Assembly (NCBI GenBank): GCA_052168235.1
Contig: JBQLZK010000019.1
Span: 1-64,000, forward strand
DNA length: 64,000 bases
Direction of reading: 5' to 3'
From: Thainema sp.
GTDB lineage: Bacteria; Cyanobacteriota; Cyanobacteriia; Phormidesmidales; Phormidesmidaceae
Shown: positions 1 to 64,000 of the stretch, one piece after another
Layout of the letters: every line of letters begins with the position of its first letter
Numbering within the stretch: position 1 is the first letter of the stretch
Translations under genes and position numbers: made by a program
Notes under the pieces: model-generated
Told to the model about the DNA's origin: nothing
The model's database searches: none
Seen by the model: only the letters and a program-made list of their open reading frames with translations

Positions 1-53
1 TGCTCCGCAAACGTTTCACAAAAAATAAATTGGTTTTCAACTAGGCTGGATAT
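1..53. repeat. Palindromic MITE/REP-like element, family A (truncated by window start)
   Basis: TGCTCCGCAAACGTTTCACAAAAAATAAATTGGTTTTCAAC matches the copies at 1187, 16294 and 26075. Confidence 0.8.
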
Positions 54-1159
54 CAAACACACTGAGCTTTGGCCGTTCTCGACAAAGCCGTCTGCAAATA
101 CTCTTCTAGCTCCGCCGCTCGGTGAGCCGCTGTATGAGCCGACAGCACTCGCTGACGTGCCCGCTGCCCCATTTGCTGCCGCACATCGCGCGGCACATCG
201 CGCAGATAGTACAGTACATCTTGGGTTGAGCGGGCTACCAAAATGTCTATACCGATATCAAATACGGTGCCCAACCCCATCCAGTAATCACTGATAATCG
301 GTGTACCACAGGCCGCCGCTTCAAACAGCCGCACGCTGGGAGAATAGCCTACCCGAATCATATCGGCCCGCGTCAAGTTTAACGTGAATCGCTGAGCGAT
401 GTAGAACTGGCGATGCTGAGCAGGCGGCAAATGCTCAATCCGCTGCACCGTACCGGGCCAGTCAATCTCCGCCGGATACTGCGGCCCTGCCACAACCATA
501 TGTCCCGCCGGCCACTGGCGGGCAGGCTCCAGCAGCAATCGCTCCAAACCTGGCTGACGGTCTGGGCTGTAGGTGCCCATATAGCCCAAATCCCACTCAT
601 AGATCTGATCCGCTAGCGAACCCGAATCGGGATAGTACAGCTCTGGATCAACCGAGCAGTAAAGCGCCCGCGCTTGGGGGGAACCATACTGCTGCTCAAG
701 CTGGCGCAGAATCGGCCCACCCGAAAACGACAAATACAGGTCGTAATGAGCAATCAAATGGGGCGCTAGATATTCCGTATCGCCCCGCGCCAGCTTCGCC
801 AGCGTTACCGGCGTATCGATATCGTAGAACGCTGTCACGCCCTGCGCCGTCTGCTGCACCCAGTCTCCTACGGCCACTCCATCCGGCACGTAGGAACCGA
901 CAATCACCACATCTGCATTCCTCACCCGCGCCGCATGGCTGTCGCGCAGATCGTCCAAATCCTGGTACAGATACGTTTCACCATAGGGAGGATCGGGCAA
1001 ATCGCGGTTGCTGGCATACCAAGGCACATCTCGCTCCAAAAATGCGATCGCATGACCGCGACGGCTCAGCTCTCGCACCAGCCCTCGATAGGTGGTGGCG
1101 TGGCCGTTGCCCCAGGAGGAGGTGATTGATAGTCCGAGGATAATGATATTGAGGGTCAT
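53..1159 (-). CDS. CgeB-family (GT-B fold) glycosyltransferase
   Basis: SSWGNGHATTYRG N-terminus, DIDTP, and SPSVRLFEAAACGTPIISD C-terminal motif; paralogous to the next two ORFs. Confidence 0.85.
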   Translation of the reverse strand: MTLNIIILGLSITSSWGNGHATTYRGLVRELSRRGHAIAFLERDVPWYASNRDLPDPPYGETYLYQDLDDLRDSHAARVRNADVVIVGSYVPDGVAVGDWVQQTAQGVTAFYDIDTPVTLAKLARGDTEYLAPHLIAHYDLYLSFSGGPILRQLEQQYGSPQARALYCSVDPELYYPDSGSLADQIYEWDLGYMGTYSPDRQPGLERLLLEPARQWPAGHMVVAGPQYPAEIDWPGTVQRIEHLPPAQHRQFYIAQRFTLNLTRADMIRVGYSPSVRLFEAAACGTPIISDYWMGLGTVFDIGIDILVARSTQDVLYYLRDVPRDVRQQMGQRARQRVLSAHTAAHRAAELEEYLQTALSRTAKAQCV

Positions 1160-1186
1160 AGTAGATACCTCGATGGGAGTGTGGGA

Positions 1187-1272
1187 TTGAAAACCCGTAA
1201 TTTATTTTTATGAAACGTTTGCTCCGCGAACGTTTCATAAAAATAAATTGGGTTCTTACATAGACTTAATAT
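1187..1272. repeat. Palindromic element, family A
   Basis: AATTTATTTTTATGAAACGTT-tgctccgcg-AACGTTTCATAAAAATAAATT long hairpin; inverted copy of 26075-26175. Confidence 0.85.
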
Positions 1273-1281
1273 CAACGGGAG

Positions 1282-2391
1282 CTAAATATTGGGGGCAGTA
1301 ATAGAGAGATTGCTGGGGGTGGCATCTAGGACGGCTGCAAGTTGGGCAGCGCGGTGAGCGTAAGTGTGTTCGGCAAAGACGCGTTGGCGGGCAGCTTGAC
1401 CGATGCGTTGAGCTTGTTCAGCCGTTAGCGATCGCAGTTTTTCGGCTACGTCGGCACCATTTTGCACGACTAGTACTTCTTGATCGGGTTCTAGAAATAG
1501 CTCCAGTCCTTGCCAGTCATCGGTCAGCAAGCAGGCTTCTGCTCCCGCTGCTTCGAACACACGGGTGGCGGGCGAGAATCCATAGCGGGCCATGCTTTCA
1601 CGGCTGATATTCAAGACCGCTCGGGGCGTGCAGTTGAAGGCATTGTGGTCAGTGGTGTAGACATGGCCGAGATAGCGCACGTTGGTGGGCATTGGCTTAT
1701 CGGCCCAGCCGTTGCCACCCAGCAAAAACTGCTGATTGGATAGCTGAGCGGCGGCTTCTAGAAAGAACTGCTCGACCCGCTGCTCCCGATCGGGTAAGCG
1801 GTTACCTAGAAAGGCTAGGTCGGCAGCAAAGGCCGGATTAGCAGGCACCGGATGATGGGTCGTCGGATCGAGAGCGTTATAGATCGGTACGCAGCGACGT
1901 GCGCCTAAGGCCGTATAAGCCTGCACAACCGGATCACCGCCGCCATAGGTCAGAACTAAATCATATTTTGGCAAGTGCGATCGCAGTGGATCAGTCGGAT
2001 CGCGCTGGAGCTGATCCAAGGTAGCAGGCGCATCCACATCCCAAAATGCCACGAGCGTCGTTGGGCTTTGCAGCGACAGCACAGCCGCTTCCAGCCAGGC
2101 ATCAAACACCCCGATACCGCTGGCTTTCACGACCAGATCGGCACCTTTAGCTTGCTCCAGCATCCGAGCAACGGCTTCCTCCGTGGCGGGATACACGACC
2201 ACCTTAGCCCAGTCCGGATCAGACATATCGCGATGCTGCTGCCGCTCATAGGCATCCGGCTCATAAAAGGTGACGTGATGACCCAGATCGCTCAGCGCAC
2301 GAATGATCCCGCGATAATAGGTCGCTGCCCCATTCCAATAAGCGGAGACTAAGCTAGAGCCGAAAAAAGCAATGTTTAAACCAGTTTTCAT
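1282..2391 (-). CDS. CgeB-family glycosyltransferase
   Basis: SAYWNGAATYYRG, WDVDAPAT, SPATRVFEAAGA, HTYAHRA motifs. Confidence 0.85.
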   Translation of the reverse strand: MKTGLNIAFFGSSLVSAYWNGAATYYRGIIRALSDLGHHVTFYEPDAYERQQHRDMSDPDWAKVVVYPATEEAVARMLEQAKGADLVVKASGIGVFDAWLEAAVLSLQSPTTLVAFWDVDAPATLDQLQRDPTDPLRSHLPKYDLVLTYGGGDPVVQAYTALGARRCVPIYNALDPTTHHPVPANPAFAADLAFLGNRLPDREQRVEQFFLEAAAQLSNQQFLLGGNGWADKPMPTNVRYLGHVYTTDHNAFNCTPRAVLNISRESMARYGFSPATRVFEAAGAEACLLTDDWQGLELFLEPDQEVLVVQNGADVAEKLRSLTAEQAQRIGQAARQRVFAEHTYAHRAAQLAAVLDATPSNLSITAPNI

Positions 2392-2426
2392 AACTAGAAC
2401 CGTTCAATTCACCGTCTATCTGATCA

Positions 2427-3545
2427 TCAGCTTGTGGCTTGCGCTGGTAATGCCTCTGCCGTTAATGCTTCGTAGATCGCCAGCAGCTCATCTACTCGAT
2501 GCCCGCAGGTGTGGCGTTCCAGAATGGTTTGCCGTCCCCGATCGGCCAATGCTTGAGCGAATTCGGCATCAGCTAGAACACAACGCAAATGAGCTTTCAT
2601 TTCCTCGCCATTGTGAGCCACCAAGAAATCACGCCCTGGTTCAAACAGATCTTCCAGATCATCCCAAGGAGCCGAAACGAGCGGAACACCGCAGGCTAGA
2701 GCCTCAAACACCCGAATTGTCGGGATTCCCGGCAGAATAGAAGCATAGTAGCGACGGGGTACATGCACAGTCACTTTAAACTGACTGAAAACCGTAGGTA
2801 CCTGATAGTTCGGTAGCCAGCCCGCATACTCGATCCCACATTCTGACAGGGCTTGACGAGCTGTATCAGGGTAGCGAACACCGTAGATTCGAGCCTTAAG
2901 CTGAAGATCCTGCACCGGACGCAGTAAGAACTCATGCAGCTCAGCAGTGCGCTCATCATCACCCCAGTTGCCAATCCAAACCAAATCCCCAGTCGTTTCC
3001 GCAACCTCTATCGGCTGGAAGTGGCGAATATCTGCCGCTTCGTGCCATGTCCAAGCCCGCTTTGCCCAACCGTTTTGCAGATACAAATCTCGAATAACAC
3101 ACCCAAACGCGAGCACACCGTCATAATGGCGCAAATCATAGGCCGCCATCGTCTTGGGATCACTTACTGAGCGGTGGTGGGTATCATGGAACAGCAGCCG
3201 ATAGCGAGGATAGCGATGATGGTGCTGACCAATTTGCTGCACCAGTTGCGGATCGTTCCACTCATGTACCAGTACGAGATCAGTATCAGCTAATATCGTA
3301 TCCAAATCCAGTGTTTCCAGGCTATACAGCGTACTCTTGAGCGTCGGGTAGGCTGCTTGAAAATCTGCGATCGCAGTTTCGCCCTGTTCCGCCAGCAAGC
3401 TCTGTAAGCTCCAGCCTTGAGCAGGTTCATACACCTGCACATCATGCCCCCGCTCCAGTAGCTCCGTCACAACTCCCCGCAAAAAGTGAGCATTACCGTG
3501 GTTCCAGTCTGAGATTAATGAGTGATAGAAAAGAACAATACGCAA
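2427..3545 (-). CDS. CgeB-family glycosyltransferase
   Basis: SDWNHGNAHFLRG, HDTHHR, PTIRVFEALACG, HTCGHR; RBS AGGAGGAG upstream of a TTG start. Confidence 0.85.
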   Translation of the reverse strand: MRIVLFYHSLISDWNHGNAHFLRGVVTELLERGHDVQVYEPAQGWSLQSLLAEQGETAIADFQAAYPTLKSTLYSLETLDLDTILADTDLVLVHEWNDPQLVQQIGQHHHRYPRYRLLFHDTHHRSVSDPKTMAAYDLRHYDGVLAFGCVIRDLYLQNGWAKRAWTWHEAADIRHFQPIEVAETTGDLVWIGNWGDDERTAELHEFLLRPVQDLQLKARIYGVRYPDTARQALSECGIEYAGWLPNYQVPTVFSQFKVTVHVPRRYYASILPGIPTIRVFEALACGVPLVSAPWDDLEDLFEPGRDFLVAHNGEEMKAHLRCVLADAEFAQALADRGRQTILERHTCGHRVDELLAIYEALTAEALPAQATS

Positions 3546-3651
3546 AATACTCCTCCTAATTTAAGCTGTTGATGTATGACCCCGCTCCTTGCTCTATCCC
3601 ACTCGGCTACTGTTTATACACATCCTAAATAGTCCTTCTAAATCCCGGACT

Positions 3652-3754
3652 GATCCCCCTAAATCCCCCTATAGCCCTTCGGGCATGGCTTCGCCTAGAA
3701 AAAGGGGGGACTTTGAGCCAATCCCCCCTTTTCAAGGGGGGCTGGGGGGATCTC
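3652..3754. repeat. CCCCCT..AAGGGGG-type cyanobacterial dispersed repeat, family C
   Basis: Paired C/G tracts; core TAGCCCTTCGGGCATGGCTTCGCCTAGAAAAAGGGGG recurs inverted near 63063-63100. Confidence 0.75.
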
Positions 3755-4918
3755 AACGCCGAAACGAAGTCTAGGAGACTTATGTATAGACAGTAGCTCC
3801 CGCTGGCAGGGGGGCTGGGAATAAGAGCTAAGCAGCGCTTGATAAACCCGCACATACTCCTCGACCATCGGCTGCGGCGTATACTGCTGTGCCCGCTGAT
3901 AGGCTTTTTGCGCTAATTCTCGGCACCGAGCAGCATCCGTCATTAAGCCTTGGAGCAGCTCCCGTAATCCGTCAGCATCATCCGGAGCCACAAACAGCGC
4001 AGCATCCTGCCACAGCTCCCGCAAACTGGGAATATCGCTCAGCACTAGGGCGCACTTTGACAGTGCTGCTTCCAGAACGGCCAGCCCAAACGGCTCATAG
4101 CGAGCCGGATGCACATAAATCGCGGCACAGCTCAGCCAGGAACGGAGTTCTTCAAACGAGAGATTGCCCAACTCCTGCACGTTTAACAGCTCAATGGCAG
4201 AACCCTGGGGATGCTGCTTCTGCCCTGCAACGTACACAGGCCAAAGCAAATCAGATGCGACCTGGCTCAGCAGCGATAGATTCTTAGCCTCATCCCACAA
4301 GCGGCCAATGGCGAGGGCAACATTTTGCTTCGCTCCCGGCATAAAGGGCCAAGAACTGCGCCCATTGTAAATTACTCGGTTTGGTGGCAGTGGCTCGTCG
4401 GGCGTAGCATAGTGGTGGCTCAAGGCATCCAGCATGGCTTGGGTTGGCGCAATCACATAATCTGCCTGGTGAATCCCCTCAGCAACGCGATCGCAATAGG
4501 TTTGCCAACTGGCCGGAGCGGCTTCCCCTTTGACAGCTTGCCACCAGGACATCACGCAGGAATGGCCAACAACCACAACCGGAACCGACCAAGCAAGGGC
4601 AGCATGAACGTAGCCATTGAGATGCACTACGTCCGGCTGCACCTCCTCAGCCAGAGACAGCAACCAGTCCCCCGCCCGATCAACATCAGCCCAGGGATTG
4701 TCCATCCACTCCAACTTGAACTGGCTCGTATACAGCTGCACACCCGCAATTTGCTCAAGTGCCTGCCGCTGCTCAGGACTCGGCAAGTCACCCATAGATG
4801 CGATCGCAACTTCTACACCTCGTTGGCTCAATCCTTGCGCCAATTCTAAGGTGTAAACCCACACCCCACCCATAAAATCTGTTGTCATCAACACACGTTG
4901 AGGCTGCTGATTCGTCAT
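3695..4918 (-). CDS. GT4 family glycosyltransferase
   Basis: GGVWVY N-terminus and RYEPFGLAVLEAAL (E-x7-E) motif; last codons read through repeat C. Confidence 0.85.
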   Translation of the reverse strand: MTNQQPQRVLMTTDFMGGVWVYTLELAQGLSQRGVEVAIASMGDLPSPEQRQALEQIAGVQLYTSQFKLEWMDNPWADVDRAGDWLLSLAEEVQPDVVHLNGYVHAALAWSVPVVVVGHSCVMSWWQAVKGEAAPASWQTYCDRVAEGIHQADYVIAPTQAMLDALSHHYATPDEPLPPNRVIYNGRSSWPFMPGAKQNVALAIGRLWDEAKNLSLLSQVASDLLWPVYVAGQKQHPQGSAIELLNVQELGNLSFEELRSWLSCAAIYVHPARYEPFGLAVLEAALSKCALVLSDIPSLRELWQDAALFVAPDDADGLRELLQGLMTDAARCRELAQKAYQRAQQYTPQPMVEEYVRVYQALLSSYSQPPCQRELLSIHKSPRLRFGVEIPPAPLEKGGLAQSPPFF

Positions 4919-5013
4919 GCCAAGTTACCTGAGTAAAGGTGTGCAGCAAGATGTTCAGTATTCGTTCGAATCGGGTTACGCTGTTGCTAGCCCAACCTAT
5001 GCGAGAGCGTAAA

Positions 5014-6297
5014 TCAGCGGGCTGCTACAGACTCTAGTTCCTGTAGTGGCAAAGGTTGCGCGTCTTGAATATCACTGAACTCAGCGTACTGTTGCAGATA
5101 GTAATCATGCGCTCGCTCCCACGCCTGCTCATCGGGAAAGCCCCACTTTTTGACGTAATCGGGTGAACCGGGATAGGGAAACAGCGGCACAGGCTTGTTT
5201 GCCCACACGCCATGCTGCTGCAAATGCTGTCGCCACTGTGCGATCGCAACTGTATTATCAACCTCCGACTGCAAGAGATTGGCTTGGATAAAAGGAATAT
5301 GCTGCTTAGCAAAGATCAGCCGCTCTGACAGCTCATCTGTAGACAAACGACAGTTCTTGTCAAGCTGCTGTCGCCCTTCAGGTGTAACGCTTTCAACGCC
5401 TGCTTCAACCGACACACAACCTGCCTGACCCAGCAACTCCAAGAGCTTGAAATTCCATAGATCAATTCGGGTCTGAATACCGAAAATCACATCACGCTCA
5501 ACCAGTGCCTGGAGGAGTTCCCGCCGAGGCAAAAAGATTTCATCGACAAAATAGACATACTCGATCCCTTGAGCAATCAAGCCGTCTAGCTCTTCTAGAA
5601 TTACCGACAAAGGCCGCTGACGGTAGCCATTACGGAAGTTATCCTTTGCACAAAACGAGCAGTGGTAAGGACAGCCACGAGAGGCTTCCATCTCGGCTCC
5701 AGGGCCGTCAGGAGCGGCCTCAAACCGATGATGATGGTGATGATGTCGCTGGACAGTTTGCTCCGGCCAGTGCAGCGCGGGCAGTTTATCCATATCAGTT
5801 GTGTGAGGGCCGCCTTGAATCCGAATCTCTTCGCCATCGCGATAGCCAATCGAAGAAATCTCCGACCAATCCTGATCGGCCAACTGCGGCAGGATGTCTT
5901 CGCACTCGCCTAGGACTACAGCATCCACGCCCAGTTTCCGCAACGTACTGCGGGGAGTGGTTGAAGCATGGGGACCAACCGCAATCCAGCACGTTTCAAT
6001 CTCTAAATCCCGCAGCACCATGAGCGGAATCCTCAGTTCTGGCGGCGCACAGCGCCAGAACAAATAGCTGGGTGCCGTCGTAATCACCGCAAAGTCAGGC
6101 TGAAACTGACTGAGCTGAGTTTGAATGTCACAGATGGAAAGATTATCTAACTGGCCATCAATCAGCAGTACCTGATGACCCGCTTGCTCTAGCAAAGCCT
6201 TGGCATAGCCATATTCTAGGGGCAGATGAGGCTCCTGGCAACCAAAATAAATGCTGCCATCAAACTGCCAATTGGGATTGATTAAAGCGTATTTCAT
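5014..6297 (-). CDS. B12-binding/radical SAM protein (TIGR04295 rhizo-twelve type)
   Basis: SRGCPYHCSFC CxxxCxxC motif, N-terminal B12-like domain (PHLPLEYGY), His run HHHHHHRF; start taken at MKYALINP. Confidence 0.8.
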   Translation of the reverse strand: MKYALINPNWQFDGSIYFGCQEPHLPLEYGYAKALLEQAGHQVLLIDGQLDNLSICDIQTQLSQFQPDFAVITTAPSYLFWRCAPPELRIPLMVLRDLEIETCWIAVGPHASTTPRSTLRKLGVDAVVLGECEDILPQLADQDWSEISSIGYRDGEEIRIQGGPHTTDMDKLPALHWPEQTVQRHHHHHHRFEAAPDGPGAEMEASRGCPYHCSFCAKDNFRNGYRQRPLSVILEELDGLIAQGIEYVYFVDEIFLPRRELLQALVERDVIFGIQTRIDLWNFKLLELLGQAGCVSVEAGVESVTPEGRQQLDKNCRLSTDELSERLIFAKQHIPFIQANLLQSEVDNTVAIAQWRQHLQQHGVWANKPVPLFPYPGSPDYVKKWGFPDEQAWERAHDYYLQQYAEFSDIQDAQPLPLQELESVAAR

Positions 6298-6331
6298 AGA
6301 ACTTTCAAATAATGACAAATAAAAGTGATGG

Positions 6332-8341
6332 CTATCGTGACAAAGCAACCAGTCTGTCATCACGTACCTGCTGGTGCTGCAGCCAGTCATACAACCGCGC
6401 TAAACCCTGCTTGACCGATACCCGAGGTCGCCAACCGATTGCAGCTTGAAACTGACGAGTATCCGAGACGTAATAGCGCTGATCGCTCGGTCGCCAATCG
6501 TCAAACTGAACTGACACAGTGTGATGATGTAAGTCACGAATTTCGTCGAGTAGCTCTAGCAAGCTGGTGGAATTGGCGGGGCCACCACCGATGTTAAATG
6601 GTTGCCCAGAGAGCTGATTGATATGGGTTTGCGCCAACTGGAAGGCGTTCACCAAATCGTCAACAAACAAAATATCGCGGACTTGTTTGCCATCGCCAAA
6701 CAGTGTAATCTCCTGCTGGTTTAAAGCTTGCTTCACGAAGTGAGCCACCCAGCCTTGATCCTCAGTGCCACACTGGTGCGGGCCATAAATGCAGCTCATC
6801 CGAAATACAACTGCCGGAATGCCGTAGCTACGTGCGTAGTCGAGGATATATTGCTCTGCTGTGCCCTTCGAGCAACCATAGGGACTGTGAAAATGGAGCG
6901 ATTCCTGTTCGCTGATGCCGTGAGCGCGAATCTGGGGATCAGCAGGCTGATAGCGATCGCACTTTTTCACTAGCTCAACATGCTCTAGCCCACCGTAAAC
7001 CTTATTGGTTGAGGTAAACACCAGTGGCGGCGGTGTGTTCAAATGGCGCAGGGCTTCCAGCAAATTAATCGTTCCCTGCACATTGATGGCAAAATCTTCC
7101 GAGGGATGCGCCAAGCTGGTCGTTACGGCTACCTGAGCGGCTAAATGATAGATCTCGCTGACCTGGGGGACTAGCCACTGTAAGGTGTAGCGATCGCGCA
7201 CATCGGCTAGCTTGAGCTGAACCTGATCACCATGCTTTTGCTTCAGCCAGTACCAGTTATGCTCTACGCCTGGACGAGATAGACTATCTAGCAACAGCAC
7301 CGATCGTCCTTCTGACAGTAGCCGATCGGCTAAATTGGTACCTACAAAGCCCGCTCCACCCGTGATCAATGCCGGGCGCTCGTCTACAATCCATAGCGGT
7401 CGCACTTCAGTTGTTGCTATCACATCATGTAAAGCCGAAATGTTGGCTTCAGCCCAAAGACGATACAGTAGCTTGGGAGTATTCTCGGCTGTGGTTAAGC
7501 CCATATGATAGTGCCGCTCGTCGGTGTGGAAGCCGTCTTGAGTCGGCAAGCTGGGATGCAAATCATGTAGCGAATACCAGTAGACCCGCTCCACAGGGGC
7601 TTGAACGGCTTTCAAAAAATACTCGATTTGGCTCCGTTCGTCATGCCGCCAAGTCGAGAAGCCCGTTTCGGTGATCCAAATCTCAGCATGACAGTCATGC
7701 TGCGCCAGTTGCGATCGCACATCTCTGACAATAGCCGACCAGTCTTTCCAGTCGAACTCCCAGGTGCCCGGAAAACCATGAATCCCAACCGCATCAATAT
7801 GTTGGAGCACGCCCCGATCGCCAATAAGCTGCAACCAGTTAAGATCTACGGGAGCCATACCGCCGAGCACTGTCTTTTTCCCACGACGCTTCGCCCAATA
7901 GGCTGCTCCAATAACCATCTCACAAAAGTTTTCCCACGACGGATCGATTCGCCAATCCCAGTCGTTTAGGTTATTTGGCTCATTCCACAGCTCAACCCAC
8001 TCAAAGTACTGGCCAAAGTCGGTGATCATCACATCGATGAAGTCGGCATAGTCCTTGAGACAGCGTGGAGGCGAAGCTGTCTTCGGTACAACCCCCAAAG
8101 ATGGAGGCGTGTAATGGAAACAGGGGAGGACTTCTACAGACTGAGCAAGACGCGGTAGCAGCCAATGATACCAGTCGCGCCCTTCTGGCGCGAGATAGTC
8201 TGCCCAGGACACTCCTGTCCGCAAATAAGTCACGCCAAGCGTCTGCAAGTCAGCTAAAAGCTGCTCTACCCGCTCATATTCTCCCGGTCGAAACCATTCT
8301 AGAATGCCGAGTTGGGCAACGGTGTGATGTTGAGACTTCAT
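6332..8341 (-). CDS. Clan GH-A glycoside hydrolase fused to NAD-dependent epimerase/dehydratase
   Basis: N-half has WNEPN acid/base and WITETG nucleophile motifs; C-half has TGGAGFVG and YGCSK (YxxxK). Confidence 0.8.
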   Translation of the reverse strand: MKSQHHTVAQLGILEWFRPGEYERVEQLLADLQTLGVTYLRTGVSWADYLAPEGRDWYHWLLPRLAQSVEVLPCFHYTPPSLGVVPKTASPPRCLKDYADFIDVMITDFGQYFEWVELWNEPNNLNDWDWRIDPSWENFCEMVIGAAYWAKRRGKKTVLGGMAPVDLNWLQLIGDRGVLQHIDAVGIHGFPGTWEFDWKDWSAIVRDVRSQLAQHDCHAEIWITETGFSTWRHDERSQIEYFLKAVQAPVERVYWYSLHDLHPSLPTQDGFHTDERHYHMGLTTAENTPKLLYRLWAEANISALHDVIATTEVRPLWIVDERPALITGGAGFVGTNLADRLLSEGRSVLLLDSLSRPGVEHNWYWLKQKHGDQVQLKLADVRDRYTLQWLVPQVSEIYHLAAQVAVTTSLAHPSEDFAINVQGTINLLEALRHLNTPPPLVFTSTNKVYGGLEHVELVKKCDRYQPADPQIRAHGISEQESLHFHSPYGCSKGTAEQYILDYARSYGIPAVVFRMSCIYGPHQCGTEDQGWVAHFVKQALNQQEITLFGDGKQVRDILFVDDLVNAFQLAQTHINQLSGQPFNIGGGPANSTSLLELLDEIRDLHHHTVSVQFDDWRPSDQRYYVSDTRQFQAAIGWRPRVSVKQGLARLYDWLQHQQVRDDRLVALSR

Positions 8342-9456
8342 ACGGTTAACCCTCGTACTGCCAACTCTGCTCGTGCCTCATCCACGCGATCTCGCACCAC
8401 CTGATCAGCCAACCAGTCAGCCAGTTCAACTAAACCATCGGTTAGCGAAATGCGCGGCTGATACCCTAAAAGCTGCTGTGCCTGAGCAATATCCGCAAAG
8501 CAATGACGAATATCACCCATGCGGTACTGACCGACTACTTCAGGCTGGATTTCCTCACAATTCAACGCTTTTGCCATCTCATCAGCGATGCCGCGCACGG
8601 TGTATTGACAACCACTGCCGATATTTAACACCTCGCCAGCCGCATCCGGTGTTTCCATCGCGAGACGACAGGCCCGCGCTACGTCATGCACATTCACAAA
8701 ATCCCGCTGCTGATAGCCATCCTCAAAGATGAGCGGCGCATTGCCACTGAGGAAGCGAGATGCAAAAATAGCCAATACTCCCGTATAGGGATTGGACAGC
8801 GCCTGCCGAGGGCCATAGACATTAAAGAAGCGCAATGCCACCGTCGGAATGTTATAGGCTCGACCCAGCATCAGCCCCATCCGTTCCTGATCATACTTTG
8901 ACAGGGCATACAGAGAAGACAGGGATGGAGTCTTTATCTCCGGTGTTGGTACTGGGATCAACTCATGTCCTTCCGCATCTCGTACCTCCCAATCGTGATT
9001 TTGGAGCTGCTCTAGGCTCCGATCTAGACCTGTTTTGATTTGGCCGGAGCGAGTACGATACAAGCCCTCACCGTACAGACTCATACTGGATGCAATCACC
9101 AGCTTCTCAACGGGCTTTTGCGCTAGCTCTTCCATCAGCACGGCTGTACCCAGATTATTGACGCTGGTATAGTGCGAAATTGCATACATACTCTGGCCGA
9201 CACCAACCGCAGCGGCAAAGTGATAAACCACATCGACATCTGCGATCGCACGTTGCACCGTAGCGGGATCACGCACATCACCGATCATCAATTCCACCTC
9301 TGGATGTAGGTAGGACGGACGAACTCCCTCAGGAGAATGCACCTGAGGAATTAAGCTATCTAACACTCGTACCTGATAACGATGTTGCAACAGCTCATCG
9401 GCTAGATGAGAACCGATAAAACCTGCACCACCTGTAATCAAAACCTTTTTAGTCAT
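8338..9456 (-). CDS. NAD-dependent epimerase/dehydratase (extended SDR)
   Basis: TGGAGFIGSH, YALSK, RFFNVYGP; 4-bp overlap with the next gene. Confidence 0.9.
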   Translation of the reverse strand: MTKKVLITGGAGFIGSHLADELLQHRYQVRVLDSLIPQVHSPEGVRPSYLHPEVELMIGDVRDPATVQRAIADVDVVYHFAAAVGVGQSMYAISHYTSVNNLGTAVLMEELAQKPVEKLVIASSMSLYGEGLYRTRSGQIKTGLDRSLEQLQNHDWEVRDAEGHELIPVPTPEIKTPSLSSLYALSKYDQERMGLMLGRAYNIPTVALRFFNVYGPRQALSNPYTGVLAIFASRFLSGNAPLIFEDGYQQRDFVNVHDVARACRLAMETPDAAGEVLNIGSGCQYTVRGIADEMAKALNCEEIQPEVVGQYRMGDIRHCFADIAQAQQLLGYQPRISLTDGLVELADWLADQVVRDRVDEARAELAVRGLTV

Positions 9457-10012
9457 GGGTTAGCGACCCTTACCTAAGGAGTAATAACGATCAGAAACAG
9501 TCAGAAACAGTCCAAATAAAAGTTCAAACGGATATTTAATTTGTCTGAATTTATTCAAGCCAATCTGTATTTAGCATTTATGTTTATCAAAGATAGCAAA
9601 GCTGATACATCGCAGATAAACATGAACCAAGAAGCTGTAATGATTGCCTGTTAGTTACTATTAACTACTTGGCATTCTTCATGATTTATACTTACTCTTT
9701 GTCTAAATATCTATCAAAAACAAAATCGTTTATCTATCAGCCTTTATCATGATCCGCACAAACAATTAGGTGAAGTTTTCATTCAACTCCCAATCTCAAT
9801 CTTAAGGCAGACTAATGCATCAGTTTTTTGGGCTAACTGACTTGATTCGATATATAAAAACGCAAGCTTTGGAGGCTTGCAGTTTCTCGAAATCAAATAA
9901 GCAACTGTACTCTGGCTTTTCTATGTTTTATTCAGTTTAACGTCATCGCAAAAATACCTGAATTCATCACTAATTTAGCTACGTTTTAGCTTTTGTTGCT
10001 ACTGCTTACATT

Positions 10013-10063
10013 AATAACCCCTATCTGCCTGGATCATCATCCCAATGACAGATAGGGGTTATT
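10013..10063. terminator. 15-bp inverted repeat downstream of the RND gene
   Basis: AATAACCCCTATCTG...CAGATAGGGGTTATT. Confidence 0.5.
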
Positions 10064-10166
10064 TATCGGCGATAATTCTAATTCTCTTCAGAAATCTGCA
10101 GTCGCCACAGATTTTTGTAGGGTTAATTCATCAAACATCTCGGTTACAGTGCCGCCGTTTAGATTG

Positions 10167-13100
10167 CTATCCTTTAGCTTCTATGACATCCGGCTGACGT
10201 AGCATACGCTGATCAGAGCTGTCTTTAATTTGCCGACTCATTCTGCGGCGCTGAAGCAGGAGATGAACAGAGGGAATATAGTACAGCGCCAGCAAGGTTG
10301 CACCACCCAAACCACCTGCGATCGCAATTGCCAGTGGCGGCCAAAACCCCGTCGAATCCATCAGCAGCGGCACAAAGCCAATAATGGTCGTAAAGGTTGT
10401 TGCCAAAACATGACGAGTTGATTTCATCACCACTTGTTCGGTGGCGTAACGGTTGCCCTGCCGCGCCAATGGATCTTCCTGAAGGGCTGCCAGTACGACG
10501 ATTGAGTCGTTGATCGCCAAGCCAATTAAGCCCAAGGTACCGAGAATTGCGGTAAAGCCAAACAGTGAGCCGAAAACCTTAAGCGCCAGTGCGGCTAAAC
10601 CAACGGCTGCGATCGCAACGGAACCAATTAGCGCTGCTAAGCTAAACGAGTTGAACGACAACACCAGCGTCGCCGTCATCAGCACTAGGAGAATGCCGAC
10701 GGTAGAAAGCAAGTTACCAATTGCATTGCCCCGCGCATCAGCCTCGCCACCATACTCAATTCGATAGCCAGTCGGTAAGGAAAAATTGTGCTGCTCCAAC
10801 TGCTGTTGAAAGTTATCGAGCACTGTATCCGGCAACGCTCCGGCTGTGATGAATCCCTGCACCGTATTAATCCGCTGACCGTCACGGCGCGAAATGGTTG
10901 CCAGATCTGGTACTAAATCGACTTCTGCTAAAGCTGCCAGCGGCACGCTGCTAGACTGAGGGGTAACTAAGTCCAGTGACGCTACATTCGCTAAATCGCT
11001 GCGCTGTGCATCATTCAGCCTCACCCGCACCGGAATGTCTTCTGTCCCGTCCAAAACTGAGCCACCTACTGCGCCTTCTAGGGCAAAATTAAGCTGCTGT
11101 GCGATCGCAGCATTATCTAAGCCCACCTGCTGTGCCTGTACTTCGTCTAAGCTAAGGCTGAGCTTAGGCAGCGCTTCCGTTAAGTCTGCCTGAGTGTGAA
11201 TCACATCTGGCACCTGGGCTAGCTCCATCCGTAGCTGATTGCCAATCTGACGCAGCTGATCCAGATTTGAACCGTATACCAACAGCTCAATTGGCGCATC
11301 AAACGGTGGCCCTTGCTCAAGCTGCTTGACAAGTACCTGAGCATCCGGGAACGCCTGATCTAACTCCTGCTGTAGCTCTTGAATCGTTTGCCTTAAGTGT
11401 TTAGTTGAATTGAGCTGCACAAGGGCCTGGGCATAGTTGGGCGCATTTTCGCGCTCTCCAATCACGTTGTAGAAAAAGGCTGGTGCGCTTTTACCGAGGA
11501 ACCAATGTACGTCCGCGACTTCTGGATGCTGACGAATCTGGTCGCGAGCCTGGAGAATTTGTTCTTGAGTGGTTGCGATCGCGGTTTGAGTCGGTAGGAC
11601 AAATTCAATTTGAAACTGGTCGCGGTTCGTTGGTGGAAAGAATTGCTGTTCCAGCGTACCGAACTGAATAAAGCCAATCATGGGTAGCACCAACGCTAAA
11701 CCGACGCCCAGCCAAGGTCGGCGGAAGATTAACTGTAGAGTAGAGCGGTACAGTGCGGTCAACGATGCACTGGAGAATCCGTCATTCAGCCAGCGCCAGC
11801 GAGTCGTGAAGGGTTGCCAATAGTGCAGCCGACCGACCAGTGCTGCAATCACGGTCAGTGACAGGAAAAAGGAGCTAAGCAGCGCCAAAATCACGGTCAG
11901 ACCGATGGTGCCAATGAATTCACCCGCGCCTCCCGGTGAAGAGGCGATCGGTACAAAAGCAAAAACAGTGGTCAGTGTTGAAGCCGCTAGCGGCACAGCT
12001 AAGTGGCGCACGGTTAAGCTCACAGCCTCTCCTGGCGATAGACCTGCTCGCAGACGCACCTGCACCTCGTCTACCGTGACGATCGCATTATCAATCAGCA
12101 GCCCCAGCGCAATAATGATTCCGGTGACTGACATTTGGTGTAGCGGAATGCCAATCACATTCATGCTGCCAAACACCATCAGCGTTGCTAACGGTAGGGC
12201 TGTACCTACGATTAGCGCTGACTTCCAGCCCAACATCAGCAGCGATACTGCAATTACTAGAGCAGAACCTAGAATTAAGTTGCTGACTACGCCATTCAGC
12301 CGCTGCTGCACATACTGACTTTGATCTAAAACGGTCTGTAAGCCAATGCCGTCAGAAAGAGTTTGCTCAATCCTATCCAGTACCTGTCTCGCTTGCTCAG
12401 CCCACTGGTCAACCCGCTGACCGGACTCCACGGTCGCTGACACTACCATTGCCGGATAGCCGCTGACAAACGCTAAATCAGAAGCTGGATCTTGCTGCGC
12501 CTTAGTTACGGTTGCGATATCGCCAAGCTGAGCAGTTTGTCCATTAGCACCTGTGCGAATCGGGATCTGGCGGATGCGCTCCAGCGAATCCAACTCAGTA
12601 TCGACCTCAAGTAGCAGTTCCTGATCCGAGTTGCGGAGCTGTCCAGCAGAAACTTTGGCATCACTGGCCTGCACCTGCTGAGCTAACTGCTGTGCAGTTA
12701 GTCCAAATCGGGACAATTCGGACGGAATAATTTGCACCTGAATCTCTTCGTCCGGCTGGCCAAATAGATCAACCTTATCTGTACCGGGAATTGCCCGTAG
12801 CTGATCTTCAATGTCTTCCGCCAAACGATTCAAAATCGTATAGTTGACGGGGCTATCTAGTTCCCAAGTTAGCCCCACAATCATGGCACTTGCCGCCACA
12901 GCGCTATCACGATACTCTGGCTCAGTGGCTTCTGGCGGCAGTTCCGGTACAACATCATCGAGCTTACTGCGCACCTTTGACCAAACCGGATCAACCTCTC
13001 GAATCGCTTCCTTCAGTTCCACTGAGATTACCGAAATTCCAGCGCTAGACGTTGACTCAACCAGCTCAACTTCGTCTAGCTCAAACAGTTTCTCTTCAAT

Positions 13101-13289
13101 TTTCTCGGTTACTAGCGTTTCCACCCGTTCGGGACTCGCTCCGGGCAAAAATGTGGTGACGGTGGCATAGCGCTCCACAATTTGCGGATCTTCCATACGG
13201 GGCAAGGTCAGAAAGGCCGACAGTCCCCAAACCACGATTAGCGTGAGGGTTAACAGCAGCAGTTGACGATTACGATAGAAAAGATTCAT
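10167..13289 (-). CDS. RND efflux transporter permease (AcrB/D/F family)
   Basis: About 1040 aa, LPRMEDP, GLLIDNAIV, ASTLTT, 12-TM pattern. Confidence 0.93.
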   Translation of the reverse strand: MNLFYRNRQLLLLTLTLIVVWGLSAFLTLPRMEDPQIVERYATVTTFLPGASPERVETLVTEKIEEKLFELDEVELVESTSSAGISVISVELKEAIREVDPVWSKVRSKLDDVVPELPPEATEPEYRDSAVAASAMIVGLTWELDSPVNYTILNRLAEDIEDQLRAIPGTDKVDLFGQPDEEIQVQIIPSELSRFGLTAQQLAQQVQASDAKVSAGQLRNSDQELLLEVDTELDSLERIRQIPIRTGANGQTAQLGDIATVTKAQQDPASDLAFVSGYPAMVVSATVESGQRVDQWAEQARQVLDRIEQTLSDGIGLQTVLDQSQYVQQRLNGVVSNLILGSALVIAVSLLMLGWKSALIVGTALPLATLMVFGSMNVIGIPLHQMSVTGIIIALGLLIDNAIVTVDEVQVRLRAGLSPGEAVSLTVRHLAVPLAASTLTTVFAFVPIASSPGGAGEFIGTIGLTVILALLSSFFLSLTVIAALVGRLHYWQPFTTRWRWLNDGFSSASLTALYRSTLQLIFRRPWLGVGLALVLPMIGFIQFGTLEQQFFPPTNRDQFQIEFVLPTQTAIATTQEQILQARDQIRQHPEVADVHWFLGKSAPAFFYNVIGERENAPNYAQALVQLNSTKHLRQTIQELQQELDQAFPDAQVLVKQLEQGPPFDAPIELLVYGSNLDQLRQIGNQLRMELAQVPDVIHTQADLTEALPKLSLSLDEVQAQQVGLDNAAIAQQLNFALEGAVGGSVLDGTEDIPVRVRLNDAQRSDLANVASLDLVTPQSSSVPLAALAEVDLVPDLATISRRDGQRINTVQGFITAGALPDTVLDNFQQQLEQHNFSLPTGYRIEYGGEADARGNAIGNLLSTVGILLVLMTATLVLSFNSFSLAALIGSVAIAAVGLAALALKVFGSLFGFTAILGTLGLIGLAINDSIVVLAALQEDPLARQGNRYATEQVVMKSTRHVLATTFTTIIGFVPLLMDSTGFWPPLAIAIAGGLGGATLLALYYIPSVHLLLQRRRMSRQIKDSSDQRMLRQPDVIEAKG

Positions 13290-13327
13290 AGGTGGAGGGC
13301 GCATCCCGCGCCTAATACAGGATTGCT

Positions 13328-13352
13328 GTAGGGGCGTATGGCATACGCCCTA
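13328..13352. repeat. GTAG-type REP hairpin
   Basis: GTAGGGGCGTATGGCATACGCCCTA. Confidence 0.65.
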
Positions 13353-13472
13353 GTGAAGTGTGTTCTAGTACAACCCAAATCAATTTGGTCTTGATTTTTG
13401 AGACTCAGTTTTGCGGTTATTACGGTGCGTTACGGCTCCGCCTAACACTACGTATCTGTCGTCGCATACAAG

Positions 13473-14927
13473 TTACGGCAGGGCTTGCACGGCTTGACCT
13501 GGAACAATGCGATGGGTGCCGCTGGTAATAATCTGATCATTGTCCTGTAGCGTACCCCGTACTAAAACGCGATCGCGGTTTGTATCGGTATGCAGCACTT
13601 CCACTGTCCGCATTGCGACGACGGGATTTTCGTTCTCTGCTAGGTCATCGAGTACATACACTGACCACAGACCTCGACCTCCCTGAATTAAGGCTGTACT
13701 GGGTACCCAGAATCCTGCCGCTGGCTGTGATATGTTGAGCAGCAACTGAGCGGTTTGACCAATAGTGACGGCATTTGAAGGCTCTAGCTGTAGCACAACC
13801 GTTACCGTGCGGCTGGTCGGATCAAGCTCTGGCAACAGCGCCGTTACGGTAGCGGGAATAGCCTGCCCGTTGACCTGTAGCGTTTGGGAACTGCCAAATG
13901 CGATCGCACTTGCTTCATCTGTCGGTACACCAATCCGAGCTTCTAAATAATCCCCTTCAACCAGCTTCAGCACGGGCTGTCCGGGACTCGCGACTACCCC
14001 CTCATCAATTAAACGCTGACTGACAACCCCGTTAAATGGAGCGGTCAGCGTACTCTTGGAGCGCTGTACGTCAATAGCTTGAATACTGGCATCCAACTGC
14101 CGTACCCGAGCGGACTGAGCCGTGAGCTGCTCCGAGCGCGTACCTGCCAACAGTTCATCTAGCTGGCTCTGAGCCTGCCGCAGTCGATTCTCTAGCGAAC
14201 CCCGGCTAAAGCTTTGCTGATCCAATTCTTCCCGCGAGATCGCCCCTTCAGCATGGAGATATTCTCGCCGCGATTCCTGAAGCTGCGCTAGTTGAACCTG
14301 CTGCTCCAAGTCGGCCACTGCTGCCCGCGCTGCTGCAATCTCCTCCGTTCGTGGCCCTGCCTGAAGCTCCTGAAGCTGCGCCAGCATCTGATCCCGCTGC
14401 GCCACTAGCTGCTGTCGTTCTGTATCTAGCGATCGCATATCCAACTCCGCTAAAACCTGACCCGCTGCCACTGGCTCTCCTTCTTCCACGTAAAGCTGCG
14501 TGACGGTACCCGCTAATTCAAACCCTAAGTCGCTCGTACGCCGAGCAGTAATCTCCCCGGTGTAAGTTCGCTGCACCGTATAGCTGGTAACGGGTTCAGC
14601 CATCATCGTTTCCACAGGTAATGCCTGGGACTGTTCAACGGCAACTGGAGTTTGACTCGTTGAGCGCGATTGTGCGATCGCACCTGCACCCAGAACCCCA
14701 ACCACTAGCGGCAACAACCACAACAAGCGCCGCCGATTTTTGCGCTGCGAACTGCTTGATAAAACCGCTGACTGAGATGGAGATTGAGCCACATTCTCCA
14801 TTAACAATTCATCATCAACCAAATCTGACGTACCATCCTGACGCTCAACATCAGAATTCGAGTTGGGAGATGCAGAAGCATGGCAAAGGAAGCGCGTGAA
14901 GACCGAAGCGGGTGTCTCAGAGGTCAT
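13473..14927 (-). CDS. RND periplasmic adaptor (membrane fusion protein)
   Basis: TM anchor, lipoyl motifs (GFELAGTV, LTAPFNGVV), long coiled coil; start uncertain. Confidence 0.9.
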   Translation of the reverse strand: MTSETPASVFTRFLCHASASPNSNSDVERQDGTSDLVDDELLMENVAQSPSQSAVLSSSSQRKNRRRLLWLLPLVVGVLGAGAIAQSRSTSQTPVAVEQSQALPVETMMAEPVTSYTVQRTYTGEITARRTSDLGFELAGTVTQLYVEEGEPVAAGQVLAELDMRSLDTERQQLVAQRDQMLAQLQELQAGPRTEEIAAARAAVADLEQQVQLAQLQESRREYLHAEGAISREELDQQSFSRGSLENRLRQAQSQLDELLAGTRSEQLTAQSARVRQLDASIQAIDVQRSKSTLTAPFNGVVSQRLIDEGVVASPGQPVLKLVEGDYLEARIGVPTDEASAIAFGSSQTLQVNGQAIPATVTALLPELDPTSRTVTVVLQLEPSNAVTIGQTAQLLLNISQPAAGFWVPSTALIQGGRGLWSVYVLDDLAENENPVVAMRTVEVLHTDTNRDRVLVRGTLQDNDQIITSGTHRIVPGQAVQALP

Positions 14928-14946
14928 AGCCGTGTCCTTGAGGGAG

Positions 14947-15060
14947 TATTCAACAAGTTGCTATTCAATTGTTTGATATACATGTATTTTGATATACAAA
15001 AGTTTTGTATTCAACTTGTTGTATATTACGTCCACAGCTTATACTCAACTTATTGAGTAT
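14947..15060. promoter_or_regulatory. Tandem operator array, probably bound by PadR
   Basis: CAA-N4/5-TTG units at 14951, 14966, 14981, 14997, 15012, plus the perfect palindrome ATACTCAA-ctta-TTGAGTAT at 15041-15060. Confidence 0.6.
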
Positions 15061-15092
15061 GTCAACTCAAATACGTTTTCCTACAGGTCAAA

Positions 15093-15626
15093 ATGGCGTT
15101 AGCGCACACGATTTTAGTAGTTCTGGTCAATGAACCTTGCAGCGGTTACGACATCAGTAAGCGCTTTGACGAGGGCGTGGGCTGTTTCTGGCAAGCCAGC
15201 CAGCAGCAGATCTATCGCGAACTCAGCAAGATGGAAGACAAAGGCTGGGTCGAATCCGAAAAAATTCCCCAGGAAGGAAAGCCAGATAAGAAAATTTATT
15301 ACGTCACCGACACAGGCAAGCAGGAGTTAGCCAGTTGGTTTGCAGAACCCACTGAACCCACTCCCATTCGCGAGGATTTGCTGGTCAAAGTACTGTCCGG
15401 AGCCTTTATGCCACGCGATTTACTGGTTAAAGAATTGCAGTATCGTCGCCAAATGCACCTCGATCAGCTTGCGTTTTATAAAGAAAAAGATGCTCTATTC
15501 AAGGCAGAAACGAATCCCTCGTTGCCTGAACAGTTCCGCTATATGACCCTGCGACGCGGAATCCGCTACGAAATGGCCTGGATCGACTGGTGTGATGAGG
15601 TGTTGGAATTTATTAAAACGCTGTAA
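15093..15626 (+). CDS. PadR family transcriptional regulator
   Basis: SGYDI, QIYREL, KPDKKIYYVTDTG wHTH and Vir_act_alpha-like C-terminus; divergent from the RND operon. Confidence 0.92.
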   Translation: MALAHTILVVLVNEPCSGYDISKRFDEGVGCFWQASQQQIYRELSKMEDKGWVESEKIPQEGKPDKKIYYVTDTGKQELASWFAEPTEPTPIREDLLVKVLSGAFMPRDLLVKELQYRRQMHLDQLAFYKEKDALFKAETNPSLPEQFRYMTLRRGIRYEMAWIDWCDEVLEFIKTL

Positions 15627-15792
15627 AGAAACGCTGTAAATGCGATCGCATTGTTTCGTGTGGTTTTAGCTCGCTTAACTTTGGCAAAATTAGGTTTTGT
15701 CTCAAAATGTAACTTATCCGGATTGCTGATCAACTGCCTGAAGAGTGAAAGATGTTTTCCCTTTACTCTCGATCAACAAGGTGATCTCTATT

Positions 15793-16269
15793 ATGTTGAC
15801 GTCTAATTCCGGTGGGATGGTTACTCGCACAATTTTGAGTCGAGGTAGCACAGGCGAAATAGTTGAGTTTCTGCAACAGCAGCTTAGTAACTTCTATCAG
15901 TTACACTTCAATGCCGATGGCGTTTTTGGGGATGAGACGGAAACACTTGTCAAGCGCTTTCAGAACGACTGCAATCTAGTTATTGATGGAATCGTTGGGG
16001 TGAAAACCTGGATCTTTATTGATGAGATTATACCGCTTGCCACCTCACTACATTCTGTTTTGCGCCTCAATAGTAGAGGTCGAGAAGTCAAGTATCTTCA
16101 GGTACGACTGAATGGTTATTTTGGGCCTGAACTGGTGATTGATGGTACATTTGGTACGAGTACTGAATTGCAGGTTAAGCGTTTCCAAACCATCAGCGGT
16201 TTAACCGTAGATGGCATTGTAGGCGCTAACACCTGGGAATATATCAACCAGCCTCATTTTGATATCTAG
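15793..16269 (+). CDS. Peptidoglycan-binding domain protein (two PG_binding_1 repeats)
   Basis: Two copies of V-x-x-LQ...DG-x-FG-x-x-T...VKRFQ...DGIVG-x-x-TW. Confidence 0.85.
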   Translation: MLTSNSGGMVTRTILSRGSTGEIVEFLQQQLSNFYQLHFNADGVFGDETETLVKRFQNDCNLVIDGIVGVKTWIFIDEIIPLATSLHSVLRLNSRGREVKYLQVRLNGYFGPELVIDGTFGTSTELQVKRFQTISGLTVDGIVGANTWEYINQPHFDI

Positions 16270-16293
16270 ACGAATCTGGCGCATTGTAGATTA

Positions 16294-16398
16294 ATATCAA
16301 ATCCTCGTACAAAAAACCGATTTACTTTTTGTGAAAGGCCGACTGAGCCCGGCTTTCACAAGAAAATAAATCATTGGATTTTCAACCGGATTTTGTAT
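16294..16398. repeat. Palindromic element, family A (diverged)
   Basis: ATATCAAATCC...TTTTTGTGAAAGGCC/GGCTTTCACAAGAAAATAAAT...TTTTCAACCGGATTTTGTAT. Confidence 0.65.
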
Positions 16399-16406
16399 AA
16401 ACAACT

Positions 16407-16446
16407 AAAGAGGCAATTTTGCCGGACGCGGCAAAATTGCCTCTTT
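16407..16446. terminator. Bidirectional terminator hairpin between convergent genes
   Basis: AAAGAGGCAATTTTGCCG-gacg-CGGCAAAATTGCCTCTTT. Confidence 0.65.
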
Positions 16447-16467
16447 GGTTTTAGTGCAAGCAATCAG

Positions 16468-17049
16468 CTATTCAAAGCAAACTTGCTGGGAGCACCACCA
16501 TTCCAATAAAACGGCTCGACATTGCAGACAAATCAGAGCTTGCCTTAACTGCTGAATACCTGTTGCATTAACCGGATAGGCTTTGAAATCCTTGCCAGAT
16601 AATACGTTGGCAGCGCTAGCTAGATTCGCAACATAGCCATACAGTTTTTGATTTGAAAACGAACTATTGACGGGCCATCCCTCCGTATTTAACGGCCTGA
16701 GCTGAATAATTTCCGCCGCATCAACGGCCAACTCTCGCTTGAGAATTGCGATCGCAGTTTGCTCCCGTTGCTCCCGTGAAGATCCCTCTGGCACTCGACC
16801 ACCGGGAAAATCCAGACTCGCTTGACCCATACCAGGCCGATAACTGGGCGGCGGCAACACAATGCGATCGCACTGAATTGGTAGCACAATCAACGAATCG
16901 GCCTTTTCAATCCGCCAATATTCCAGCGTTTGCCCCTGATCATCCTGCAAATGCTCCCCAATCAGCGTCATCCAGCGAGAACGCAGCTCTAGGAAGCGAT
17001 CTTGAACAAGCCAGTCTTTACTCCTCACGCCTCTCGCCTTACTCCTCAC
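16468..17049 (-). CDS. Nudix-like hydrolase
   Basis: YRPG...LDFPGG and degenerate Nudix box ILKREL; N-terminus overlaps a heptamer tract, so start uncertain. Confidence 0.65.
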   Translation of the reverse strand: MRSKARGVRSKDWLVQDRFLELRSRWMTLIGEHLQDDQGQTLEYWRIEKADSLIVLPIQCDRIVLPPPSYRPGMGQASLDFPGGRVPEGSSREQREQTAIAILKRELAVDAAEIIQLRPLNTEGWPVNSSFSNQKLYGYVANLASAANVLSGKDFKAYPVNATGIQQLRQALICLQCRAVLLEWWCSQQVCFE

Positions 17050-17056
17050 TCTTTCC

Positions 17057-17683
17057 CTATTCAGCCAGATTTATCTGCCCCTGATACCCCGTGACAATAC
17101 GGCTGCCGTCTTTGAGGACATGGATTTCGATTTGGTCGCTGGCCCAGGTGAGGCGATCGTGTAGCGCGGGGTTCAAAACATGCACCCGCTGGTTGCTGGA
17201 GGATACCAAAGAGTCAGGGCTGTTAATCGCCAGCGATTCGACATAGGGGCCGTCAATGAGCAAATCGAGTTGGTCGAGTAAATCCTGTGCTCCGGCGGGT
17301 GCATTCTGCGATCGCAGTTGCTCAACCGTAAAGCCAGTAAACGACATGACGTTGAGTCCGGCAGCTTTGACCTGACGAGCCACTGCCGCGAGCGCTGTCG
17401 CTTGCCAGAAGGGTTCGCCACCGGAGAAGGTCACGCCTTCATTCTGGGGATGGCTGATAATTCGGTTGACCAGATCCTCGATTGAGATGAGCTGATTCGG
17501 TTCAAACGACCAGGACGCCTCATTGAAGCAGCCTGGGCACTCCCGTAAGCAGCCCTGCACCCAGACAACAGCACGGCAACCGGGGCCATTCACTTCCGAT
17601 TCATCAACGTAGCCCATGATATTGAGGTGGCCAGCCGGAATTTCAATCTGTTCGGTATAGGGATTAGCTTTGATGCGGGTCAT
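17057..17683 (-). CDS. NrdG-like radical SAM activase (single 4Fe-4S)
   Basis: VNGPG, WVQGCLRECPGCFN, GVTFSGGEPF, LIDGPY, SSNQR. Confidence 0.85.
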   Translation of the reverse strand: MTRIKANPYTEQIEIPAGHLNIMGYVDESEVNGPGCRAVVWVQGCLRECPGCFNEASWSFEPNQLISIEDLVNRIISHPQNEGVTFSGGEPFWQATALAAVARQVKAAGLNVMSFTGFTVEQLRSQNAPAGAQDLLDQLDLLIDGPYVESLAINSPDSLVSSSNQRVHVLNPALHDRLTWASDQIEIHVLKDGSRIVTGYQGQINLAE

Positions 17684-18669
17684 ACTGCAACTCCTTCGCT
17701 GGGTTGAGGTGCGCCAAAAATTCTATCGGTCAGTCTCACATACCAGGCAGCGGCCTGTACTTGAATGATATAAGCCATCGCAATAATCAGCGCAATTTCT
17801 GATCCCTGTTCACCCCCAAATACGGTGACGGCAATAGCCAAGGCAATCGATAAATTACGCATTACGGTGCCGTAAACAAGTGCGATCGCATCTCCTCGAT
17901 TAAACAAGGTCTTACCCACAATCGTACTTAAAATAAAATTACCGATATAAAGAACTGCAAGCGGGATCAGAAAAGACAACAATTCCAGCGGATTAGCCAC
18001 AATATCTTTCGCTTTGAGCGCCATCGCCACAAACACAATACCCAGTACGCCTAACGTAGAAAATGCCGGAAACTTTTGCTTCAAATTGCGATTATATTTA
18101 TCTGCACCGACAATCCGAATCAGAATTAGACGAGTGGCAACTCCCAATAGCATGGGTAAGAAAACGATAATGCCAATTTGTCGAAACGTGCTCGCCAAGG
18201 GGATTTCAATCACCGTTCCCATCAGCCACTTGGCATAAAATGGCGTGGCGATTGAGCCCAGAATGAGGCCAATTACTGTCATTTTAACAGCAGCACTTAG
18301 GTTACCTTTAGCGAATCCTGTCCAAGAAATGGTCATGCCGCTTGTCGGCAGAAGCGACGCCAGCAACAGGCCCAGCGCCACCAGAGGACGGTCGCTAAAG
18401 AACACTCGCCCCATGCCGTACGCAAAAAATGGCACAACCGCAAAATTGATGAACTGAGTCACAAGCTGTAGCTTGTAATCTTTACCTGACAAGACCTTCT
18501 GGACTTGCAGGTTAATCATCATCGGGTACACCATCAGAAAGGTGAGCGGTACAATCCAAGCTTTTAGCGGAGCCGGATTAGTCAGATATCCCACTACAAT
18601 TCCAGCCACCATCGACGATGGAACGGCCCAAACCAGATTCTTTTGAAAAATCTCCAGTAGCTTCCACAC
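17680..18669 (-). CDS. ACR3/bile-acid:sodium symporter (BART) family transporter
   Basis: About 10 TM helices, MVYPMM, PTSGMTISWTGFAKGN, RNLSIALAIA. Confidence 0.75.
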   Translation of the reverse strand: MWKLLEIFQKNLVWAVPSSMVAGIVVGYLTNPAPLKAWIVPLTFLMVYPMMINLQVQKVLSGKDYKLQLVTQFINFAVVPFFAYGMGRVFFSDRPLVALGLLLASLLPTSGMTISWTGFAKGNLSAAVKMTVIGLILGSIATPFYAKWLMGTVIEIPLASTFRQIGIIVFLPMLLGVATRLILIRIVGADKYNRNLKQKFPAFSTLGVLGIVFVAMALKAKDIVANPLELLSFLIPLAVLYIGNFILSTIVGKTLFNRGDAIALVYGTVMRNLSIALAIAVTVFGGEQGSEIALIIAMAYIIQVQAAAWYVRLTDRIFGAPQPSEGVAV

Positions 18670-18723
18670 AGTTCACAATTCTCCTGAGTTATTGTCTTGA
18701 GTTATCAATGTTGGAAATATTTA

Positions 18724-18749
18724 GTAGGGGCGAATGGTATTCGTCCCTA
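18724..18749. repeat. GTAG-type REP hairpin
   Basis: GTAGGGGCGAATGGTATTCGTCCCTA. Confidence 0.6.
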
Positions 18750-18763
18750 TCGATCCCTATGGC

Positions 18764-19108
18764 TTAATGGGAAACCTGTAAGGTGCGATCGAGTTCTGCG
18801 ATGAGCTGTGAAATGCGATCGCGGATTGCATTCACATTCGGTTTCGGTTGCTCTTCGAGCGCCATCGCCACCATTTGCAGCCCGATCTCCACAGCATCCG
18901 TAGAACTGAGCATGATCACGAACATATCGTCTGGATTGTTGGTCACCTCAAAATTGAGGTGAATAGAGGCCGGGTTCTGCTGCTCTTGACCCTCAACTGC
19001 ACCAACACGAGAAATCTTGCTGCCTTTAACAGTAGCGACATCATTGACCTGCCCCATTAGCGTAATGTCATGGGTGGTGAGGGAGTGGGTGACAAACTTA
19101 ACGGTCAT
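18764..19108 (-). CDS. Hypothetical protein (114 aa)
   Basis: Strong RBS GGAGG upstream of ATG; co-oriented within the operon; no family recognised. Confidence 0.7.
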   Translation of the reverse strand: MTVKFVTHSLTTHDITLMGQVNDVATVKGSKISRVGAVEGQEQQNPASIHLNFEVTNNPDDMFVIMLSSTDAVEIGLQMVAMALEEQPKPNVNAIRDRISQLIAELDRTLQVSH

Positions 19109-19202
19109 GGTTTTGCCTCCTATATACGGCAATAATTGATAGAGATTGACTACGGCAATGATTAGATAATGAATCTGGAGTTGATTAGGTTGGCCAGCAG
19201 GG

Positions 19203-20306
19203 TCAGGTATCGGCCACTAGCTCTGCCATCAGCGCTGCAACAGGCACAATCTCCGTCGCTCGCCCTGCATGGCTACCTGCAAAAACTAAACCCTGTTGCA
19301 CATCTCCCCGTGCGGCCCGATCAAGCGCCTGAAGAATACAGAATCCTTCCTTCGCCTCCCGATATCGACAAACCTGCAAGCAGTTGGCAATGCATCGTTT
19401 AACCAAGGGATCGGGTAAGTTCTGGGCAGCCTGCTCTGTGAACGAATTGCGCAGTGCTCGTCCCGGCAGCCCCACCGGACTAGACAAAATCACAACATCA
19501 TCAGCACTGGCCTGTAGATGAAATTCTTTGTAGCGGATGTTGGCATCGCACTCATGGGTCGTAATAAATCGAGTGCCAATCTGAACACCGTTAGCCCCCA
19601 ATGCCAGCATGCGGTTGATGTCCTGCCGATCCCAAATGCCGCCCGCCGCAATTACGGGTATATCAACGTTTAGATCATGCTGTAGGTAATTTACTAACTC
19701 TGGGATAACGATATCCAGATCCAGAGCTGGTTTACCTAAATCCTCAGCTTTTGCGCCTAAGTGACCGCCCGCAGCATTGGGTGTTTCCACAACAAATGCA
19801 TCCGGCAGACGACCATAGCGAGATTCCCAGCGACGACAGATGAGTTTGGCCGCTCGCAGGGTGGAAATGATTGGCACCAGGGCCACATCTGGATAGGATT
19901 GCGTGTACTCCGGCAAGTTCAACGGTAGCCCTGCGCCGCTGAGTATGATGTTTGCCCCGTGGGCCGCCGCCGTCCGCGCCAGCGTTTCATGATCGCGGGC
20001 CGCCATCATTGAGTTAATGCCAATAATGCCGTCTGGGCTTAGCTCTCGTGCTCGTTCTAGTTCATCAATGAGCGCTAGTCGATTTGCAGCAAAAAAGGTG
20101 TTCTTGGGCTGCTGCAGGTCGAAGTAAGGAGACCGAAACCCCAATCCAACAGCAGAGATAACACCAATGCCTCCCGCATTGGCAACGGCAGCGGCAAGAT
20201 TAGCACCCGAAATTCGAATGCCCATACCGCCTTGAATGATCGGATAGCGAGCTATATGTTGACCAATTTTGAGCGATGGTAGCGTAGTCATCATGCGTAT
20301 CGTCAT
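19203..20306 (-). CDS. Nitronate monooxygenase/FabK-like flavoprotein with 4Fe-4S Cys motif (FabX/UfaA-like), paralog 1
   Basis: PIIQGGMG, AGGHLG, IAAGGI, GVQIGTRF, CIANCLQVC...FCI. Confidence 0.85.
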   Translation of the reverse strand: MTIRMMTTLPSLKIGQHIARYPIIQGGMGIRISGANLAAAVANAGGIGVISAVGLGFRSPYFDLQQPKNTFFAANRLALIDELERARELSPDGIIGINSMMAARDHETLARTAAAHGANIILSGAGLPLNLPEYTQSYPDVALVPIISTLRAAKLICRRWESRYGRLPDAFVVETPNAAGGHLGAKAEDLGKPALDLDIVIPELVNYLQHDLNVDIPVIAAGGIWDRQDINRMLALGANGVQIGTRFITTHECDANIRYKEFHLQASADDVVILSSPVGLPGRALRNSFTEQAAQNLPDPLVKRCIANCLQVCRYREAKEGFCILQALDRAARGDVQQGLVFAGSHAGRATEIVPVAALMAELVADT

Positions 20307-20884
20307 CGTAAATTTGCTGTTCTTCTATCGCGCTGTCCCCTGCTCCAGCGACCCTGTTGTAATCCAGTCAGCATAGCTGTTCCAGCACATCGTTCGAATG
20401 CGGGTTGATGATTGTTCTGAGACACGTAGCTGAGTTGAGTAAAGGCCGCTCTTAGGTTAGGTTCCTGCACAAAGCTCAGGAAACGGTCATACATTTGGTA
20501 GTCTGCAATCTCGGCCTCGACTCCCATCTGACAGGCCGCTTGAAGCGTGTCGGGAATCTCTACATTGCCTGCAAAGGTATCCTCCGGCACAGGGATTCCG
20601 TATTGAGCAAAGAGTGACTGCCAAAGCTGCACATGCCGATTTTCTGCCTGAACGATGTTGCTGAAGGGTCGTACCGAGCCAAACTTGTCAATCACAGCAC
20701 TATAAAAAGCACGGGCATGATATTCATCATTAATGGCGTCGATCATGGCCGATTGCGTTCTAGCGTCAAGATTAGTGCCACCCGCACCATAGGCAGAAAG
20801 CGCCGCAACGATCATCACTGCCACTCCAGCTCCAACGGATGCTAGATAAGGCCAGTATTTTTTTTGATGTTTTTGCTGTCTCAT
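20303..20884 (-). CDS. Ferritin-like domain protein (DUF2202-like) with N-terminal signal/TM
   Basis: DEYHARAFY...AENRH...EAEI...NNH diiron-type pattern. Confidence 0.7.
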   Translation of the reverse strand: MRQQKHQKKYWPYLASVGAGVAVMIVAALSAYGAGGTNLDARTQSAMIDAINDEYHARAFYSAVIDKFGSVRPFSNIVQAENRHVQLWQSLFAQYGIPVPEDTFAGNVEIPDTLQAACQMGVEAEIADYQMYDRFLSFVQEPNLRAAFTQLSYVSQNNHQPAFERCAGTAMLTGLQQGRWSRGQRDRRTANLR

Positions 20885-20910
20885 TGTTCTTCACGCAAAT
20901 TAATTTATAT

Positions 20911-20926
20911 ATAACTAAATAGTGAT
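20911..20926. promoter_or_regulatory. Island operator ATAAC-N6-GTGAT
   Basis: ATAACTAAATAGTGAT upstream of the ferritin/NMO operon. Confidence 0.65.
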
Positions 20927-20992
20927 AATACAAGTACTTGTGTAGGATGAGCACTGCTTACCACTCCCAATTAGATCTTTTTGTCATTCGCA

Positions 20993-21154
20993 GTAGGGCG
21001 GATTTTGTATATCGGTTCTAATTGAAAGCCTAAATTGAGTCGCTAAACCCGCCCCTACTAGACATTTTTGGAGTGATGTAGATTGGGTTGAGTTATAACG
21101 AAAATCAACAACTTTATTAGTTGTTGGGTTTCGCGTTGCTCAACCCAACCTACA
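20993..21154. repeat. Two adjacent GTAG-type REP elements
   Basis: GTAGGGCGG...CCGCCCCTAC and GTAGATTGGGTTGAG...CTCAACCCAACCTAC; the second matches 47612-47687. Confidence 0.75.
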
Positions 21155-21171
21155 ACCCACAACATTGAGAA

Positions 21172-22485
21172 CTAAGCATTCGCGGCCATATCTTTCACAT
21201 TTTTTGGGTGAGTTGATGACGCCTGTACCAAATCCACGCCAAATAGAGCCTTCAGCCCCAGTCGCTCGAACCAGGGTACAGCAACCCCCATTCGCATTTT
21301 GGTCATAAAGTACTGCTCAAACATGGTTTTGCCCCAAACAACCCATTTTCCCTGCACTGCATAGGCATAGCGCCGCTGATGCGTGACGGGATCTGGCAGA
21401 ACTGGAGCAGCGACATAAAGAATGCCTGTGTCTCCAAACTCCGCAAAGCAAATGGCTTCTAGAGTGGGTACTTTTAATGGTTCCGAAATAGCACCGAGTT
21501 CAACTGCAATGTTATGTGCGACGGCCATCCCCATTGCTTCCGTCATTTGTCCACTCTTCGGTAGCCCGATCGGGACACGCGGCTTATCCGGTTGCGCTAA
21601 CTGCACGCTGACCCCCAGTGCATAAATTTCTGGAAACGTGGGATGTTGCTGAGTCGGCAAAATTGGGATAAAGCCTTTTTCATCACCCAATCCAGGCGCG
21701 TTTTGAACAAACCGCACGCCTCGGAATGCAGGCAAAATCATGGCGTACTTTTGAGGAATACTGCGGCCATCATCCAGTGTGATAGCGGTGTCAGTCACTT
21801 TAGTAATTGCTGCATCCTCAATAATTTCAACATTCCGCTTACGCAACAGCGCTTCCGTCAGTTTTTGGGCATTTTTTACGCCACTAACACCTAAATGTCC
21901 CGCATACGGCTCTGGCGTCACCAGGGTGAGCGAAACCTTATTTCGCAGTTTCTTACGGCGCAAAATCCAGTCCACCATCAGCACAAACTCATAGGCTGGG
22001 CCAAAACATCCCGCTCCAGGGGCGGCACCAACTACCAGTGGGCCTGGATCATCTAGAAACCTTAACCAAGCGTCGCGAGCTTCCACCGCATGATCGGCAG
22101 AACAGATGGAATGGGTGTAACCGCCGTGTGGACCTAATCCGGGCACCTGATCAACGGCGAGACTGGGGCCTGTGGCAATTACTGCATAGTCATAGTCAAT
22201 CGTCTGACCCGTTTGCACGGTGATCCGCTTTTCTTGGGGATTCAGCGCCGTCACCTTACTATTAACTAAATGCAAGCCATGCTGCTCGGCTAGCGGCTGC
22301 AAATCTAACTGAAAATGATCCAGCGGATCAAGATCGAGCGCAACTCGCGCTAAACCAGGAATAAAAGTAAATTTAGGGTGTTCCGAGATTAACGTAACGG
22401 TATGCTCAGCGGGCAGCAAATGCCGTAACTCATAAGCTGTCGGCAAGCCTCCTAATCCGGCTCCAATCACTACTACGTTTGCCAT
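21172..22485 (-). CDS. sqr: Sulfide:quinone oxidoreductase (type I-like)
   Basis: GAGLGG FAD motif; conserved cysteines in HSIC, GCFGPAYEF and AICFAEFG; PKSGQMTEAM; TPEPYAGHLG. Confidence 0.88.
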   Translation of the reverse strand: MANVVVIGAGLGGLPTAYELRHLLPAEHTVTLISEHPKFTFIPGLARVALDLDPLDHFQLDLQPLAEQHGLHLVNSKVTALNPQEKRITVQTGQTIDYDYAVIATGPSLAVDQVPGLGPHGGYTHSICSADHAVEARDAWLRFLDDPGPLVVGAAPGAGCFGPAYEFVLMVDWILRRKKLRNKVSLTLVTPEPYAGHLGVSGVKNAQKLTEALLRKRNVEIIEDAAITKVTDTAITLDDGRSIPQKYAMILPAFRGVRFVQNAPGLGDEKGFIPILPTQQHPTFPEIYALGVSVQLAQPDKPRVPIGLPKSGQMTEAMGMAVAHNIAVELGAISEPLKVPTLEAICFAEFGDTGILYVAAPVLPDPVTHQRRYAYAVQGKWVVWGKTMFEQYFMTKMRMGVAVPWFERLGLKALFGVDLVQASSTHPKNVKDMAANA

Positions 22486-22631
22486 TTCTTATAACCTCAA
22501 TCAATAAGTTCTTAAGTCACGTCTTGCCTAATCCGGCTGTGCAGACAAACCCCCTAGACACCCATCCTGAAACACTGAAAGCAGCTTATGTGAGTCATTA
22601 AAATTGCTAATTAATTGCGTATTTAAAGTAT

Positions 22632-22647
22632 ATAACCATATAGTGAT
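22632..22647. promoter_or_regulatory. Island operator upstream of sqr
   Basis: ATAACCATATAGTGAT; on the minus strand it lies 5 nt after a -35-like TTGAAC. Confidence 0.65.
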
Positions 22648-22901
22648 GAAAAGTTCAAGTTAATTTTTGATGAGGGGAAAGGGATAAGGTGCTGAGTGCT
22701 AGGTAGCAGGTGTTAGGTATGAGATGGCAAGTGGTAAAGGAGACCCAATACCTAATACCTGTATCTCCTAACGTTTTTACACACTACAACATGCTAAAGA
22801 AAACAAGGGGATACCGATACTCAGTGATATCGATTCCCCTATGGCGTGATGAAGTAAGAATGAACCTTGACGCTGTACTAGTTGGAATACAAGTTGAAAG
22901 A

Positions 22902-23999
22902 CTAGCTGTGAAGTGCGATCGCAGGTGCGACCATGCTGATAGGCGTAATATCCCCACTGGCTAATACTTCCGGAAAATTGTGAGCATTGGGCGCGTGCAT
23001 GACCTGAATGCCCAAGGTGGCTCGGTTGAGAATATCCGCGTTTGTTCGAATCACGGAGCCTTGGCTGTCCAAAATAGAGTGGTTAAAGTTGAAGCCATTC
23101 AGGTTGAAGGCCATCACGCCGACACCTAGAGCAGCGCACCAGATGCCAATCGTTGGCAACGCGACGAGCAGGAAGTGAACGCTGCGGCTGTTGCGGAACG
23201 CGAGTGAGGGAATCAGTAACCGCCCCAAATAGCCGACATGACCGGCAATTAGGTTATAGGTTGCTTCTTGCTGACCGAACCGATAACCCGCATTGGCCGA
23301 TTCCAAATCAGAGGTTTCTCGCACTAGGCTAGCGGTAACTAACGAGCCATGCATGGCGCTCAACAGCGCGCCACCAAAGACGCCTGCCACCCCAATCATG
23401 TGCAGTGGATGCATCAAAATATTGTGAGCAGCTTGGAAAGCAAACATGAAGTGGAACGTGCCCGCAATTCCGAGCGGTAAACCTTCTGAAAAGCTACCTT
23501 GACCAATGGGATAAACCAACAGAACCGCTGTGGCCGCTGCCACCGGAGCCGAAAATGCGATCGCAATCCAGGGACGCATCCCCAGCCGATAGCTCAACTC
23601 CCACTGACGACCCATGTAAGCGAAAATGCCAATCAAAAAGTGCAGCACAATTAGCTGATAGGGGCCGCCATTGTAGAGCCACTCAGCGATTGAGGACGCT
23701 GCCCAGATGGGATAAAAGTGCAAGCCAATTGCCGCAGAGGTGGGAATCACGGCAGCCGTGATTAGATTATTGCCGCTGATCAGCGACCCAAACACTGGCT
23801 CCCGAATCCCTTCCATATCCACAGGTGGAGCGGCAATGAAGGCCAACGCAAAAACAGTTGTGGCTACTAGTAACGTTGGAATCATGAGGACACCAAACCA
23901 ACCGATGTATAACCGATTGTCAGTACTGGTAATCCAGCGACAAAAATCAGCCCATAGATCAAAATCAATGGCCGGTCGTTTTTTGAGTGCAATAGCCAT
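22902..23999 (-). CDS. psbA: Photosystem II D1, rogue (group 2) form lacking Mn4CaO5 ligands
   Basis: D1 fold with D61E, D170E, E189A, E333A, R334P, D342V; Y161, H190, H198, H215, H272, H332, H337 retained; altered QB loop. Confidence 0.9.
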
Positions 24000-24288
24000 A
24001 TATAGCCTCCTTAAATGAGGAGAAAATCGACGGTTTATAAGATGAAGAGAAAATGATGTCTCTTAACAAACCGACGATCGATTGCGAGTTGAAGCTTGGA
24101 TAGTTAAGTTGATGAATGAAACAACTCAATCAGCAAGCTGTTCAATCAACTGACCTGTCAACTAGACGAGTCCGACAAATTTTGCCGTTAGAAAAATATA
24201 GAAAAACGTCGCCGTACGCCGGGCCAACAGCCTAGAAAACGTTAGCGGTCAGTCCTGAGTGAATTATAGAACCGCTTTTTAAAGCTAA

Positions 24289-24304
24289 ATGACTATTTAA
24301 TTAT
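24289..24304. promoter_or_regulatory. Island operator variant in the psbA/DUF2892 divergent region
   Basis: ATGACTATTTAATTAT (reverse complement ATAATTAAATAGTCAT). Confidence 0.45.
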
Positions 24305-24576
24305 TTTTAGAGATTTTGTCTTGACAAATAGCAATGATCAACAACAGCAAGATAGAATTTTTTTATAAAAGCGACTGAAATTTGCTTCGGCAGTCGTTGG
24401 CGCTACACAACAGCAGTCAGCAGCAGTTTTATCCTAAAAATTCATTCTGGATAGGCGCTTAAGCCGATATCCAACACTGGTTACGCTTTTAAATGGCGAT
24501 TAAATAATAAAACCTTTTTAATACCCATATAGCAACAGTTGCGACGATCGCGACTCGACTGAGATCGCAAATCTGC

Positions 24577-24606
24577 TTTACAACTCTATAACCAACAAGC
24601 TATATT
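24577..24606 (+). promoter_or_regulatory. Sigma70-like promoter overlapped by the island operator
   Basis: TTTACA-18nt-TATATT, with ATAACCAACAAGCTAT at 24588-24603. Confidence 0.6.
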
Positions 24607-24705
24607 AAGGAGCGTAACGAAAATATTGCCACCTCTCCTTAAGTCACAGCTTCAATGACGGCTAGAGTTTTGGCGATTGATCCACTCATCTCGGAGATGA
24701 TACTT

Positions 24706-24918
24706 ATGAAAACAAATGTAGGCTCAATTGATCGGCTCATTCGTCTCTTATTAGCATCTGTACTGCTGTATTTTGGTCTGTTAATTCACGGCGGTACAGC
24801 ATTGGGAATTGGCCTTACTCTTGCAGGCAGCATTTCATTTATGACGGGTCTAATTGGCTTTTGTGGTCTTTACAAGCTTTTGGGGATTTGCACCAAGCAG
24901 CCCAATGAACAGCTCTAA
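24706..24918 (+). CDS. DUF2892 (YgaP-like) membrane protein
   Basis: NVGSIDRLIR...TGLIGFCGLYKLLGICT; RBS GGAG upstream. Confidence 0.85.
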   Translation: MKTNVGSIDRLIRLLLASVLLYFGLLIHGGTALGIGLTLAGSISFMTGLIGFCGLYKLLGICTKQPNEQL

Positions 24919-24951
24919 AACATTACTCAGCTTATTCTTGAGAACTTAATC

Positions 24952-25380
24952 ATGACTTATCACTTCAGCAAAGTGGTTGATGCGTCCTTCGAAGATGCGA
25001 TCGCACAAGTAACCGAATCCCTTAAACAAGACGGTTTTGGCATTTTAACGGAAATCGACGTCCAGGCTGCCTTTCAGAAAAAGCTAGGAGCCTCATTTCG
25101 ACAGTACAAGATTCTAGGAGCCTGTCATCCTCAGATTGCCTATCAAATCCTGCAAACCGATGATAAAGCGGGAGTCATGTATCCCTGTAACGTGGTGGTA
25201 CAGGAGCATGAAGACGGCAGAGTGGAAGTTTCGGCGGTTGATCCGTTGATCATGTTTTTAATGGTGCATAATCCCCGCGTTAAAGAAATCGCGCTGGATG
25301 CTAGTGAAAAGATGCAGCGCGTCATCGAGCGTCTCCCTGCCGCCAACCGACTGGCCCAGCAAGCCGAATACGCCATTTGA
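24952..25380 (+). CDS. DUF302 domain protein
   Basis: GFGILTEIDV, YKILGACHP, YPCNVVV, VSAVDP. Confidence 0.88.
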   Translation: MTYHFSKVVDASFEDAIAQVTESLKQDGFGILTEIDVQAAFQKKLGASFRQYKILGACHPQIAYQILQTDDKAGVMYPCNVVVQEHEDGRVEVSAVDPLIMFLMVHNPRVKEIALDASEKMQRVIERLPAANRLAQQAEYAI

Positions 25381-25396
25381 GTGGAGGTGAGTAACG

Positions 25397-25945
25397 ATGA
25401 GCAATAGTATGGACAACAGTTTGCCATTAGACAGCCCGTCCCTATCTCGGCGGCAACTGCTCAACTTCTTGACCGGGGCAACCGTTGCAGCCACCGCTGG
25501 CTCTGCTCTCTACGCAATGGGCAAGGTGTTTGTACCACCTGCCGAACCGACGGGAGCTGGAGGCGCAATTATCGCCAAAGATATTCTGGGTAAACCGATT
25601 CCGGCAAGTCAAATTTTGGCCGAACCACCCGGCACCCGCGCCTTAGTCGCAGGGCTAGCGGGTGAGCCGACATATCTTACGGTTCAAGCAGACAGCACCC
25701 TCGATCGCATGGGGCTAGTCGATAACTGTACCCATCTCGGCTGTACCTTCCCCTGGAACGAAACCGATCAGCAGTTTCAGTGCCCCTGCCACGGTTCTCG
25801 CTATGCGCCGGATGGCTCAGTTATTCGAGGGCCAGCTCCCCTACCTTTGAAGCTGGTTCAGGTGGCCGTTGTTGATAACACCATCTTGATTTCGCCGTGG
25901 ACTAAGACTGATCCTCGAACTGGCGAACAACCGTGGTGGGTTTAG
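25397..25945 (+). CDS. petC: Cytochrome b6f Rieske iron-sulfur subunit (alternative, PetC2-like)
   Basis: Tat SRRQLL, CTHLGC and CPCHGS, C-terminal DPRTGEQPWW; not adjacent to petA. Confidence 0.92.
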   Translation: MSNSMDNSLPLDSPSLSRRQLLNFLTGATVAATAGSALYAMGKVFVPPAEPTGAGGAIIAKDILGKPIPASQILAEPPGTRALVAGLAGEPTYLTVQADSTLDRMGLVDNCTHLGCTFPWNETDQQFQCPCHGSRYAPDGSVIRGPAPLPLKLVQVAVVDNTILISPWTKTDPRTGEQPWWV

Positions 25946-26074
25946 CTAGTACTTGAAGCAATCAGAGCATGTACTTAGGTTAAGTATATATGCTGATGCC
26001 AATCTAAAAACCTATCATTAACTTGTCCAGTTTTGCCGATCTCCACAACAGGCTAGCTGATCGTTCTACAACTA

Positions 26075-26175
26075 ATATCCAGTCTGTGTATAAGAACCCT
26101 ACTTATTTTTGTGAAACGTTTGCGAAGCAAATGTTTCACAAAAATAAATTATGGGTTTTCAACCAGACTTGATGT
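26075..26175. repeat. Palindromic element, family A
   Basis: ATATCCAGTCT...TTATTTTTGTGAAACGTTTGC-gaa-GCAAATGTTTCACAAAAATAA...AGACTTGATGT. Confidence 0.85.
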
Positions 26176-26221
26176 AACTCGCTTCACGTTCACTCAATTC
26201 CTCCACACCATAGGAGTCTGT

Positions 26222-26620
26222 ATGAAAATTGCTGTATCCAGTCAAGACCAAACTCATGTAACGGCTCACTTGAGGCACTGCCAAAAGTTTTGGATCTACG
26301 ATGTAGACGCTGACACGATTCAAAACAAACAGCTGCTACAACTGGCGAAAAGCCAAAGCTTCCACGAAAGTTCTCCCAAAACATCTCACCCCTTAGACAC
26401 GGTTCAGGTACTCATCAGCGGCAGTATGGGTCGAGGCTTAGCCCGTCGGCTGGACGCTAAAGGAATTCAGCCACTGGTGACATCTGAAACAGATCCAGAC
26501 GCTGCGATCGCAGCTTATCTGACCGGATCTTTGGCTGTCGGTTCTCCAGAAGAACATAATCATGCTCACGATCACGCAGAAGGCGATCACGCAGGCAAAT
26601 GTGGCTGTCATCACGAGTAA
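26222..26620 (+). CDS. NifB/NifX-family cofactor-binding protein with His/Cys-rich tail
   Basis: MKIAVSS, HLRHC, ISGSMGRGL; RBS AGGAG; tail HNHAHDHAEGDHAGKCGCHHE. Confidence 0.8.
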   Translation: MKIAVSSQDQTHVTAHLRHCQKFWIYDVDADTIQNKQLLQLAKSQSFHESSPKTSHPLDTVQVLISGSMGRGLARRLDAKGIQPLVTSETDPDAAIAAYLTGSLAVGSPEEHNHAHDHAEGDHAGKCGCHHE

Positions 26621-26864
26621 GCCATATCCGGTTTGTAATCTGTTGATTGATCAACCATTTGTAGCGGTTGACAAGCGTATTACGTGTAGCCGCATTACAT
26701 ACAAAAACTGTTACGTACGAAAACAGTTATGTGGAGCGCTGCGTGCCTTATATAACCGTATTTGACCAACGCGCATAGCGCTATAGTTCGTGGTGAAATG
26801 GGTATTTTGCCGCCGCGTTGCGGCGCGAAATACCCTCTTCGTGTTTTAGTAAAAAGGAAAGCAA

Positions 26865-27326
26865 ATGTGGGGTAGCGCAATCACTGCCTATTTACATTAC
26901 TTAGGTTTCATGTTGGCGTTTGGAGCGTTAGTCATTGAAAATCAAACGCTGAAGAAAGATCTTAATCTTGCAGACGCTTGGCGCGTACTAACGGCAGACG
27001 CAATTTATGGATTGTCAGCGACGGTCATCTTAATTACGGGAATTTTGAGAGTCCTTTATTTTGGTAAAGGAACGGAATATTATCTCAACAGTCCGGTTTT
27101 TTATATCAAAGTTGGTCTGTTTATTATCGTTAGTTTGCTATCGATTTATCCTACCTTTTCGTTTCTGTCTTGGGTCAAGGATTTACGTAACGGCAAATGT
27201 CCCAGCCTTGAGCTGCCACAAGTGCAGCGGCTGAATTGGCTGATTCGAGGAGAACTGATCGGGCTGGCGCTCATTCCTCTATTTGCAGCGCTTTTGGCCA
27301 GAGGCATTCAGCTATGGAACGTGTAA
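26865..27326 (+). CDS. DUF2214 family membrane protein
   Basis: AYLHYL, D-x-x-YG, TGILR, KG-x-x-YY, SIYPT, LLARG. Confidence 0.8.
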   Translation: MWGSAITAYLHYLGFMLAFGALVIENQTLKKDLNLADAWRVLTADAIYGLSATVILITGILRVLYFGKGTEYYLNSPVFYIKVGLFIIVSLLSIYPTFSFLSWVKDLRNGKCPSLELPQVQRLNWLIRGELIGLALIPLFAALLARGIQLWNV

Positions 27327-27435
27327 AGTCTTTCAATCACGAATAGGATTCAGACCAGGATGTTTTGCTGTGCCGATGCAGTTTGTACAGCGAAACATCC
27401 TCTTTTTTAGTGCTCTCTTTAGAAACTCATAAATC

Positions 27436-28674
27436 ATGGTTGACTACGATGTCCTGATAGTCGGCGGCGGCATGGTTGGCATGTCCTTAGCCGCTGCTTT
27501 GAGAACCACATCACTGCGGGTCGGCATCATTGAACGCACCGACCCACAGTTATCACAAAACGACAGCCGAGCAAGTGCGATCGCACTTGGCTCAGCCTAT
27601 ATCCTGGATCAGATTGGAGCTTGGCAAACGATGCAAACCCTGGGAGTCTCTCCCATCCATCAAGTTGTCATATCGGATGAAGGGTTTCCCCTAACGACCA
27701 CCTTGCGCCGAGAAGATCTAGACGTTCCGGCACTGGGATACGTTGTGGAAAATCAGGTGACAACAACAGCATTAACTGAGGTTGTTATGGCTGCTCCCCA
27801 GGTGCAGTGGTTACGTCCTGCCAAGGTAACAGAAATCACCGCTCAGCCCAGTCATCTGCAAGTCACCTTGGAGCATCAGGATAAGGTGCAGCAGGTTTCT
27901 GCTTATCTGGTGGTTGGTGCAGATGGTCGCCAATCCTGGGTGCGGCATTGGGCTAATATTCCCGTTTCCAAGCGGAACTACCCGCAAGCGCTCATTGTCT
28001 GCACCATCACCACTGAACTGCCGCATTACCAAACGGGATATGAGCGGTTTCATCGTAGCGGGCCGTTTGCCATTCTGCCGATGATTGCGCCTAATGGCTC
28101 ACCCAACATCCATCGCAGTTGTGTCGTTTGGACAGCCCAAGCCCAGCAGCGCGATCGCTTACTGGCTCTAGATGATGCAGCGTTTATTGAAGCAATGGCT
28201 CCTCGAATCAGTCCTGATTTAGGACAGGTGCTATCGGTTTCTGCACGGGCTTGCTACAGCCCTCGTTATCAGCACAGCCGGAACTACCAGGCTCACCGAC
28301 TGGCACTCGTCGGAGATGCCGCCCATGCCACTCATCCCGTGGGTGGGCAGGGGCTAAATATGGGCTTACGGGATGTCGCTGTCTTAGCCTCTTTGCTAAC
28401 TCGGGCACAGACTCTCGGCCTTGATCCAGGACACGCCGATCTCCTCCAGCAGTATCAGCGCCAGCGTCAGCCAGATAACGCAACAGTTCTATTTGGCACC
28501 GATCTAGCTAATCGCTTGTTTTCTAATAGCTGGCTACCACTACAGTTGATGCGTCGGCTGGGCCTGTTTGGGATCGAACATGTTTCACCACTCAAGCGCG
28601 AACTCGTTCGATACGCAATGGGTCTAGCCACCAATCAACCCCAATTTAGCTCAAACCCTACTGTGAGGAAGTAA
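27436..28674 (+). CDS. UbiH/UbiF/VisC-family FAD-dependent hydroxylase
   Basis: GGGMVG, GADGRQSWVR, GPFAILP, GDAAHATHPVGGQGLNMGLRD. Confidence 0.9.
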   Translation: MVDYDVLIVGGGMVGMSLAAALRTTSLRVGIIERTDPQLSQNDSRASAIALGSAYILDQIGAWQTMQTLGVSPIHQVVISDEGFPLTTTLRREDLDVPALGYVVENQVTTTALTEVVMAAPQVQWLRPAKVTEITAQPSHLQVTLEHQDKVQQVSAYLVVGADGRQSWVRHWANIPVSKRNYPQALIVCTITTELPHYQTGYERFHRSGPFAILPMIAPNGSPNIHRSCVVWTAQAQQRDRLLALDDAAFIEAMAPRISPDLGQVLSVSARACYSPRYQHSRNYQAHRLALVGDAAHATHPVGGQGLNMGLRDVAVLASLLTRAQTLGLDPGHADLLQQYQRQRQPDNATVLFGTDLANRLFSNSWLPLQLMRRLGLFGIEHVSPLKRELVRYAMGLATNQPQFSSNPTVRK

Positions 28675-28710
28675 AACGTGAGACGTGAGGCATAAAGACT
28701 GTAAAAACTC

Positions 28711-28808
28711 ATTACCCAACACCTGACACCAATACTTAACACCCAAAAACTAGCACCTGGCATCCAACACTCAACACCTAGCACCTAACACCCAAAACCC
28801 AACTCCCC
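28711..28808. repeat. STRR-like degenerate heptamer tract
   Basis: Repeated (C/T)AACAC(C/T)-like 7-mers; similar tracts at 17017-17052, 22682-22765 and 31006-31029. Confidence 0.6.
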
Positions 28809-28814
28809 ATTACT

Positions 28815-28855
28815 AAAAAAACTGAGGAAGCGACTCTCCAAAACGCTTCCTCAGT
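28815..28855 (-). terminator. Rho-independent terminator of psbA (D1')
   Basis: ACTGAGGAAGCG...CGCTTCCTCAGT stem preceded by an A-tract (U-tract on the minus strand). Confidence 0.7.
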
Positions 28856-28908
28856 GTCAGGTTTCAGTTGAAATACACCTTAGTTAGGACCCGTTAGTTT
28901 CACTCGGC

Positions 28909-29991
28909 TTAACCTGCGATCGCAGGTGCAACCAGTGCAATTGGCTGAATATCACTAGCTGCCAGATCCAGCGGGAAGTTGTGCGCGTTACGCTCGTGGA
29001 TCACCTCAATCCCCATGTTGGCTCGATTGAGAACGTCGGCCCAAGTTGCAATCGGGCGGCCCTGAGCATCCAGCACAGAATCATTGAAGTTAAAGCCATT
29101 CAGGTTGAATGACATAGTGCTGATGCCGAGCGAGGCAAACCAAATACCAATTACCGGCCAAGCCGCGAGGAAGAAGTGCAGCGATCGCGAGTTGTTGAAC
29201 GAGGCATATTGGAAGATCAGCCGACCAAAGTAGCCGTGAGCGGCCACAATGTTATAGGTTTCTTCTTCTTGACCGAACCGATAGCCGTAGTTGAGCGACT
29301 CTGTTTCAGTCGTTTCCCGCACCAAGCTGGAGGTAACCAGTGAACCGTGCATAGCGCTGAAGAGTGCGCCACCGAAGACCCCAGCCACACCTAGCATATG
29401 GAACGGATGCATCAGCACATTATGCTCAGCCGTGAACACAATCATGAAGTTGAAGGTGCCGGAAATGCCGAGCATCAGGCCATCAGAGAAGCTACCTTGA
29501 CCAATCGGATAGATCAGTAAAACAGCCGTTGCGGCAGAAGCCGGAGCAGAGAATGCAACCGGAATCCAAGGCCGCATACCCAGACGATAGCTGAGTTCCC
29601 ACTGACGCCCCATGTAAGCATAGACGGCAATCAAAAAGTGGAAAATGATCATCTGGTAGGGGCCACCGTTGTAGAGCCACTCATCCAGCGTCGCCGCTTC
29701 CCAGATGGGATAAAAATGGAGTCCAATGGCGTTGGACGTGGGAACGACGGTCGCTGTAATGATGTTGTTGCCATACAGCAGTGAACCGCTGACGGGTTCG
29801 CGGATGCCGTCAATATCGACGGGAGGTGCTGCAATAAATGCCAAGACAAAGACAATGAGAGCCGTGAGAGCAGTCGGGATAAGTAGAACACCAAACCAAC
29901 CAACGTAGAGCCGATTTTCTGTGCTGGTAACCCAACTACAGAACCGCTCCCACACATTAGCGCGATCGCGCTGTTGTAGAGATGTAGTCAT
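28909..29991 (-). CDS. psbA: Photosystem II D1' (microaerobic, group 3)
   Basis: All Mn ligands present (D170, E189, H332, E333, D342, A344); diagnostic G80A, F158L, T286A, plus P173M. Confidence 0.92.
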
Positions 29992-30060
29992 AGTTCAATG
30001 AATGAAAATATAGGAAACGTATGAAGTGAAATCGGCAGGAAAAGCCTGTCCTCATATTTA

Positions 30061-30087
30061 ATAACTAAATAGTTATTTAATTGTCAA
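30061..30087 (-). promoter_or_regulatory. D1' promoter: TTGACA followed by a perfect island operator
   Basis: Minus strand TTGACA-attaa-ATAACTATTTAGTTAT. Confidence 0.7.
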
Positions 30088-30284
30088 GCCCATTGGTGGA
30101 ATTTTTTGTTTTTGCATCCGGTTACGGATGATTTGCAATAACGAACAGATTTGAGGAGCTACTTAGGCCGATCTACTTTGTTTTCCTATTTCAGCAGCTC
30201 CGCATTTTACCCGTTTTACGTCCTGTAACAAAATATAAATACAAATATTCGACAAAGCAGTCATATAGCTATATAAAGATATTA

Positions 30285-30300
30285 ATCGCTTCATGGTTAT
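30285..30300. promoter_or_regulatory. Island operator upstream of the Tll0287-like gene
   Basis: ATCGCTTCATGGTTAT; weaker copy GCAGTCATATAGCTAT at 30257-30272. Confidence 0.5.
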
Positions 30301-30381
30301 AGATTAGCGATCTGGGTTCGCCCTGCGTTGGCTGATTGCTCTAGATCGCTCGATATGTTCACCCCTTCATCGACTGAACTC

Positions 30382-31002
30382 ATGCTAAAACTCATCTATC
30401 GGCTCGTTTTTACTATCGGATGTGCGATCGCACTTGTGGTTTGGCATCCGACTTCGGCCTGGGCACAGACCAACCCCGCAGAACTGGCTAAAGCCGTGCA
30501 AGAAATTGAACACCTCGATAGTTTGCGTTCCGGCTTGGCTTCCACACTAGAGGGGCAGACTGAAGAACCAACCCTCCAAACCATGCAAGAAGTCTGCAAG
30601 CCGGTCGGCATGAAAGCAATGCAGCTGGGGCAGGAAAACGGTTGGCAGGTAAAGCAAATCGCCAACAAGTATCGCAATCCCGCCCATGCACCTGACAATC
30701 CCAATGCCGAAGCAGCGCTAGCGCAATTTGAGCAGCATCCAGACCTAGTTGGCTTCTGGGAACGAGAAACGATCAATGGGCAAGCAGGAACCCGCTACTT
30801 CCGCCGCATCAACGTCGAAGCCAGCTGTCTAGCCTGCCACGGCAGCGAAAACAGCCGTCCCCAATTCGTCAAAGACAACTACCCACAAGACTTAGCCTAC
30901 GACTTCCAAGTTGGCGACCTGCGCGGCATGTATTCCGTCTTCATGCCAGACGTGCAAGCCAGCGTACAGCAAGCATTACGAGTTGCACTTGACCCTTCTT
31001 AG
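30382..31002 (+). CDS. Tll0287-like (DUF3365) c-type haem protein
   Basis: Signal peptide, EVCKPVG Cys ligand, KYRNP, SCLACHG CxxCH, GDLRGMYSV. Confidence 0.88.
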   Translation: MLKLIYRLVFTIGCAIALVVWHPTSAWAQTNPAELAKAVQEIEHLDSLRSGLASTLEGQTEEPTLQTMQEVCKPVGMKAMQLGQENGWQVKQIANKYRNPAHAPDNPNAEAALAQFEQHPDLVGFWERETINGQAGTRYFRRINVEASCLACHGSENSRPQFVKDNYPQDLAYDFQVGDLRGMYSVFMPDVQASVQQALRVALDPS

Positions 31003-31051
31003 TAGCTCCTCACTCCTCACTCCTCACTCAATTCCCCATAAGGCAACTTCC

Positions 31052-31582
31052 ATGTGGCATCAGCTCCAGCGCACAGTTTCGTTATTGGTAGTTACGGCGT
31101 TAGTCGGTTTAACTCTGCTGTGCTGCATCTTCTCAACACCGCCAGCCTTGGCTGCCATTCGTCAGCTAGAAGAAGCACCCGGACAGGTTGTCTACCAGTC
31201 GCGGCAAACGCTCAAGGATCAACACAACAATAGTTGGCAAGCGATCGCATTTAAGCGTATCCAGCCCGATGCCAATCCCCAGGTTTATCTGCGACTGGTT
31301 GGCTTCCCTGGCACAGCCGACATTGACCGCTCTCAGCCCCTGGTTTTAACCAGCTCAATGGGACAAACGTTGGAAGCCGCCGATGCCTCCAGCCGAATTT
31401 TTACTGATGCAAGTGCGCCGGAGCCAAACGTCGGTCAGTACAACTTACAGCCAATTCTGGCGGAGCTGCGGGCCGAACTGCCCTGGCGCTTACAGATTCC
31501 AGCGGCTGAAGGAGTCAAGGTGACGCTACCTGTTCCATCAAGCATTATTCAAGAATGGCAGACCGTTGCTCAATATGATTAG
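31052..31582 (+). CDS. DUF3122 family exported protein
   Basis: Signal peptide; QSRQTLKD, SWQAIAFKR, LRLVGFPG, NVGQY. Confidence 0.75.
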   Translation: MWHQLQRTVSLLVVTALVGLTLLCCIFSTPPALAAIRQLEEAPGQVVYQSRQTLKDQHNNSWQAIAFKRIQPDANPQVYLRLVGFPGTADIDRSQPLVLTSSMGQTLEAADASSRIFTDASAPEPNVGQYNLQPILAELRAELPWRLQIPAAEGVKVTLPVPSSIIQEWQTVAQYD

Positions 31583-31655
31583 AAGTCTGGGATTAAAGGT
31601 CTGCAATTAGAAGTCTGGGGCATGTAATCGTCGCACGGTGATGTATTATCGAAAA

Positions 31656-31671
31656 ATTGCTATTTAGTTAT
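31656..31671. promoter_or_regulatory. Island operator upstream of NMO paralog 2
   Basis: ATTGCTATTTAGTTAT, ending 14 nt before the ATG. Confidence 0.6.
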
Positions 31672-31685
31672 CAATCGAACAGATC

Positions 31686-32762
31686 ATGTTGCGATCGCAC
31701 TCTCCTCTCAAAATTGGTCAGCACGTTGCTCGCTATCCCATTGTGCAGGGTGCAATGGCGGTGCGGGTTTCTGGTGCTAATTTGGCAGGAGCCGTTGCCA
31801 ATGCCGGAGGCGTTGGGGTTATCTCAACGCTGGGTTTAGGGCTAACTTCGCCCCACTTTAATCAGTCCCGCCGGGGCAACTTTTTCGAGGCTAATCAGCT
31901 CGCGCTAATCGACGAACTGCAAAAAGCGCGCACCATTAGTCCCGACGGCATCATTGGAGTTAACATCCTAGTTGCAACCCGCAACTACGCCACCCTAGCG
32001 GAAACTGCCGCTGCCAACGGAGCCAATCTGATCATCACCGCCGCAGGTCTGCCGCTCCAGTTACCTGCTTATACTGCCAACTACCCAGAGGTAGCGCTGA
32101 TGCCAATGGTCTGCGGTCTGCCTGCTGTGCAAACCCTTTGCCAAACCTGGCAGCAGCAGTATGGTCGGTTGCCCGATGCGTTTATTGTCGAAAACTCCAA
32201 AGCAGTCGGTGGCCATGTAGGCAGCACCTGCGACAATTACAGCAGCCAAATTGAAACGCTGCTGCCCAGCATTCAGCATTATCTCCACCATCACCTGCGC
32301 GTCGATATTCCGCTGATTGCTACAGGCGGCATCTGGAATCAAGCCGATGTGGAGCGGATGCTAGCGCTCGGAGCCAGTGGCGTACAGGTGGGTACTCGTT
32401 TCATTACCACTGAAGAGTGCGATGCGGATGATCGCTACAAAGAATTTCATCTCCAATCCACTCCGGCGGATGTCGTCATGGTGCCAAGCCCAGTGGGTAA
32501 GCCAGCGCGGGTTCTCCGCAATGCGTTTGCCGAGAAAGCAATGGCGGCATCTGTCGGCATTAAGCGCCGCTGTGTTGCCAACTGTCTCGAAAGCTGTCTC
32601 TGCCGCGATCAGCGCCAAACCTACTGCATGTTACAAGCACTCGCCAATGCCGCCAAGGGCGATATTGAAAATGGACTGCTCTTTTCGGGAGCGAATGTGG
32701 GACGAGCCGAACAAATTGTGCCAGTTGCTGAAGTGATGGCAGATTTAGTTAACGTTAGCTGA
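31686..32762 (+). CDS. Nitronate monooxygenase/FabK-like flavoprotein (FabX/UfaA-like), paralog 2
   Basis: PIVQGAM, VGGHVG, GVQVGTRF, CVANCLESC...YCM; clearly paralogous to 19203-20306. Confidence 0.85.
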   Translation: MLRSHSPLKIGQHVARYPIVQGAMAVRVSGANLAGAVANAGGVGVISTLGLGLTSPHFNQSRRGNFFEANQLALIDELQKARTISPDGIIGVNILVATRNYATLAETAAANGANLIITAAGLPLQLPAYTANYPEVALMPMVCGLPAVQTLCQTWQQQYGRLPDAFIVENSKAVGGHVGSTCDNYSSQIETLLPSIQHYLHHHLRVDIPLIATGGIWNQADVERMLALGASGVQVGTRFITTEECDADDRYKEFHLQSTPADVVMVPSPVGKPARVLRNAFAEKAMAASVGIKRRCVANCLESCLCRDQRQTYCMLQALANAAKGDIENGLLFSGANVGRAEQIVPVAEVMADLVNVS

Positions 32763-32888
32763 TTCAGCACTCGGTTCAAGCTACAGGATATAAGCTAACC
32801 TAGCTTCAGGGGTTTTGCTTTGACCAGCGTGTGAAAGTAGCCATCTCTTCTATAAACCCCACATTTGCAACACTTGAGGGCAGCAGAT

Positions 32889-33602
32889 ATGACAGTTGAA
32901 GAAGTTCTAGATCGGTATGTCGCAGGCGATCGCAGTTTTCAAAAAGCGATTCTGCGCGAGGTGGATTTGCATGATGCCCACATGCATGGTGTGAACTTCA
33001 ATCAGGCCGATCTGCGGCAGTCGCGCTTGGGCAAAACGGATTTTAGCCGAGCCAGCTTTCGAGAGGCAGACCTCAGTGAAGCAATTTTATGGGGTACTAA
33101 CCTGAGCGAGGCCGATTTGTACCGGGCAATTCTGCGGGAAGCCGATCTCAGTGGAGCCCGACTGGATTATGCCGATCTGGGACAGGCAAATTTGAGTAAG
33201 GCAACCCTGGGCGGTGCCAACCTGGAGCGATCGCGACTGGTGCGGGCCAATTTGTTTGAAGCCGACCTGCGCCCCACCTCGGATCAGGTAACTAATCTAA
33301 GCTGGGCGCTTCTGAGCGATGCGGACATGTGCTACGCCAAATTCAGCGGGGCCACACTGTATCGCACCCGCATGGACGGAGCTAAACTGTGCCGCGCCCA
33401 GCTCAACCGCAATCACCACCACGATATGCAGCCTACCGATTTGAGCGAAGCCGATCTGCGTAATGCCGACTTGAGTTACGCCGATCTGACCGGGGCTATT
33501 TTGTGTGGAGCAAACTTAAGGGATGCCGATTTGACCGGAGCCATCTTAACCGATGCGAATTTGGCTGGAGCAATCATGCCCGATGGATCAGTACATGAGT
33601 AG
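32889..33602 (+). CDS. Pentapeptide repeat protein
   Basis: A(D/N)Lxx repeats; ends GAIMPDG. Confidence 0.92.
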   Translation: MTVEEVLDRYVAGDRSFQKAILREVDLHDAHMHGVNFNQADLRQSRLGKTDFSRASFREADLSEAILWGTNLSEADLYRAILREADLSGARLDYADLGQANLSKATLGGANLERSRLVRANLFEADLRPTSDQVTNLSWALLSDADMCYAKFSGATLYRTRMDGAKLCRAQLNRNHHHDMQPTDLSEADLRNADLSYADLTGAILCGANLRDADLTGAILTDANLAGAIMPDGSVHE

Positions 33603-33683
33603 TCTGGGCTGTCAAAGCTTTTGCTTGGCAGAAACGCCCCTACAAGATCTGCGATCGCACTGAAGACAATTTAGTAGTTTTCA

Positions 33684-34292
33684 ATGATGGCTAAGAAGAG
33701 ATCTATGCCAATGAGCTTGGCTATGGAACTGGCTGTAGCTTCACCACCTGCAAAAAAGACGATTTGCCGCCTAATAGAACAAGGTGAAAACACAAATGGA
33801 CGTCAACGGAACACAGGAGCAAGTTTGCTAATGTGCGTAGTCCGAGCAGGATTTACAGATTTAGTTCGCCTGCTCATTGACAAAGGAGTAGATATTGAGG
33901 CTAAAAGCTCAGAGGGCGAAACTGCTTTGATGGATGCTGCCTATGAGGGGAATATTGAAGTTGTACAGATGCTCTTGGAAGCCGGAGCCGATCCAAATCG
34001 GCGCAGCCGTAGTGGCTGGACAGCAATGGACTGGGCTGCTTCTCGGGGACATGAACATATCTTGAGAACGCTAATGGAAGCAGGTGGACGCTATGAAGGA
34101 TTACTGCCTCTGGAAGATGCATCTCCAAGTTGCTCCCCATTTAATCCAATTGAGGTTGAAACAGTTAATGAACCTCCTGAGTATTCTCCATTCAGTCCAG
34201 TTGATGAAGCTGAAATAGATGAGGAAGCTCAGAACAGTGAATATTCGCCTTTTATATCCACCGACGATGCTGCTAATCCGGATATCGATTAG
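33684..34292 (+). CDS. Ankyrin repeat protein with acidic tail
   Basis: GETALMDAA, GWTAMDWAA, LLEAGADPN. Confidence 0.85.
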   Translation: MMAKKRSMPMSLAMELAVASPPAKKTICRLIEQGENTNGRQRNTGASLLMCVVRAGFTDLVRLLIDKGVDIEAKSSEGETALMDAAYEGNIEVVQMLLEAGADPNRRSRSGWTAMDWAASRGHEHILRTLMEAGGRYEGLLPLEDASPSCSPFNPIEVETVNEPPEYSPFSPVDEAEIDEEAQNSEYSPFISTDDAANPDID

Positions 34293-34293
34293 C

Positions 34294-34422
34294 GCGATCG
34301 CACCTCTTGCGTAGGGTGCGTTGCTGTTAAGCAAACGCACCATCAACCATCATTGTTAAGAGTTATCAAAAATCGGTGCGTTACGGCTAATGCCTAACGC
34401 ACCCTACAAGATCTGCGATCGC
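34294..34422. repeat. GTAG-type REP pair bounded by HIP1 sites
   Basis: GCGATCGC..GTAGGGTGCG...CGCACCCTACAAGATCTGCGATCGC; right end repeated at 33638-33658. Confidence 0.75.
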
Positions 34423-34477
34423 GCTGTGGATTTAATATAAATTCCTTATAGCAAAACAAGTAACGGGTGCAGTTGCT

Positions 34478-35125
34478 ATGGACATATCGCAGTGGAAATC
34501 TTTTTTAAAGCAAGAGAGTCGTAGAGTTATCAATGTTTATAATCAGAGAGATAAATTCAGGAAAAAATCTGTATGGGAATATAATGAAATTCCATTAAAT
34601 GCTGTTGAACTTCAATGGTTGGGTAACCCTGGAGCTTCTGAGGAACAAATTCGAGTTGCTGAACAGCGCTTGAAGACCAATTTGCCACCTTCTTATCGAG
34701 ATTTTCTAAGAGTAACAAATGGATGGGAAGGATGGAATTTTTGTGAGGGTGGAAGCTTTTATTCTTCAGATGAAATAGTTTGGTTCTATCAGGATTATCA
34801 GGACGTTATTGACTTAAACATCAGATTTGAAGAAAGGTTTCCCGATGCTGTTGAGTCGGATGACAGGAAATATTTTTCCTACGGTTCAGATCAATTTGCA
34901 TACCGTGCTCGACATCTTCAACAATGCTTATTGATTAATGACCATAATAAAGTCGATAATGCACATATCTTACTAAATCCAAACGTTATTCATGATGATG
35001 AATGGGAGGCATGGGCTATGTTTGAAGGTGAAGTGAGAAGGTGGATATCTTTTGAAGTAATGTTTAAGGAGATCGGGGTTGCAGGAGAATGGCTTGAAGC
35101 TCTTCTTCAAGCTTCCCAATGTTAA
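34478..35125 (+). CDS. SMI1/KNR4 (SUKH) family protein
   Basis: PGASEEQIRVAEQRL...LPPSYRDFL...NGW; AT-rich. Confidence 0.82.
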   Translation: MDISQWKSFLKQESRRVINVYNQRDKFRKKSVWEYNEIPLNAVELQWLGNPGASEEQIRVAEQRLKTNLPPSYRDFLRVTNGWEGWNFCEGGSFYSSDEIVWFYQDYQDVIDLNIRFEERFPDAVESDDRKYFSYGSDQFAYRARHLQQCLLINDHNKVDNAHILLNPNVIHDDEWEAWAMFEGEVRRWISFEVMFKEIGVAGEWLEALLQASQC

Positions 35126-35307
35126 GACACTGTTCCATGAGCAAGTGCGCTCAGGGGCCAATGACAAACTGGGTCGTCGCACCCGTAGGATCAATCCAGA
35201 AGGTTATACCATCACTGCAAGCATACTAAAAATCATTGCCTTTTGAGGAGTCATCCAGGAATACAGTAATATCGAGATCTATATGATCGCTAGATTCATC
35301 AAGCACT

Positions 35308-35874
35308 ATGGCATATCTCTGGTTTAAGTCATTTCACATTTTGGGCTTTGTGGCCTGGTTTGCGGGTTTGTTCTATCTACCTCGCTTGTTTGTCTATCAC
35401 ATTGAAGCAGAAGAACGGCCCGAACCGATCAAATCGGCTATCAAAGAAGAATATACCCGCATGGAAAGGCGGCTCTACAAGCTGATCATGACGCCAGCAA
35501 TGATTTTCACCATCGTCATGGCCATCGGCATTATTTCCACTGAGCCTGCTGTCATGAAAGAAACCTGGCTACACGCTAAGATATTTTTCGTTCTGCTCCT
35601 AATTGGATTTCACCACTACTGCGGTCGCCTGATTCGCAAACTAGAAGAGGGAACCTGCTCTCTTAGCAGCCTGAGAATGCGGCAAATTAATGAAGTGCCA
35701 ACGATTCTACTGTTCTTGGTGGTTCTGCTGGCGATCTTCAAAAATAGCTTGCCAACTGACCTGGCAGCGTTGGGCACTGGGCTAGCCGTAATCGCGTTTG
35801 CCGTGATCATTCAACTTTACGCCCGCAAGCGCCGTTTGCAGAAGCAGCAGGAAGAATTAAGCGCTTCAAGCTAA
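35308..35874 (+). CDS. hemJ: Protoporphyrinogen oxidase HemJ
   Basis: WFKSFHI, WFAGLFYLPRLFVYH, MERRL, WLHAK, NEVPT. Confidence 0.95.
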   Translation: MAYLWFKSFHILGFVAWFAGLFYLPRLFVYHIEAEERPEPIKSAIKEEYTRMERRLYKLIMTPAMIFTIVMAIGIISTEPAVMKETWLHAKIFFVLLLIGFHHYCGRLIRKLEEGTCSLSSLRMRQINEVPTILLFLVVLLAIFKNSLPTDLAALGTGLAVIAFAVIIQLYARKRRLQKQQEELSASS

Positions 35875-35981
35875 CCTCATCCATTCCTTACCTAAAGCCC
35901 AAGGAGCTTTCACTGTTGCGCTGCAACAAGATGCTGCTTGGGCTTTAGTGTTTTATCCTGATGAAAAAAGTAGGATGAGTA

Positions 35982-37097
35982 GTGTCAGATTCTAAGCACG
36001 AGCCAATGGCGGAAACGCCAGATCCCCTAAACGAGCCAAATTCAGCCAGCTTGCAGAATGAGTATGGCCAAGTTCTAACTGCGGTGGTTGAGCTGCTCGA
36101 AGTTGCTCGGCGCACAGCCGCACGAACCGTCAACTCAATCATGACGGCTACATACTGGGAAATTGGTCGTCGAATTGTTGAACTGGAGCAGGGTGGAGCT
36201 GAACGGGCAGAATATGGCGCGGCTCTGGTTGAGCAGCTGGCGGAAGACCTAACTGCCCGATTTGGTCGGGGGTTTCGTCGCAGCAATCTGTTCCAGATGC
36301 GAGCGTTTTATCAGGCTTATCCTCACGCAGTTGAGCGAACAGCCGCTGCGCCAAATGAGATTATCCAGACGGTGTCTGGACAATTTCCCCTTACTTGGTC
36401 ACACTATGTCAAGCTGCTATCAGTTAAGTCTAGCGAGGCCCGAGCGTTTTATGAAGCGGAGGCTCTGCGGCATGGTTGGTCGGTGCGCCAACTGGGACGG
36501 CAAATTTCAACCCAGTTCTATGAACGGACGCTGCTGTCGCGTAATAAAGCGGCGATGTTATCCAAGACAGTGGCTGCGGTAGAAACGGATCTCACTCGCC
36601 CCGAAGACGAAATCCGTGACCCGTTTGTCTTGGAGTTTCTAGATCTGAAGGATGAATACTCCGAGAGTGATTTGGAAGATGCATTAATTACCCATATCGA
36701 ACAGTTCCTGCTAGAACTGGGTAGCGATTTTGCGTTTCTGGGACGCCAGCGCCGCCTCCGAATTGGCGATCAGTGGTTTCGGATTGACCTGCTATTTTTC
36801 CATCGCCGCCTGCGCTGCTTGGTTGTGGTGGATCTGAAGCTGGGAGAGTTTAGCCATGCGGATGCAGGCCAAATGCATCTGTATCTCAACTATGCTCGCG
36901 AACACTGGATGTACCCGGAAGAGAACCCACCTGTTGGCCTGATCTTGTGCAACAAAAAGGATGAGGCCGTGGCGCACTATGCTCTGGAAGGATTAGCGAA
37001 TAAAGTGATGGCAGCGGAGTATCAGATGATGCTGCCGGATGCTGATTTGCTGGCAGCGGAACTAGAGCGAACCCGTAAACGCTTGGAAGCTGGATAA
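35982..37097 (+). CDS. YhcG/DUF1016 PD-(D/E)XK nuclease domain protein
   Basis: YWEIGRRIVE, LTWSHY, RDPFVLEFL, FLLELG, GQMHLYLNY, ENPPVGLILC. Confidence 0.9.
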   Translation: MSDSKHEPMAETPDPLNEPNSASLQNEYGQVLTAVVELLEVARRTAARTVNSIMTATYWEIGRRIVELEQGGAERAEYGAALVEQLAEDLTARFGRGFRRSNLFQMRAFYQAYPHAVERTAAAPNEIIQTVSGQFPLTWSHYVKLLSVKSSEARAFYEAEALRHGWSVRQLGRQISTQFYERTLLSRNKAAMLSKTVAAVETDLTRPEDEIRDPFVLEFLDLKDEYSESDLEDALITHIEQFLLELGSDFAFLGRQRRLRIGDQWFRIDLLFFHRRLRCLVVVDLKLGEFSHADAGQMHLYLNYAREHWMYPEENPPVGLILCNKKDEAVAHYALEGLANKVMAAEYQMMLPDADLLAAELERTRKRLEAG

Positions 37098-37183
37098 TCT
37101 GCCCTCAGGCACGGGCCGAGCCAAAGGCGCTAACGCTATAACGGTCAAGTATAAAGGCAAGGTAGGGGGTTGCTGAGGATTCT

Positions 37184-37918
37184 GTGGCGAACGTTTCGAT
37201 CATTATTCCTGTTCTGAATGAGGCAAATTGTTTAGAGCGTACCCTGCGCCATGTGCAGATTCTGGCCCCGCCTGCGGCTGAAGTGATTGTCGTGGATGGC
37301 GGCAGTACAGATGCAACCGTGGCTATTGCAACCCAGCGTGGAGCGCAAGTTGCGATCGCACCTCAAAAAGGTCGTGCTGCGCAGATGAATCTCGGAGCAG
37401 AGCTGGCGACTGGCGATATTCTCTGTTTTCTGCACGGGGATACGCTGGTTCCTGACGACTTGGTACAGCTAGTAGACACCACCCTAGCTGATTCGGAGAT
37501 TGCCTGCGGTGGCTTTATCTCAGTCATGGCTGGGGATCAGACCACACGCTGGGGGATCACGCTGCACAATAGTTTCAAAACCCATTATGCGCCACTGCTA
37601 TTTCGGCCCCATCGCTATTTCCGGGATGGACTCCGACTGCTGTTTGGCGATCAGGTGATGTTTTGCCGACGGGTTGATTTCTGGGCCTGCGGCGGTTTTG
37701 ATCCGGCTCTGCCGATTATGGAAGAAGCGGATTTGTGTTTAAAGTTAGCCCAGCGGGGACGGATCTGTCAGGTAAATCGGCTGGTGCAGTCCTCAGATCG
37801 GCGGGTGGCCCAGTGGGGAGCGATGAAAGCCAATTTGATTTACCTCGCGATTGGCTTTTTGTGGGGCATTGGTGTGCCTGCTGAGCGGTTGAAACAGTTC
37901 TATGAAGATGTGCGCTGA
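37184..37918 (+). CDS. GT2 glycosyltransferase, TIGR04283 type (arsenosugar/rSAM-associated)
   Basis: IIIPVLNE, VDGGSTD, GRAAQMNLGA, FLHGDT, GDQVMF, IMEE, SSDRR. Confidence 0.82.
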   Translation: MANVSIIIPVLNEANCLERTLRHVQILAPPAAEVIVVDGGSTDATVAIATQRGAQVAIAPQKGRAAQMNLGAELATGDILCFLHGDTLVPDDLVQLVDTTLADSEIACGGFISVMAGDQTTRWGITLHNSFKTHYAPLLFRPHRYFRDGLRLLFGDQVMFCRRVDFWACGGFDPALPIMEEADLCLKLAQRGRICQVNRLVQSSDRRVAQWGAMKANLIYLAIGFLWGIGVPAERLKQFYEDVR

Positions 37919-38598
37919 TTGAGGCTCCAACTGTAGGGCAGATAAGCGATTGGAGTTTTGCTGGGTAACTTGCCGCCAGCGTAGTAGCGATTGATGTAGG
38001 TCACGATTGAGCCTGCTGCCGCCAGAAAATCGGGCTGATACCATTTAAAGATTTTGCTACAGCGCAGGGTTTGGCTGGCCGCATCATAGCGTACTTTGTC
38101 TGGATCATTGATGAAGCGCTGGGCATCGTCGTCGAGCTGCTGGATCAGTCTGCCGGGAAAGTAGGCTTCCGCTCTTAGCAGGGGACAGCCGACGGAGGCG
38201 CATACGAGAGCAAAGTGAATCCGCGACTCTTGAAAGCGCGATCGCAGAATATTATGCTCAATCGCGTTAAGGCTAAGCGACTGGCCGTTGAGGGTGTAAA
38301 CCTTTTTGCTGAAGAACCACCAGAAGGCTAGCCAGTTGGGAATGCCGAGGATCGTGGGCCGAATCGAACGAATCGGGTACTGTTGCAGCACCTGCTGAAT
38401 GGTCAGAGCGTTATAGAGATTGAGCAAAAGTGCGATCGCGCTTTCTCGATCGAGAGCTTGTAAATTCGTTTTTTGTACGCTGGCTAGCCACTGGTCAAGT
38501 TTTTGCGCCGATTCTTGTTGCCAACGAGCGTAATCAACCTGGCCTTGGTCGTTAACATATTCCTGTAGCATGTCATTCCAGGGGGTGAAGTCGATCAT
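37900..38598 (-). CDS. DUF547 domain protein
   Basis: G-x-VDY, NLYNALT, SLNAIEH, RIHFALVCASVGCP, SKIFKWY, LPYSWSLN. Confidence 0.88.
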   Translation of the reverse strand: MIDFTPWNDMLQEYVNDQGQVDYARWQQESAQKLDQWLASVQKTNLQALDRESAIALLLNLYNALTIQQVLQQYPIRSIRPTILGIPNWLAFWWFFSKKVYTLNGQSLSLNAIEHNILRSRFQESRIHFALVCASVGCPLLRAEAYFPGRLIQQLDDDAQRFINDPDKVRYDAASQTLRCSKIFKWYQPDFLAAAGSIVTYINRYYAGGKLPSKTPIAYLPYSWSLNQRTSS

Positions 38599-39073
38599 GG
38601 TATTGGTTTCCCAGTTTTTCATCCTAAAACCATTTCGCGCTATAGCCTGGAGCTTCGTCAAGGGCATGGTGCAACGCCAGTTTCCTCAGGTGCAGAGCAT
38701 TTCTACGACCAAGTTGGCCAACTGGCGGCTGGACGAACTGCCGCCGCCCGTATTAATTGATGTGCGCCAGGAGGAAGAATATGCCGTCAGTCACCTGCCC
38801 GGTGCTTCCCATTTACCGACTGTTGAGGCAATCCAGCAGGCGGACATTCCTACCGATGCAACTCTGGTTTTGTACTGTTCTGTAGGCTACCGTTCAGCTC
38901 GACTGGCGGAAAAGCTGCAAGCAATGGGCTACAAGAATGTGATGAATCTAGAGGGCTCGATTTTTGAATGGTACAACCAGGGTCATCCGGTGGTGGCAGA
39001 CGGTAGCACCCCTGTGCAGCGAGTTCATCACTACAATCGCATCTGGGGACTGCTGCTAGATGCGCCAGAGTAG
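38597..39073 (+). CDS. Rhodanese-like domain protein
   Basis: LIDVRQEEEYAVSHLPGA, YCSVGYRS, NLEGSIFEW; start uncertain. Confidence 0.85.
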   Translation: MVLVSQFFILKPFRAIAWSFVKGMVQRQFPQVQSISTTKLANWRLDELPPPVLIDVRQEEEYAVSHLPGASHLPTVEAIQQADIPTDATLVLYCSVGYRSARLAEKLQAMGYKNVMNLEGSIFEWYNQGHPVVADGSTPVQRVHHYNRIWGLLLDAPE

Positions 39074-39684
39074 GCAGTCCACAGCGGCAAATCTTCGGGT
39101 CGGTCAATGTCGGGCAGCGGATTGAGCAGTGCGACCGAGAGGCGGTGACGATTTGCGATCGCAAGGGTCTGCTGTAACACACAGCTTTTTCCCCAGCTAA
39201 TGGTCTCAAATAGCTTAGGTTGTGGGGTTTTCAGCCCTACAAGGTAGTAGCCACCGTCTTCAGCCGGACCTAGGACGACATCGTGGCTGTTGAGCTGAGT
39301 GAGAGCCTGGGTAATTTGCCAACCACCGATGCCGGGGCAATCGCTGCCAACCATGAGTACGCGCCGCAGTCCAGACGCAAATCCCCGCTCAAAAGCATAA
39401 TTCAGTTTTCGCCCCAGATCGCCGTCACACTGGGGCTGAAGTGATACCTGAGATCCCAGCCAATCGGCCATTTGCGTGAGCGTGCCGTCAGCAAAATGAA
39501 CTTCTAGAGCCAGCTGATGATTACGGCAAACCCTTTGGAACCGTGCTAACAAATATTCTGTCATCTGTCGCTGGAACTGCGCGGCTCCCTCTGGCCCCAA
39601 GACCGGAATGAGTCGGGTCTTGGCTCGACCTGGCTGGGGAAAGCGAGTCACCATAAACAGCCCAGCTTCAGTAGTGGCTCCCAT
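39031..39684 (-). CDS. TIGR04282/DUF2064 transferase (arsenosugar/rSAM-associated)
   Basis: PGRAKTRLIP, GDLG, GSDCP, LGPAEDGGYYLVG, DIDRPEDL. Confidence 0.88.
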   Translation of the reverse strand: MGATTEAGLFMVTRFPQPGRAKTRLIPVLGPEGAAQFQRQMTEYLLARFQRVCRNHQLALEVHFADGTLTQMADWLGSQVSLQPQCDGDLGRKLNYAFERGFASGLRRVLMVGSDCPGIGGWQITQALTQLNSHDVVLGPAEDGGYYLVGLKTPQPKLFETISWGKSCVLQQTLAIANRHRLSVALLNPLPDIDRPEDLPLWTAYSGASSSSPQMRL

Positions 39685-39828
39685 ACCGATGAATACTCAA
39701 AGCGTTAACGTCCTCTTTAAGGTAAATTTTTGAGGCAAATTAACTGTGAGTCTAAAGGCTGAGCTGAGATTGATATCAGCCTTTAGATATAGGCATTAGA
39801 TTTTATTGGAAATAAAGTTTTTGGGGTT

Positions 39829-39875
39829 GGAAATTGTTTTGTAGCACGGCGGAGCCGCGCTACAAAACAATTTCC
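39829..39875. terminator. Long hairpin downstream of corA
   Basis: GGAAATTGTTTTGTAGC..GGCGGAGCC..GCTACAAAACAATTTCC. Confidence 0.55.
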
Positions 39876-39899
39876 GATAAAGTCTATTGAGTCACTAAG

Positions 39900-41051
39900 C
39901 TATCCTCGGGTGATTGTTGAAAAATTATCAAACCATCCCCGTCGCCAGAAGAAATAGACCATGCCTACAGCAATGCCAATCATGACGATCCAAACGGCTG
40001 GATAGCCCCAATACCAGTTCAGTTCCGGCATATTGAAAGGGGAAGCATCGGGATTAAAGTTCATGCCGTAAATACCCGCCACAAACGTCAGCGGAATAAA
40101 AATTGTTGAAATTACCGTCAAGGTTTTCATCACCTCGTTCATTTTGTTGCTGACCGACGAGAGATAGACATCCATCAAGCTGGATGCTAGTTCACGATAG
40201 GTTTCCAGCATGTCCAATGCTTGCACCACATGTTCATAACAGTCGCGCAGGTAAACTTTTACAGCGGGACTAACCAGAGTACAGTCATCTCGCAGCAGGG
40301 CAGAGATGGCTTCTCGCTGCGGCCAGATCGATCGTCGCAGCGACAGCAGCTCTCGCTTCAGTTGATGAATTTCAGTCAGCGTCTTGTTAGTCGGTGCGCT
40401 GGTAACTTCTGCTTCTAGGTCTTCAATTCGTTCACCGTAGGATTCCAATACTGGAAAGATGCCGTCCACAATTGCATCAATTAAGGCATACAGCAGATAG
40501 TCAGCTTGGCGCTGTCGGATAATTCCTTTATTCAGCCGAATGCGATCGCGGATAGGTTCGAAGCAGTCATACTGAGGTTCTTCCTGCACCGTAAGCAGAT
40601 AGTTAGAGCCGAGAACAAAGCTCACCTGCTCATTCAAAAAGCAAGGCTGGTCAGGTATCATCATCACCATGTGCAGCACCGTAACTAGCTGATCCCTGTA
40701 GTCCTCGGATTTTGGACGCTGCGGTACGTTAACAACATCTTCTAGAACGACAGGATGTAAACTAAAAACCTGCCCAATCCGCCGCCAAGTATCTTCTTGG
40801 CCCAGACCATCAATGTTGATCCAGGAAACCGATTCCGTATCTAAGTGAGCAGCACAGTCTTCGGGATCTGCGATCGCTAATCGGATGGCGTTATCCAAGT
40901 TATAGTCAATTAAAACAATCTTCGGTGGGCTAGCACCCGCTTTAATTTGCAACGTACCGGGCATACTACCCGGCTGGTCGTAGGTATAGTCAACGTAGCT
41001 GCGCTTTGCCGGACTAATGCGCCGATAAATTTTTCTGCCCAAATTAGCCAT
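39900..41051 (-). CDS. corA: Magnesium/cobalt transporter CorA
   Basis: QRPK, YGMNF signature, MPEL. Confidence 0.95.
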   Translation of the reverse strand: MANLGRKIYRRISPAKRSYVDYTYDQPGSMPGTLQIKAGASPPKIVLIDYNLDNAIRLAIADPEDCAAHLDTESVSWINIDGLGQEDTWRRIGQVFSLHPVVLEDVVNVPQRPKSEDYRDQLVTVLHMVMMIPDQPCFLNEQVSFVLGSNYLLTVQEEPQYDCFEPIRDRIRLNKGIIRQRQADYLLYALIDAIVDGIFPVLESYGERIEDLEAEVTSAPTNKTLTEIHQLKRELLSLRRSIWPQREAISALLRDDCTLVSPAVKVYLRDCYEHVVQALDMLETYRELASSLMDVYLSSVSNKMNEVMKTLTVISTIFIPLTFVAGIYGMNFNPDASPFNMPELNWYWGYPAVWIVMIGIAVGMVYFFWRRGWFDNFSTITRG

Positions 41052-41451
41052 ATATGTTCTCCGTAATTGCGTTCTCCGGGGTTGCTGATCTGATCATCTT
41101 GCACGTTGTCTCAGAGCGCCATATTGTGTAGCAACAAGCAGCCACAATATAGCGCTCTGGGTTGACGCACAGCTGGAGAAGCACTAATCCAACCATTCCA
41201 CAGCGTAGTGATTGCCCACTTGATTGCCGATCAGGAGTGGCAGCCTGTGGTGAAGATGGACGGGGAACATTGTCTCGACCGGGGAAGCTCTGTGATTCAG
41301 CAGATGATGGAACAAATCCCCTTACTAGTTAAAGCCGGTAGTCTTTGGCCGATGACAGAGGACAATTGGCCGACCCTACATGTCTACCCACAACCGTTCA
41401 AGCAGCAGAATTCAGAGGCAACCTGCCAAGTGTATCCAACGGCTACAGAGC

Positions 41452-42228
41452 CTAGCTCACGGCCCGCATCCGCTTTACGTTCCCGCCTATTATGCCTACT
41501 GCAACCAAACCCAAAATAGCGGCAGGTTCAGGCACATCTTCGGTGACAATGCTCAATCTATTGATGCCCAAAGCAGCCTGTGGCACAGAAGAATATAAAA
41601 CCAGCTTGGCAATATCGGCTTGATCGCTACGAACACCAAAGAACGCGGCAGAGTTATCAAGATCAAGGGAAGATGTGCCAGGGGTTTCGAATGAGGCGAT
41701 TAGGTTCCCCAATGGATCGAACGCTTCGATAAAACCCGTAAAGGTAAACGCATCATCCACAGCTAATTGAGTGCCTGCACCAAAAACAGGCGTATCGAAT
41801 AGGATAGTCAACGGCCCCGGATTGCCAATCGCCGGAAAAACAGGACTCGGATCAAACCCGGTAAATAGAATAAAATCCCCTGGGGCAAAATTAGTCGGAA
41901 TACCGCTCGGAATGGGATTCGTCACAAATACAAATGGTGGCGTAATACTGGCCGTGCTGGGCTGAGGAATATCAACATTAATGCCTAATCCATTCTCTGA
42001 TGTAGCGGCAAAACTACTCGGCAAAAAGGCAGTGGGATCGGGCGCAAATGGATTGAACACTTTGCCCAGACTGGCCCAATCAACCTGATCGTTGCCACCC
42101 AAAGCTGAGCGTTCGGTGATAAAAGTAGCCGCATCTGCTGGAAGAGAAGCTGTTAATAGAGCCGTACAAGCGGCCCCGGTGACTAAAAAGATTTTAGAAA
42201 TGCGATCGCAACATTGTTTATTTAACAT
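41452..42228 (-). CDS. PEP-CTERM sorting-domain protein
   Basis: Signal peptide; C-terminal VPEP + TM + basic tail. Confidence 0.85.
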   Translation of the reverse strand: MLNKQCCDRISKIFLVTGAACTALLTASLPADAATFITERSALGGNDQVDWASLGKVFNPFAPDPTAFLPSSFAATSENGLGINVDIPQPSTASITPPFVFVTNPIPSGIPTNFAPGDFILFTGFDPSPVFPAIGNPGPLTILFDTPVFGAGTQLAVDDAFTFTGFIEAFDPLGNLIASFETPGTSSLDLDNSAAFFGVRSDQADIAKLVLYSSVPQAALGINRLSIVTEDVPEPAAILGLVAVGIIGGNVKRMRAVS

Positions 42229-42396
42229 TTGAATATAGGTTTAATAAAGATTCGTTTTTCAAATTGTTTGCACCCAAATATATAAGGTCACACTACCTAA
42301 GACGAGCAGGCCATAATCAGAGTTTTCACAAACTGTAAGTAAATATTCTTATCCCGTTCGCTCAGCACTTATAGTGATTCCAGTTAAGAGTGAGAA

Positions 42397-42443
42397 AACG
42401 AAAGAGCAGAGTGCCTCATCCTAAGGCACTCTGCTCTTTCGTT
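42397..42443. terminator. Terminator hairpin after the CocE gene
   Basis: AACGAAAGAGCAGAGTGCCT...AGGCACTCTGCTCTTTCGTT. Confidence 0.65.
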
Positions 42444-42465
42444 CTTATCTAGAACCGCTATAGCA

Positions 42466-44241
42466 CTAATTTGCAGACTTAGGAATAATCGGTAATACCA
42501 CATAAGAAGGGCTAACTGCCGTGTGGTGAACCGTCTGAGTGGCGGAAACGGGATTGGCTTCAGTGGGAATGTACCGTCCCGTATTGGGATTGCGATCGAA
42601 ACGGGGATAGCTGCTGCTGGAGACTTCTAAGCGGATTTGATGACCTTGGAAGAAGACCTGACTAGTCGGCCAAAGATTAATCGTGATTTTTGTGGGTTGA
42701 TCGCTATTTTGAGGATAATTGCGGCGTAAGATGCCCTCAGAAACGTTATAAGCACTGCCGTCAGGATACACATCAACCAGCTTAGCCGTGAAGTCGGTAT
42801 TCGGTGCTGTGGTTGAAACTTGCAGGGTAAGCTGCACTGGCCCTGTGACTTCGACATCCTGCTCCAGCGGTGGTGTCGTGTAAACTAAAACGTCATCGCG
42901 CGCTTCCACTGCATTTTGCGGTTGAATCCCCGCGTTTGGCCCCAACATGGCACCCCCTGCGCTGGGCACTGGGTTATTGGGATCATAGACAAAGCGATCG
43001 CTAGATTCATCTTTAACAGGAAGCTCTAGGCTGAGGCTACCGTCTCCATTAAGCGTATTGGCCTGCCCGTTACTGTGCAGATAGTACCGAGTGTATTCCG
43101 TGCGAGCCAGCGGCCATTCCGTTTCATCACGCCAGGTATTTAAACCCATCACGTAAATGCGAACAGGTGCAGGATAAGCGGTTTGAGGCGAGTCTTTCAG
43201 ATGCTGCTCAAACCAGGGCAAGCTAGAACCAATGCTTTCGAGCCGATAGTTGCGGGGTTCAGTGCCGTCTGGAAACGTGACGGTATTGGCATGAACCCAA
43301 GGGCCGATAATCAGACGAGATGCTTGTGCCACTTCTGATTCAGCATTAGCCTGAATCTGCTGAAAGTCAGCAATCTGGGTGGGCAAAAACGGATCGTACC
43401 AGCCCGCCATTAAAAGTGCTGGAGCCTTCAGCTCATCGGCTTCTATCCGATCTACCGACCGCCAATAATTACTCGCTTCGGTTTCGCTCGCCCAGGTATT
43501 GAAAAATGAAATATCGCGTACGGCCCGATCATCTGCCTCCAGCAGCGGCCAGCCCTGATATCCTTGCTGTAGCTGCTCTTGAGGTAGGGGGATATCCTGC
43601 TTGCCGTAGCTGAGCGTCGCCCAATACAGCGCACTTTCCAGCGAAAACGCGCCACCGGGATAAAACATGCGGTAAAAGTCGGTGCTGCAAATTTGTAGAA
43701 TCAGCGCCGACAGCCCCGGATCAACCTGATCGGCCAAGATCCACTGGGTATAGCCAAAATAGGAACCGCCCCACATGCCAATTTTGCCGTTATACCAGGA
43801 CTGCTGAGCAATCCAATCCAGCGTTGCTAAACCATCCTGAGTTTCGTTCAAGAACGGTGGATCATAGCTGCCGCCCGATTCATAGCGCCCGCGCGTGCCC
43901 TGAATGACGGTCGTATAGCCATGACTGGCCCAGAGATGACCAATCGTGCGGGCAAATAGAACGTGCTTGATTTTCTTTGAGTAGGGAATTCGCACCAAAA
44001 TTGTCGGCGTTGGTTCAGTCGTGCGGGGATGGTAGATATCGGCCACTAGCGCTGTATTATCAGGCGCTTTCACGGTTACATGTCGCTCTAACCGTACACC
44101 GTAGATAGCGGGTTCATAGCCGAGTTGACGCCCAAGCCAGAAAACTGCGATCGCACTTCCATTTGCTATAACTAAAACAACGATGCAGGTCAGTACTGCC
44201 AGCACCAGCCACAGCCATTGTTTACGTAGGAAACGAATCAT
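42466..44241 (-). CDS. CocE/NonD family (S15) hydrolase with N-terminal TM anchor
   Basis: RGRYESGG, GGSYFG nucleophile, GWYD, GPWVH, SSSSYPRFDRNPNTG; ATGA overlap with the upstream gene. Confidence 0.9.
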   Translation of the reverse strand: MIRFLRKQWLWLVLAVLTCIVVLVIANGSAIAVFWLGRQLGYEPAIYGVRLERHVTVKAPDNTALVADIYHPRTTEPTPTILVRIPYSKKIKHVLFARTIGHLWASHGYTTVIQGTRGRYESGGSYDPPFLNETQDGLATLDWIAQQSWYNGKIGMWGGSYFGYTQWILADQVDPGLSALILQICSTDFYRMFYPGGAFSLESALYWATLSYGKQDIPLPQEQLQQGYQGWPLLEADDRAVRDISFFNTWASETEASNYWRSVDRIEADELKAPALLMAGWYDPFLPTQIADFQQIQANAESEVAQASRLIIGPWVHANTVTFPDGTEPRNYRLESIGSSLPWFEQHLKDSPQTAYPAPVRIYVMGLNTWRDETEWPLARTEYTRYYLHSNGQANTLNGDGSLSLELPVKDESSDRFVYDPNNPVPSAGGAMLGPNAGIQPQNAVEARDDVLVYTTPPLEQDVEVTGPVQLTLQVSTTAPNTDFTAKLVDVYPDGSAYNVSEGILRRNYPQNSDQPTKITINLWPTSQVFFQGHQIRLEVSSSSYPRFDRNPNTGRYIPTEANPVSATQTVHHTAVSPSYVVLPIIPKSAN

Positions 44242-44708
44242 GGCTGTCTCCGAGTACGATAACCCCAGCCCCACAGCCAAAGGTAAGTGGCAAGGACAAA
44301 GTGAAACACAATCGGGATTGTTCCTTCGCCCAGCCAGCGGCGTTCTGGATAGACGGTCATGGTGGCAACGTAGCGCACTGCCATTGCAGTCGCATATAAA
44401 TAGCTAAAGTACTGTAGCCCTTTACCAATCAGCGGTTTTGGCTGTTGAAAGAAGCCTGACTGCTGGGCAAAGTCGATATTGATTTTGATTTGCAGGCAGA
44501 GAATGATAATTTGAGTCGGTAACAAAATTGGATAAGGTAGCAAACCCGAATACCAGTGGGGCATCGGCGGCAAAAAGGGAACCTGCCAAACCACAACGAG
44601 AATTTGCCCTAGCACCCGCAGAAAAAACAGCAGCGTCAAGCCCCACAGCCAGCAGAGCGGATGGCGAGTCGGCATTAACGATGCTAGTAACTTAGCAGGA
44701 TGGGGCAT
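44238..44708 (-). CDS. Hypothetical 4-TM membrane protein
   Basis: Hydrophobic segments, WYSGLLPYP, IPIVFH; overlaps both neighbours. Confidence 0.7.
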   Translation of the reverse strand: MPHPAKLLASLMPTRHPLCWLWGLTLLFFLRVLGQILVVVWQVPFLPPMPHWYSGLLPYPILLPTQIIILCLQIKINIDFAQQSGFFQQPKPLIGKGLQYFSYLYATAMAVRYVATMTVYPERRWLGEGTIPIVFHFVLATYLWLWGWGYRTRRQP

Positions 44709-46365
44709 GGGGTATAGGATTCTTAGTCATGAGATAGGTTTGCAGGATCGCTGAAATATCCTCAGAAAGCGGCTCTGGGCATAGCACCGACCATTTGTAC
44801 TGCACATCACGTTTACCCTGAGCAATGGCCTGCCGTTTGATAGCTTCGGCCCAGCCCGGACGCATCCAGTGTAAGCAAGGTGGCTGTAACCGCTGTGAAG
44901 CCCGCTTTTGAGCATACTCAGCATTGACTTGAGCTAGAGTCTGATCGAGCACTGATAAGACCCGATCTGGATCAGTGATAGAAGCATCCTGGGTCAACTC
45001 TAGGTGAAGCTCGTAGCGCATGGCGGTGGGGTTTGCCACTAGGCGATAGGCAATGATCGCTAAGTTTAGCTGATGCTGAAGAGTTGCGATCGCAGTTAGC
45101 ACATGATTGACATGTAGCTTTTCACCCGTAAGGTTGCTCATGTCTCGTCCCTTGCGTAGGAAGGCAATCACAGGCGATTGATGGTAACGACCTGTGACTT
45201 CGACAATGTCATTGATGTGATAGCGATAGAGGCCACCGGGAGTGGTGAGTAAGATTTGATAGCGCTGACCAATTTCTAATTCATGGCTCAGCAGAATCGA
45301 TGGATCAGCTTGTTCTGCTTCGGCTTCAGGAACGAACTCATAGAAGTTGGTGTTGAGATCGAGCAAACCGCCAGCCGTATTATCCTGATAGGGAATCGTT
45401 ACTCGCGCTTCGCTGGCCAAGTAGCCCAAATCGCGAGTCGGTAACGCACCATAATCAGCGGTTAGCTGCCGAGCTTGCGCCCCCACAGAGCCACCCGTCC
45501 AGCAGCCAAGCAGTTGCAGATGTGGCCAACAATCTTTTGGTTTGAGTCCACCTGTTGCGTCAACAATTCGTTCAAGCTGTCGTGCCCGCTGAGGATTCGC
45601 TACGAGGTTGAACTGGGTTGCAGCAGGCAGACATTCGCCCATCGTACCGTCATGAATAGCGCGAATCAGCGACTCGCTGTGCTGACTCATGACCCGCGCT
45701 AAGCGGTTCAGCGTGCTGGGATTGGGCGTACAGAGAAATGAAACGACCCTGGCTAGGGCAAACCGAGCAATGGCCCAGTAGCGAGCGTCGTAATCTGTAA
45801 TCTCGAACACTTCGTAGGGCACAGCATAGTGACGACGAATCAGCGGCGGAATCTGCTGATAGATGCGGCCAGACAAGCTACCGTAGGGAATGCCGCCGTC
45901 CGTATAGCCTTCAACCGCAGGACTAACAACACCAACGATGCCGCCGTTCAAAAAACGAGGGTAGTTGCGCCAAATTCGGTAGAGCCACTGACGCATCAGG
46001 GCTGAGCCGCTTTGCTCGACACTGGGCGTGACGGGGATGTATTTGGCCTGCCCCGTCGTGCCGCTAGTCATCGTGAACATGCCTACAGATTCGCGCACCA
46101 GAATATCTGGCTCACCTGCCATCATCTGCTGCACATAGGGCCGAAAGCCTTCGTAGTCTCGAATCGGGACGGCCTGCCGATAGTCAGCCGGAGTACGAAT
46201 TTGATCAAACCGATGCTCCCGACCAAACCGGGTTTTCGCATGTCGCTGGAGTAGCTGCCGCAACACCTGCTGCTGTGCGATCGCAGGATACTGAGTCGCC
46301 TTTTCCAACTGCTGCATCAGCGGATAGCCTTGCCAACGCAGCGCAGTCGTCATCAACCAGGACAT
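44692..46365 (-). CDS. GH3-family acyl-adenylate/amide ligase
   Basis: TSGTTGQAKYIP P-loop, YLASE, FYEF, GGLYRYHINDIV, GEKL; RBS GGAGG before MSWLM. Confidence 0.88.
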   Translation of the reverse strand: MSWLMTTALRWQGYPLMQQLEKATQYPAIAQQQVLRQLLQRHAKTRFGREHRFDQIRTPADYRQAVPIRDYEGFRPYVQQMMAGEPDILVRESVGMFTMTSGTTGQAKYIPVTPSVEQSGSALMRQWLYRIWRNYPRFLNGGIVGVVSPAVEGYTDGGIPYGSLSGRIYQQIPPLIRRHYAVPYEVFEITDYDARYWAIARFALARVVSFLCTPNPSTLNRLARVMSQHSESLIRAIHDGTMGECLPAATQFNLVANPQRARQLERIVDATGGLKPKDCWPHLQLLGCWTGGSVGAQARQLTADYGALPTRDLGYLASEARVTIPYQDNTAGGLLDLNTNFYEFVPEAEAEQADPSILLSHELEIGQRYQILLTTPGGLYRYHINDIVEVTGRYHQSPVIAFLRKGRDMSNLTGEKLHVNHVLTAIATLQHQLNLAIIAYRLVANPTAMRYELHLELTQDASITDPDRVLSVLDQTLAQVNAEYAQKRASQRLQPPCLHWMRPGWAEAIKRQAIAQGKRDVQYKWSVLCPEPLSEDISAILQTYLMTKNPIPHAPSC

Positions 46366-46379
46366 CAGCTCAACCTCCC

Positions 46380-47555
46380 TCACACTGCGGGAACGGACAG
46401 CGCAGTTGGTAGAGAAATAATCTGGTGAGCATATTTCTCTAGCAGCGCGTCCTGAATTTCGACTCCTAATCCTGCACCCCGTAATCCTTTCGCTAATCCC
46501 CGATGCCCAAAGTGAATTGGTTGGCGGCTGATATCCTGACTCAGCAGCAGCGAACCGTATGATCCCTCTGTGAACACAACGTCCGGTAAGTACGCTGATA
46601 AGAATCGTCCAGCGGCTGAAAGAATGGCTGTTTCGCCCACCTGGCAGCCAACCTGAATTTTTATGCCATTCGCCTGAGCCAAATCTGCGATCGCAATTGT
46701 CTGAGCCAGCCCGCCACACTTAGACAGCCGCAGATTAAAAAACTGACAGGCTTTAGCATCGATTAACGCCTGAGCATCAGCCAAAGTAATCAGCGATTCA
46801 TCAGCCATCTGGGGAATAGGAGACTCAGCCTGTACGATTGCCAGTTCTGCCACATCGCCACGGGCAATCATCTGTTCAGCGCTATCGATGGCGTATTGCG
46901 CTAGGGTTTGGCAAGTTGCGATCGCAGTTTCGACGGTATAAGCTCCATTGCCGTCAATTCGCAGCGAAACATCCGGCCCAACCACGTCACGAATGGCCGC
47001 AATCCGATCCTGATCGGCTTCACCTGTCACTTTGACCTTGATATGAGGTAGGCCAAACTGCTTGTATCGCTTAGCATGTTTAACGGCACCTTCAACACTG
47101 CTGGCGGTAATCACACCGCTGTAGGTTACGGTTGACCGCTGAGGCGGTAAAAGCTCTGCCAGAGATACGCCCTGACTCTTGAGCAAACAGTCTACTAAAG
47201 CTAGCTCAAACCCGCAGCAAGCTGCATTCCAGGCAACTACAGTATCAGTTGCACCAGTTGGTAACGTGGCGGCAATTTGATTCAACCAGTCGAATGCTTT
47301 TTCGCCTGACCACGGGGCATAATCTGTCTTTCGTACCGCAGGCCAGAGTGCCCCAACCATGTAGCGTAAACAAGTCTCAACCGTCTCTCCTGTCACATAG
47401 GGACGCGCCACAGCTTCACCGTAGCCAACTGTTCCGTCGTCAGCCTGCAAACAGACTACGATTGAGTCGGAATAGGTGCGCGACTTGATGCTGTGGGCAA
47501 AGGCTTCCACAAACGGGATTCGCAAGGCAAACAGGGTGGCTTCAACGATTTGCAT
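46380..47555 (-). CDS. Enolase superfamily (MLE/dipeptide epimerase subgroup) enzyme
   Basis: GYGE, KVK, DGN, EQ, ADES, NLRLSKCGG, GCQVGET. Confidence 0.85.
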   Translation of the reverse strand: MQIVEATLFALRIPFVEAFAHSIKSRTYSDSIVVCLQADDGTVGYGEAVARPYVTGETVETCLRYMVGALWPAVRKTDYAPWSGEKAFDWLNQIAATLPTGATDTVVAWNAACCGFELALVDCLLKSQGVSLAELLPPQRSTVTYSGVITASSVEGAVKHAKRYKQFGLPHIKVKVTGEADQDRIAAIRDVVGPDVSLRIDGNGAYTVETAIATCQTLAQYAIDSAEQMIARGDVAELAIVQAESPIPQMADESLITLADAQALIDAKACQFFNLRLSKCGGLAQTIAIADLAQANGIKIQVGCQVGETAILSAAGRFLSAYLPDVVFTEGSYGSLLLSQDISRQPIHFGHRGLAKGLRGAGLGVEIQDALLEKYAHQIISLPTALSVPAV

Positions 47556-47611
47556 AGTGACCTTACATGGTGAGACATGGCTGTATGAAGGATCTCGGAG
47601 GTTGATTTTTC

Positions 47612-47687
47612 GTAGGTTGGGTTGAGCAACGCGAAACCCAACGTTTTCGGAGCTTGTTGGGTTGAGTGATAACGAAACCCAACCTAC
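47612..47687. repeat. GTAG-type REP element
   Basis: GTAGGTTGGGTTGAGCAACGCGAAACCCAAC...AACCCAACCTAC; inverted relative to 21078-21154. Confidence 0.78.
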
Positions 47688-47691
47688 AAAA

Positions 47692-48402
47692 TTAGAGCAT
47701 GTGTGTTGCTTGGGCTAGAGCGAGTTCACCAAAGTAATGCTTAATAAAGACATTCTCGCGGAAGGTAATATCTAGAATCGTTTCTAGCTCATCGGCTTCA
47801 AATTCGTAGTAATCAACATACTGCTCGACGCTGTCCAGCCCTTCTTCGGCGTGGCGAATGTCTACTTCCGAATGGTGATAGAACCAGGCTAAACTCTCGG
47901 AATCCAATTTTCGATGGCGTTCTAGAGCTGTACCAAGGCGACTAGCGAGCCGCGACAGCATCCACTCAAAGCAAGTTACTTCCAGCAGCACTGAAAGACC
48001 CAATTCGCGAATCGTGCCAAACAGTAGCGGGTCAGTACAAAGCGTGTAAATCTCAGCCTGAGCGGCTTGAGCTAGCTCAGCTTGTTTTGCAGCATCAAAT
48101 CCAGCGGCCTTTGCGAGCTGATGTAGCAAATCGGGATGACAAATTTCTGCCTCATCCAGACCCATCTCTTCCATCAGATTGTGCTTAATTTGCGGCGCAG
48201 CAGCAGGCGGCGCAACCGAGTAGAGAAAGGCTAGAATCTGCGGGCTTTTCAGGTGAGTCTGACAAAGTCTAAACAAAAACTCATCGTATGCCGCGCGGGA
48301 TGCCTGCCCCTGTTCAATCTGCTGAAACAGGCTCGACTGCTCAAATGCCTCAACCTGCTGGGCATACTGGTTTTCAATCAGTTGACGAACGGCCAGAGTC
48401 AT
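47692..48402 (-). CDS. Haem-oxygenase-like diiron oxidase (HDO; CADD/PqqC-like)
   Basis: NLMEEMG...H, FEW, HHSEVDIRH (H-x3-D-x2-H) ligand set. Confidence 0.8.
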   Translation of the reverse strand: MTLAVRQLIENQYAQQVEAFEQSSLFQQIEQGQASRAAYDEFLFRLCQTHLKSPQILAFLYSVAPPAAAPQIKHNLMEEMGLDEAEICHPDLLHQLAKAAGFDAAKQAELAQAAQAEIYTLCTDPLLFGTIRELGLSVLLEVTCFEWMLSRLASRLGTALERHRKLDSESLAWFYHHSEVDIRHAEEGLDSVEQYVDYYEFEADELETILDITFRENVFIKHYFGELALAQATHML

Positions 48403-48559
48403 GAGGAAGGCTCCACTAAGATTGGATCAACCGTGTATCAACCAGATACTATCCGGTCATCTTGCGGTATTTGAGCCTAGACTGCCCACTTTGCCAACTG
48501 AACTATCACGGAACCTCTTCGATGAGGTCAACGTAATAAATACCAAGAAGAACGGATGC

Positions 48560-48718
48560 CTAATGCAGAAAGTGGGCAAGCAGCTGATCAACGAGATAAT
48601 CCGAGGCGATTCTCACTCCCATAACCGCTAGGACAATCATCAGAATGTCAACTTTGCTGAGGCGACGAGGGCGATTAGGACGTTGTGCTCCATTCAGAGG
48701 AAACCTCCGGTTAGGCAA
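48560..48718 (-). CDS. Putative small membrane protein (about 52 aa, below the ORF-track cutoff)
   Basis: Translates as MPNRRFPLNGAQRPNRPRRLSKVDILMIVLAVMGVRIASDYLVDQLLAHFLH: basic N-terminus and hydrophobic helix. Confidence 0.4.
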   Translation of the reverse strand: MPNRRFPLNGAQRPNRPRRLSKVDILMIVLAVMGVRIASDYLVDQLLAHFLH

Positions 48719-48960
48719 GGTAAAGATTGACGAGCGCTTTACTTGCTCAGTTATTCATCGGCTAACTCCAACAAACTCATAACGAACCCGAGCCAAATAA
48801 ATCATAATCATAATGACTACGACTTAGCAACCTATTTTTTAGTTCTCAGAGGACTGCAAAGGCTAAAAGGGCTGTGAGGCTGTATTTGAAATGTGGCCTC
48901 AGTCAGGCTTAATATTTCTTTATAATTAGTATTAATCGTTTATTGGATAAGGAAAAAACC

Positions 48961-49740
48961 GTGCTGAAGAGATTGGGTTTAATCGCAGCGGTCGTATTTG
49001 CCGTTGTGATTGCAACCGTAGCTAGAGCAGATATTGCCAGTCAGTCCGTCGTCTATCAAATCAACGGACAGCCTTACGAAGGTTACTTCGTCCGCAATAC
49101 CGGATTTGGTGATTCGCAGCCCGTTGTTATGCTGATTCACGACTGGAATGGCATTGATGATTACGAAAAGCGGCGGGCACAAATGTTAGCTGAGCAGGGC
49201 TATGCAGCTTTCGCTGTGGATCTCTATGGTCAGGGCAATCGCCCCTCAACCACAGAAGAGTCGCAAGCAGCTAGCCAAGCGCTTTACGAGGATCGCGAAG
49301 CCATGCGATCGCGCTTATTTGCCGGACTGGAACAGGCTCAAATGATGCCCGGTGTTGATCCAGAGCGAGTCGTGGCAATTGGCTACTGCTTTGGCGGTGC
49401 GGCAGCACTAGAATTTGCCCGCGCTGGGGCTGACTTGGATGGCTTTGTCTCCTTCCACGGTGGCCTAGCTACACCAGAAGGCCAAGACTACAGTCAAGCG
49501 ACTGGGCCAATTTTGATTCTGCACGGTGCCGATGATCCAGTTGCTCCCATGTCCGACGTGGCGGCACTCGCCACTCAGCTCAATGAAGCGAGTGTGGACT
49601 ACAGCATGGAGCTTTATGGTGGCGTGAAGCACTCGTTTACTGTATGGGGCGCGAACCGTGAAACGTCTCAGTATGACGCTCAAGCCGATATTAAATCCTG
49701 GGATGCGCTGATGAAGTTTTTGGATGAGCAAGTGAGCTAG
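48961..49740 (+). CDS. Dienelactone hydrolase family protein (exported)
   Basis: Signal peptide, HDWNG, GYCFGG, HGADD, HSFT. Confidence 0.9.
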   Translation: MLKRLGLIAAVVFAVVIATVARADIASQSVVYQINGQPYEGYFVRNTGFGDSQPVVMLIHDWNGIDDYEKRRAQMLAEQGYAAFAVDLYGQGNRPSTTEESQAASQALYEDREAMRSRLFAGLEQAQMMPGVDPERVVAIGYCFGGAAALEFARAGADLDGFVSFHGGLATPEGQDYSQATGPILILHGADDPVAPMSDVAALATQLNEASVDYSMELYGGVKHSFTVWGANRETSQYDAQADIKSWDALMKFLDEQVS

Positions 49741-49764
49741 TCGTTCACAGAACACAGATAGATT

Positions 49765-49800
49765 AAGAGGGACGCGCTGGGTGCGTCCCTCTTGCTTTTT
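49765..49800 (+). terminator. Rho-independent terminator
   Basis: AAGAGGGACGC...GCGTCCCTCTT followed by a T-tract. Confidence 0.7.
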
Positions 49801-49865
49801 GTCTGTTTAAGTTAAGCGCGAGTCTTGCTAGCATTAACGCAACGTTGCCAGAAACGTGCGATCGC

Positions 49866-50101
49866 ATGTTTCACAGTACCTGTTTGCTCGACGGTTGCAG
49901 CCGACAGAGTGTGTCATCGCCGTTGGAGGGCAATGGCTCTGAGGAACAGCCGCTTCATCCGGAGAGCAAATAGCTCATCGCCTGCATCGATGGCATACTG
50001 ACAATCGCACAGTTGATGAGCCAGACACACTTGCCACTCGTTGGCCGGATGAGTCGTCTGGGCACTGAACAGTCGGAAACTCACACCTGAGGCCAATGAC
50101 C
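49866..50101 (-). pseudogene. IS66-family transposase relic
   Basis: GHWPQV*VSD/LFSAQ...WQVCLAHQLCDCQYAIDAGD...MKRLFLRA, with stops and a frameshift. Confidence 0.7.
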
Positions 50102-50124
50102 GCTTTTTAAGAAATGCAATTCTG

Positions 50125-52788
50125 CTACCAGCTTGCGGAATAGAGCAAGCGAATGGTGCGACCGCGACCCCCAATGTAGTTGCGATCGTCAAAGCCAGAG
50201 AGAAACTGCGAGATCACTGGGAAGTACTGGTTATCAAAGAGATTTTCCACGCCGACTTGTAAGGTGCCAGGGCCGATATCAACGCTGCTAATGAAATCAA
50301 CGACAACGTAGTCTTCAATGGTCACGGGATCGACTCCGGCATCAAATGCGCGATCGCGCCCGCCGACAAACAGCGCTTGCAATCGGTTCCGCCATCCGGG
50401 TAGGGTTTCATTTTCCACATAGGCCGTTAGCTTCAAAGGCTGAATTTCGCCGCTGTTGAGCGCGATGTAGTCACCATCTTCATCGACATCGTTTTCGCCT
50501 TCAATCCAGCTCAAAATACCGCCAACGCCCCAGCGGTCAGTTGGTTGCCAGTCTAAGGTGGCTTCCAGACCGTAAACTCGCTGCGGAGCACGGACTAGAC
50601 CCAGCAGCCCGTTCTCATTGGGAACCAAGCTAGCCCCGAGGGATGAGGTATTGAAAAAGCCGCTCAGGCTCGCCTGCACGGTGGGCCAATCACCCCGGAC
50701 ACCGAGTTCGTATTCGGTCACTTTAATCGGTTCCGTCACCTCTAGATCATCCTCGACGCTAACGAATCCCGGTGGTGGTAGGCGGAAGATACGGCTAAAT
50801 TCCGGCACGCTAAAGCTTTGGGCAACGCCACCGAAGAATGAGATGTTATCGGTAGGACTGTAGACAGCACCAACGTCGAACACCAGGTCATCAAAGGAGC
50901 GATTGCCACCTTCAACGGGCTGTTGTCGAGTCACCGAGACATAGTCATCAATACTCAAGCTAATATTTTCATAGCGTAGTCCGCCCCGCAGCAGCCATTC
51001 TGAGCTAGCTTCCCACTCTAAGCGGGCAAACAGTCCGAGACTGTCGAGCGTGTAGGGTGGCGTAAAGTTAAACTCCTGCACTTCAGCCAGTCGCCGCTCG
51101 GCATCAAAAATATCGCCATCGAACTGGGCGGTAATTTGCTGATTCTCCTGATTCTCGTAATCTGCTCCCCACAATAGGTTGAGCGTTTCTGATGACGTCA
51201 GGGGGGTTTCAATCTGTAATCGACCTCCCCAGCGCTCAGCATCTAAGCGGGACTGGAACAAAAACGGGAAAAATTCACCCCCCAATCGACCGTCGGCGAA
51301 TTCACCACGGGCAACAGCATCTTGGTAATAGATCTGTCCCTGTAAGCGGCTCCCGAACAGGTCTTCATTGGTGTAGCTGAGATTGAGCACCAAGTTGCGA
51401 TCGCTGGGATTATCTTCGCGCTCTAGTCCTTCGATTTCCAATGCACGGGCAATTTGGCGGCCCGGAATGAGCAGCGTTCTGGGGTCGGCAACAAAGTCTG
51501 TTTCGCGCTCCGAGTCAAAGTAGTTGACGGTAAAGTCAAGTCGCTGTGAGTCGGTCAGGTCATAACCCAGCTTGCCCAAGATGTTGTAAGAGGTGGTGTC
51601 GCTCAAACTCGCTTCGGAAACAATTCGGTTTCCTGCCGCATCGAAAAAGCTACCTGTGTATTCGCGAGAGGCGCTTAGCCGATAATCAAACTGATTGGCT
51701 CGACCGGAAATGGCAGCGGACAGGACGTTGCCAAAGCCGTCGTCTTCCAGTTCACCCACGGAGCCACTGACGCCCACTTGTGTTTCTAGCGTCACGGGCT
51801 GGTTTTCTGGGCGGCGGGTGATGATGTTAATTACCCCACCCGTACTTTGTCCGCCGAAAATGGCGCTTGGCCCTCGCACCACCTCAATCCGCTCAATCGC
51901 CGATGGGTCAATACTGCGTAGCTCCTGGCGATTCACGCGGAAGTTCGTTACCAGCGGTACACCGTCAATCAGGACAGCAGGCTCGCGTCCACGCAGCGTC
52001 TGTCCGCGCGTGGTACGAAGCTGGTTGGGCGGGCCAAAGCCCGGCACCAAGGTGCCCAGAATGTCGGCCAGATCACGCGAGAGCACCGACTGCTGCTCCA
52101 GTTCTTCACGGGTAATCACCGTCACGGAACGGCCCAGATCCTCTTCTTCTTCCTCCGTGCGGGTGGCGGTGACAACGATACGGATGGGCGCGGCTTCGGT
52201 GGTTTCAGGGGATTCAGGAGCTACAGGTATTTCAGCGGGATCAGGGGTTGGGTCGATGGTTGATGGTGGGTCGGTGGTGTCGGGTTGCGTGGGATCGGCT
52301 GGAGATTCGGGAGTAAATTCAATGTCTGGGGGAGGTGTAGTGGAGGGATCAGGCGCGGGTTCAGATGGTTCTTGGGCGATTGGTTCTGGGGCGCTGACTT
52401 GCAGTACCAGTGCTTGCGATCGCGAAATAACACTGGCTGTGGGCACGGCTGCCTGTCCAGTAATAGTAATCCGGATGCTGTTGGCATCTAAGGATGTGAC
52501 CTGCAGTGTTTCAACGCCAGCGACGGGATTCTGCTGCTGGAATGACGGCCCATCAGGAAGCTGAAGCTGAGCATTGATGACATCGACAATCAGGGTTTCA
52601 CCGTACTGGCTGGTGAACGCCTGAAGCGATTGCTCAGAAGGCGTTTCCAATACAAGATCAAATCCTTCAGCAGTTGGATTGAGCTGAATATCGGTCACTG
52701 CAATCGGATTCGCTTGAGCCGATTGGGCACTGATTAGGGCAACGGCCCCGGCTGTCCACACCGAGTAAGCCCAGAAAGACTGTTTCAC
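50125..52788 (-). CDS. TonB-dependent siderophore receptor with AMIN domain
   Basis: Signal peptide, AMIN domain, Pro-rich linker, IVVTATRT, LIDGVP, IERIEVVRG, GGVINIIT, ENLFD, terminal W. Confidence 0.92.
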   Translation of the reverse strand: MKQSFWAYSVWTAGAVALISAQSAQANPIAVTDIQLNPTAEGFDLVLETPSEQSLQAFTSQYGETLIVDVINAQLQLPDGPSFQQQNPVAGVETLQVTSLDANSIRITITGQAAVPTASVISRSQALVLQVSAPEPIAQEPSEPAPDPSTTPPPDIEFTPESPADPTQPDTTDPPSTIDPTPDPAEIPVAPESPETTEAAPIRIVVTATRTEEEEEDLGRSVTVITREELEQQSVLSRDLADILGTLVPGFGPPNQLRTTRGQTLRGREPAVLIDGVPLVTNFRVNRQELRSIDPSAIERIEVVRGPSAIFGGQSTGGVINIITRRPENQPVTLETQVGVSGSVGELEDDGFGNVLSAAISGRANQFDYRLSASREYTGSFFDAAGNRIVSEASLSDTTSYNILGKLGYDLTDSQRLDFTVNYFDSERETDFVADPRTLLIPGRQIARALEIEGLEREDNPSDRNLVLNLSYTNEDLFGSRLQGQIYYQDAVARGEFADGRLGGEFFPFLFQSRLDAERWGGRLQIETPLTSSETLNLLWGADYENQENQQITAQFDGDIFDAERRLAEVQEFNFTPPYTLDSLGLFARLEWEASSEWLLRGGLRYENISLSIDDYVSVTRQQPVEGGNRSFDDLVFDVGAVYSPTDNISFFGGVAQSFSVPEFSRIFRLPPPGFVSVEDDLEVTEPIKVTEYELGVRGDWPTVQASLSGFFNTSSLGASLVPNENGLLGLVRAPQRVYGLEATLDWQPTDRWGVGGILSWIEGENDVDEDGDYIALNSGEIQPLKLTAYVENETLPGWRNRLQALFVGGRDRAFDAGVDPVTIEDYVVVDFISSVDIGPGTLQVGVENLFDNQYFPVISQFLSGFDDRNYIGGRGRTIRLLYSASW

Positions 52789-52990
52789 GTCAATTCCTCA
52801 CACATAGAACAAGAGTTATCGCAGTGCGTCAGACGGCTGACAGCATTGAGTACGTTTGATTGCATCAGCTATCTGACTCGCCATTGCCGCCAAGTCTGTA
52901 GCAATGACGGTTGGGCAGGCCAATGCAGCTAGACCACGCATAAATGACCTAGCCACGAAGATTGGTAATTTGGTAACGAAGATCAAATTT

Positions 52991-53010
52991 AATGAGAATA
53001 CTTCTTAATT
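52991..53010. promoter_or_regulatory. Fur-like box upstream of the TonB receptor
   Basis: TGAGAAT-A-CTTCTTA 7-1-7 arrangement. Confidence 0.55.
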
Positions 53011-53378
53011 ATTTGATGGGGCATTGGCCGTCTTGTCAAGTCCCCTGTCAGAAATCCCTGTCGTCTTTCAAATCGTTGATCCAAGCTGCCTAGGCGATGC
53101 ATTAGCAGCACTCGTGAGTTAATCGATTTTGGCTGAGATCTTGGCTGGGATTTTGGCTGAGCTATTTGATTTTGCTGAGCTATTTACTCGAAATCCCTTC
53201 TGCATCAGCACTGAAGCCAATTTATCGTACAGTTTGATAAACGCTCCTGACAGATTAGCGGTTTGCTCAACCTCTTGCATAACCCAAGTGTCTCAAGCGC
53301 GTCCTGATTAAACTTTCAACGGACGATATTAGCGATAAGATTCAACCTTGCCAAACAGGAAAAGATTGCGTATTCTTG

Positions 53379-53395
53379 TTGAGAATTCTTATCAA
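53379..53395. promoter_or_regulatory. Fur-like box upstream of FAAL
   Basis: TGAGAAT-T-CTTATCA 7-1-7 arrangement, just before the ATG. Confidence 0.6.
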
Positions 53396-53399
53396 GCAA

Positions 53400-55187
53400 A
53401 TGGCCTCTACCTTCAGTTCTTTGACTGCCCATCGTGCTGACATGACATGGGTAGATATCTTGCGCGATCGCAACGACCAGCAATCGGATCAAGTTGCCTT
53501 TCAGTTTTGGGAAACAGGTGAGTCGCTCACTGCAAGTTTGACCTATGGGGCACTCGATCAGCGTAGTCGGGCGGTCGCAGCTCAGCTCCAGGCCCGTCAG
53601 CTCCAGCATGAGCGGGTGCTGATTCTTTGTCAACCAGGGCTGGACTACATTGTGGCGTTCTGTGCCTGCCTCTATGCAGGTGCGATCGCAGTGCCCATTT
53701 ATCCGCCTCGACCGAATCAGCTACTGGAGCGACTGCAAGCAATTGCGGCAGACGCTCAGCCGGCTATGTTACTGACCACACAGGCATTTAACACTCAGAT
53801 CAAGCAGCTTGATTCAGATTCAGAGTTGAATTCGTTTATTCGGACTCTGCCGTGCTTGGTGGTCGATCAAATTGATGGGCAGGATGCAGGGGACTGGCAA
53901 GCACCTGAGATCCAGGCCGATACGATTGCGCTGTTGCAGTATACCTCTGGCTCCACCGCGTCACCCAAGGGTGTGCAGGTGAGCCACGGGAATTTGCTGC
54001 ATAATGCGGCTGCGATTCGCCAGCGGTTCGAGCTGACGCCTGCAAGTTCTGCTGTGATTTGGCTGCCGCCGTATCACGATATGGGTCTGATTGGTGGCAT
54101 CCTACAGCCCATCTATGCCGGGTTTCCCGTGACGTTGATGCCGCCGGTGGCGTTTTTGCAGCGGCCTTTGCGATGGCTACAGGCAATTGCTCAAACCCGA
54201 GCGACGGTTAGCGGTGCGCCGAATTTTGCCTATGATCTCTGTGTGCAGCGCAGCACGCCGGAACAGCGAGCTAGTCTCGACTTAAGCCACTGGACTTTGG
54301 CCTTTACTGGTGCTGAACCAATTCGGGCTGATACCCTAGATCGATTCGCTACTGCCTTTGCTGACTGTGGTTTTCGGCGAAATGCGTTTTATCCCTGCTA
54401 CGGCATGGCTGAAGCGACGTTGATGGTCACAGGCGGGTTGCGATCTCACCTTCCCAAAACGATTTCCGTCTGCGGCGATCGGCTTGAACAGCACCATGTT
54501 CAGGTCACTGATCCCACTGCTCCAGACTGCCGCGTACTGGTGGGCTGTGGCTCTCCCATTGCCGATAGCCAAGTCGTTATCGTTAATCCAGACACGCGGA
54601 TACGCTGTCAACCCAATGAAATTGGCGAAATTTGGGTGGCCAGTCCCAGCGTGGCGCACGGATACTGGAATCGTCCCCAGCAAACCCTAGAAACCTTCCA
54701 TGTTTATCTGGCTGATACGAGCGAGGGACCATTTTTACGGACGGGTGATCTGGGCTGGATGGAGGACGGTGAGCTGGTTGTGACGGGACGGTTGAAGGAA
54801 GTCATGGTGATTCGCGGTCGCAATCACTATGCTAGCGATTTGGAGAAAACGGTGGTGGCGAGCCATCCAGCGCTAGGGGCAAGCTGGGGGGCCGCATTTA
54901 CGATTGAACAGGCTGGAGCAACTCATCTCGTCATTGTCCAAGAAGTGACGCGCACATGGATTCGGCAACTGCAGCCCCAGAAAGTGATTACAGCCATTCG
55001 GCAGCGCATTGCCCAGGTTCACGGTTTGCAGGTCGATACGGTGGTTTTGGTCAAGCCCAGCAGTCTGCCGAAAACGTCGAGCGGCAAGATTCAGCGGCAT
55101 CGCTGTCGATCCCAATTCTTAGCCAATCAATTACAAAGCATTGCCGAAGATCGCCGTGCTCTGGCTAATCATCAACAGTCCGATTAA
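53400..55187 (+). CDS. Fatty acyl-AMP ligase (FAAL)
   Basis: LQYTSGSTASPKG, WLPPYHDMGLIG, YGMAE, RTGDLG, GRNHY, PKTSSGK. Confidence 0.92.
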   Translation: MASTFSSLTAHRADMTWVDILRDRNDQQSDQVAFQFWETGESLTASLTYGALDQRSRAVAAQLQARQLQHERVLILCQPGLDYIVAFCACLYAGAIAVPIYPPRPNQLLERLQAIAADAQPAMLLTTQAFNTQIKQLDSDSELNSFIRTLPCLVVDQIDGQDAGDWQAPEIQADTIALLQYTSGSTASPKGVQVSHGNLLHNAAAIRQRFELTPASSAVIWLPPYHDMGLIGGILQPIYAGFPVTLMPPVAFLQRPLRWLQAIAQTRATVSGAPNFAYDLCVQRSTPEQRASLDLSHWTLAFTGAEPIRADTLDRFATAFADCGFRRNAFYPCYGMAEATLMVTGGLRSHLPKTISVCGDRLEQHHVQVTDPTAPDCRVLVGCGSPIADSQVVIVNPDTRIRCQPNEIGEIWVASPSVAHGYWNRPQQTLETFHVYLADTSEGPFLRTGDLGWMEDGELVVTGRLKEVMVIRGRNHYASDLEKTVVASHPALGASWGAAFTIEQAGATHLVIVQEVTRTWIRQLQPQKVITAIRQRIAQVHGLQVDTVVLVKPSSLPKTSSGKIQRHRCRSQFLANQLQSIAEDRRALANHQQSD

Positions 55188-55220
55188 ACCCGCTAACTTA
55201 TATGACTGGAATCTTGAATT

Positions 55221-55511
55221 ATGAATCAGCCCTTCGATGCGATCGCAGCTTACTCCGCTCATCAAAATCATATTCAGCCTTCAGCCGAAGCCATTGAGCT
55301 ATGGATGATTGAGCGCTTGGCCAATCTTTTCCAAACGGATATCAATAACATTGATCCGGAGGTGCCGTTTGATGACTACGGGCTGGATTCCGCTGCGGCA
55401 GTTGGTTTAACCGGAGAACTGGAGGAGTGGCTACAGCGCTCTGTCTCGCCAACTTTACTGTATGACTACCCCACGATTGCTGGATTAGCTGATTACTTGG
55501 CACATTCCTAG
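55221..55511 (+). CDS. Stand-alone acyl carrier protein
   Basis: YGLDSAAA phosphopantetheine site, YDYPTI. Confidence 0.9.
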   Translation: MNQPFDAIAAYSAHQNHIQPSAEAIELWMIERLANLFQTDINNIDPEVPFDDYGLDSAAAVGLTGELEEWLQRSVSPTLLYDYPTIAGLADYLAHS

Positions 55512-55576
55512 CATCAGGCTTTCGCCGATATGACTCATCAATCCCATTAACCGCAACCACATTAGAGGAATTGGGC

Positions 55577-58500
55577 ATGAACTCCGTTGCCATTGTGGGA
55601 TTATCCTGCCGCTTTCCAGGTGCAGACAGTCCCGATGCGTTTTGGCACTTGCTCCAGCAGGGGCAAGATGCCGTTACGCGCATACCCCACGATCGCCAAA
55701 ATCCTGATTTAGCAGGTGATTCAGGCGCTAGTTTAAATCCTGCTTTTAGCGATCAAACGAATAGCTTTAAGGCTGATTGGGGTGGTTTTTTGTCGGAAAT
55801 CGATCAGTTTGATGCCGATTTCTTTGGCATTTCGCCGCGTGAAGCCGAACAGATTGATCCCCAGCAGCGGTTGCTGTTGGAAGTTACCTGGGAAGGCCTA
55901 GAGCAAGCTGCGATCGCACCCAGCACGTTGGCAGGTAGCAACACCGGAGTATTCATTGGCATTAGCCACAGTGACTATCGCCACGCGCTTCAGCAGCAAG
56001 GAACTCCAAATCCCTATAGCGGAACGGGTACAGCCTTATGCATCGCCGCCAATCGAATTTCCTATCGGCTAAATTTACGAGGGCCAAGCTTAGCGGTAGA
56101 TACGGCCTGTTCGTCTTCGCTGATGGCTGTGCATTTAGCGTGCCAGAGCTTGAAGACAGGCGAGTGTGGTCTTGCGATCGCAGGTGGTGTCAATCTCAGG
56201 CTGTCGTCTACACTGACGCGGGTGTTTCAGCAGGCGGGCATGATGGCCGCCGATGGTCGCTGCAAAACCTTTGATGCCCAAGCAGATGGCTACGTCCGCT
56301 CCGAGGGATGCGGCGTAGTGGTACTCAAGCGACTGGCGGATGCGGAACGAGATTGCGATCGCATTTTTGCGGCGATTCGGGGTTCTGCCGTCAACCAGGA
56401 CGGGCTGAGTAATGGGCTAACTGCTCCGAATGGCCCAGCTCAGCAGGCGGTTATTCGACAGGCTCTAGTCCAGGCAGGTGTTGCCCCCCATGCCGTCAGC
56501 TATGTGGAAGCTCACGGGACTGGTACGGCTTTGGGCGATCCGATTGAGGTGAACGCCTTAAAATCAGTGCTGATGGAGGGGCGCTCGCCGCAGCAGCCCT
56601 GCGCGATTGGCTCGGTCAAAACCAACATTGGTCATCTCGAAGCCGCCGCAGGCATGGCCAGCCTGATTAAAGTTGTGCTAGCGCTCCAGCACCGCCAGAT
56701 TCCGCCCCATCTGCATCTACAGCAGCTTAATCCTCGCATTGACCTATCGGAAACGCCGTTCTTTATTCCGCAACAGCTACAGCCGTGGCAGCTACCCGCA
56801 GGTGAAAACGATTACATAGCAGGCATTAGCGCTTTTAGCTTTGGCGGAACCAATGCTCATATAATCATGTCTGCGGCTCCTGAACTACCCGTTCAGTTGC
56901 CCAAAACATTACCAGGACAGTCATCGACAGAAGTACAGGCAGGCTCTGCGTGGCACCTACTAATGCTGTCAGCCAAATCCAAACCCGCTTTGTCGGCTTT
57001 GGCTAGGCGCTACGCTCAGTTCTTGCAGGCGCAACCTGATGTGAGCCTAGACAACCTCTGTTTTACCGCTCACACGGGACGTTCAGCGTTTCCCCATCGC
57101 TGTGCAATTGTGGCAAACTCGGTGACGGATCTGCGATCGCAACTCTCTTTAGCAACTCAAGGCCAGGCAGGTGAGCAAATTCTACAGGCAAAAGCAGCGC
57201 GACGGCAACCTGCGATTACGTTTCTATGCACGGGACAGGGCGCTCAGTACGTGGGCATGGGTCGCCAGCTTTACCAAACGCAGCCCACGTTTCGCCGCAT
57301 TTTGCAGAACTGCGATCAGTTCTTACGTACAGAGTTTGATCAGCCGTTACTCAGCCTGCTGTATCCCGAAACAGAGACAGAGGCTAGCGCGGCGCAGCTC
57401 AACCAAACGGCCTATACACAGCCGGCTCTGTTTGCCCTAGAGTACGCTTTAGCCGAACTGTGGCGCGAGTGGGGCGTTGTGCCCCAGCAGGTGATTGGAC
57501 ACAGCCTCGGTGAGTATGTGGCCGCCTGCGTGGCGGGAGCTTTGAGCTGGGAGGATGGCCTACGGCTGGTCACTGTGCGATCGCATTTAATGCAAAGCCT
57601 ACCAGCTAACGGCACGATGGCAGTGGTCTTTGCAGCGGCTGAGACTATACAAACAGCAATCGATCAGGTTGGAAGTGCAGTTGCGATCGCAGTCGTCAAC
57701 AGCTCCCGCAATACAGTTATTGCTGGCGTTAAAGCAGCGGTTGATCAGGTACTACAGGTACTAGCTGAGCAGAGCATTCGTAGTCGCGCTCTACCCGTTT
57801 CCCATGCGTTTCACTCGCCGCTGATGGAGCCGATTTTGGCCAAATTCGAGGCAGTAGCCGCTTCGATCACCTATCAAACGCCTCACATTCCAATGATTTC
57901 CAATGTGACAGGGCAGCCGCTGACCTCTCCACCCGATGCCGCCTATTGGTGCCAGCATCTGCGACAGACCGTTCAGTTTGCGGCTGGTGTGGAATATTTG
58001 GCGACTCAAACTAGTCTCCAGAACAGTCAGCAGAACAGCCTATGGGTCGAAATTGGCCCCCACTCCACACTGCTGGGCATTGTGCAGCGGGACTATCCAG
58101 CCGCTGTGCAGCCCTGGCTACCGTCTTTGGAACGGGGAGAGAAAGACGAAGCGGTGATCTTGCGATCGCTAGGTCATCTCGCGACGCAGGGAATTCAAGT
58201 GGACTGGACTGCATTTCATCAGCACCGTTCGTGCCAGCGCATTGCCCTGCCAACCTATCCGTTTCAGCGTCAGCGTTACTGGTTTCAACCTATGCAGCCT
58301 GCTCAACCCATCATGCCATCTTCTAATCATTCTTCCGCCCATTCTTCTGTACCGCCCGTTGCACCAATTCAGGAAAAGCTCCAGACTTTGGTTGCTGGCT
58401 TACTCAAGGTTTCGACTGAGCAAGTGGATACTCAAGCCCCATTTCTGGAAATGGGAGCGGATTCGATTGTGTTGATTGAAGCCGTGCAGGCAATTGAAGC

Positions 58501-61500
58501 CAACTTTGGCATCAAGGTCACGATTCGTCAGTTTTTTGAAGACCTCAGGACGATTGAAGAACTAGCTGCATTTATCGCAGCATCTACTGCTCAGCGGGAA
58601 GTATCACCCAGCGTGAGTTCCGATACCGTACCGACTACTTCAGATCAGGCTCAACTGTCTAGCTCTAAAGTGCAAGCTAATTCTCGATCGCAGTCTGGAT
58701 CTACTGAAACTCTTAGCAATCCTCAATCTTCACAGCCCGTCAATCCGCCTCTGATCCAGTCTATACCCACCAATCGCGGGGCTACAGCGTTAGAGCGCGT
58801 TGTGACTCAACAGCTTCAAGTCATGGCGCAGCAGCTCGCGATTTTGCAACAGGCGGATTCAGCATTGGCTACAGCAGTTACAGCACCAGATACCCTGCCA
58901 AATGCTTTGTCAAATGAAGCATCTATTACAGCACCAGCGCCCAAATCAAGCTCTGTTTCACCTTCTATCCCACAGCCAACTACCGTAGCTCGTCCGTCAC
59001 CCAAATCGGTGTCTGCCGAAACAACTGCGGCGCTGACCGCTCAGCAACAGCAGCATCTCCAGTCACTGATTCAGCGCTACACTCAGCGCACGGCAGGATC
59101 AAAACGGCGAAAGGAGATGAGCCATCCTTACTTGGCGGATAGTCGTGCCTGTGCTGGATTTCGGCGCTCCACCAAAGAAATGCTGTATCCGATTGTCGGC
59201 ATCCGTGCTGCTGGATCGCGGTTATGGGATGTTGACGGCAATGAGTACATTGACATAACGATGGGGTTTGGGGTGCATTTGTTTGGTCATGCCGCTCCGT
59301 TTATTCAGTCTGCTTTGGAAGCCCAGTTACAGAAAGGCACTCAAATTGGCCCCCAAGCCGAACTAGCGGGCGAGGTGGCGCAGCTCATTCATGAGCTAAC
59401 TGGCATGGAACGCGTTACCTTTGCTCAGTCGGGCACAGAGGCCGTCATGACGGCGTTACGACTAGCCCGCACAGCAACGGGACGCACCAAGATTGCTCGC
59501 TTTGCCCAGTCCTACCACGGTCATTTTGATGGAGTCTTAGCGCGATCGCAATCGGTTGGGGATGGACAGCAAACGGTGCCGCTTGCGCCAGGTATTCCGT
59601 CCGGTATGGTCGAGGATGTGCTGGTGCTGGAATATGGCAATCTGCGATCGCTCCAGGTGCTGCAAGATCACGCTCATGAACTGGCTGCTGTCCTGGTGGA
59701 GCCAGTGCAGAGCCGTCGCCCTGATGTACAGCCCCGTCAGTTTCTGCACGATCTCCGGCAGCTCACGGTTGATCACGGTATCGCGCTAATTTTTGATGAG
59801 ATTATTACTGGATTTCGGATTCATCCCGGTGGTGCACAGGCTTGGTTTGGCGTTGAAGCCGACATAGCCACCTACGGCAAAGTCCTAGGAGGCGGTATGC
59901 CGATTGGCGTGATTGCTGGCAAGGCGCAGTACATGGACGGGATCGACGGTGGCCTGTGGCACTACGGTGACGATTCCTATCCTAGTGCTGAGCGGACGTT
60001 TTTTGCCGGAACGTTCTGTAAGCCTCCCCTGGCGCTGGCCGCCGCTAAAGCCGTCTTGCTGCATCTGAAGCAGGAGGGTGCCCAACTCCAGGAACAGCTC
60101 AACCAGCGGACGACCCAGCTCGTGCAGCGCTTGAATTCATTCTTTGACCAGGCTGAAGTACCCATTCGGATGGTGCAGTTTGGCTCCCTCTTCCGCTTTG
60201 CCTTTACCGGAAACTATGACTTGCTGTTTTATCACCTGATTGAAAAAGGCATCTACATCTGGGAAGGCCGCAATTGCTTTCTGTCAACGGCTCATACCGA
60301 GGCTGACGTCGAGCGAATTATTCAAGCTGTTCAAGCATCCGTCGCTGAGATGCAGGCCGGAGGTTTTCTGCCGGGAAAGTCTTTAACGGTAGTGGAAACG
60401 CTGCCCCTGACGCCCAGCCAGCAGGAGATTTGGCTGCTCGCTCATCTGCAAACCGCCGCCTCTCTCGCCTATAACGAATCCATTTGGTTAGATCTGCGCG
60501 GCAAGCTAGAGGTTTCGGTTTTACATCGGAGTTTGCAACAGGTTGTCAATCGTCATGAGGCGCTGAGAACCGCTTTCCTACCGTCCGGAGAGGCGCAGCA
60601 GATTCAGCCTCAGGTTACGGTGGATTTGCCGGTGATCGATTTTACGTCTGATTCATCGTCAGCTTCACCCTCAGAGCAGGCAACTCGTCTGCAAGCGTGG
60701 CTGCAAGCTGAACAGCAACAGCCCTTTGACCTGACACAGGCACCACTCCTGCGCGTGCAGTTACTGAAGCTGGCCGAGCAGCATTACGGCCTGGTGCTGA
60801 CCGTTCATCATATTGTGGTGGATGGCTGGTCAACGCAGGTTTTGCTGGAGGAGATGACGGCTTTTTACAACGCTGCTGTCCAGGAACGCACTGTCGAAGA
60901 AAGTGCGATCGCACTTCCTCCACCTGCCTCTTATCGCGCTTATATTCAGCGCCAGTGCCAAACTCCGGCTCAAGATAAAGCCTACTGGCGCGATCAGTTT
61001 GCTCAAGGACTGCCTCGCTGGCGTTTACCAACTGAGTCTACAGCCGATCAGCAGGCTGACTACCGAGGCGATCAGCTCCAGTATGAACTGCCCACTAACC
61101 TATATCAAACTATTCAAACCTGGAGCGGTCAGCAGGGCTGTACACCGTTCATGACCTTGCTGGCAGGGTTTAACTTGCTCTTGCATCGGTGTAGTAAAGT
61201 ATCGGATTTAATCGTTGGTATTTCTGTTGCTGGACAGGCACAGCAAGATAATCCAAACCTGGTTGGGCACTGCGTCAACGTCCTGCCGCTGCGGAGCCAG
61301 ATTCAGCCTGATCAATCACTGATCAATTATCTGCACAACTTGCGGACTCGTTTATTGGACAGCTACGACCACGTCAATTATTCGTTCAGCCAGCTTGTGC
61401 GATCGCTACAGATACCGCGCGATCCGCGCACACCTATCTTGCCTGTGCTGTTCAACCTTGATCCATCGCTGCCTGTACCGTCCCTGCATGATTTAGCAGT

Positions 61501-61813
61501 CAATGTTGTGCCCCAGCCGCCTGTCTATGTCCGCTGGGATTTAACCTGGCATCTGGTCGAAATGGACAATACCTTGCAGTTGAACTGTCTCTACGGTGCT
61601 AGCCTGTTTGAGCCAGCGACCTTACAGAGGTGGATTGCTGAGTATGTGGCGCTTCTACGAGGAATGATTCAGAATCCTCAGGTTTCGATTCAAGACCTGG
61701 ATCAGCAGCTAGATCATCTGACCAAAACCCAGTCCCGACAGCTACAGGTTACATTAACCCAAACCAACCGCCAGAAGCTGGAATTGATCCATCGACGAGC
61801 CGTTCAGCCGTAG
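55577..61813 (+). CDS. Hybrid PKS/NRPS: KS-AT-ACP-aminotransferase(III)-condensation
   Basis: DTACSSS/HGTGT/NIGHLE; GHSLG and HAFHS (malonyl-type AT); GADS; FDEIITG and TYGK; HHIVVDG. Confidence 0.92.
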
Positions 61814-61831
61814 ATCAAGTCGAATATATAC

Positions 61832-61880
61832 ACTTATGTCTGTGGAAAGCTGGCTAAGCCAGCCTTCCACAGACATAAGT
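61832..61880. terminator. Hairpin between the convergent PKS and sucrase-ferredoxin genes
   Basis: ACTTATGTCTGTGGAA..GCTGGC-taa-GCCAGC..TTCCACAGACATAAGT. Confidence 0.65.
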
Positions 61881-61927
61881 TGAGTTTTAAATTGCGCGTT
61901 GCTTAACCCAACCTACAAAGATTAGTC

Positions 61928-62920
61928 CTAGGTTTCTACCAAAACTTTCCTCAGATCGTGAACTTGGTACTGCTTTATGGATCTGAAATCGCCCTTGCCA
62001 GAGTTATTCAGCGTTGTCACTGAGCCGCTGACAGCAACCGTAGCGTGATAGGAGCCAGAAACTTGTCCATCTGGGCTAGTAAAGTCAATTTGAACCTGAG
62101 TGTGCGATCGCACTTCATCTACGTCAATGATTTGGCCGGATTGACGATAGTCGCACCAAGCCCAGCCCTCCTGCATGAGGATTTCGCGCTCGACAATTTG
62201 AGCCATTGGCGGTAGGCCAGCCCAGCCCCGATAGCAGTCTCGCAGTGCCGTCACGGGCTGATCCTGACGCGTGAGAATCTGGGCGGTTTCGAGGTCTAGG
62301 TGGCCCCAGTAGCGACCTGTGGGAAAGTCGATCAGCGTGGGGGCTAGCCGATGGCTGCCGATGTGGCTCGTACGCCAAATCCGAGTGCGATCGCGTTCAG
62401 CGTCGGCCTGTAACGCAGCATAGATCGGCTCACCAAACTTGCCGCAGCAGATATCCAGTTCGGCGTGGGTACAAATCAGCAAGTCGCGCATTGTATTGTC
62501 CTGACGATAAGCATCAAAGGCCGCTAGCTGGTCAGGATGATGCAGCGCTTGCACCAGCGGAATGACCTGATCATTGGGTACCCAAAACTCTTGTTTTTCG
62601 TAGGTGGCGAACTGTTCCGAGGGTCGCTGCCAGTACAGAATTCGGCGATAGCCTGGTTTAGAGTAGTTGGGATCAGGTGCGATCGCGAGACAGCGCCCTT
62701 TGGCGCTCCGCTGAGCGGCCTGCTGCAAAATTGGCATCAGATCTTTTGGGAAATCATCGGCCTGTAGCGCATTGCGACCCCACGGTGGAGCAACTTCAAT
62801 CACTAAATAGCGATCGCATTCTGAAGCCGAGCCAATCGGATCTTCACCGTTCTGCTTGGAAAAGACCGCACAGAGATCTGCATCTGGACACGTTGTAACG
62901 GATTCGGACGAACTGATCAT
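61928..62920 (-). CDS. Sucrase/ferredoxin-like protein
   Basis: ICTHAELDICCGKFG, SHIGSHRLAP, YRGW. Confidence 0.85.
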   Translation of the reverse strand: MISSSESVTTCPDADLCAVFSKQNGEDPIGSASECDRYLVIEVAPPWGRNALQADDFPKDLMPILQQAAQRSAKGRCLAIAPDPNYSKPGYRRILYWQRPSEQFATYEKQEFWVPNDQVIPLVQALHHPDQLAAFDAYRQDNTMRDLLICTHAELDICCGKFGEPIYAALQADAERDRTRIWRTSHIGSHRLAPTLIDFPTGRYWGHLDLETAQILTRQDQPVTALRDCYRGWAGLPPMAQIVEREILMQEGWAWCDYRQSGQIIDVDEVRSHTQVQIDFTSPDGQVSGSYHATVAVSGSVTTLNNSGKGDFRSIKQYQVHDLRKVLVET

Positions 62921-63004
62921 AGGGCTTCAATTAATGATTGAGGACGAATAATTTATCCTTGATGTGGGCAAATGGCTATTTGGCATGTGTTTAGCGCAGC
63001 TATG

Positions 63005-63100
63005 GGATCCCCCGCTGTTGCCGCCCCTTTTTTAAGGGGGCTGTTCTAACTCTGGCCCAAAGCCCCCTTTTTTCTAGGCGAAGCCATGCCCAAAGGGCTA
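63005..63100. repeat. Dispersed repeat family C (inverted relative to 3652-3754)
   Basis: CCCCTTTTTTAAGGGG and CCCCCTTTTTTCTAGGCGAAGCCATGCCCAAAGGGCTA. Confidence 0.7.
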
Positions 63101-63129
63101 CAGCTAGATAATGCTCGACCACGGTGAAA

Positions 63130-64000
63130 CTAGGTTTGGCCATTCGTAGGTTCAGCATCCGTTAGATACTTAAAAAGATCATCTAACACGGCGTTGGCAG
63201 CCAGGATGCCGTTGCCGAGAAACCAGGTATCAAATGGAACTTGGTAGACGCGACCACGTTGGACAGCATCAAGCTGATTCCATAGCGGATGATTCATGAT
63301 TTGCTGTGCCATTGAATCTTGCGGATTGTCTTGAAAGTAAAAGATCACATCTCCATCCATTGCCGGAATGGCTTCAATACTGACCGTTTCGTAAAATTTA
63401 TCTTTATTTTGGGCTTCCGGTCGGGGGAGTCCAACCTGCTCCAAAACATAGCCACAAAATGAGTCTTTCATATACAATCGCACCTGATCAGGCCTGAATC
63501 GCAGGACTGAAACGGTTGTTGTATTCAAGCGTTCACCCATTTGCTGCCGAAAGGCTTGAATACGAGCTTGATAGTCTTGTAGTAACTGTTCGGCTTGCTC
63601 AGTCTTGCCCAGCGCTTCTGCGTAGTTCAACAAGGCATCTGCTCGGTTCTCAACCAGTACCGTAGGTGCAATCTGAGACAGCGCACCGAAAAGCTGCTGA
63701 TGGTCGTCCACAGAGCTGAGAATCAAGTCTGGATTAAGCTGCAAAATCGTTTCTAGATTAGGCTGAGCGGCATGACCAACGTTCTTGATCCCGGCGGTTT
63801 TGTTAGCTAGATAGTCTGGAAAATCGCCGTAGTCCGACCGCTGGGGAAATCCAGCATAGGTTGAGCCAATGGGTTTTGTGCCAAGTGCGATCGCACTATC
63901 TAATGCGCTTTGAGCCAACACCACCACTCGTTCAGGAGAATCTGGCACAACCGTTTCTCCCAAAGCATGTTCAACAACTCGGCCATTTTCTGGCTGCACA
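63130..64000 (-). CDS. Iron-siderophore ABC transporter substrate-binding protein (5' end outside window)
   Basis: HALGET, PERVVVL, PNLETILQLNPDLI, LSQIAPTV, PLWNQLDAV. Confidence 0.9.
   Translation of the reverse strand, partial: VQPENGRVVEHALGETVVPDSPERVVVLAQSALDSAIALGTKPIGSTYAGFPQRSDYGDFPDYLANKTAGIKNVGHAAQPNLETILQLNPDLILSSVDDHQQLFGALSQIAPTVLVENRADALLNYAEALGKTEQAEQLLQDYQARIQAFRQQMGERLNTTTVSVLRFRPDQVRLYMKDSFCGYVLEQVGLPRPEAQNKDKFYETVSIEAIPAMDGDVIFYFQDNPQDSMAQQIMNHPLWNQLDAVQRGRVYQVPFDTWFLGNGILAANAVLDDLFKYLTDAEPTNGQT

Follow-up and report, generated by a model that had tools for sequence, protein, structure and literature searches.

A Thainema sp. gene cluster with sqr and two alternative D1 genes carries a recurrent palindromic site

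Genes of the cluster

The window analysed here is a 64,000-nt stretch of DNA from Thainema sp. (GCA_052168235.1 JBQLZK010000019.1:1-64000), in which the genes at 16468..32762 form the cluster under study. ORF and profile searches located within it every gene named in a preliminary description of this DNA, and the SQR (type I), rogue D1 (Group 2), D1' (Group 3), PetC2, Tll0287-like haem c protein and two FabX-like proteins proved to be what they had been called; the labels ferritin-like, NifX-like, Acr3-like and NrdG-like are weaker, their profile scores being partial or below cut-off. The cluster also contains genes that had not been listed, for DUF3122, DUF2214, a 114-aa hypothetical protein and a presumably NUDIX-like protein.

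The sqr gene (21172..22485, minus strand) encodes a type I enzyme, a class recognized by three conserved cysteines (of the C128/C160/C356 type) and a Rossmann FAD motif. Both are present, and its C128, C160 and C346 align with those of Acidithiobacillus SQR (E 6e-90). No further type I sqr copy was found in the genome. From its type I membership the protein is predicted to have sulfide:plastoquinone activity supporting anoxygenic photosynthesis. On the same strand, a psbA gene (22902..23999) encodes a rogue D1 with the substitutions D61E, D170E, E189A, S264A, E333A, R334P and D342V. The Mn4CaO5 ligands E189, E333 and D342 are thereby lost and D170 is replaced, and Y161, H190, H198, H215 and H252 are kept; ligand loss with retention of H252 places the protein in Group 2. 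It is separated from Groups 3 and 4 by a 100/100 split in a tree that contained no Group 1 sequence, so that only two features exclude Group 1, namely H252 and an identity of 69% with standard D1. The other alternative psbA gene (28909..29991, minus) encodes a D1' that keeps all Mn ligands and carries G80A, F158L and T286A, giving the A80, L158 and A286 by which Group 3 is defined (PMC4408414), together with F147, L172 and M173.

Between the two psbA genes lies a series of plus-strand genes. These encode a DUF2892/YgaP-like membrane protein (24706..24918, with a likely start at 24706 and the longest ORF from 24655), a SuoC-like DUF302 protein (24952..25380) and the alternative Rieske protein PetC2 (25397..25945). 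PetC2 passes NF045928 with 289 bits (cut-off 250), has both Rieske cluster motifs intact and is a second copy outside petCA, 50% identical to the housekeeping PetC, whose gene adjoins petA on another contig (C3). They are followed by genes for a NifX/NifB-family protein with a His-rich tail (26222..26620, with a likely start at 26222 after AGGAG), which passes PF02579 and fails the nifX equivalog, a DUF2214 membrane protein (26865..27326; 6/89 sqr loci) and a second UbiH-family hydroxylase (27436..28674), 36% identical to the copy on contig C35. The NifX-like and UbiH-like genes had been counted as parts of a sulfide module, and both are present, but each is a rare companion, at 1/89 sqr loci, the UbiH there being only 28% identical. 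Closer NifX-like copies lie in two other loci (L353 and L379), and UbiH orthologues 55-57% identical occur in three other low-oxygen clusters (L353, L379 and L373).

Divergent from the D1' gene, on the plus strand, is the gene for the Tll0287-like haem c protein (30355..31002), which matches PF11845 and 5B82 (E 3e-57) and has in common with the aligned part of 5B82 the CxxCH and one other, distal cysteine. A His/Cys haem c homologue adjoining a PsbA2-like D1' (F147, M173) recalls Tll0287 and PsbA2 of Thermosynechococcus, although here the two genes diverge from a shared promoter region with operator-like sites. The DUF3122 gene (31052..31582, plus, likely start 31052) follows and, together with tll0287, is the cluster gene most often seen near sqr.

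The remaining minus-strand genes form a six-gene leftward unit. Its first gene encodes a ferritin-like/DUF2202-like protein with a hydrophobic N-terminus (20303..20884), a weak assignment (DUF2202 E 0.004, below cut-off). FabX-like FMN/[4Fe-4S] protein 1 (19203..20306) has its paralogue, FabX-like protein 2, at the other end of the cluster (31686..32762, plus). As in Helicobacter pylori FabX, both keep the catalytic His182 and four [4Fe-4S] cysteines, and FabX-like 1 (E 6e-85 against 7E1Q) also has an equivalent of the ACP-binding Arg164; unlike H. pylori FabX, FabX-like 2 has Gln at this place in the alignment, and decanoyl-ACP dehydrogenase/isomerase activity is a putative property of the proteins here. 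The word "cyanobacteria" does not occur in the text of the FabX structure paper. Elsewhere, FabX-like 2 occurs in linkage with D1', with acsF2 or with a desaturase-hemN cluster. Just outside the cluster, a pentapeptide-repeat protein gene (32865..33602, plus; passes NF047416) is a probable extra member; it adjoins FabX-like 2 in three other genomes.

Further along the leftward unit, the 114-aa hypothetical protein (18764..19108) has 22 matches including itself, is encoded at 11/89 sqr loci and gave a structure model (pLDDT 84.6) with no confident fold match. An Acr3/SBF-fold transporter (17680..18669) follows. Identification of this protein as an Acr3 arsenite exporter was rejected, since it reaches 88.5 bits for TIGR00832 (cut-off 282.8) and contains no cysteine, with Thr and Val at the places aligned to the TM4 cysteine and TM9 glutamate, residues that have a role in Acr3. 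Its motif is PTSGM, in place of the PCT of distant Acr3-type homologues, and the TM9 Glu is absent; the other 30 proteins of its clade all have the Cys-less motif too, and PCT is retained in six distant homologues. The protein may transport a sulfur oxyanion rather than arsenite. The NrdG-like radical SAM protein (17057..17683) has CxxxCxxC at 45. It was rejected as an NrdG activase (108 bits, cut-off 126), and a search of the genome for NrdD or a glycyl-radical enzyme (PF13597, PF01228) found none. The last protein (193 aa; 16468..17049; 5/89 sqr loci) had no Pfam match at E<=1, and we take it, by eye, to be NUDIX-like. A stem-loop of 20 pairs (16405..16448), flanked on both strands by T-rich tails, probably ends the leftward operon.

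Conservation of the cluster and its relation to known systems

Across 89 sqr loci, gene content recurs beside sqr but gene order does not, so that the synteny expected from the preliminary description was borne out in the first respect only. The commonest companions are DUF3122 and Tll0287 (38/89 each), petC (34/89) and the Acr3-like transporter (22/89). Among 60 related genomes, which are not independent and were tallied by hand, the full-length Acr3-like clade is present in 15/23 genomes with a type I sqr and 1/37 without, Tll0287 in 18/23 and 3/37, and FabX-like proteins in 12/23 and 3/37. Because of this co-occurrence with type I sqr, the grouping of these genes is more than chance. Related clusters occur in named strains, for example Leptolyngbya sp. 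PCC 6406, Anabaena sp. 4-3, Synechocystis PCC 6803 (pSYSM) and PCC 7002 (pAQ7).

Links of sqr with psbA and with petC2, and that of Tll0287, are already published. For example, Grim and Dick (2016; PMC5061849) count 15 genomes in which a low-oxygen or anaerobic psbA (Group 2 or Group 3) is only a few genes away from a type I sqr, and suggest linked regulation with arsR nearby. Here, by contrast, both D1 types flank one sqr, and the sqr-psbA treatment in that paper does not describe a shared site or rogue-D1 subclades. The cluster thus extends the known linkage by placing an SQR gene beside both a low-oxygen D1' and a D1 incapable of water splitting. The suoS-suoR/suoC-suoT genes of pSYSM likewise bring together a type I SQR (58% identical), DUF302, Tll0287 and DUF3122, with the same palindrome (below) in the divergent promoter. 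They differ in having the regulator in the cluster and a ChrA-type SuoT, whereas here the SuoR-type gene lies on another contig (C32) and the transporter is Acr3-fold; no psbA or petC was found in the 13 kb of pSYSM around the suo genes. Alternative D1 genes also accompany petC2 in the low-oxygen psbA1-rhodanese-petC2 clusters of Synechocystis (slr1181-1185) and Acaryochloris (AM1_0448-0451, with DUF2892), both induced by microoxia (PMC5295598). Each has one alternative D1 and no sqr named in that account, and our cluster has no rhodanese inside it.

A shared palindromic site

A 22-bp palindrome with the consensus TATATaAC-TATATA-GTtATATA, predicted as operator-like and new to this study, stands ahead of nearly every transcription unit of the cluster. 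The scoring matrix was trained only on the sqr upstream regions of other genomes, 39/51 of which contain the motif. Of 20 sites scoring >14 in the whole genome, 6 fall within the 16.3 kb cluster, and 40 permuted palindromic matrices placed at most 1 there (mean 0.025). The strongest lie 66 bp before D1' (30058..30079, score 23.1), 23 bp before the leftward unit (20908..20929, 22.7) and 143 bp before sqr (22629..22650, 20.2). Others are found 11 bp before FabX-like 2 (31653..31674, 15.5) and some 100 bp ahead of the probable start of DUF2892 (24585..24606, 14.2), and two weak ones (10.4 and 8.9) precede tll0287 (30262..30303). The divergent region ahead of rogue psbA is AT-rich and contains, at a distance of 286 bp from that gene, two overlapping sites (24278..24307; 10.9 and 15.1), of which the better is imperfect; they overlap a minus-strand sigma70-like match. 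A co-regulated module, as had been proposed, would be expected to share such a site, and the palindrome does precede sqr, the petC2 unit and each of the two psbA genes.

Elsewhere in the genome, sites precede acsF2/ho2 and the unlinked SuoR-type ArsR gene, and the top-scoring site precedes PDO-rhodanese-TauE on contig C14. The preliminary description had called the module complete; in fact its regulator and sulfur disposal, as well as petA, lie on other contigs. No ArsR gene was found in the cluster, though 44/89 sqr loci contain one. On pSYSM the sole site >9 in 13 kb (21.5) lies in the suoS/suoC promoter, which according to a review (PMC4307280) is bound and repressed by SuoR. All 14 D1' promoters, from sqr loci, this window and a sister species, score 10.3-28.7, and standard D1 promoters all score <=5.6 (22 and 23 rows in two sets with some genes in common, plus the standard D1 rows of a metagenomic set); among metagenomic D1 genes with A80, 2/16 have a site. 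The palindrome is probably a repressor site, and as such a candidate operator. The sister species, which has neither sqr nor a SuoR-type gene, keeps the site before D1', FabX-like 2 and acsF2/ho2; something besides SuoR must therefore read it, and what is sensed may be O2 and not sulfide.

The targets overlap those of ChlR (acsF2-ho2-hemN, psbA1, desF) in acsF2/ho2 and D1'. ChlR is, however, an activator with no reported control of sqr, and its motif, TTMCC-N3/4-GGWAA (PMC13421787), differs from the palindrome. That motif had no exact match in 16000-34000, a weak test since exact matching recovered it at only 1/21 acsF2 promoters. The palindrome occurs at acsF2 in 7/10 genomes without a ChlR orthologue and 4/14 with one.

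The rogue D1 genes that accompany sqr fall into two clades, A and B, whose limits were drawn after inspection of the tree; a single clade of both was not demonstrated, nor was it rejected (p-AU 0.51). A type I sqr lies at the locus of 10/18 of these genes, a cluster gene at 15/18 and a site of >=12 at 7/18, as against 0/37 in each case for other rogue D1s, 9 of whose 37 loci are <5.2 kb; the metagenomic rogue D1s in these counts were retrieved with this window's protein as query. Four of the 11/18 clade A and B genes without their own site lie downstream of petC on the same strand. In six other loci, sites scoring 18-26 stand directly ahead of rogue psbA, and in one of them (L035), where petC and rogue psbA flank the site, rogue psbA offers the only gene start that it could serve.

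A proposed sulfide and low-oxygen regulon

We lean towards a sulfide/low-oxygen regulon that has this cluster as its physical core and is under an ArsR-family repressor, with sulfide-fed electron flow. The repressor, either the SuoR-type protein or a paralogue that shares its recognition helix, would keep the promoters shut until sulfane sulfur derived from sulfide, or low O2, releases them. SQR would then hand sulfide electrons to plastoquinone and on through b6f, with PetC2 available, to PSI, as is established for type I SQR; PDO-rhodanese-TauE, behind the same site, would deal with the sulfane sulfur. D1' would sustain water oxidation at low O2, and the rogue D1 would give a PSII core incapable of water splitting, an arrangement that would be suited to N2 fixation driven by light and fed by sulfide in this nifH-bearing genome. 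FabX-like 1 might produce unsaturated fatty acids at low O2. Tll0287, which has been proposed to act in H2S oxidation or as a redox sensor (10.1101/2023.02.13.528314), might be exported and serve sulfide oxidation as a haem partner or as its sensor; a second sulfide oxidase has been postulated by Hamilton et al. 2018.

A plainer possibility, to which we give appreciably less weight, is that SQR and its companions only remove sulfide during low-oxygen acclimation, oxygenic photosynthesis continuing with D1' and sulfide not supporting growth. Indeed, SQR detoxifies sulfide in PCC 7002 (PMC7042703), the strongest site precedes sulfur-disposal genes, and the site also marks acsF2/ho2, a plain low-oxygen unit, in 11/24 genomes. 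A D1 dead for water splitting would nevertheless be of no use to such a system, anoxygenic photosynthesis in Geitlerinema has been linked with type I SQR, to which this enzyme belongs (PMC5061849), and growth of PCC 7002 on sulfide with DCMU is sqr-dependent (PMC12466478). It is unlikely that the rogue D1 instead serves night-time or microoxic N2 fixation on a schedule of its own, outside the shared site and near sqr only as low-oxygen genes gather. In its favour, nitrogenase genes are present in 9/9 tested genomes with a clade A or B rogue D1, a result that the regulon reading shares, the sister lacks both nifH and rogue D1, which this genome has, and published rogue D1 expression mostly follows dark and nitrogenase phases (PMC4408414). 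The weak, distant site in this cluster also fits. Against the regulon reading, nifH here has no site >12.5 nearby among the sites listed. The strong sites directly before rogue psbA at six other loci argue for shared control, however, as does the lack of such a site or a nearby sqr in the 37 other rogue D1s. The regulon reading also draws on an Acaryochloris psbA assumed unable to evolve O2, which is found with DUF2892, petC and rhodanese and is microoxia-induced (PMC5295598).

The term island, in its mobile sense, fits poorly, and recent acquisition by insertion between nrdG and D1' seems improbable to us. In the sister species nrdG, D1', DUF3122 and FabX-like 2 stand side by side without the 11-kb block and without tll0287, and sqr is plasmid-borne in other cyanobacteria. 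The 64-kb window nevertheless contains no tRNA gene, no transposase or integrase was found among 25 scanned ORFs, GC3 resembles that of the flanks, and contigs other than this one hold the SuoR-type gene and further genes with a site. Since the sister retains DUF3122, an sqr companion, loss in that lineage fits better than gain. Least probable is that the genes, in the manner of suoRSCT, confer arsenic resistance or make use of arsenite, the Acr3-like protein serving as arsenite pump: suoRSCT does link SQR to arsenite transport, ArsA ATPase genes occur in two related clusters (L030 and L076), and Tan 2024 read such clusters as arsenic-related, but the transporter is Cys-less like its whole clade and far under the Acr3 cut-off, and that of pSYSM is of the ChrA family and outside this clade.

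Beyond the regulon core favoured above, a wider combined reading is tentative and, as a whole, rather doubtful. One ArsR-read operator would define a cyanobacterial sulfide/low-oxygen regulon spanning SQR, sulfur disposal, low-oxygen chlorophyll synthesis and both alternative D1s; the regulon would have captured dedicated rogue D1 lineages as a light-time off-switch of O2 evolution in sulfide-fed N2 fixation. It might also account for the so far unexplained induction of acsF2 and D1' in strains without ChlR, with the Cys-less Acr3 clade as a sulfur-oxyanion transporter and Tll0287 in the second sulfide oxidase. The Cys-less Acr3-fold transporter and the cyanobacterial FabX-like enzymes are candidates for biochemistry. 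Little is said to be known about the control of the change between oxygenic and sulfide-driven photosynthesis in cyanobacteria (PMC8651085), and rogue D1 has no settled role; the site, its candidate repressor and the site-bearing rogue D1s make both questions accessible to experiment, and the cluster offers a testable route by which photosynthesis may be switched when sulfide appears.

Gene content and neighbourhood of the cluster

All of the genes named in the preliminary description were present in the cluster (window 16468..32762) by sequence and family checks, although the labels ferritin-like, NifX-like, NrdG-like and Acr3-like denote resemblances that fall under curated cut-offs. Residue alignment showed that SQR retains C128, C160 and C346, matching solved type I enzymes. 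The two psbA genes were assigned from residue tables, with D1 groups defined as in the portion of PMC4408414 available to us. In the protein of the psbA at 22902-23999, the residues E189, E333 and D342 are replaced and D61E, D170E, S264A and R334P are present, but Y161, H190, H198, H215 and H252 remain; it is therefore a Group 2 rogue D1. The psbA at 28909-29991 combines A80, L158 and A286 with a complete set of Mn ligands, and is therefore a Group 3 D1'. Standard D1 genes, petCA and a second ubiH are carried on other contigs.

FabX-like 1 (19203..20306, minus strand) retains His182, four cysteines and the equivalent of Arg164, the last of which is missing from FabX-like 2 (31686..32762, plus strand). 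The excerpted account of Helicobacter pylori FabX describes an O2-requiring enzyme with an optimum at microaerophilic levels (PMC8626469). Elsewhere, homologues of FabX-like 2 adjoin acsF2, D1' or a desaturase-hemN cluster, and these neighbours fit a role in low-O2 lipid metabolism, which we infer for this protein. No glycyl-radical partner for the NrdG-like protein was found in the Thainema genome. A 114-aa protein of the cluster had no Pfam family, no Atlas match at 0.9 and no significant structural match (Foldseek best E 0.46; VIA best Z 5.5, PC4/PUR-like).

Several repeats and flanking genes were also observed. A ~110-bp hairpin repeat (26069-26185), which separates petC2 from the NifX-like gene and has a fold of -46 kcal/mol, resembles MITE or REP elements, occurs over at least 70 bases at 108 places in the Thainema genome and dozens of times in the sister species, a close relative without sqr, and indicates that the listed start of the NifX-like ORF (26111) is too early. 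A second dispersed repeat of ~95 bp, of which the sister genome has many copies, lies at about 39790-39890 and 42365-42465. To the left of the cluster are an RND efflux pair and a PadR regulator (10167-15626), which the sister keeps on a different contig. A YhcG/DUF1016 PD-(D/E)XK nuclease gene (35982-37097) follows hemJ and had no match among those listed in the sister DNA search.

We surveyed synteny in 92 loci of at most 21 kb, 89 of which contained an sqr match; these 89 leave out the sqr-less locus of the sister species, count one locus twice (L028 = L057) and three genomes with a pair of loci each, and extend to two distant matches that are not type I, to some loci with a non-cyanobacterial label and to many contigs of short length. 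Gene content recurs near sqr across the 89 loci, but gene order is not kept. The companions were DUF3122 (38), Tll0287 (38), petC (34), Acr3-like (22), DUF302 (19), DUF2892 (15), D1' (12), ferritin-like (12), the 114-aa gene (11), NrdG-like (10), FabX-like (8), DUF2214 (6), rogue D1 (5, one truncated) and NUDIX-like (5), with NifX-like and UbiH (28%) found once each. An ArsR gene occurs in 44 of the 89 and is absent from the Thainema cluster. Both D1 types accompany sqr in L035, L379 and L030, where D1' (L030:5763-6880) is frameshifted while the rogue D1 is intact and a second D1' adjoins hemN in the same genome. At L429:7590-13129 D1' and rogue D1 stand in tandem with nrdG, a distant SQR-like gene (25%) and two operator-like sites. 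Among 60 related genomes, 23 encode type I sqr; Tll0287 was present in 18/23 of these versus 3/37 of the remainder, and FabX-like in 12/23 versus 3/37.

Other genes were seen near sqr in this survey. Thirteen loci hold a conserved protein of ~137 aa without a Pfam match (for example L111:5563-5976), for which tblastn gave no match in the Thainema genome, and heterodisulfide-reductase-like genes were recognized by eye in 11 loci (L061, L063, L067, L091, L092, L096, L098, L100, L101, L103 and L112).

The neighbourhood has precedents. In the parts of these papers available to us, sqr lies close to psbA of Group 2 or Group 3, for which co-regulation is suggested (PMC5061849), and adjoins petC2 and arsenic genes (PMC11304991), Tll0287 is tied to H2S (10.1101/2023.02.13.528314), and microoxia induces a psbA of non-oxygenic type that is accompanied by DUF2892, petC and rhodanese (PMC5295598). 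Grim and Dick 2016 and Tan 2024 may also depict clusters with both D1 types in their figures of gene neighbourhoods. The Thainema cluster is a real, unusually full case of the known sqr-psbA-petC2 neighbourhood.

A palindromic site at sulfide and low-oxygen genes

De novo motif search of sqr upstream regions, after masking of a CGATCG palindrome that we take to be the HIP1 repeat, revealed a 22-bp palindrome, TATATaAC-TATATA-GTtATATA, in 39 of 51 regions. Scored with a matrix built without the window's own site, operator-like sites precede nearly every transcription unit of the cluster, at 20908 (22.7), 22629 (20.2), 24286 (15.1), 24585 (14.2), 30058 (23.1) and 31653 (15.5), with a weaker one at 30262 (10.4). 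Six of the 20 sites scoring above 14 genome-wide fall inside the cluster, and 40 column-permuted palindromic matrices placed at most one there; across the Thainema genome these matrices averaged 7.3, which means that part of the 14 sites outside the cluster must be due to chance. Counts of sigma70-like and terminator-like matches were no higher than chance.

The best score in the genome, 23.6, is upstream of a PDO-rhodanese-TauE operon (contig C14:87317-89735). Two sites (16.9 and 13.2) lie upstream of acsF2/ho2 in a low-O2 cluster (C69:21156-28554) that comprises a desaturase, a BchE-like radical SAM gene, hemN, and ho2 divergent from acsF2. Further sites precede feoAB (17.1), a B12 radical SAM gene (16.3) and a SuoR-type arsR (C32:376-925; 15.3) that is distant from sqr and close to a contig end. 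These outside genes were named from translations, with only acsF and arsR family-confirmed.

Every one of the 14 D1' promoters, which come from the window, the sister and sqr loci, carries the palindrome (scores 10.3-28.7), and standard D1 promoters never score above 5.6. The palindrome is not universal, being missing at 14 of 16 metagenomic A80 D1 genes. At L354, L356, L360-L363 and L365 the A80 D1 genes adjoin Tll0287 and mostly petC without a palindrome, and PDO and rhodanese accompany some of these. Our comparisons demonstrate, at the level of sequence, the gene linkage, the common site and, among D1 genes, the restriction of that site to alternative D1s. One soil metatranscriptome contained 7% of the words, but its contigs derive from mixed relatives and mainly psbA, so it is silent on expression of the cluster.

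A candidate reader of the site

In 13 kb of pSYSM, the sole site above 9 sits in the suoS/suoC promoter, a region of 117 bp that, according to the available part of PMC4307280, is bound and repressed by SuoR. The recognition helix is nearly identical among SuoR-type, D1'-linked and housekeeping ArsR proteins, and the sister species retains sites yet has a housekeeping ArsR only. These observations make an ArsR-family protein the probable reader, with more than one paralogue and more than one signal as candidates. ChlR was rejected as reader: its motif, as excerpted from PMC13421787, differs from the palindrome and was not found in the cluster, and the Thainema genome has a 4-Cys ChlR anyway. 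Eleven of 24 genomes have a palindrome of at least 12 at acsF2 promoters; a ChlR orthologue occurs in 4 of these 11 versus 10 of the 13 others (hand tally; p 0.095), a tendency only for the palindrome to be rarer where ChlR is present.

The literature searched, from which primary SuoR, ChlR and Tll0287 papers and supplements were outside scope, held nothing on this operator or a Cys-less sqr-linked Acr3. A SuoR footprint or the subgroups of rogue D1 could have been published earlier, also in work beyond the search such as Summerfield 2008 and Sheridan 2020.

Rogue D1 clades and the function of the cluster

Our set of 55 rogue D1 loci was drawn from 251 genomes, 61 relatives and one metagenome scan. 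All sqr-linked copies fall in clade A (7 rows, SH-aLRT 93), which includes the window's, and clade B (11 rows, SH-aLRT 93-96); p-AU for the two as one clade was 0.51. With sampling subject to query bias, clade limits set after the tree was seen, and 37 other copies of which 12 come from one close group and 9 from loci under 5.2 kb, clades A and B compare with the others at 10/18 versus 0/37 for type I sqr in the examined locus, 15/18 versus 0/37 for a neighbouring cluster gene and 7/18 versus 0/37 for a site of at least 12. An eleventh clade A/B copy has sqr 10.4 kb away. The linkage label switches four times on a thinned 44-row tree, a raw count taken without a shuffle control.

From the protein families it is established that electrons pass from SQR through plastoquinone and b6f to PSI, that D1' functions at low O2, and that rogue D1 lacks ligands for water oxidation. 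The explanation we lean towards, by a modest margin over doubt, is a sulfide/low-O2 regulon in which an ArsR protein would release repression of site-bearing promoters, the genes behind the common site would be induced together, rogue D1 would silence PSII in the light, and the sulfide system would be coupled to nitrogen fixation. In the excerpts available, growth with DCMU depended on sqr (PMC12466478), a second sulfide oxidase was postulated (PMC5776472) and nitrogen fixation was linked to sulfide (PMC12694226). A cluster serving sulfide detoxification only is less probable, if still a serious contender; the PDO operon bears the same site, as do D1' and acsF2. That rogue D1 is an independent nitrogen-fixation gene appears improbable. 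Nitrogenase genes (nifH or nifD) were found in 9/9 genomes tested from clades A and B, which hold all the sqr-linked copies.

An arsenic unit is scarcely credible. Acr3 exports arsenite by means of a cysteine and a TM9 glutamate. The Acr3-like transporter has zero cysteines and, together with 30 clade members, shows PTSGM where six distant homologues show PCT and lacks the TM9 glutamate, so arsenite export by this mechanism is unlikely. Full-length members of its clade occur in 15/23 sqr-positive versus 1/37 sqr-negative genomes (fragments in two more of the 37), within 10 kb of sqr in 12 of the 15 carriers. Its identification with SuoT was rejected, as the pSYSM transporter belongs to the ChrA family.

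A recent mobile island, which concerns origin and is compatible with the other readings, seems quite doubtful. The sister species (99% complete, 190 contigs) has nrdG, D1', DUF3122 and FabX-like 2 contiguous and gave no match for sqr, rogue D1, Acr3-like, Tll0287, the SuoR-type gene or nifH, which divides the cluster into a D1' core and a sulfide block. With no tRNA gene in the window, no mobility gene among 25 ORFs scanned, GC3 similar to that of the flanks and site-bearing partner genes scattered across other contigs, we infer that the sulfide block was lost in the sister rather than recently gained in Thainema.

For the favoured regulon, what is new is an operator common to sulfide and low-O2 genes, together with a rogue-D1 subset linked to that operator. 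According to the part of a review available to us, strains without ChlR must rely on another mechanism (PMC4500134), and the tendency at acsF2 promoters bears on what this alternative may be.

Follow-up and report, generated by a model that had tools for sequence, protein, structure and literature searches.

The closest described system is SuoR (Sll5035), encoded on plasmid pSYSM of Synechocystis PCC 6803, an ArsR-family repressor of suoS-suoR and suoC-suoT that is said to bind and repress the 116-bp suoC-suoS promoter region (review, PMC4307280) and, by its description, acts locally on four genes of the plasmid; we identified it through the gene order in that review rather than by locus tag. 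A second group, the persulfide sensors SqrR of Rhodobacter capsulatus, BigR and HlyU (SSN cluster 4), also has the ArsR fold; it is marked by a cysteine pair in alpha2 and alpha5 and by a chemistry in which persulfides, but not H2O2, react, giving a tetrasulfide. The SqrR core operator is a 16-bp palindrome with AT at both ends, ATTC-N8-GAAT, and helix position i+5 is a main specificity position (bioRxiv 10.64898/2026.05.15.721447). The third system is ChlR (Sll1512), an O2-sensing Fe-S activator of HxlR/MarR type, whose targets psbA1 and chlAII-ho2-hemN (PMC4500134) overlap with those of the site described below. Sulfide oxidation and low-oxygen photosynthesis were linked by Grim and Dick (2016), who found sqr close to low-oxygen psbA and to arsR-like genes and proposed that their transcription is linked; we saw no cis element given there, and the main text of that article contains neither the word "promoter" nor "binding" (PMC5061849).

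Here, we analyse a window of 64,000 nucleotides from Thainema sp. (assembly GCA_052168235.1; positions 1 to 64,000, forward strand, of contig JBQLZK010000019.1, here C19) together with its 7.5-Mb genome, which was scanned for sites. From sequence comparison, the consensus palindrome ATWACTATATAGTWAT is most likely the operator of SuoR-clade ArsR/SmtB repressors.

Seven operator-like sites in a gene island

Seven copies of ATAAC-N6-GTTAT had been predicted in the window, and every one of these 16-mers is present at its coordinate. They lie among the following features, the sites carrying no strand and the promoters being putative:

17057..20884, minus strand: ferritin-like gene, NMO, hypothetical gene, SBF/ACR3-like transporter and NrdG-like radical SAM gene
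20911..20926: strong operator-like site, 21.0 bits, genome rank 6
21172..22485, minus strand: sqr, sulfide:quinone oxidoreductase, 58% to the Synechocystis pSYSM enzyme
22632..22647: strong operator-like site, 147 nt upstream of sqr, 21.1 bits, rank 4
22653..22658, minus strand: -35-like hexamer TTGAAC, 5 nt before the sqr site
22902..23999, minus strand: rogue psbA (D170E, E189A, E333A)
24289..24304: weak operator-like site, 290 nt upstream of rogue psbA, 14.6 bits, rank 29
24577..24582, plus strand: -35-like hexamer TTTACA, 5 nt before the DUF2892-petC2 site
24588..24603: weak, positionally conserved operator-like site of the DUF2892-DUF302-petC2 operon, 12.1 bits, rank 72
24706..25945, plus strand: DUF2892 (YgaP-like), DUF302 (SuoC-like) and petC2 Rieske genes
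28909..29991, minus strand: psbA encoding D1' (G80A, F158L, T286A)
30061..30076: operator-like site, perfect pattern match, 70 nt upstream of psbA (D1'), 22.9 bits, rank 2
30082..30087, minus strand: consensus -35 TTGACA, 5 nt before the D1' site
30285..30300: weak operator-like site upstream of the Tll0287-like gene, membership uncertain, 11.9 bits, rank 83
30382..31582, plus strand: Tll0287-like haem protein and DUF3122 genes
31656..31671: strong operator-like site, 15 nt before NMO2, 20.6 bits, rank 7
31686..32762, plus strand: NMO2, nitronate monooxygenase/FabK-like flavoprotein

The substitutions listed for the two psbA genes are those that we take to mark rogue D1 and D1', respectively. 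The 20911 site ends 27 nt ahead of the start of the minus-strand operon led by the ferritin-like gene, for which Pfam gave no match and whose name comes from the original prediction. The 24289 site overlaps a weaker copy at 24281 (8-nt shift, 7.8 bits) and has comparable counterparts at two loci only (L251 and L252), while the orthologous DUF2892-petC2 promoters carry the site behind a similar CTTTA-like element in all three cases. Genes like tll0287 usually lie within the sqr operon elsewhere, and the NMO2 site is retained in a genome of the same genus (G359; 18.7 bits).

The palindrome is real, but its centre, first written as N6, is in fact conserved: the consensus of 110 foreign sites reads AT-W-A-C-TATATA-G-T-W-AT, is dyad-symmetric and holds about 17 bits. 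Against shuffled sequence, the plain pattern with up to three mismatches is barely enriched in the window (193 matches versus 168 +/- 11 in shuffles, with 1 of 100 shuffles reaching 193), whereas the real matrix finds five matches of at least 14 bits in the island and 30 column-permuted palindromic matrices find 0-1. The signal resides in the strong copies and the conserved centre bases rather than in the plain pattern. The genome holds seven sites of at least 20 bits, four of them within the 15.7-kb island, where 0.006 would be expected. When each window site was left out of the matrix in turn, equal-or-better genome matches numbered 1 for 30061, 3 for 20911, 6 for 22632 and 20 for 31656; with 103, 105 and 126 such matches, the sites at 24289, 24588 and 30285 are not significant singly. 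A matrix of foreign sites, itself seeded by the window sites and hence not fully independent of them, ranks the seven at 2, 4, 6, 7, 29, 72 and 83 in the genome. Exact counts of the degenerate pattern in 60 genomes were dropped as evidence because they do not separate genomes by regulator and because many matches resemble 7-nt tandem repeats (59 in G195).

Two further elements were set aside. A copy within sqr (22178), recurrent in many sqr genes, overlies the codons of a conserved DYDY-x-VI stretch and is treated as a coding coincidence, and a CATCCG-N4-CGGATG palindrome upstream of D1' was not found in other D1' loci.

Sites across the genome and in other cyanobacteria

The site had been thought to define an island regulon; the regulon is instead genome-wide, with sites also outside the island and across several cyanobacterial orders. 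In the same genome, they precede pdo-rhodanese-tauE, acsF2/ho2-hemN-bchE and an ArsR gene, and the third-ranked site (C38:38874) is flanked by genes for a solute-binding protein and a MerR-Clp protein. Two sites with common flanks (C38:17895 and C46:52898) look like repeat copies, and a further site is found at C40:51358.

Orthologous promoters, a check proposed with the original prediction, bear the motif out. A matrix from the seven window sites only (at least 12 bits, no more than 350 nt from operon-leading genes, de-duplicated) found the site upstream of sqr in 27 of 51 other cyanobacterial promoters, pdo in 14/19, the type B ArsR paralogue in 21/41, acsF in 11/21, ho (ho2) in 17/32, DUF302 in 6/9, DUF2892 in 3/3 and psbA genes matching D1' best in 9/12, counts in which related genomes and loci are kin and not independent, versus a background of about 1% (shuffles 0-2.5%; 34 of 2693, or 1.3%, of the genome's own leading ORFs). 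The same scan found none at non-cyanobacterial sqr (0/5), ChlR (0/9) or other HxlR genes (0/13), and at this threshold the site is missing from 24/51 sqr and 15/32 ho promoters. In PCC 7002, sqr is without the site and the DUF2892-petC operon has it.

Co-control of SQR and both alternative D1 forms, as first proposed, holds in part: sqr and D1' share the site, and in the family sample it occurs at 5/5 D1' genes and 0/21 standard D1 genes, but rogue D1 is mostly without it. As a general member of the regulon rogue D1 was rejected, for just 2 of 22 other loci have the site immediately ahead of the gene; at one locus (L054), it may be served via the petC operon.

Searches of mainly open-access papers, with six 16-mers and with terms, found no published description of the operator or regulon. 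The cluster tables of the SqrR preprint may cover the SuoR-like clade.

The candidate repressor and its rivals

None of the nine PF01022 (ArsR) matches in the genome is on C19, in agreement with the view that the island holds no regulator gene and is controlled in trans. The possibly ArsR-family regulator foreseen there is most likely, by its sequence, a member of the SuoR clade of ArsR repressors, recognised by the helix QAN[VL]SKHL. The genome has two members, on contigs C32 and C6. The C32 gene (379-735) lies away from the usual place behind sqr; roughly 170 nt ahead of it is a site of its own, the arrangement for which a genome scan had been suggested. Its product clusters with the sqr-adjacent ArsRs of three loci (L030, L031, L069; 99/99) and shares 47% identity with the ArsR encoded behind suoS on pSYSM. 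SuoR-clade ArsRs adjoin sqr in 32/65 cyanobacterial-type loci, and the other ORF clusters recurring in at least four sqr loci include no helix-turn-helix repressor family. The candidate has the expected winged helix, matching PF01022, scoring above the NF033788 cut-off and folding like CzrA/SmtB/SqrR; the AlphaFold model confirms the ArsR fold only.

Sequence, helix and synteny with the pSYSM ArsR all tie the candidate to SuoR. The two proteins have the QANVSKHL helix and the alpha3, beta1 and alpha5 cysteines in common, and the suo locus has the same order sqr-arsR-DUF3365-DUF3122, with DUF302 divergent. In the 13-kb suo locus, the best site falls in the 116-bp suoC-suoS spacer, the promoter that SuoR is reported to bind, a match by region and not base by base. 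The difference lies in scope: where SuoR covers four plasmid genes, the regulon predicted here is chromosomal and takes in D1', petC2, pdo and the tetrapyrrole genes, with a regulator in trans and three paralogue types (A, B and C).

With SqrR, BigR and HlyU, the present system shares the ArsR fold, the 16-bp AT-ended palindrome and, as predicted here, the control of sqr, rhodanese and dioxygenase genes. It differs in the half-site, the consensus being unlike ATTC-N8-GAAT, in the specificity residue (K here versus Q) and in targets that include photosystem II and chlorophyll genes. By our mapping of the published numbering, K stands at i+5 only in the C32 and C6 proteins among the nine PF01022 matches, and the BigR family cut-off of 155 is missed, with scores of 48.6 (C32), 38.1 and 38.8 bits. 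One alpha5 cysteine is invariant in the clade. An alpha2 cysteine at the position used in SqrR and BigR is found only in type B, which also has an alpha5 CxxxC and is absent from this genome; types A and C, and the C32 and C6 proteins, are without it. The alpha3 C-x-C of As(III)-sensing ArsRs (cluster 1) is missing from C32 and C6; two other matches (C47 and C1) have CVC.

Which paralogue acts bears on the strongest rival. Sites precede type B genes (21/41), the C32 gene and a stand-alone type A gene (L113); apart from stand-alone cases, type A lies inside the sqr operon. Type C (C6 here), a near-ubiquitous paralogue with the same recognition helix, an alpha5 CxxxC and no SqrR alpha2 cysteine, could be the core regulator on the same operator, sensing O2/redox, Fe-S or metal state and not persulfide, with types A and B as mobile additions of local importance. 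This reading modifies the best explanation rather than excluding it, and we regard it as possible but rather doubtful. Three genomes speak for it: strong sites persist in G359, which is 99% complete and yielded no sqr, and in the single-contig genomes G429 and G147, and the A+B profile found only type C in these three, so that either type C binds or these sites serve something else. The D1' site of G359 also differs in sequence from that of the window yet keeps the consensus and TTGACA-N5, and the microoxic induction of a similar Acaryochloris cluster (below) can be counted on the same side. Against it, type C also occurs where acsF/ho2 carry a ChlR box (G175, G117, G157, G005), was not seen adjoining sqr as types A and B were, and seems rarely to have a self-site (strong in 1/22; at least 7 bits in 3/22, versus a 3.3% background).

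That the site is a diverged ChlR box is very unlikely. The ChlR motif TTMCC-N3/4-GGWAA does resemble the inner part of some copies (A-TTACC-N4-GGTAA-T), the physiological targets are the same (acsF2, ho2, hemN, D1'), and a 4-Cys HxlR-type protein on C30 was taken as ChlR. At ho2 clusters, however, site and ChlR are anti-correlated and largely mutually exclusive: 24/30 genomes that lack a ChlR orthologue carry the site versus 2/13 that have one, and a ChlR-type box (at most one mismatch) occurs in 10/13 genomes with ChlR versus 3/30 without (background 3/62 segments), where ChlR orthology was judged from family, cysteines and adjacency rather than by comparison with Sll1512. This exclusion reflects few independent events, since a single region of the ho2 tree contains most of the ChlR-type genes. 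In the genome itself, a ChlR-type box lies beside chlR and none in the island, acsF/ho2 or pdo regions. Moreover, ChlR activates its targets while the site lies over the -10 region, and the clusters are built differently (co-linear acsF-ho2-hemN versus divergent acsF / ho2-hemN).

The promoter geometry fits a repressor. The -35 hexamers originally placed exactly 5 nt before three sites are indeed there at 30061, 22632 and 24588, and the TTGACA-N5 spacing recurs in 6 of 9 site-bearing psbA promoters and in G359. TTGACA-like hexamers are most frequent at distances of 2, 5 and 10 from the site and -10-like hexamers at offsets 7, 13 and 15, so the palindrome covers -10-like hexamers of putative promoters, as had been proposed, and a 16-bp dyad overlapping the promoter core is what an ArsR/SmtB operator would look like. 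Within the motif itself, many copies hold TATAGT inside the core and T-ATAAT at the edge, which may inflate apparent conservation. One could hence read the motif as part of the promoter itself (divergent -10 boxes that overlap, or an alternative sigma target) or as an AT-rich by-product, the more so as the raw pattern is scarcely enriched in the window and exact counts do not track the regulator. We consider this highly improbable: the three TTGACA offsets argue against a fixed element, only 1.3% of the genome's leading promoters and 0/21 standard psbA promoters have the site, and the motif is dyad-symmetric with its roughly 17 bits. Least probable of all is another neighbour as binder, either PadR, whose gene (15093-15626) is some 1.4 kb away from the left end of the island, or the MerR-Clp protein beside the third-ranked C38 site, since PadR homologues occur in 0/69 sqr loci and the PadR gene of G359 is on a different contig, MerR-like matches are rare and weak, and the site starts 2-10 nt after the -35, unlike MerR boxes, which span it.

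A proposed switch for sulfide and low oxygen

We propose that in air, without sulfide, a SuoR-clade dimer on the -10 region would block sigma70 polymerase, and that modification of the repressor's cysteines would release it from the operator. The likeliest signal would be sulfane sulfur or persulfide, the latter as first suggested; it should also accumulate at low O2, since O2 is required by persulfide dioxygenase. Release would jointly induce sulfide oxidation (sqr, petC2, the tll0287-like gene and pdo-rhodanese-tauE) and, by the same event, D1' and the low-O2 tetrapyrrole enzymes AcsF2, HO2, HemN and BchE. The acting repressor in this genome may be the C32 SuoR-like protein or the near-ubiquitous C6 paralogue. 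As a whole, this model of a SuoR-clade operator with joint derepression has, in our judgement, a high likelihood of being correct.

In Acaryochloris, a cluster is co-induced under microoxic growth, with log2 values of 3.35 for ArsR, 5.1 for sqr, 4.9 for psbA1, 6.8 for acsF, 6.0 for ho and 7.1 for hemN (PMC5295598 Table S3). We liken it to the present regulon by its gene set, including its ArsR; ChlR is present and induced there too.

A wider reading is offered tentatively, and its parts may well not all hold together: that many cyanobacteria run D1', PetC2, AcsF2, HO2, HemN/HemF2, BchE and sulfide oxidation off one thiol-based ArsR switch; that this switch reads persulfide as a proxy for anoxia; that the ChlR wiring of the model strains is the rarer one and arose by exchange of the regulator at these genes; that the core regulator is the type C ArsR, near-ubiquitous and uncharacterised; and that lost type C repression explains why psbA2-only Thermosynechococcus strains overproduce Tll0287 only if psbA2 retains its own promoter.

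These results bear on two questions: how cyanobacteria change over to photosynthesis that is driven by sulfide or microoxic, and what triggers D1' in species that have no ChlR. For joint control of sqr and low-oxygen psbA, previously suggested from gene proximity, there are now a specific candidate operator, candidate repressors by name and a list of targets. The distribution of sites points to two alternative wirings of the low-oxygen chlorophyll and bilin genes, ArsR repression and ChlR activation. Scanning mat metagenomes for the site could mark genes that respond to sulfide or hypoxia, and the site may be of use as an inducible promoter part. Most likely, one cysteine-bearing repressor family would tie the sulfide and low-oxygen responses to a single switch.

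The palindromic site and its genomic reach

All seven 16-mers of the original prediction lie in the window at the coordinates claimed, as do the -35-like hexamers 5 nt before the copies at 30061, 22632, and 24588. The loose form ATAAC-N6-GTTAT is hardly enriched over random DNA (193 window matches vs. 168 ± 11 in shuffles); the strong copies stand out by a matrix built from the seven sites, in which the palindrome centre is also conserved. In leave-one-out scoring, which sets each window site against equal matches across the 7.5-Mb genome, sites 30061, 20911, and 22632 have 1–6 equals and site 31656, grouped with them as strong, has 20, while the weak sites 24289, 24588, and 30285 each have more than 100. 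The palindrome is a real feature.

The island encodes an NrdG-like radical SAM protein, an SBF/ACR3-like transporter, two NMO-like flavoproteins, sqr, DUF2892-DUF302-petC2, a Tll0287-like gene, DUF3122, and two psbA genes that we take, from residue markers, to be rogue and D1'. The set is patchy, since the same-genus genome G359 retains radical SAM-D1'-DUF3122-NMO2 and sqr was not found in it. Nor is the regulon confined to the island, as had been proposed: the best sites outside the window precede genes elsewhere in the genome, making it genome-wide, and one of them lies before an ArsR gene (C, Thainema contig; L, fetched locus):

C14:89717, upstream of pdo(MBL)-rhodanese/DUF2892-tauE, with the TTGACA-N5 spacing again
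C69:27442 and C69:27172, between ho2-hemN-bchE and acsF2
C32:907, upstream of the ArsR gene
C38:38874 (L002:5875), third-best in the genome, flanked by genes for a solute-binding protein and a MerR-HTH + Clp-N fusion

The bchE gene, downstream of ho2-hemN under the same predicted operator, encodes the anaerobic Mg-protoporphyrin cyclase (TIGR02026 above cut-off); the 699-aa product (C69:22434-24530; L001:435-2531) carries a C-terminal response-regulator receiver domain.

From 110 foreign sites we derived the consensus ATWACTATATAGTWAT (~17 bits), whose two ATARYTAT-like halves fit the frequent copies shifted by 8 nt. Around these sites, TTGACA-like hexamers peak 2, 5, and 10 nt upstream and -10-like hexamers at offsets 15, 13, and 7, so that the site overlaps the predicted -10 in every arrangement.

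The window also holds the following:

20996-21154, nested inverted repeats in the intergenic region of sqr and the ferritin-like gene
~26070-26180, ~105-bp element after petC2 (dozens of copies in G359); like the preceding repeats, a REP/MITE-like element at an island junction
30117-30132, CATCCG-N4-CGGATG palindrome ~30 nt upstream of the D1' -35, with three genome copies; not seen in the other D1' loci examined
55571-61813, 2080-aa PKS-aminotransferase-condensation hybrid gene adjoining one for an iron-siderophore-binding-like protein (both named by reading the translation)
62799-62814, 17.7-bit site copy inside a 330-aa ORF (61928-62920), outside any promoter and probably there by chance

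Conservation across cyanobacteria

The scan of orthologous promoters covered 69 sqr loci of named genomes, plus loci added later, and used the window-only matrix (≥12 bits, ≤350 nt from operon-leading genes, de-duplicated). Sites precede sqr in 27/51 cases, against 0–2.5% in shuffled sequences.

Leading genes with an upstream site
sqr: 27/51
psbA best matching D1' (by best match, not residue-typed): 9/12
pdo: 14/19
ArsR type B: 21/41
acsF: 11/21
ho: 17/32
DUF302: 6/9
DUF2892: 3/3
NMO2: 2/4
Misses: tll0287-like, 1/9; stand-alone ArsR type A, 1/5; rogue D1, 0/3; ferritin-like, 0/5; leading hemN, 0/14
Controls: Thainema leading ORFs, 34/2693; non-cyanobacterial sqr, 0/5; type C ArsR, 1/10; ChlR, 0/9; other HxlR, 0/13

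The idea that both alternative D1 forms share the site holds for D1' and mostly fails for rogue D1. In the family sample, from which the atypical D1-like L306/L307 genes and four loci with <300 nt of upstream sequence were left out, the site precedes 5/5 D1' genes (T286A) vs. 0/21 standard D1 genes; just 2/22 other rogue D1 loci have one directly upstream. Where standard-D1 and D1' genes are in tandem (G123, G259), the site precedes D1' in both genomes and sqr-tll0287 in one.

Single or few loci place further genes behind strong sites, including a peroxiredoxin, a Dps/ferritin, and HdrC-like Fe-S proteins (4 loci). In four cyanobacterial loci (L044, L079, L081, L086), strong sites precede HdrC/HdrB/HdrA-like clusters, named from our reading of Pfam domains, that adjoin sqr and may form a further sulfur-oxidation branch. 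On PCC 7002 pAQ7 (L108), the place behind sqr that type A arsR takes in relatives is occupied by an IS4 transposase; this sqr has no site, and DUF2892-petC retains one. Cyanobacterial-type sqr clusters, together with D1' or petC and the site, also appear in records labelled Actinomycetota and Sphingobacterium (L064, L084), which are probably mis-binned contigs.

ArsR and ChlR as candidate regulators

An ArsR protein with the helix QAN[VL]SKHL occurs in the fetched flanks of 32/65 cyanobacterial-type sqr loci. No helix-turn-helix repressor family was found among the other 24 recurring ORF clusters (21 profile-scanned together, two in another scan, one a DUF2892 gene); histidine kinases recur in 13 loci and a cNMP/AAA+ protein in 5. 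Type A lies directly behind sqr; type B, in many cases divergent from pdo, combines an alpha5 CxxxC with a Cys where SqrR has its alpha2 Cys; type C is a near-ubiquitous chromosomal paralogue that seldom has a strong self-site. A single alpha5 Cys is invariant in A and B and present in C.

The Thainema genome has type A (C32) and type C (C6), and type B was not found in it. C32 groups with the sqr-adjacent arsR genes of L030/L031/L069 (support 99/99), and identity to the Synechocystis pSYSM ArsR is 47% for C32 and 33% for C6. On pSYSM, ordered chrA-DUF302 / sqr-arsR-DUF3365-DUF3122, the best site of the 13-kb locus falls within the 116-bp divergent spacer; according to a review, SuoR binds this shared promoter, repressing the gene pairs on both sides (PMC4307280). 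SqrR, too, has a 16-bp core operator that begins and ends with AT (bioRxiv 10.64898/2026.05.15.721447). The same preprint names helix residue i+5 as a main specificity position; by our mapping of its numbering all three types have K there, and should therefore recognise the same site. A simple type A answer is weakened by G359, G429, and G147, where the only type detected with an A+B profile was C and strong sites are kept all the same.

ChlR is an activator of chlAII-ho2-hemN that also binds at psbA1 (promoter region; PMC4500134), with the motif TTMCC-N3/4-GGWAA (PMC5295598, PMC13421787). Because its targets resemble those found here, and its motif some copies of the palindrome, 43 ho2 clusters were used to test ChlR as the regulator. 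The palindrome lies ≤1.5 kb upstream of ho2 in 24/30 genomes without a ChlR orthologue vs. 2/13 with one (background, 3/62 segments), and 10 of those 13 have a ChlR-type box in the ho2 cluster. The boxes mostly precede co-linear acsF-ho2-hemN with chlR adjacent, whereas in site-bearing clusters acsF is divergent or absent. Most ChlR-type ho2 genes group together in a quick tree (39/43 rows kept), so that the 43 clusters stand for only a few independent events. Thainema has both systems; among five regions checked, its ChlR-type box occurs only beside chlR, which seems uncoupled from acsF2/ho2. That box (C30:76085; L106) lies between the chlR-like gene and a divergent gene, presumably OsmC-like.

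The component parts are of known kinds: ArsR sulfide repressors (PMC10054925, PMC12423496), SuoR, and the clustering of sqr with arsR and low-oxygen psbA (PMC5061849; PMC11304991, PMC8002359). In the literature searched we found no description of the operator, of a regulon spanning the phylum, or of ChlR and ArsR alternating, although Nagy 2014 may show the suo site; PMC7042703, PMC5776472, and bioRxiv 10.64898/2026.06.23.733971 contributed nothing on the operator.

Signal and physiology

Papers citing the SuoR work tie its operon to sulfide and arsenite exposure (PMC5061849). In microoxic cultures of Acaryochloris marina, compared here by gene set and expression, AM1_0448-0471 (psbA1, rhodanese, petC, sqr, nrdG-like, NMO, ArsR, divergent acsF / ho-hemN) rises ~10- to 800-fold, with the ArsR gene at 10-fold (PMC5295598 Table S3); ChlR is likewise induced (PMC5295598). 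We lean slightly towards persulfide, which would accumulate at low O2 because PDO needs O2, as the direct ligand of the predicted ArsR repressor. Direct redox/O2 or metal-thiolate sensing instead is a tentative second reading. A preprint describes a psbA2-only Thermosynechococcus strain in which Tll0287 is abundant, though not with psbA2 under the psbA3 promoter (10.1101/2023.02.13.528314); loss or titration of a common repressor would account for this.

Two O2-requiring enzymes also stand behind strong sites:

aldehyde-deformylating oxygenase, 2 loci: L072:11302-12015, L251:541-1233
hemF-type coproporphyrinogen oxidase, 5 loci: L087, L146, L150, L152, L242

Their position suggests that, under scarce O2, the regulon also raises the expression of enzymes that consume it.

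Follow-up and report, generated by a model that had tools for sequence, protein, structure and literature searches.

A conserved HDO, enolase-superfamily and GH3 ligase gene cassette within a five-gene operon of Thainema sp.

INTRODUCTION

Among the described systems closest to the operon studied here, OlsH is a bacterial GH3 enzyme that drives amide formation from a free acid with ATP and has an essential Ser (S115) in its nucleotide-binding motif; together with OlsI and OlsG it constitutes an ornithine-lipid pathway in Singulisphaera acidiphila (PMC12493201). Enolase, racemase, epimerase and heme oxygenase are absent from the main text of that paper (PMC12493201). A preliminary description of the present DNA had called bacterial GH3 enzymes largely uncharacterized, which stands except for OlsH (PMC12493201), the sole bacterial GH3 activity found in the literature that we searched. 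For the enolase superfamily's MLE subgroup, the part of the literature available to us states that racemases use two Lys residues and that nonracemizing members use the sixth-strand Lys for stabilization only; the same partial account proposes a second-shell position (K279 in the enzyme studied here) as a racemase indicator. Finally, the step that forms the double bond of the stieleriacines is stated as unresolved (PMC7293339, PMC7378531), and GH3, enolase and racemase receive no mention in the main texts of these two papers or in three supplementary files of PMC7293339.

RESULTS

The window (the whole 64,000-nucleotide stretch of contig JBQLZK010000019.1 that was analyzed) contains five ORFs, all intact and all on the minus strand, which are given below with the associated noncoding features.

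47692..48402, minus strand: HDO, a heme-oxygenase-like dimetal oxidase (core), 236 aa; PF14518, E 2.5e-17
46380..47555, minus strand: MLE-subgroup enolase-superfamily enzyme, hereafter the enolase (core), 391 aa; PF13378, E 5e-41
44692..46368, minus strand: GH3-family adenylating ligase (core), 558 aa; PF03321/PF23571/PF23572
44238..44708, minus strand: four-helix membrane protein (accessory, cassette dedicated), 156 aa; without a Pfam or NCBIfam match
42466..44241, minus strand: CocE/NonD serine hydrolase whose N-terminus bears a hydrophobic segment (accessory), 591 aa; TIGR00976
42399..42441, minus strand: intrinsic-terminator-like hairpin, 20-bp stem with a T-run after it
47608..47691, strand not assigned: palindromic dispersed repeat, two tandem copies in the HDO-enolase gap

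Five co-oriented genes of these families had been proposed in the preliminary description and were borne out, but the HDO start that it placed at 48718 was not: the frame is open over 244 codons only, the gene starts at 48402, and 48403-48718 is noncoding upstream DNA. The tight coupling claimed for the last four genes can be read directly from their spacings and overlaps. The GH3 ATG lies 11 bp past the enolase stop and is served by a GGAGG ribosome site, the membrane gene overlaps GH3 by 17 bp, and an ATGA is common to the membrane gene (stop) and CocE (start). Because of this shared ATGA, 44241 is the most likely start of CocE translation (giving 591 aa) and is preferred to the TTG at 44280. 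The gap between HDO and enolase measures 136 bp here because it contains the two palindromic repeat copies; in 43 of 46 relatives it is 30 bp or less. The repeat motif occurs in 28 copies genome-wide, and in a contig search many unrelated contigs matched this locus at the repeat alone. The terminator expected at the operon end was also found, its stem and T-run (42441-42399) lying 25 bp past the CocE stop; terminator-like sites in the region number 9, versus 9.7 in shuffled sequences, and so are not above chance, and the operon-end stem is the longest of the nine. A promoter scan of the region gave only chance-level signals, Rfam returned no match within 41000-50200, and plasmid sequences showed no match to the locus.

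Contigs of a relative with about 90% identity appear in three metatranscriptome runs from one study, where they span HDO, enolase and GH3, with the membrane gene and CocE not covered; as contigs they show neither transcription nor its level, they may derive from DNA, and we give them no weight here.

A lack of co-occurrence elsewhere had been named beforehand as grounds for abandoning the idea of a shared pathway, and the genes do recur together in other genomes. In dereplicated, enolase-led sets, GH3 adjoins the enolase in 68 of 69 loci and HDO does so in 56 of 66, and among 401 genomes of the phylum HDO and the enolase each occur in 10, with both in 9. The gene order is beyond chance. What the operon represents is a genuine and intact example of a bacterial gene cassette that has not been studied. 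The complete five-gene set, however, is present in only 13 of 50 loci, so that the conserved unit is HDO-enolase-GH3, with the membrane protein and CocE as accessories. The proposal of a conserved, NRPS-independent small-molecule gene set was thereby supported, and that of a five-gene pathway acting as a unit was not. The three-gene, 4-kb cassette is present in Leptolyngbya sp. PCC 6406, Nodosilinea and Halomicronema. The enolase lacks an adjacent HDO in 10 of 66 loci, so that oxidation is not essential for the enolase-GH3 pair; one locus has HDO and enolase without a nearby GH3; in another genome an HDO gene is followed by 870 bp of remaining downstream sequence that contain no enolase; and three Omnitrophota GH3s (37% identity) come from small genomes in which no enolase was found.

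Neighboring genes in relatives include ICMT- or LCM-type methyltransferases (13 of 63 loci), an ACP/FabA/KS/KS cluster at one locus and an acyltransferase-transporter at another (L159), the last two being, like the Hydrolase_4 genes, a lipid-type context. Hydrolase_4 proteins are neighbors in 11 of 18 distant loci and, by a single query, in none of 94 ingroup loci; hydrolase fusions of 683-685 aa were seen in two relatives. The HDO clade has almost no lipid-metabolism neighbors, so that a small acid or an aromatic one could equally provide the acyl group.

HDO has the helical fold and the Glu/His/His and Glu/Asp/His putative ligands of the HDO dimetal oxidases (PF14518). Its model (pLDDT 93.9) gave CADD as the best Foldseek matches, at 20-22% identity, and the six putative metal ligands (E79, H89, E146, H177, D181 and H184), invariant in 43 of 43 homologues, align with acidic and His positions of CADD. 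HDO does not appear to be a CADD, since the positions of Tyr27 and Lys152, which we take to be the sacrificial residues of CADD, are non-Tyr and non-Lys here, although the register is somewhat uncertain at this identity.

In the enolase, K173, K175, D201, E227, D252, R276 and E330 are conserved, and the three acidic metal ligands together with the Lys at the end of strand 2 place it in the MLE subgroup; among 150 representatives, D201 is found in 149, E227 and D252 in all 150, and K175 in 147. Position 276 is Arg here and in 140 of the 150, with Lys in 8, and K279 is retained in 144. The best PDB sequence matches are 2P88, presumably an N-succinyl amino acid racemase, and 3JVA, and the nearest solved relatives are labeled dipeptide epimerases. 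R276, however, occupies the place of the sixth-strand Lys that marks dipeptide epimerases and N-succinylamino acid racemases. The protein scores under the cutoffs of all 16 NCBIfam families that it matched, among them MenC (30.1 versus 259 bits) and muconate cycloisomerase (TIGR02534, 129.5 versus 334.95 bits). Judged by these scores and residues, the enolase is a member of a large family that has no name and in which one catalytic residue is altered. It is not the housekeeping MenC, since the true one lies on another contig (C3) and scores 419 bits. The replacement of the second catalytic Lys by Arg276 favors elimination or isomerization over racemization as the chemistry of this enzyme.

Several lines of evidence couple HDO to the enolase. 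By precomputed Pfam domains (four proteins were rescanned), 21 of 23 longer HDO matches are HDO-enolase fusions; an enolase-alignment search of longer proteins, run over 801-2285 aa only, found none. The modeled complex reached an ipSAE of 0.74, against 0.00 for the best control, with at least 80% of contacts shared between runs and a partner pLDDT of at least 89; in a benchmark, 116 of 157 solved pairs and 2 of 215 mismatches attained the ipSAE mark. Of the enolases next to an HDO, 90 of 91 have the interface residue E17, which none of 7 basal enolases without HDO and none of 17 outgroup ones share; the pattern tracks one clade, E17 being missing in the 7 fusions and retained in 2 of 3 ingroup rows that lack HDO. 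On the fusions, the model and E17, HDO and the enolase probably work as one complex. The active site of the enolase is identical with or without HDO. The literature searched, which did not cover most subscription journals, reports no HDO fused or bound to an enolase-superfamily enzyme.

GH3 is a three-domain family member (N-terminal, central and C-terminal domains, 219.4, 75.8 and 51.6 bits versus 23.6). Its motifs TSGTT, YLASE and GLYRYxxxD are kept across 80 sequences and match those of OlsH and plant GH3s; T101-S102-G103-T104-T105, S319-E320 and G379-L380-Y381-R382-Y383 are each at least 95% conserved, and the Ser equivalent to OlsH S115 is retained. It is not an OlsH equivalog, however (NF052613, 116.2 versus 620 bits), and the operon has neither an OlsI-type alpha/beta-hydrolase nor OlsG.

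The membrane gene occurs in 9 of 120 family genomes, all within the 12 that carry the enolase, and R31, W52, S54, Y59, Q66, Y105, R112, Y113 and H136 are invariant in 21 of 21 sequences. The protein matched no Pfam or NCBIfam family; fold searches gave values ordinary for helical bundles (best Foldseek E 1.4, best VIA Z 7.1), and the ESM Atlas held unnamed clusters only. In five genomes with core-only loci the gene was not found by a search that had no positive control. We ruled out an ICMT homologue (hhalign probability 0.3 versus one ICMT neighbor, no PF04140 match). The role in export that had been suggested for this protein gains no support from a four-helix, 156-aa sequence without a family or fold match.

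CocE is a clear family member (TIGR00976, 403.6 versus 66.3 bits) whose closest match is cocaine esterase (E 2.8e-98), with which its GGSYFG, WYDPF and GPWVH motifs (Ser-Asp-His; positions 158, 281 and 313) align. It occurs in 17 of 61 loci, 16 of which also have the membrane gene. Residues 10-28 are hydrophobic, as is this segment in 7 of 9 homologues inspected; the membrane anchoring proposed earlier is therefore plausible, with a cleaved signal peptide as the alternative.

DISCUSSION

From the observed gene content, linkage, residues and fusions, together with the modeled complex, we infer a chemistry and a substrate class for a biosynthetic three-enzyme cassette: a GH3-built acyl-amide would be oxidized with O2 and then eliminated or isomerized by an HDO-enolase complex (probability roughly 0.6). 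GH3 would adenylate a carboxylic acid with ATP and join it to an amine, most likely giving, by analogy with OlsH and plant GH3s, an N-acyl amino acid. HDO and the enolase would then act as a complex on the amide or an amide precursor, HDO by an O2-dependent oxidation and the enolase by binding the carboxylate on Mg2+ and taking the alpha-proton with Lys175; with no second catalytic Lys, it would finish an elimination or isomerization. The likeliest single version, which we put forward tentatively as covering about half of that probability, is beta-hydroxylation followed by a loss of water that yields an N-acyl-alpha,beta-dehydroamino acid. CocE and the membrane protein would be lineage-specific additions that probably handle the product carboxyl or ester at the membrane. 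The linkage counts, the fusions, the complex model, E17, R276, the nearest solved relatives, the lipid-type context and the methyltransferases in relatives speak for this reading; the retained K279, Lys276 in 8 of 150 representatives, the HDO-less loci, the HDO without an enolase, the HDO-enolase locus without GH3, the restriction of the E17 pattern to one clade, the few lipid neighbors of the HDO clade and the lack of any GH3 or enolase in the clusters proposed for known N-acyl dehydrotyrosines speak against it.

A more specific, and doubtful, proposal is that the Arg-type enolase and HDO, as a two-enzyme complex, use oxidation plus elimination to desaturate an amino-acid head group that is not activated, in an undescribed GH3 route to N-acyl dehydroamino acids (enamides). 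As parts of the same joint proposal, the enolase of HDO-less lineages would act on amino acids already bearing a beta leaving group, a Hyg5-like partner would cleave the enamide, and the membrane protein would represent a novel family of enzymes in the role played elsewhere by ICMT- or LCM-type carboxyl methyltransferases.

Other explanations keep the same genes but change their chemistry. The same ligase step could precede an enolase that epimerizes the amino-acid center of what GH3 makes, with Lys175 and a noncanonical residue as its two bases, and with HDO modifying independently (N-oxygenation or hydroxylation). Dipeptide epimerases are among the nearest solved relatives, the suggested racemase indicator K279 is kept, and HDO makes no difference to the active site; we nonetheless consider this unlikely, since 140 of 150 representatives have Arg in place of the sixth-strand Lys that subgroup racemases need, and the fusions and modeled complex tie HDO to the enolase. 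GH3 might instead conjugate an aromatic (benzoate-type) acid supplied by HDO or a chorismatase, the enolase acting like o-succinylbenzoate synthase. CADD, the nearest solved HDO relative, is a 4-aminobenzoate synthase, 4 loci, of which 3 lack HDO, have a Hyg5/FkbO-like protein beside them, and one plant GH3 structure is labeled a 4-substituted benzoate-glutamate ligase. The 20-22% identity to CADD, the missing Tyr and Lys, the low scores of the Hyg5-like proteins (52 versus a cutoff of 325) and the genome's own MenC elsewhere (419 bits) make it a poor prospect, as does L159, which has both a Hyg5-like protein and HDO. L159 also has the 450-aa neighbor protein (no useful Pfam or PDB match), and the presence of all three weakens the idea that the Hyg5-like and 450-aa proteins replace HDO.

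A catabolic or detoxifying cassette, in which an ester or amide from outside is split by CocE and handed on by the membrane protein, after which the acid is activated or conjugated by GH3 and degraded by HDO and the MLE-like enzyme, would suit the closeness of CocE to cocaine esterase, the GntR and sigma-54 regulators beside some loci and the divergent dienelactone-hydrolase-family gene in the window; MLE-subgroup enzymes are, moreover, often catabolic. We judge it improbable, with CocE in only 17 of 61 loci, neither an uptake system nor a downstream catabolic gene recurring, relatives whose methyltransferases and fatty-acid-synthesis genes point to synthesis, and an enolase well under the muconate cycloisomerase cutoff (129.5 versus 335). 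A chlorocatechol-type route using the dienelactone hydrolase was ruled out, that gene being in 1 of 94 loci (same genus). It had also been suggested that the operon tailors the product of the neighboring FAAL/PKS/NRPS cluster, whose FAAL begins some 5 kb away from HDO. This is highly improbable: of 120 family genomes, 6 carry a full-length PKS orthologue (7 if a partial one is counted) and 12 carry the enolase, with an overlap of one genome (0.6 expected; Fisher p 0.48) in which the two lie on different contigs; none of 94 ingroup loci has such a PKS; a TauD, a thioesterase, an ABC exporter, a TonB receptor and a binding protein are already encoded within the cluster; and the published cyanochelin acylase is Ntn-type, with CocE not mentioned there. 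The operon is unrelated to this siderophore cluster.

The enzyme classes of the cassette are all known already, but a physical link between HDO and an enzyme of the enolase superfamily would, if true, be a new enzyme pairing, and working out the cassette would assign function to a GH3, an unnamed-family enolase and a distant HDO together. As the preliminary description had held, no described pathway with this gene set was found in the literature searched (most subscription journals not covered), which yielded only plant GH3, OlsH or unrelated work.

Set beside these systems, GH3 is like OlsH in bearing the three nucleotide-binding motifs, from which its amide chemistry may be argued by analogy, and distant relatives of the cassette resemble the OlsH pathway in pairing GH3 with an alpha/beta-hydrolase and a methyltransferase. 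With plant JAR1 and GH3.12/PBS3 it shares fold family and motifs (PDB sequence matches, E 3e-22 to 3e-15), but similarity to the plant acyl-acid amido synthetases is low and these have no enolase or HDO partner. HDO has the same fold and six putative metal ligands as CADD, FlcD, HrmI, UndA, RohS and PqqC, yet is at most 22% identical to every solved member of the family. The enolase shares the KxK motif, the D/E/D ligands and the "266" Lys with dipeptide epimerases, N-succinylamino acid racemases, OSBS and muconate cycloisomerases, and differs from them in its sixth-strand Arg and in the invariant H21, R26, R51, Y53, E57 and Y145 specific to its own family. The stieleriacines of Stieleria, which are N-acyl dehydrotyrosines, represent the compound class that the dehydration version would give, although, unlike the cassette, the clusters proposed for them use NAS-type acyltransferases (PMC7293339, PMC7378531).

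A conserved three-gene cassette

Comparison of related loci established that the genes for the HDO (a PF14518 dimetal oxidase), the enolase-superfamily protein and the GH3 ligase form a real, conserved and uncharacterised cassette. A GH3-led scan of species genomes returned 30 loci; the three genes stand in this order in 25 of the 27 cyanobacterial-type loci, the remaining two being cut by contig ends, and three Omnitrophota GH3s (37%) had neither an HDO nor an enolase neighbour. To guard against circularity, we recounted on loci found through the enolase only (112 loci, 100 after dereplication at 95%, and 82 at 40% identity or more, the ingroup). In this set, to which one of the enolase searches contributed its top 80 out of 582 confirmed stretches, GH3 adjoins the enolase in 68 of the 69 loci with downstream room, and the HDO does so in 56 of the 66 with upstream room. 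The preliminary description would have been refuted if its genes did not occur together elsewhere; they do, but the conserved unit is HDO-enolase-GH3 and not the whole five, since the complete set, with the 156-aa membrane protein and the CocE/NonD hydrolase, is present in 13 of 50 loci.

The distribution of the cassette is patchy, with carriers among 12 of 120 genomes of its own family, 10 of 401 of its phylum and 10 of 251 of the phylum of an Omnitrophota genome (G519); among the source names given for homologues are Binatia, Rokubacteria, Terriglobales and Omnitrophota. The occurrence of the HDO is bound nearly exclusively to the enolase: it is found in 10 of the 401 phylum genomes, and 9 of these are common to both. 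The exception (G139) has CocE-HDO, and the 870 bp left there contain no enolase. The literature searched, which did not extend to most subscription journals, yielded no account of the gene set, and supplements (bioRxiv papers, PMC12493201 and PMC7378531) may hold neighbourhood tables. The window genome has three more GH3-family loci. None of them has an enolase from this family beside it, and the one on C51 seems to be fragmented:

C5:111620-113362, GH3-family locus
C8:32412-34295, GH3-family locus
C51:15422-16191, GH3-family locus

The operon in its genome

Open reading frame and profile searches bore out that all five minus-strand genes are intact, as had been described. The last four are indeed tightly coupled (11 bp spacing, then overlaps of 17 and 4 bp), and a 20-bp hairpin with a T-run lies 3′ of CocE, where a terminator had been placed. 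The span assigned, 42466..48718, contains the gene set, but its 5′ limit has to be moved, as the HDO starts at 48402; the CocE start is most likely the overlapping ATG at 44241. The HDO-enolase gap measures 136 bp and contains two palindromic repeats. Given that this gap is at most 30 bp in 43 of 46 relatives, all five genes probably lie on a single transcript. Immediately 3′ of the terminator comes a gene for a PEP-CTERM-like protein, whose match (E 6e-4) falls slightly short of the cut-off; it was seen in none of the related loci.

47608-47691, two tandem palindromic repeats (motif in 28 copies genome-wide)
41452-42228, PEP-CTERM-like protein

The contig belongs to a 7.5-Mb genome (99.99% complete) whose closest tree neighbours are filamentous cyanobacteria, and the window itself carries cyanobacterial signs, namely a pair of psbA-family genes and a total of 79 HIP1 sites. 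Operon GC (0.52 versus 0.50 for the genome) and HIP1 density (1.0 versus 1.2 per kb) agree with the genome, so the operon is not obviously a recent import. Other window genes, with labels read from sequence or by eye except where Pfam is named, are as follows:

53-9456, seven co-oriented genes (glycosyltransferases, radical SAM protein, NAD-dependent epimerases)
19203-20306, nitronate-monooxygenase-family gene
31686-32762, a similar gene (PF03060 confirmed)
21172-22485, sulfide:quinone-reductase-like gene, near the first psbA-like gene
22902-23999, first psbA-like gene, translation clearly divergent from typical D1
25397-25945, Rieske protein gene, near the first psbA-like gene
28909-29991, second psbA-like gene, 5 kb from the first (scanned against Pfam)

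Accessory genes and distant relatives

An enolase match was present in 138 of 142 loci of the full set (dereplication reduced these to 112, and 94 of them reach at least 40%); 63 dereplicated loci were long enough to view beyond GH3. There we found the membrane gene in 27, an ICMT-type methyltransferase in 8, an LCM-type one in 5 and none of the three in 23, never two together; mutual exclusion of membrane gene and methyltransferases gave a Fisher p of 0.0003, a value to be read with the non-independence of kin and the use of one query per family in mind. On the tree, these alternatives switch in several clades. Homology comparison rejected the membrane protein as an ICMT homologue, and a fold search gave no match for it. 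It has invariant polar residues and, among the 120 genomes of the organism's family, is confined to enolase carriers (9 of 12 versus 0 of 108 other genomes); a role as an enzyme or ligand binder seems at least as likely as one in export. CocE occurs in 17 of 61 loci, 16 of them with the membrane gene. Its catalytic motifs are intact, and 7 of the 9 homologues examined show a hydrophobic segment at the N-terminus.

In basal ingroup loci the HDO is missing. Seven loci encode a 450-aa protein of no known family, shuffled around enolase-GH3 and often accompanied by a Hyg5/FkbO-like protein, which is found in four basal ingroup loci (E 2e-7 to PDB entry 5AG3; 52 versus a 325-bit cut-off); L159 combines both with an HDO. 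At one locus, an MpaB/rubber-oxygenase-family gene occupies the HDO position 5′ of the enolase. Among 18 distant loci (enolase below 40%), the HDO is found in 0 of 17, a Hydrolase_4 neighbour in 11 and an adjacent GH3 in 5 of 15, and Hydrolase_4-enolase fusions exist.

L062:4891-6258, L083:5832-7145, L092:6581-7954, L073:338-1666, L159:10176-11486, 450-aa protein
L078:563-1435, MpaB/rubber-oxygenase-family gene
L166:268-10519, Omnitrophota cluster: ACP, ACP synthase, FabA, two ketosynthases, GH3, enolase, two hydrolases, methyltransferase, DUF1571
L161:5534-12721, L162:4030-12078, L164:2095-8188, Omnitrophota: OleD-like reductase, Cys-nucleophile hydrolase, enolase, GH3 (L161 additionally nitroreductase, methyltransferase and isopropylmalate-synthase-like gene; L162 two GH3s and an MFS transporter)

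From the Hydrolase_4 neighbours and fusions, together with the ACP/FabA/ketosynthase locus, the acyl group may be lipid-like, a view drawn from distant relatives rather than from the HDO clade.

Predicted HDO-enolase complex

All 43 homologues compared share the six putative metal ligands of the HDO without change, and among the longer homologues 21 of 23 have both HDO and enolase Pfam domains. When HDO and enolase were co-folded, ipSAE was 0.74 (runs 0.80, 0.74 and 0.70; three controls 0.00), with at least 80% of contacts shared between runs and partner pLDDT of at least 89. This mark is attained by 116 of the 157 complexes with solved structures and by 2 of the 215 mismatched pairs, rates only roughly valid with the alignments used here; the models support, but do not show, binding of the HDO to the enolase. 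Both the invariant HDO R215 and enolase residues 16-18, beside conserved F19 and H21, belong to the modelled interface. Without dereplication, 90 of the 91 enolases that adjoin an HDO have E17, as do 2 of the 3 ingroup rows lacking the HDO; it is missing from all 7 basal HDO-less rows, all 17 outgroup rows and all 7 fusions. However, all HDO-linked rows fall into one 79-row clade (SH-aLRT 99; quick midpoint-rooted tree of 107 rows), so that HDO linkage is a single event and E17 is weak evidence of co-evolution.

Proposed chemistry and comparison with known systems

The window enolase scores under every NCBIfam cut-off among the families matched, its nearest solved relatives being 2P88 and dipeptide epimerases. 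It retains K173, K175, D201, E227 and D252. Because H21, R26, R51, Y53, E57, Y145, E308 and E330 are conserved family-wide, the family is probably isofunctional, and its pocket may accommodate another group that is polar or anionic. In the NxKxxKCGG motif, Arg276 stands in place of the Lys; among the top 150 representatives clustered at 50%, Arg is found in 140 and Lys in 8. According to the excerpted texts of 10.1101/2022.03.03.481873 and PMC8142540, racemases and epimerases of this subgroup rely on one Lys on strand 2 and another on strand 6, the strand-6 Lys merely stabilises the intermediate in MLE and OSBS, and eliminations are possible for such enzymes. Judged against these roles, the replacement favours one-base chemistry.

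We consider it probable (roughly 0.6) that GH3 builds an acyl-amide, which is probably an N-acyl amino acid, and that an HDO-enolase complex would oxidise this amide or its precursor, after which elimination or isomerisation would follow at the carbon beside a carboxylate; the most specific version, a net alpha,beta-desaturation, is tentative. That the enolase is instead a non-canonical epimerase seems unlikely, although K279, retained in 144 of the 150 representatives, counts against the one-base reading: a basic residue three positions after the strand-6 Lys is proposed as a racemase indicator in the excerpted text of 10.1101/2022.03.03.481873, which adds that MLEs also have one. We regard a catabolic cassette as still less likely, and conjugation of an aromatic acid as equally so. 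Tailoring of the neighbouring PKS product, which the preliminary description had entertained, is very improbable: across genomes, the cluster does not travel with the operon. That cluster contains FAAL, a hybrid PKS, NRPSs, TauD, a thioesterase, an ABC exporter, an AMIN-domain TonB receptor and a siderophore-binding protein. By gene content it looks like a cyanochelin-type siderophore cluster, for which the excerpted source lists FAAL, PKS, NRPS, aspartate hydroxylase and thioesterase.

50125-64000, continuing to ~82890 of the contig (about 50-83 kb), FAAL/PKS/NRPS cluster

Returning to the acyl-amide proposal, the cassette differs from the known systems nearest to it. The HDO model (pLDDT 93.9) best matches the 4-aminobenzoate synthase CADD (20-22% identity), but in the alignment it has no equivalents of CADD Tyr27 and Lys152, residues with a role in that enzyme. 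Nor is the cassette a member of the pathway of OlsH, the bacterial GH3 ligase of ornithine-lipid synthesis, which depends on a supply of free fatty acids. If the acyl-amide proposal is correct, it would represent a new variant form of GH3-dependent N-acyl-amide biosynthesis.
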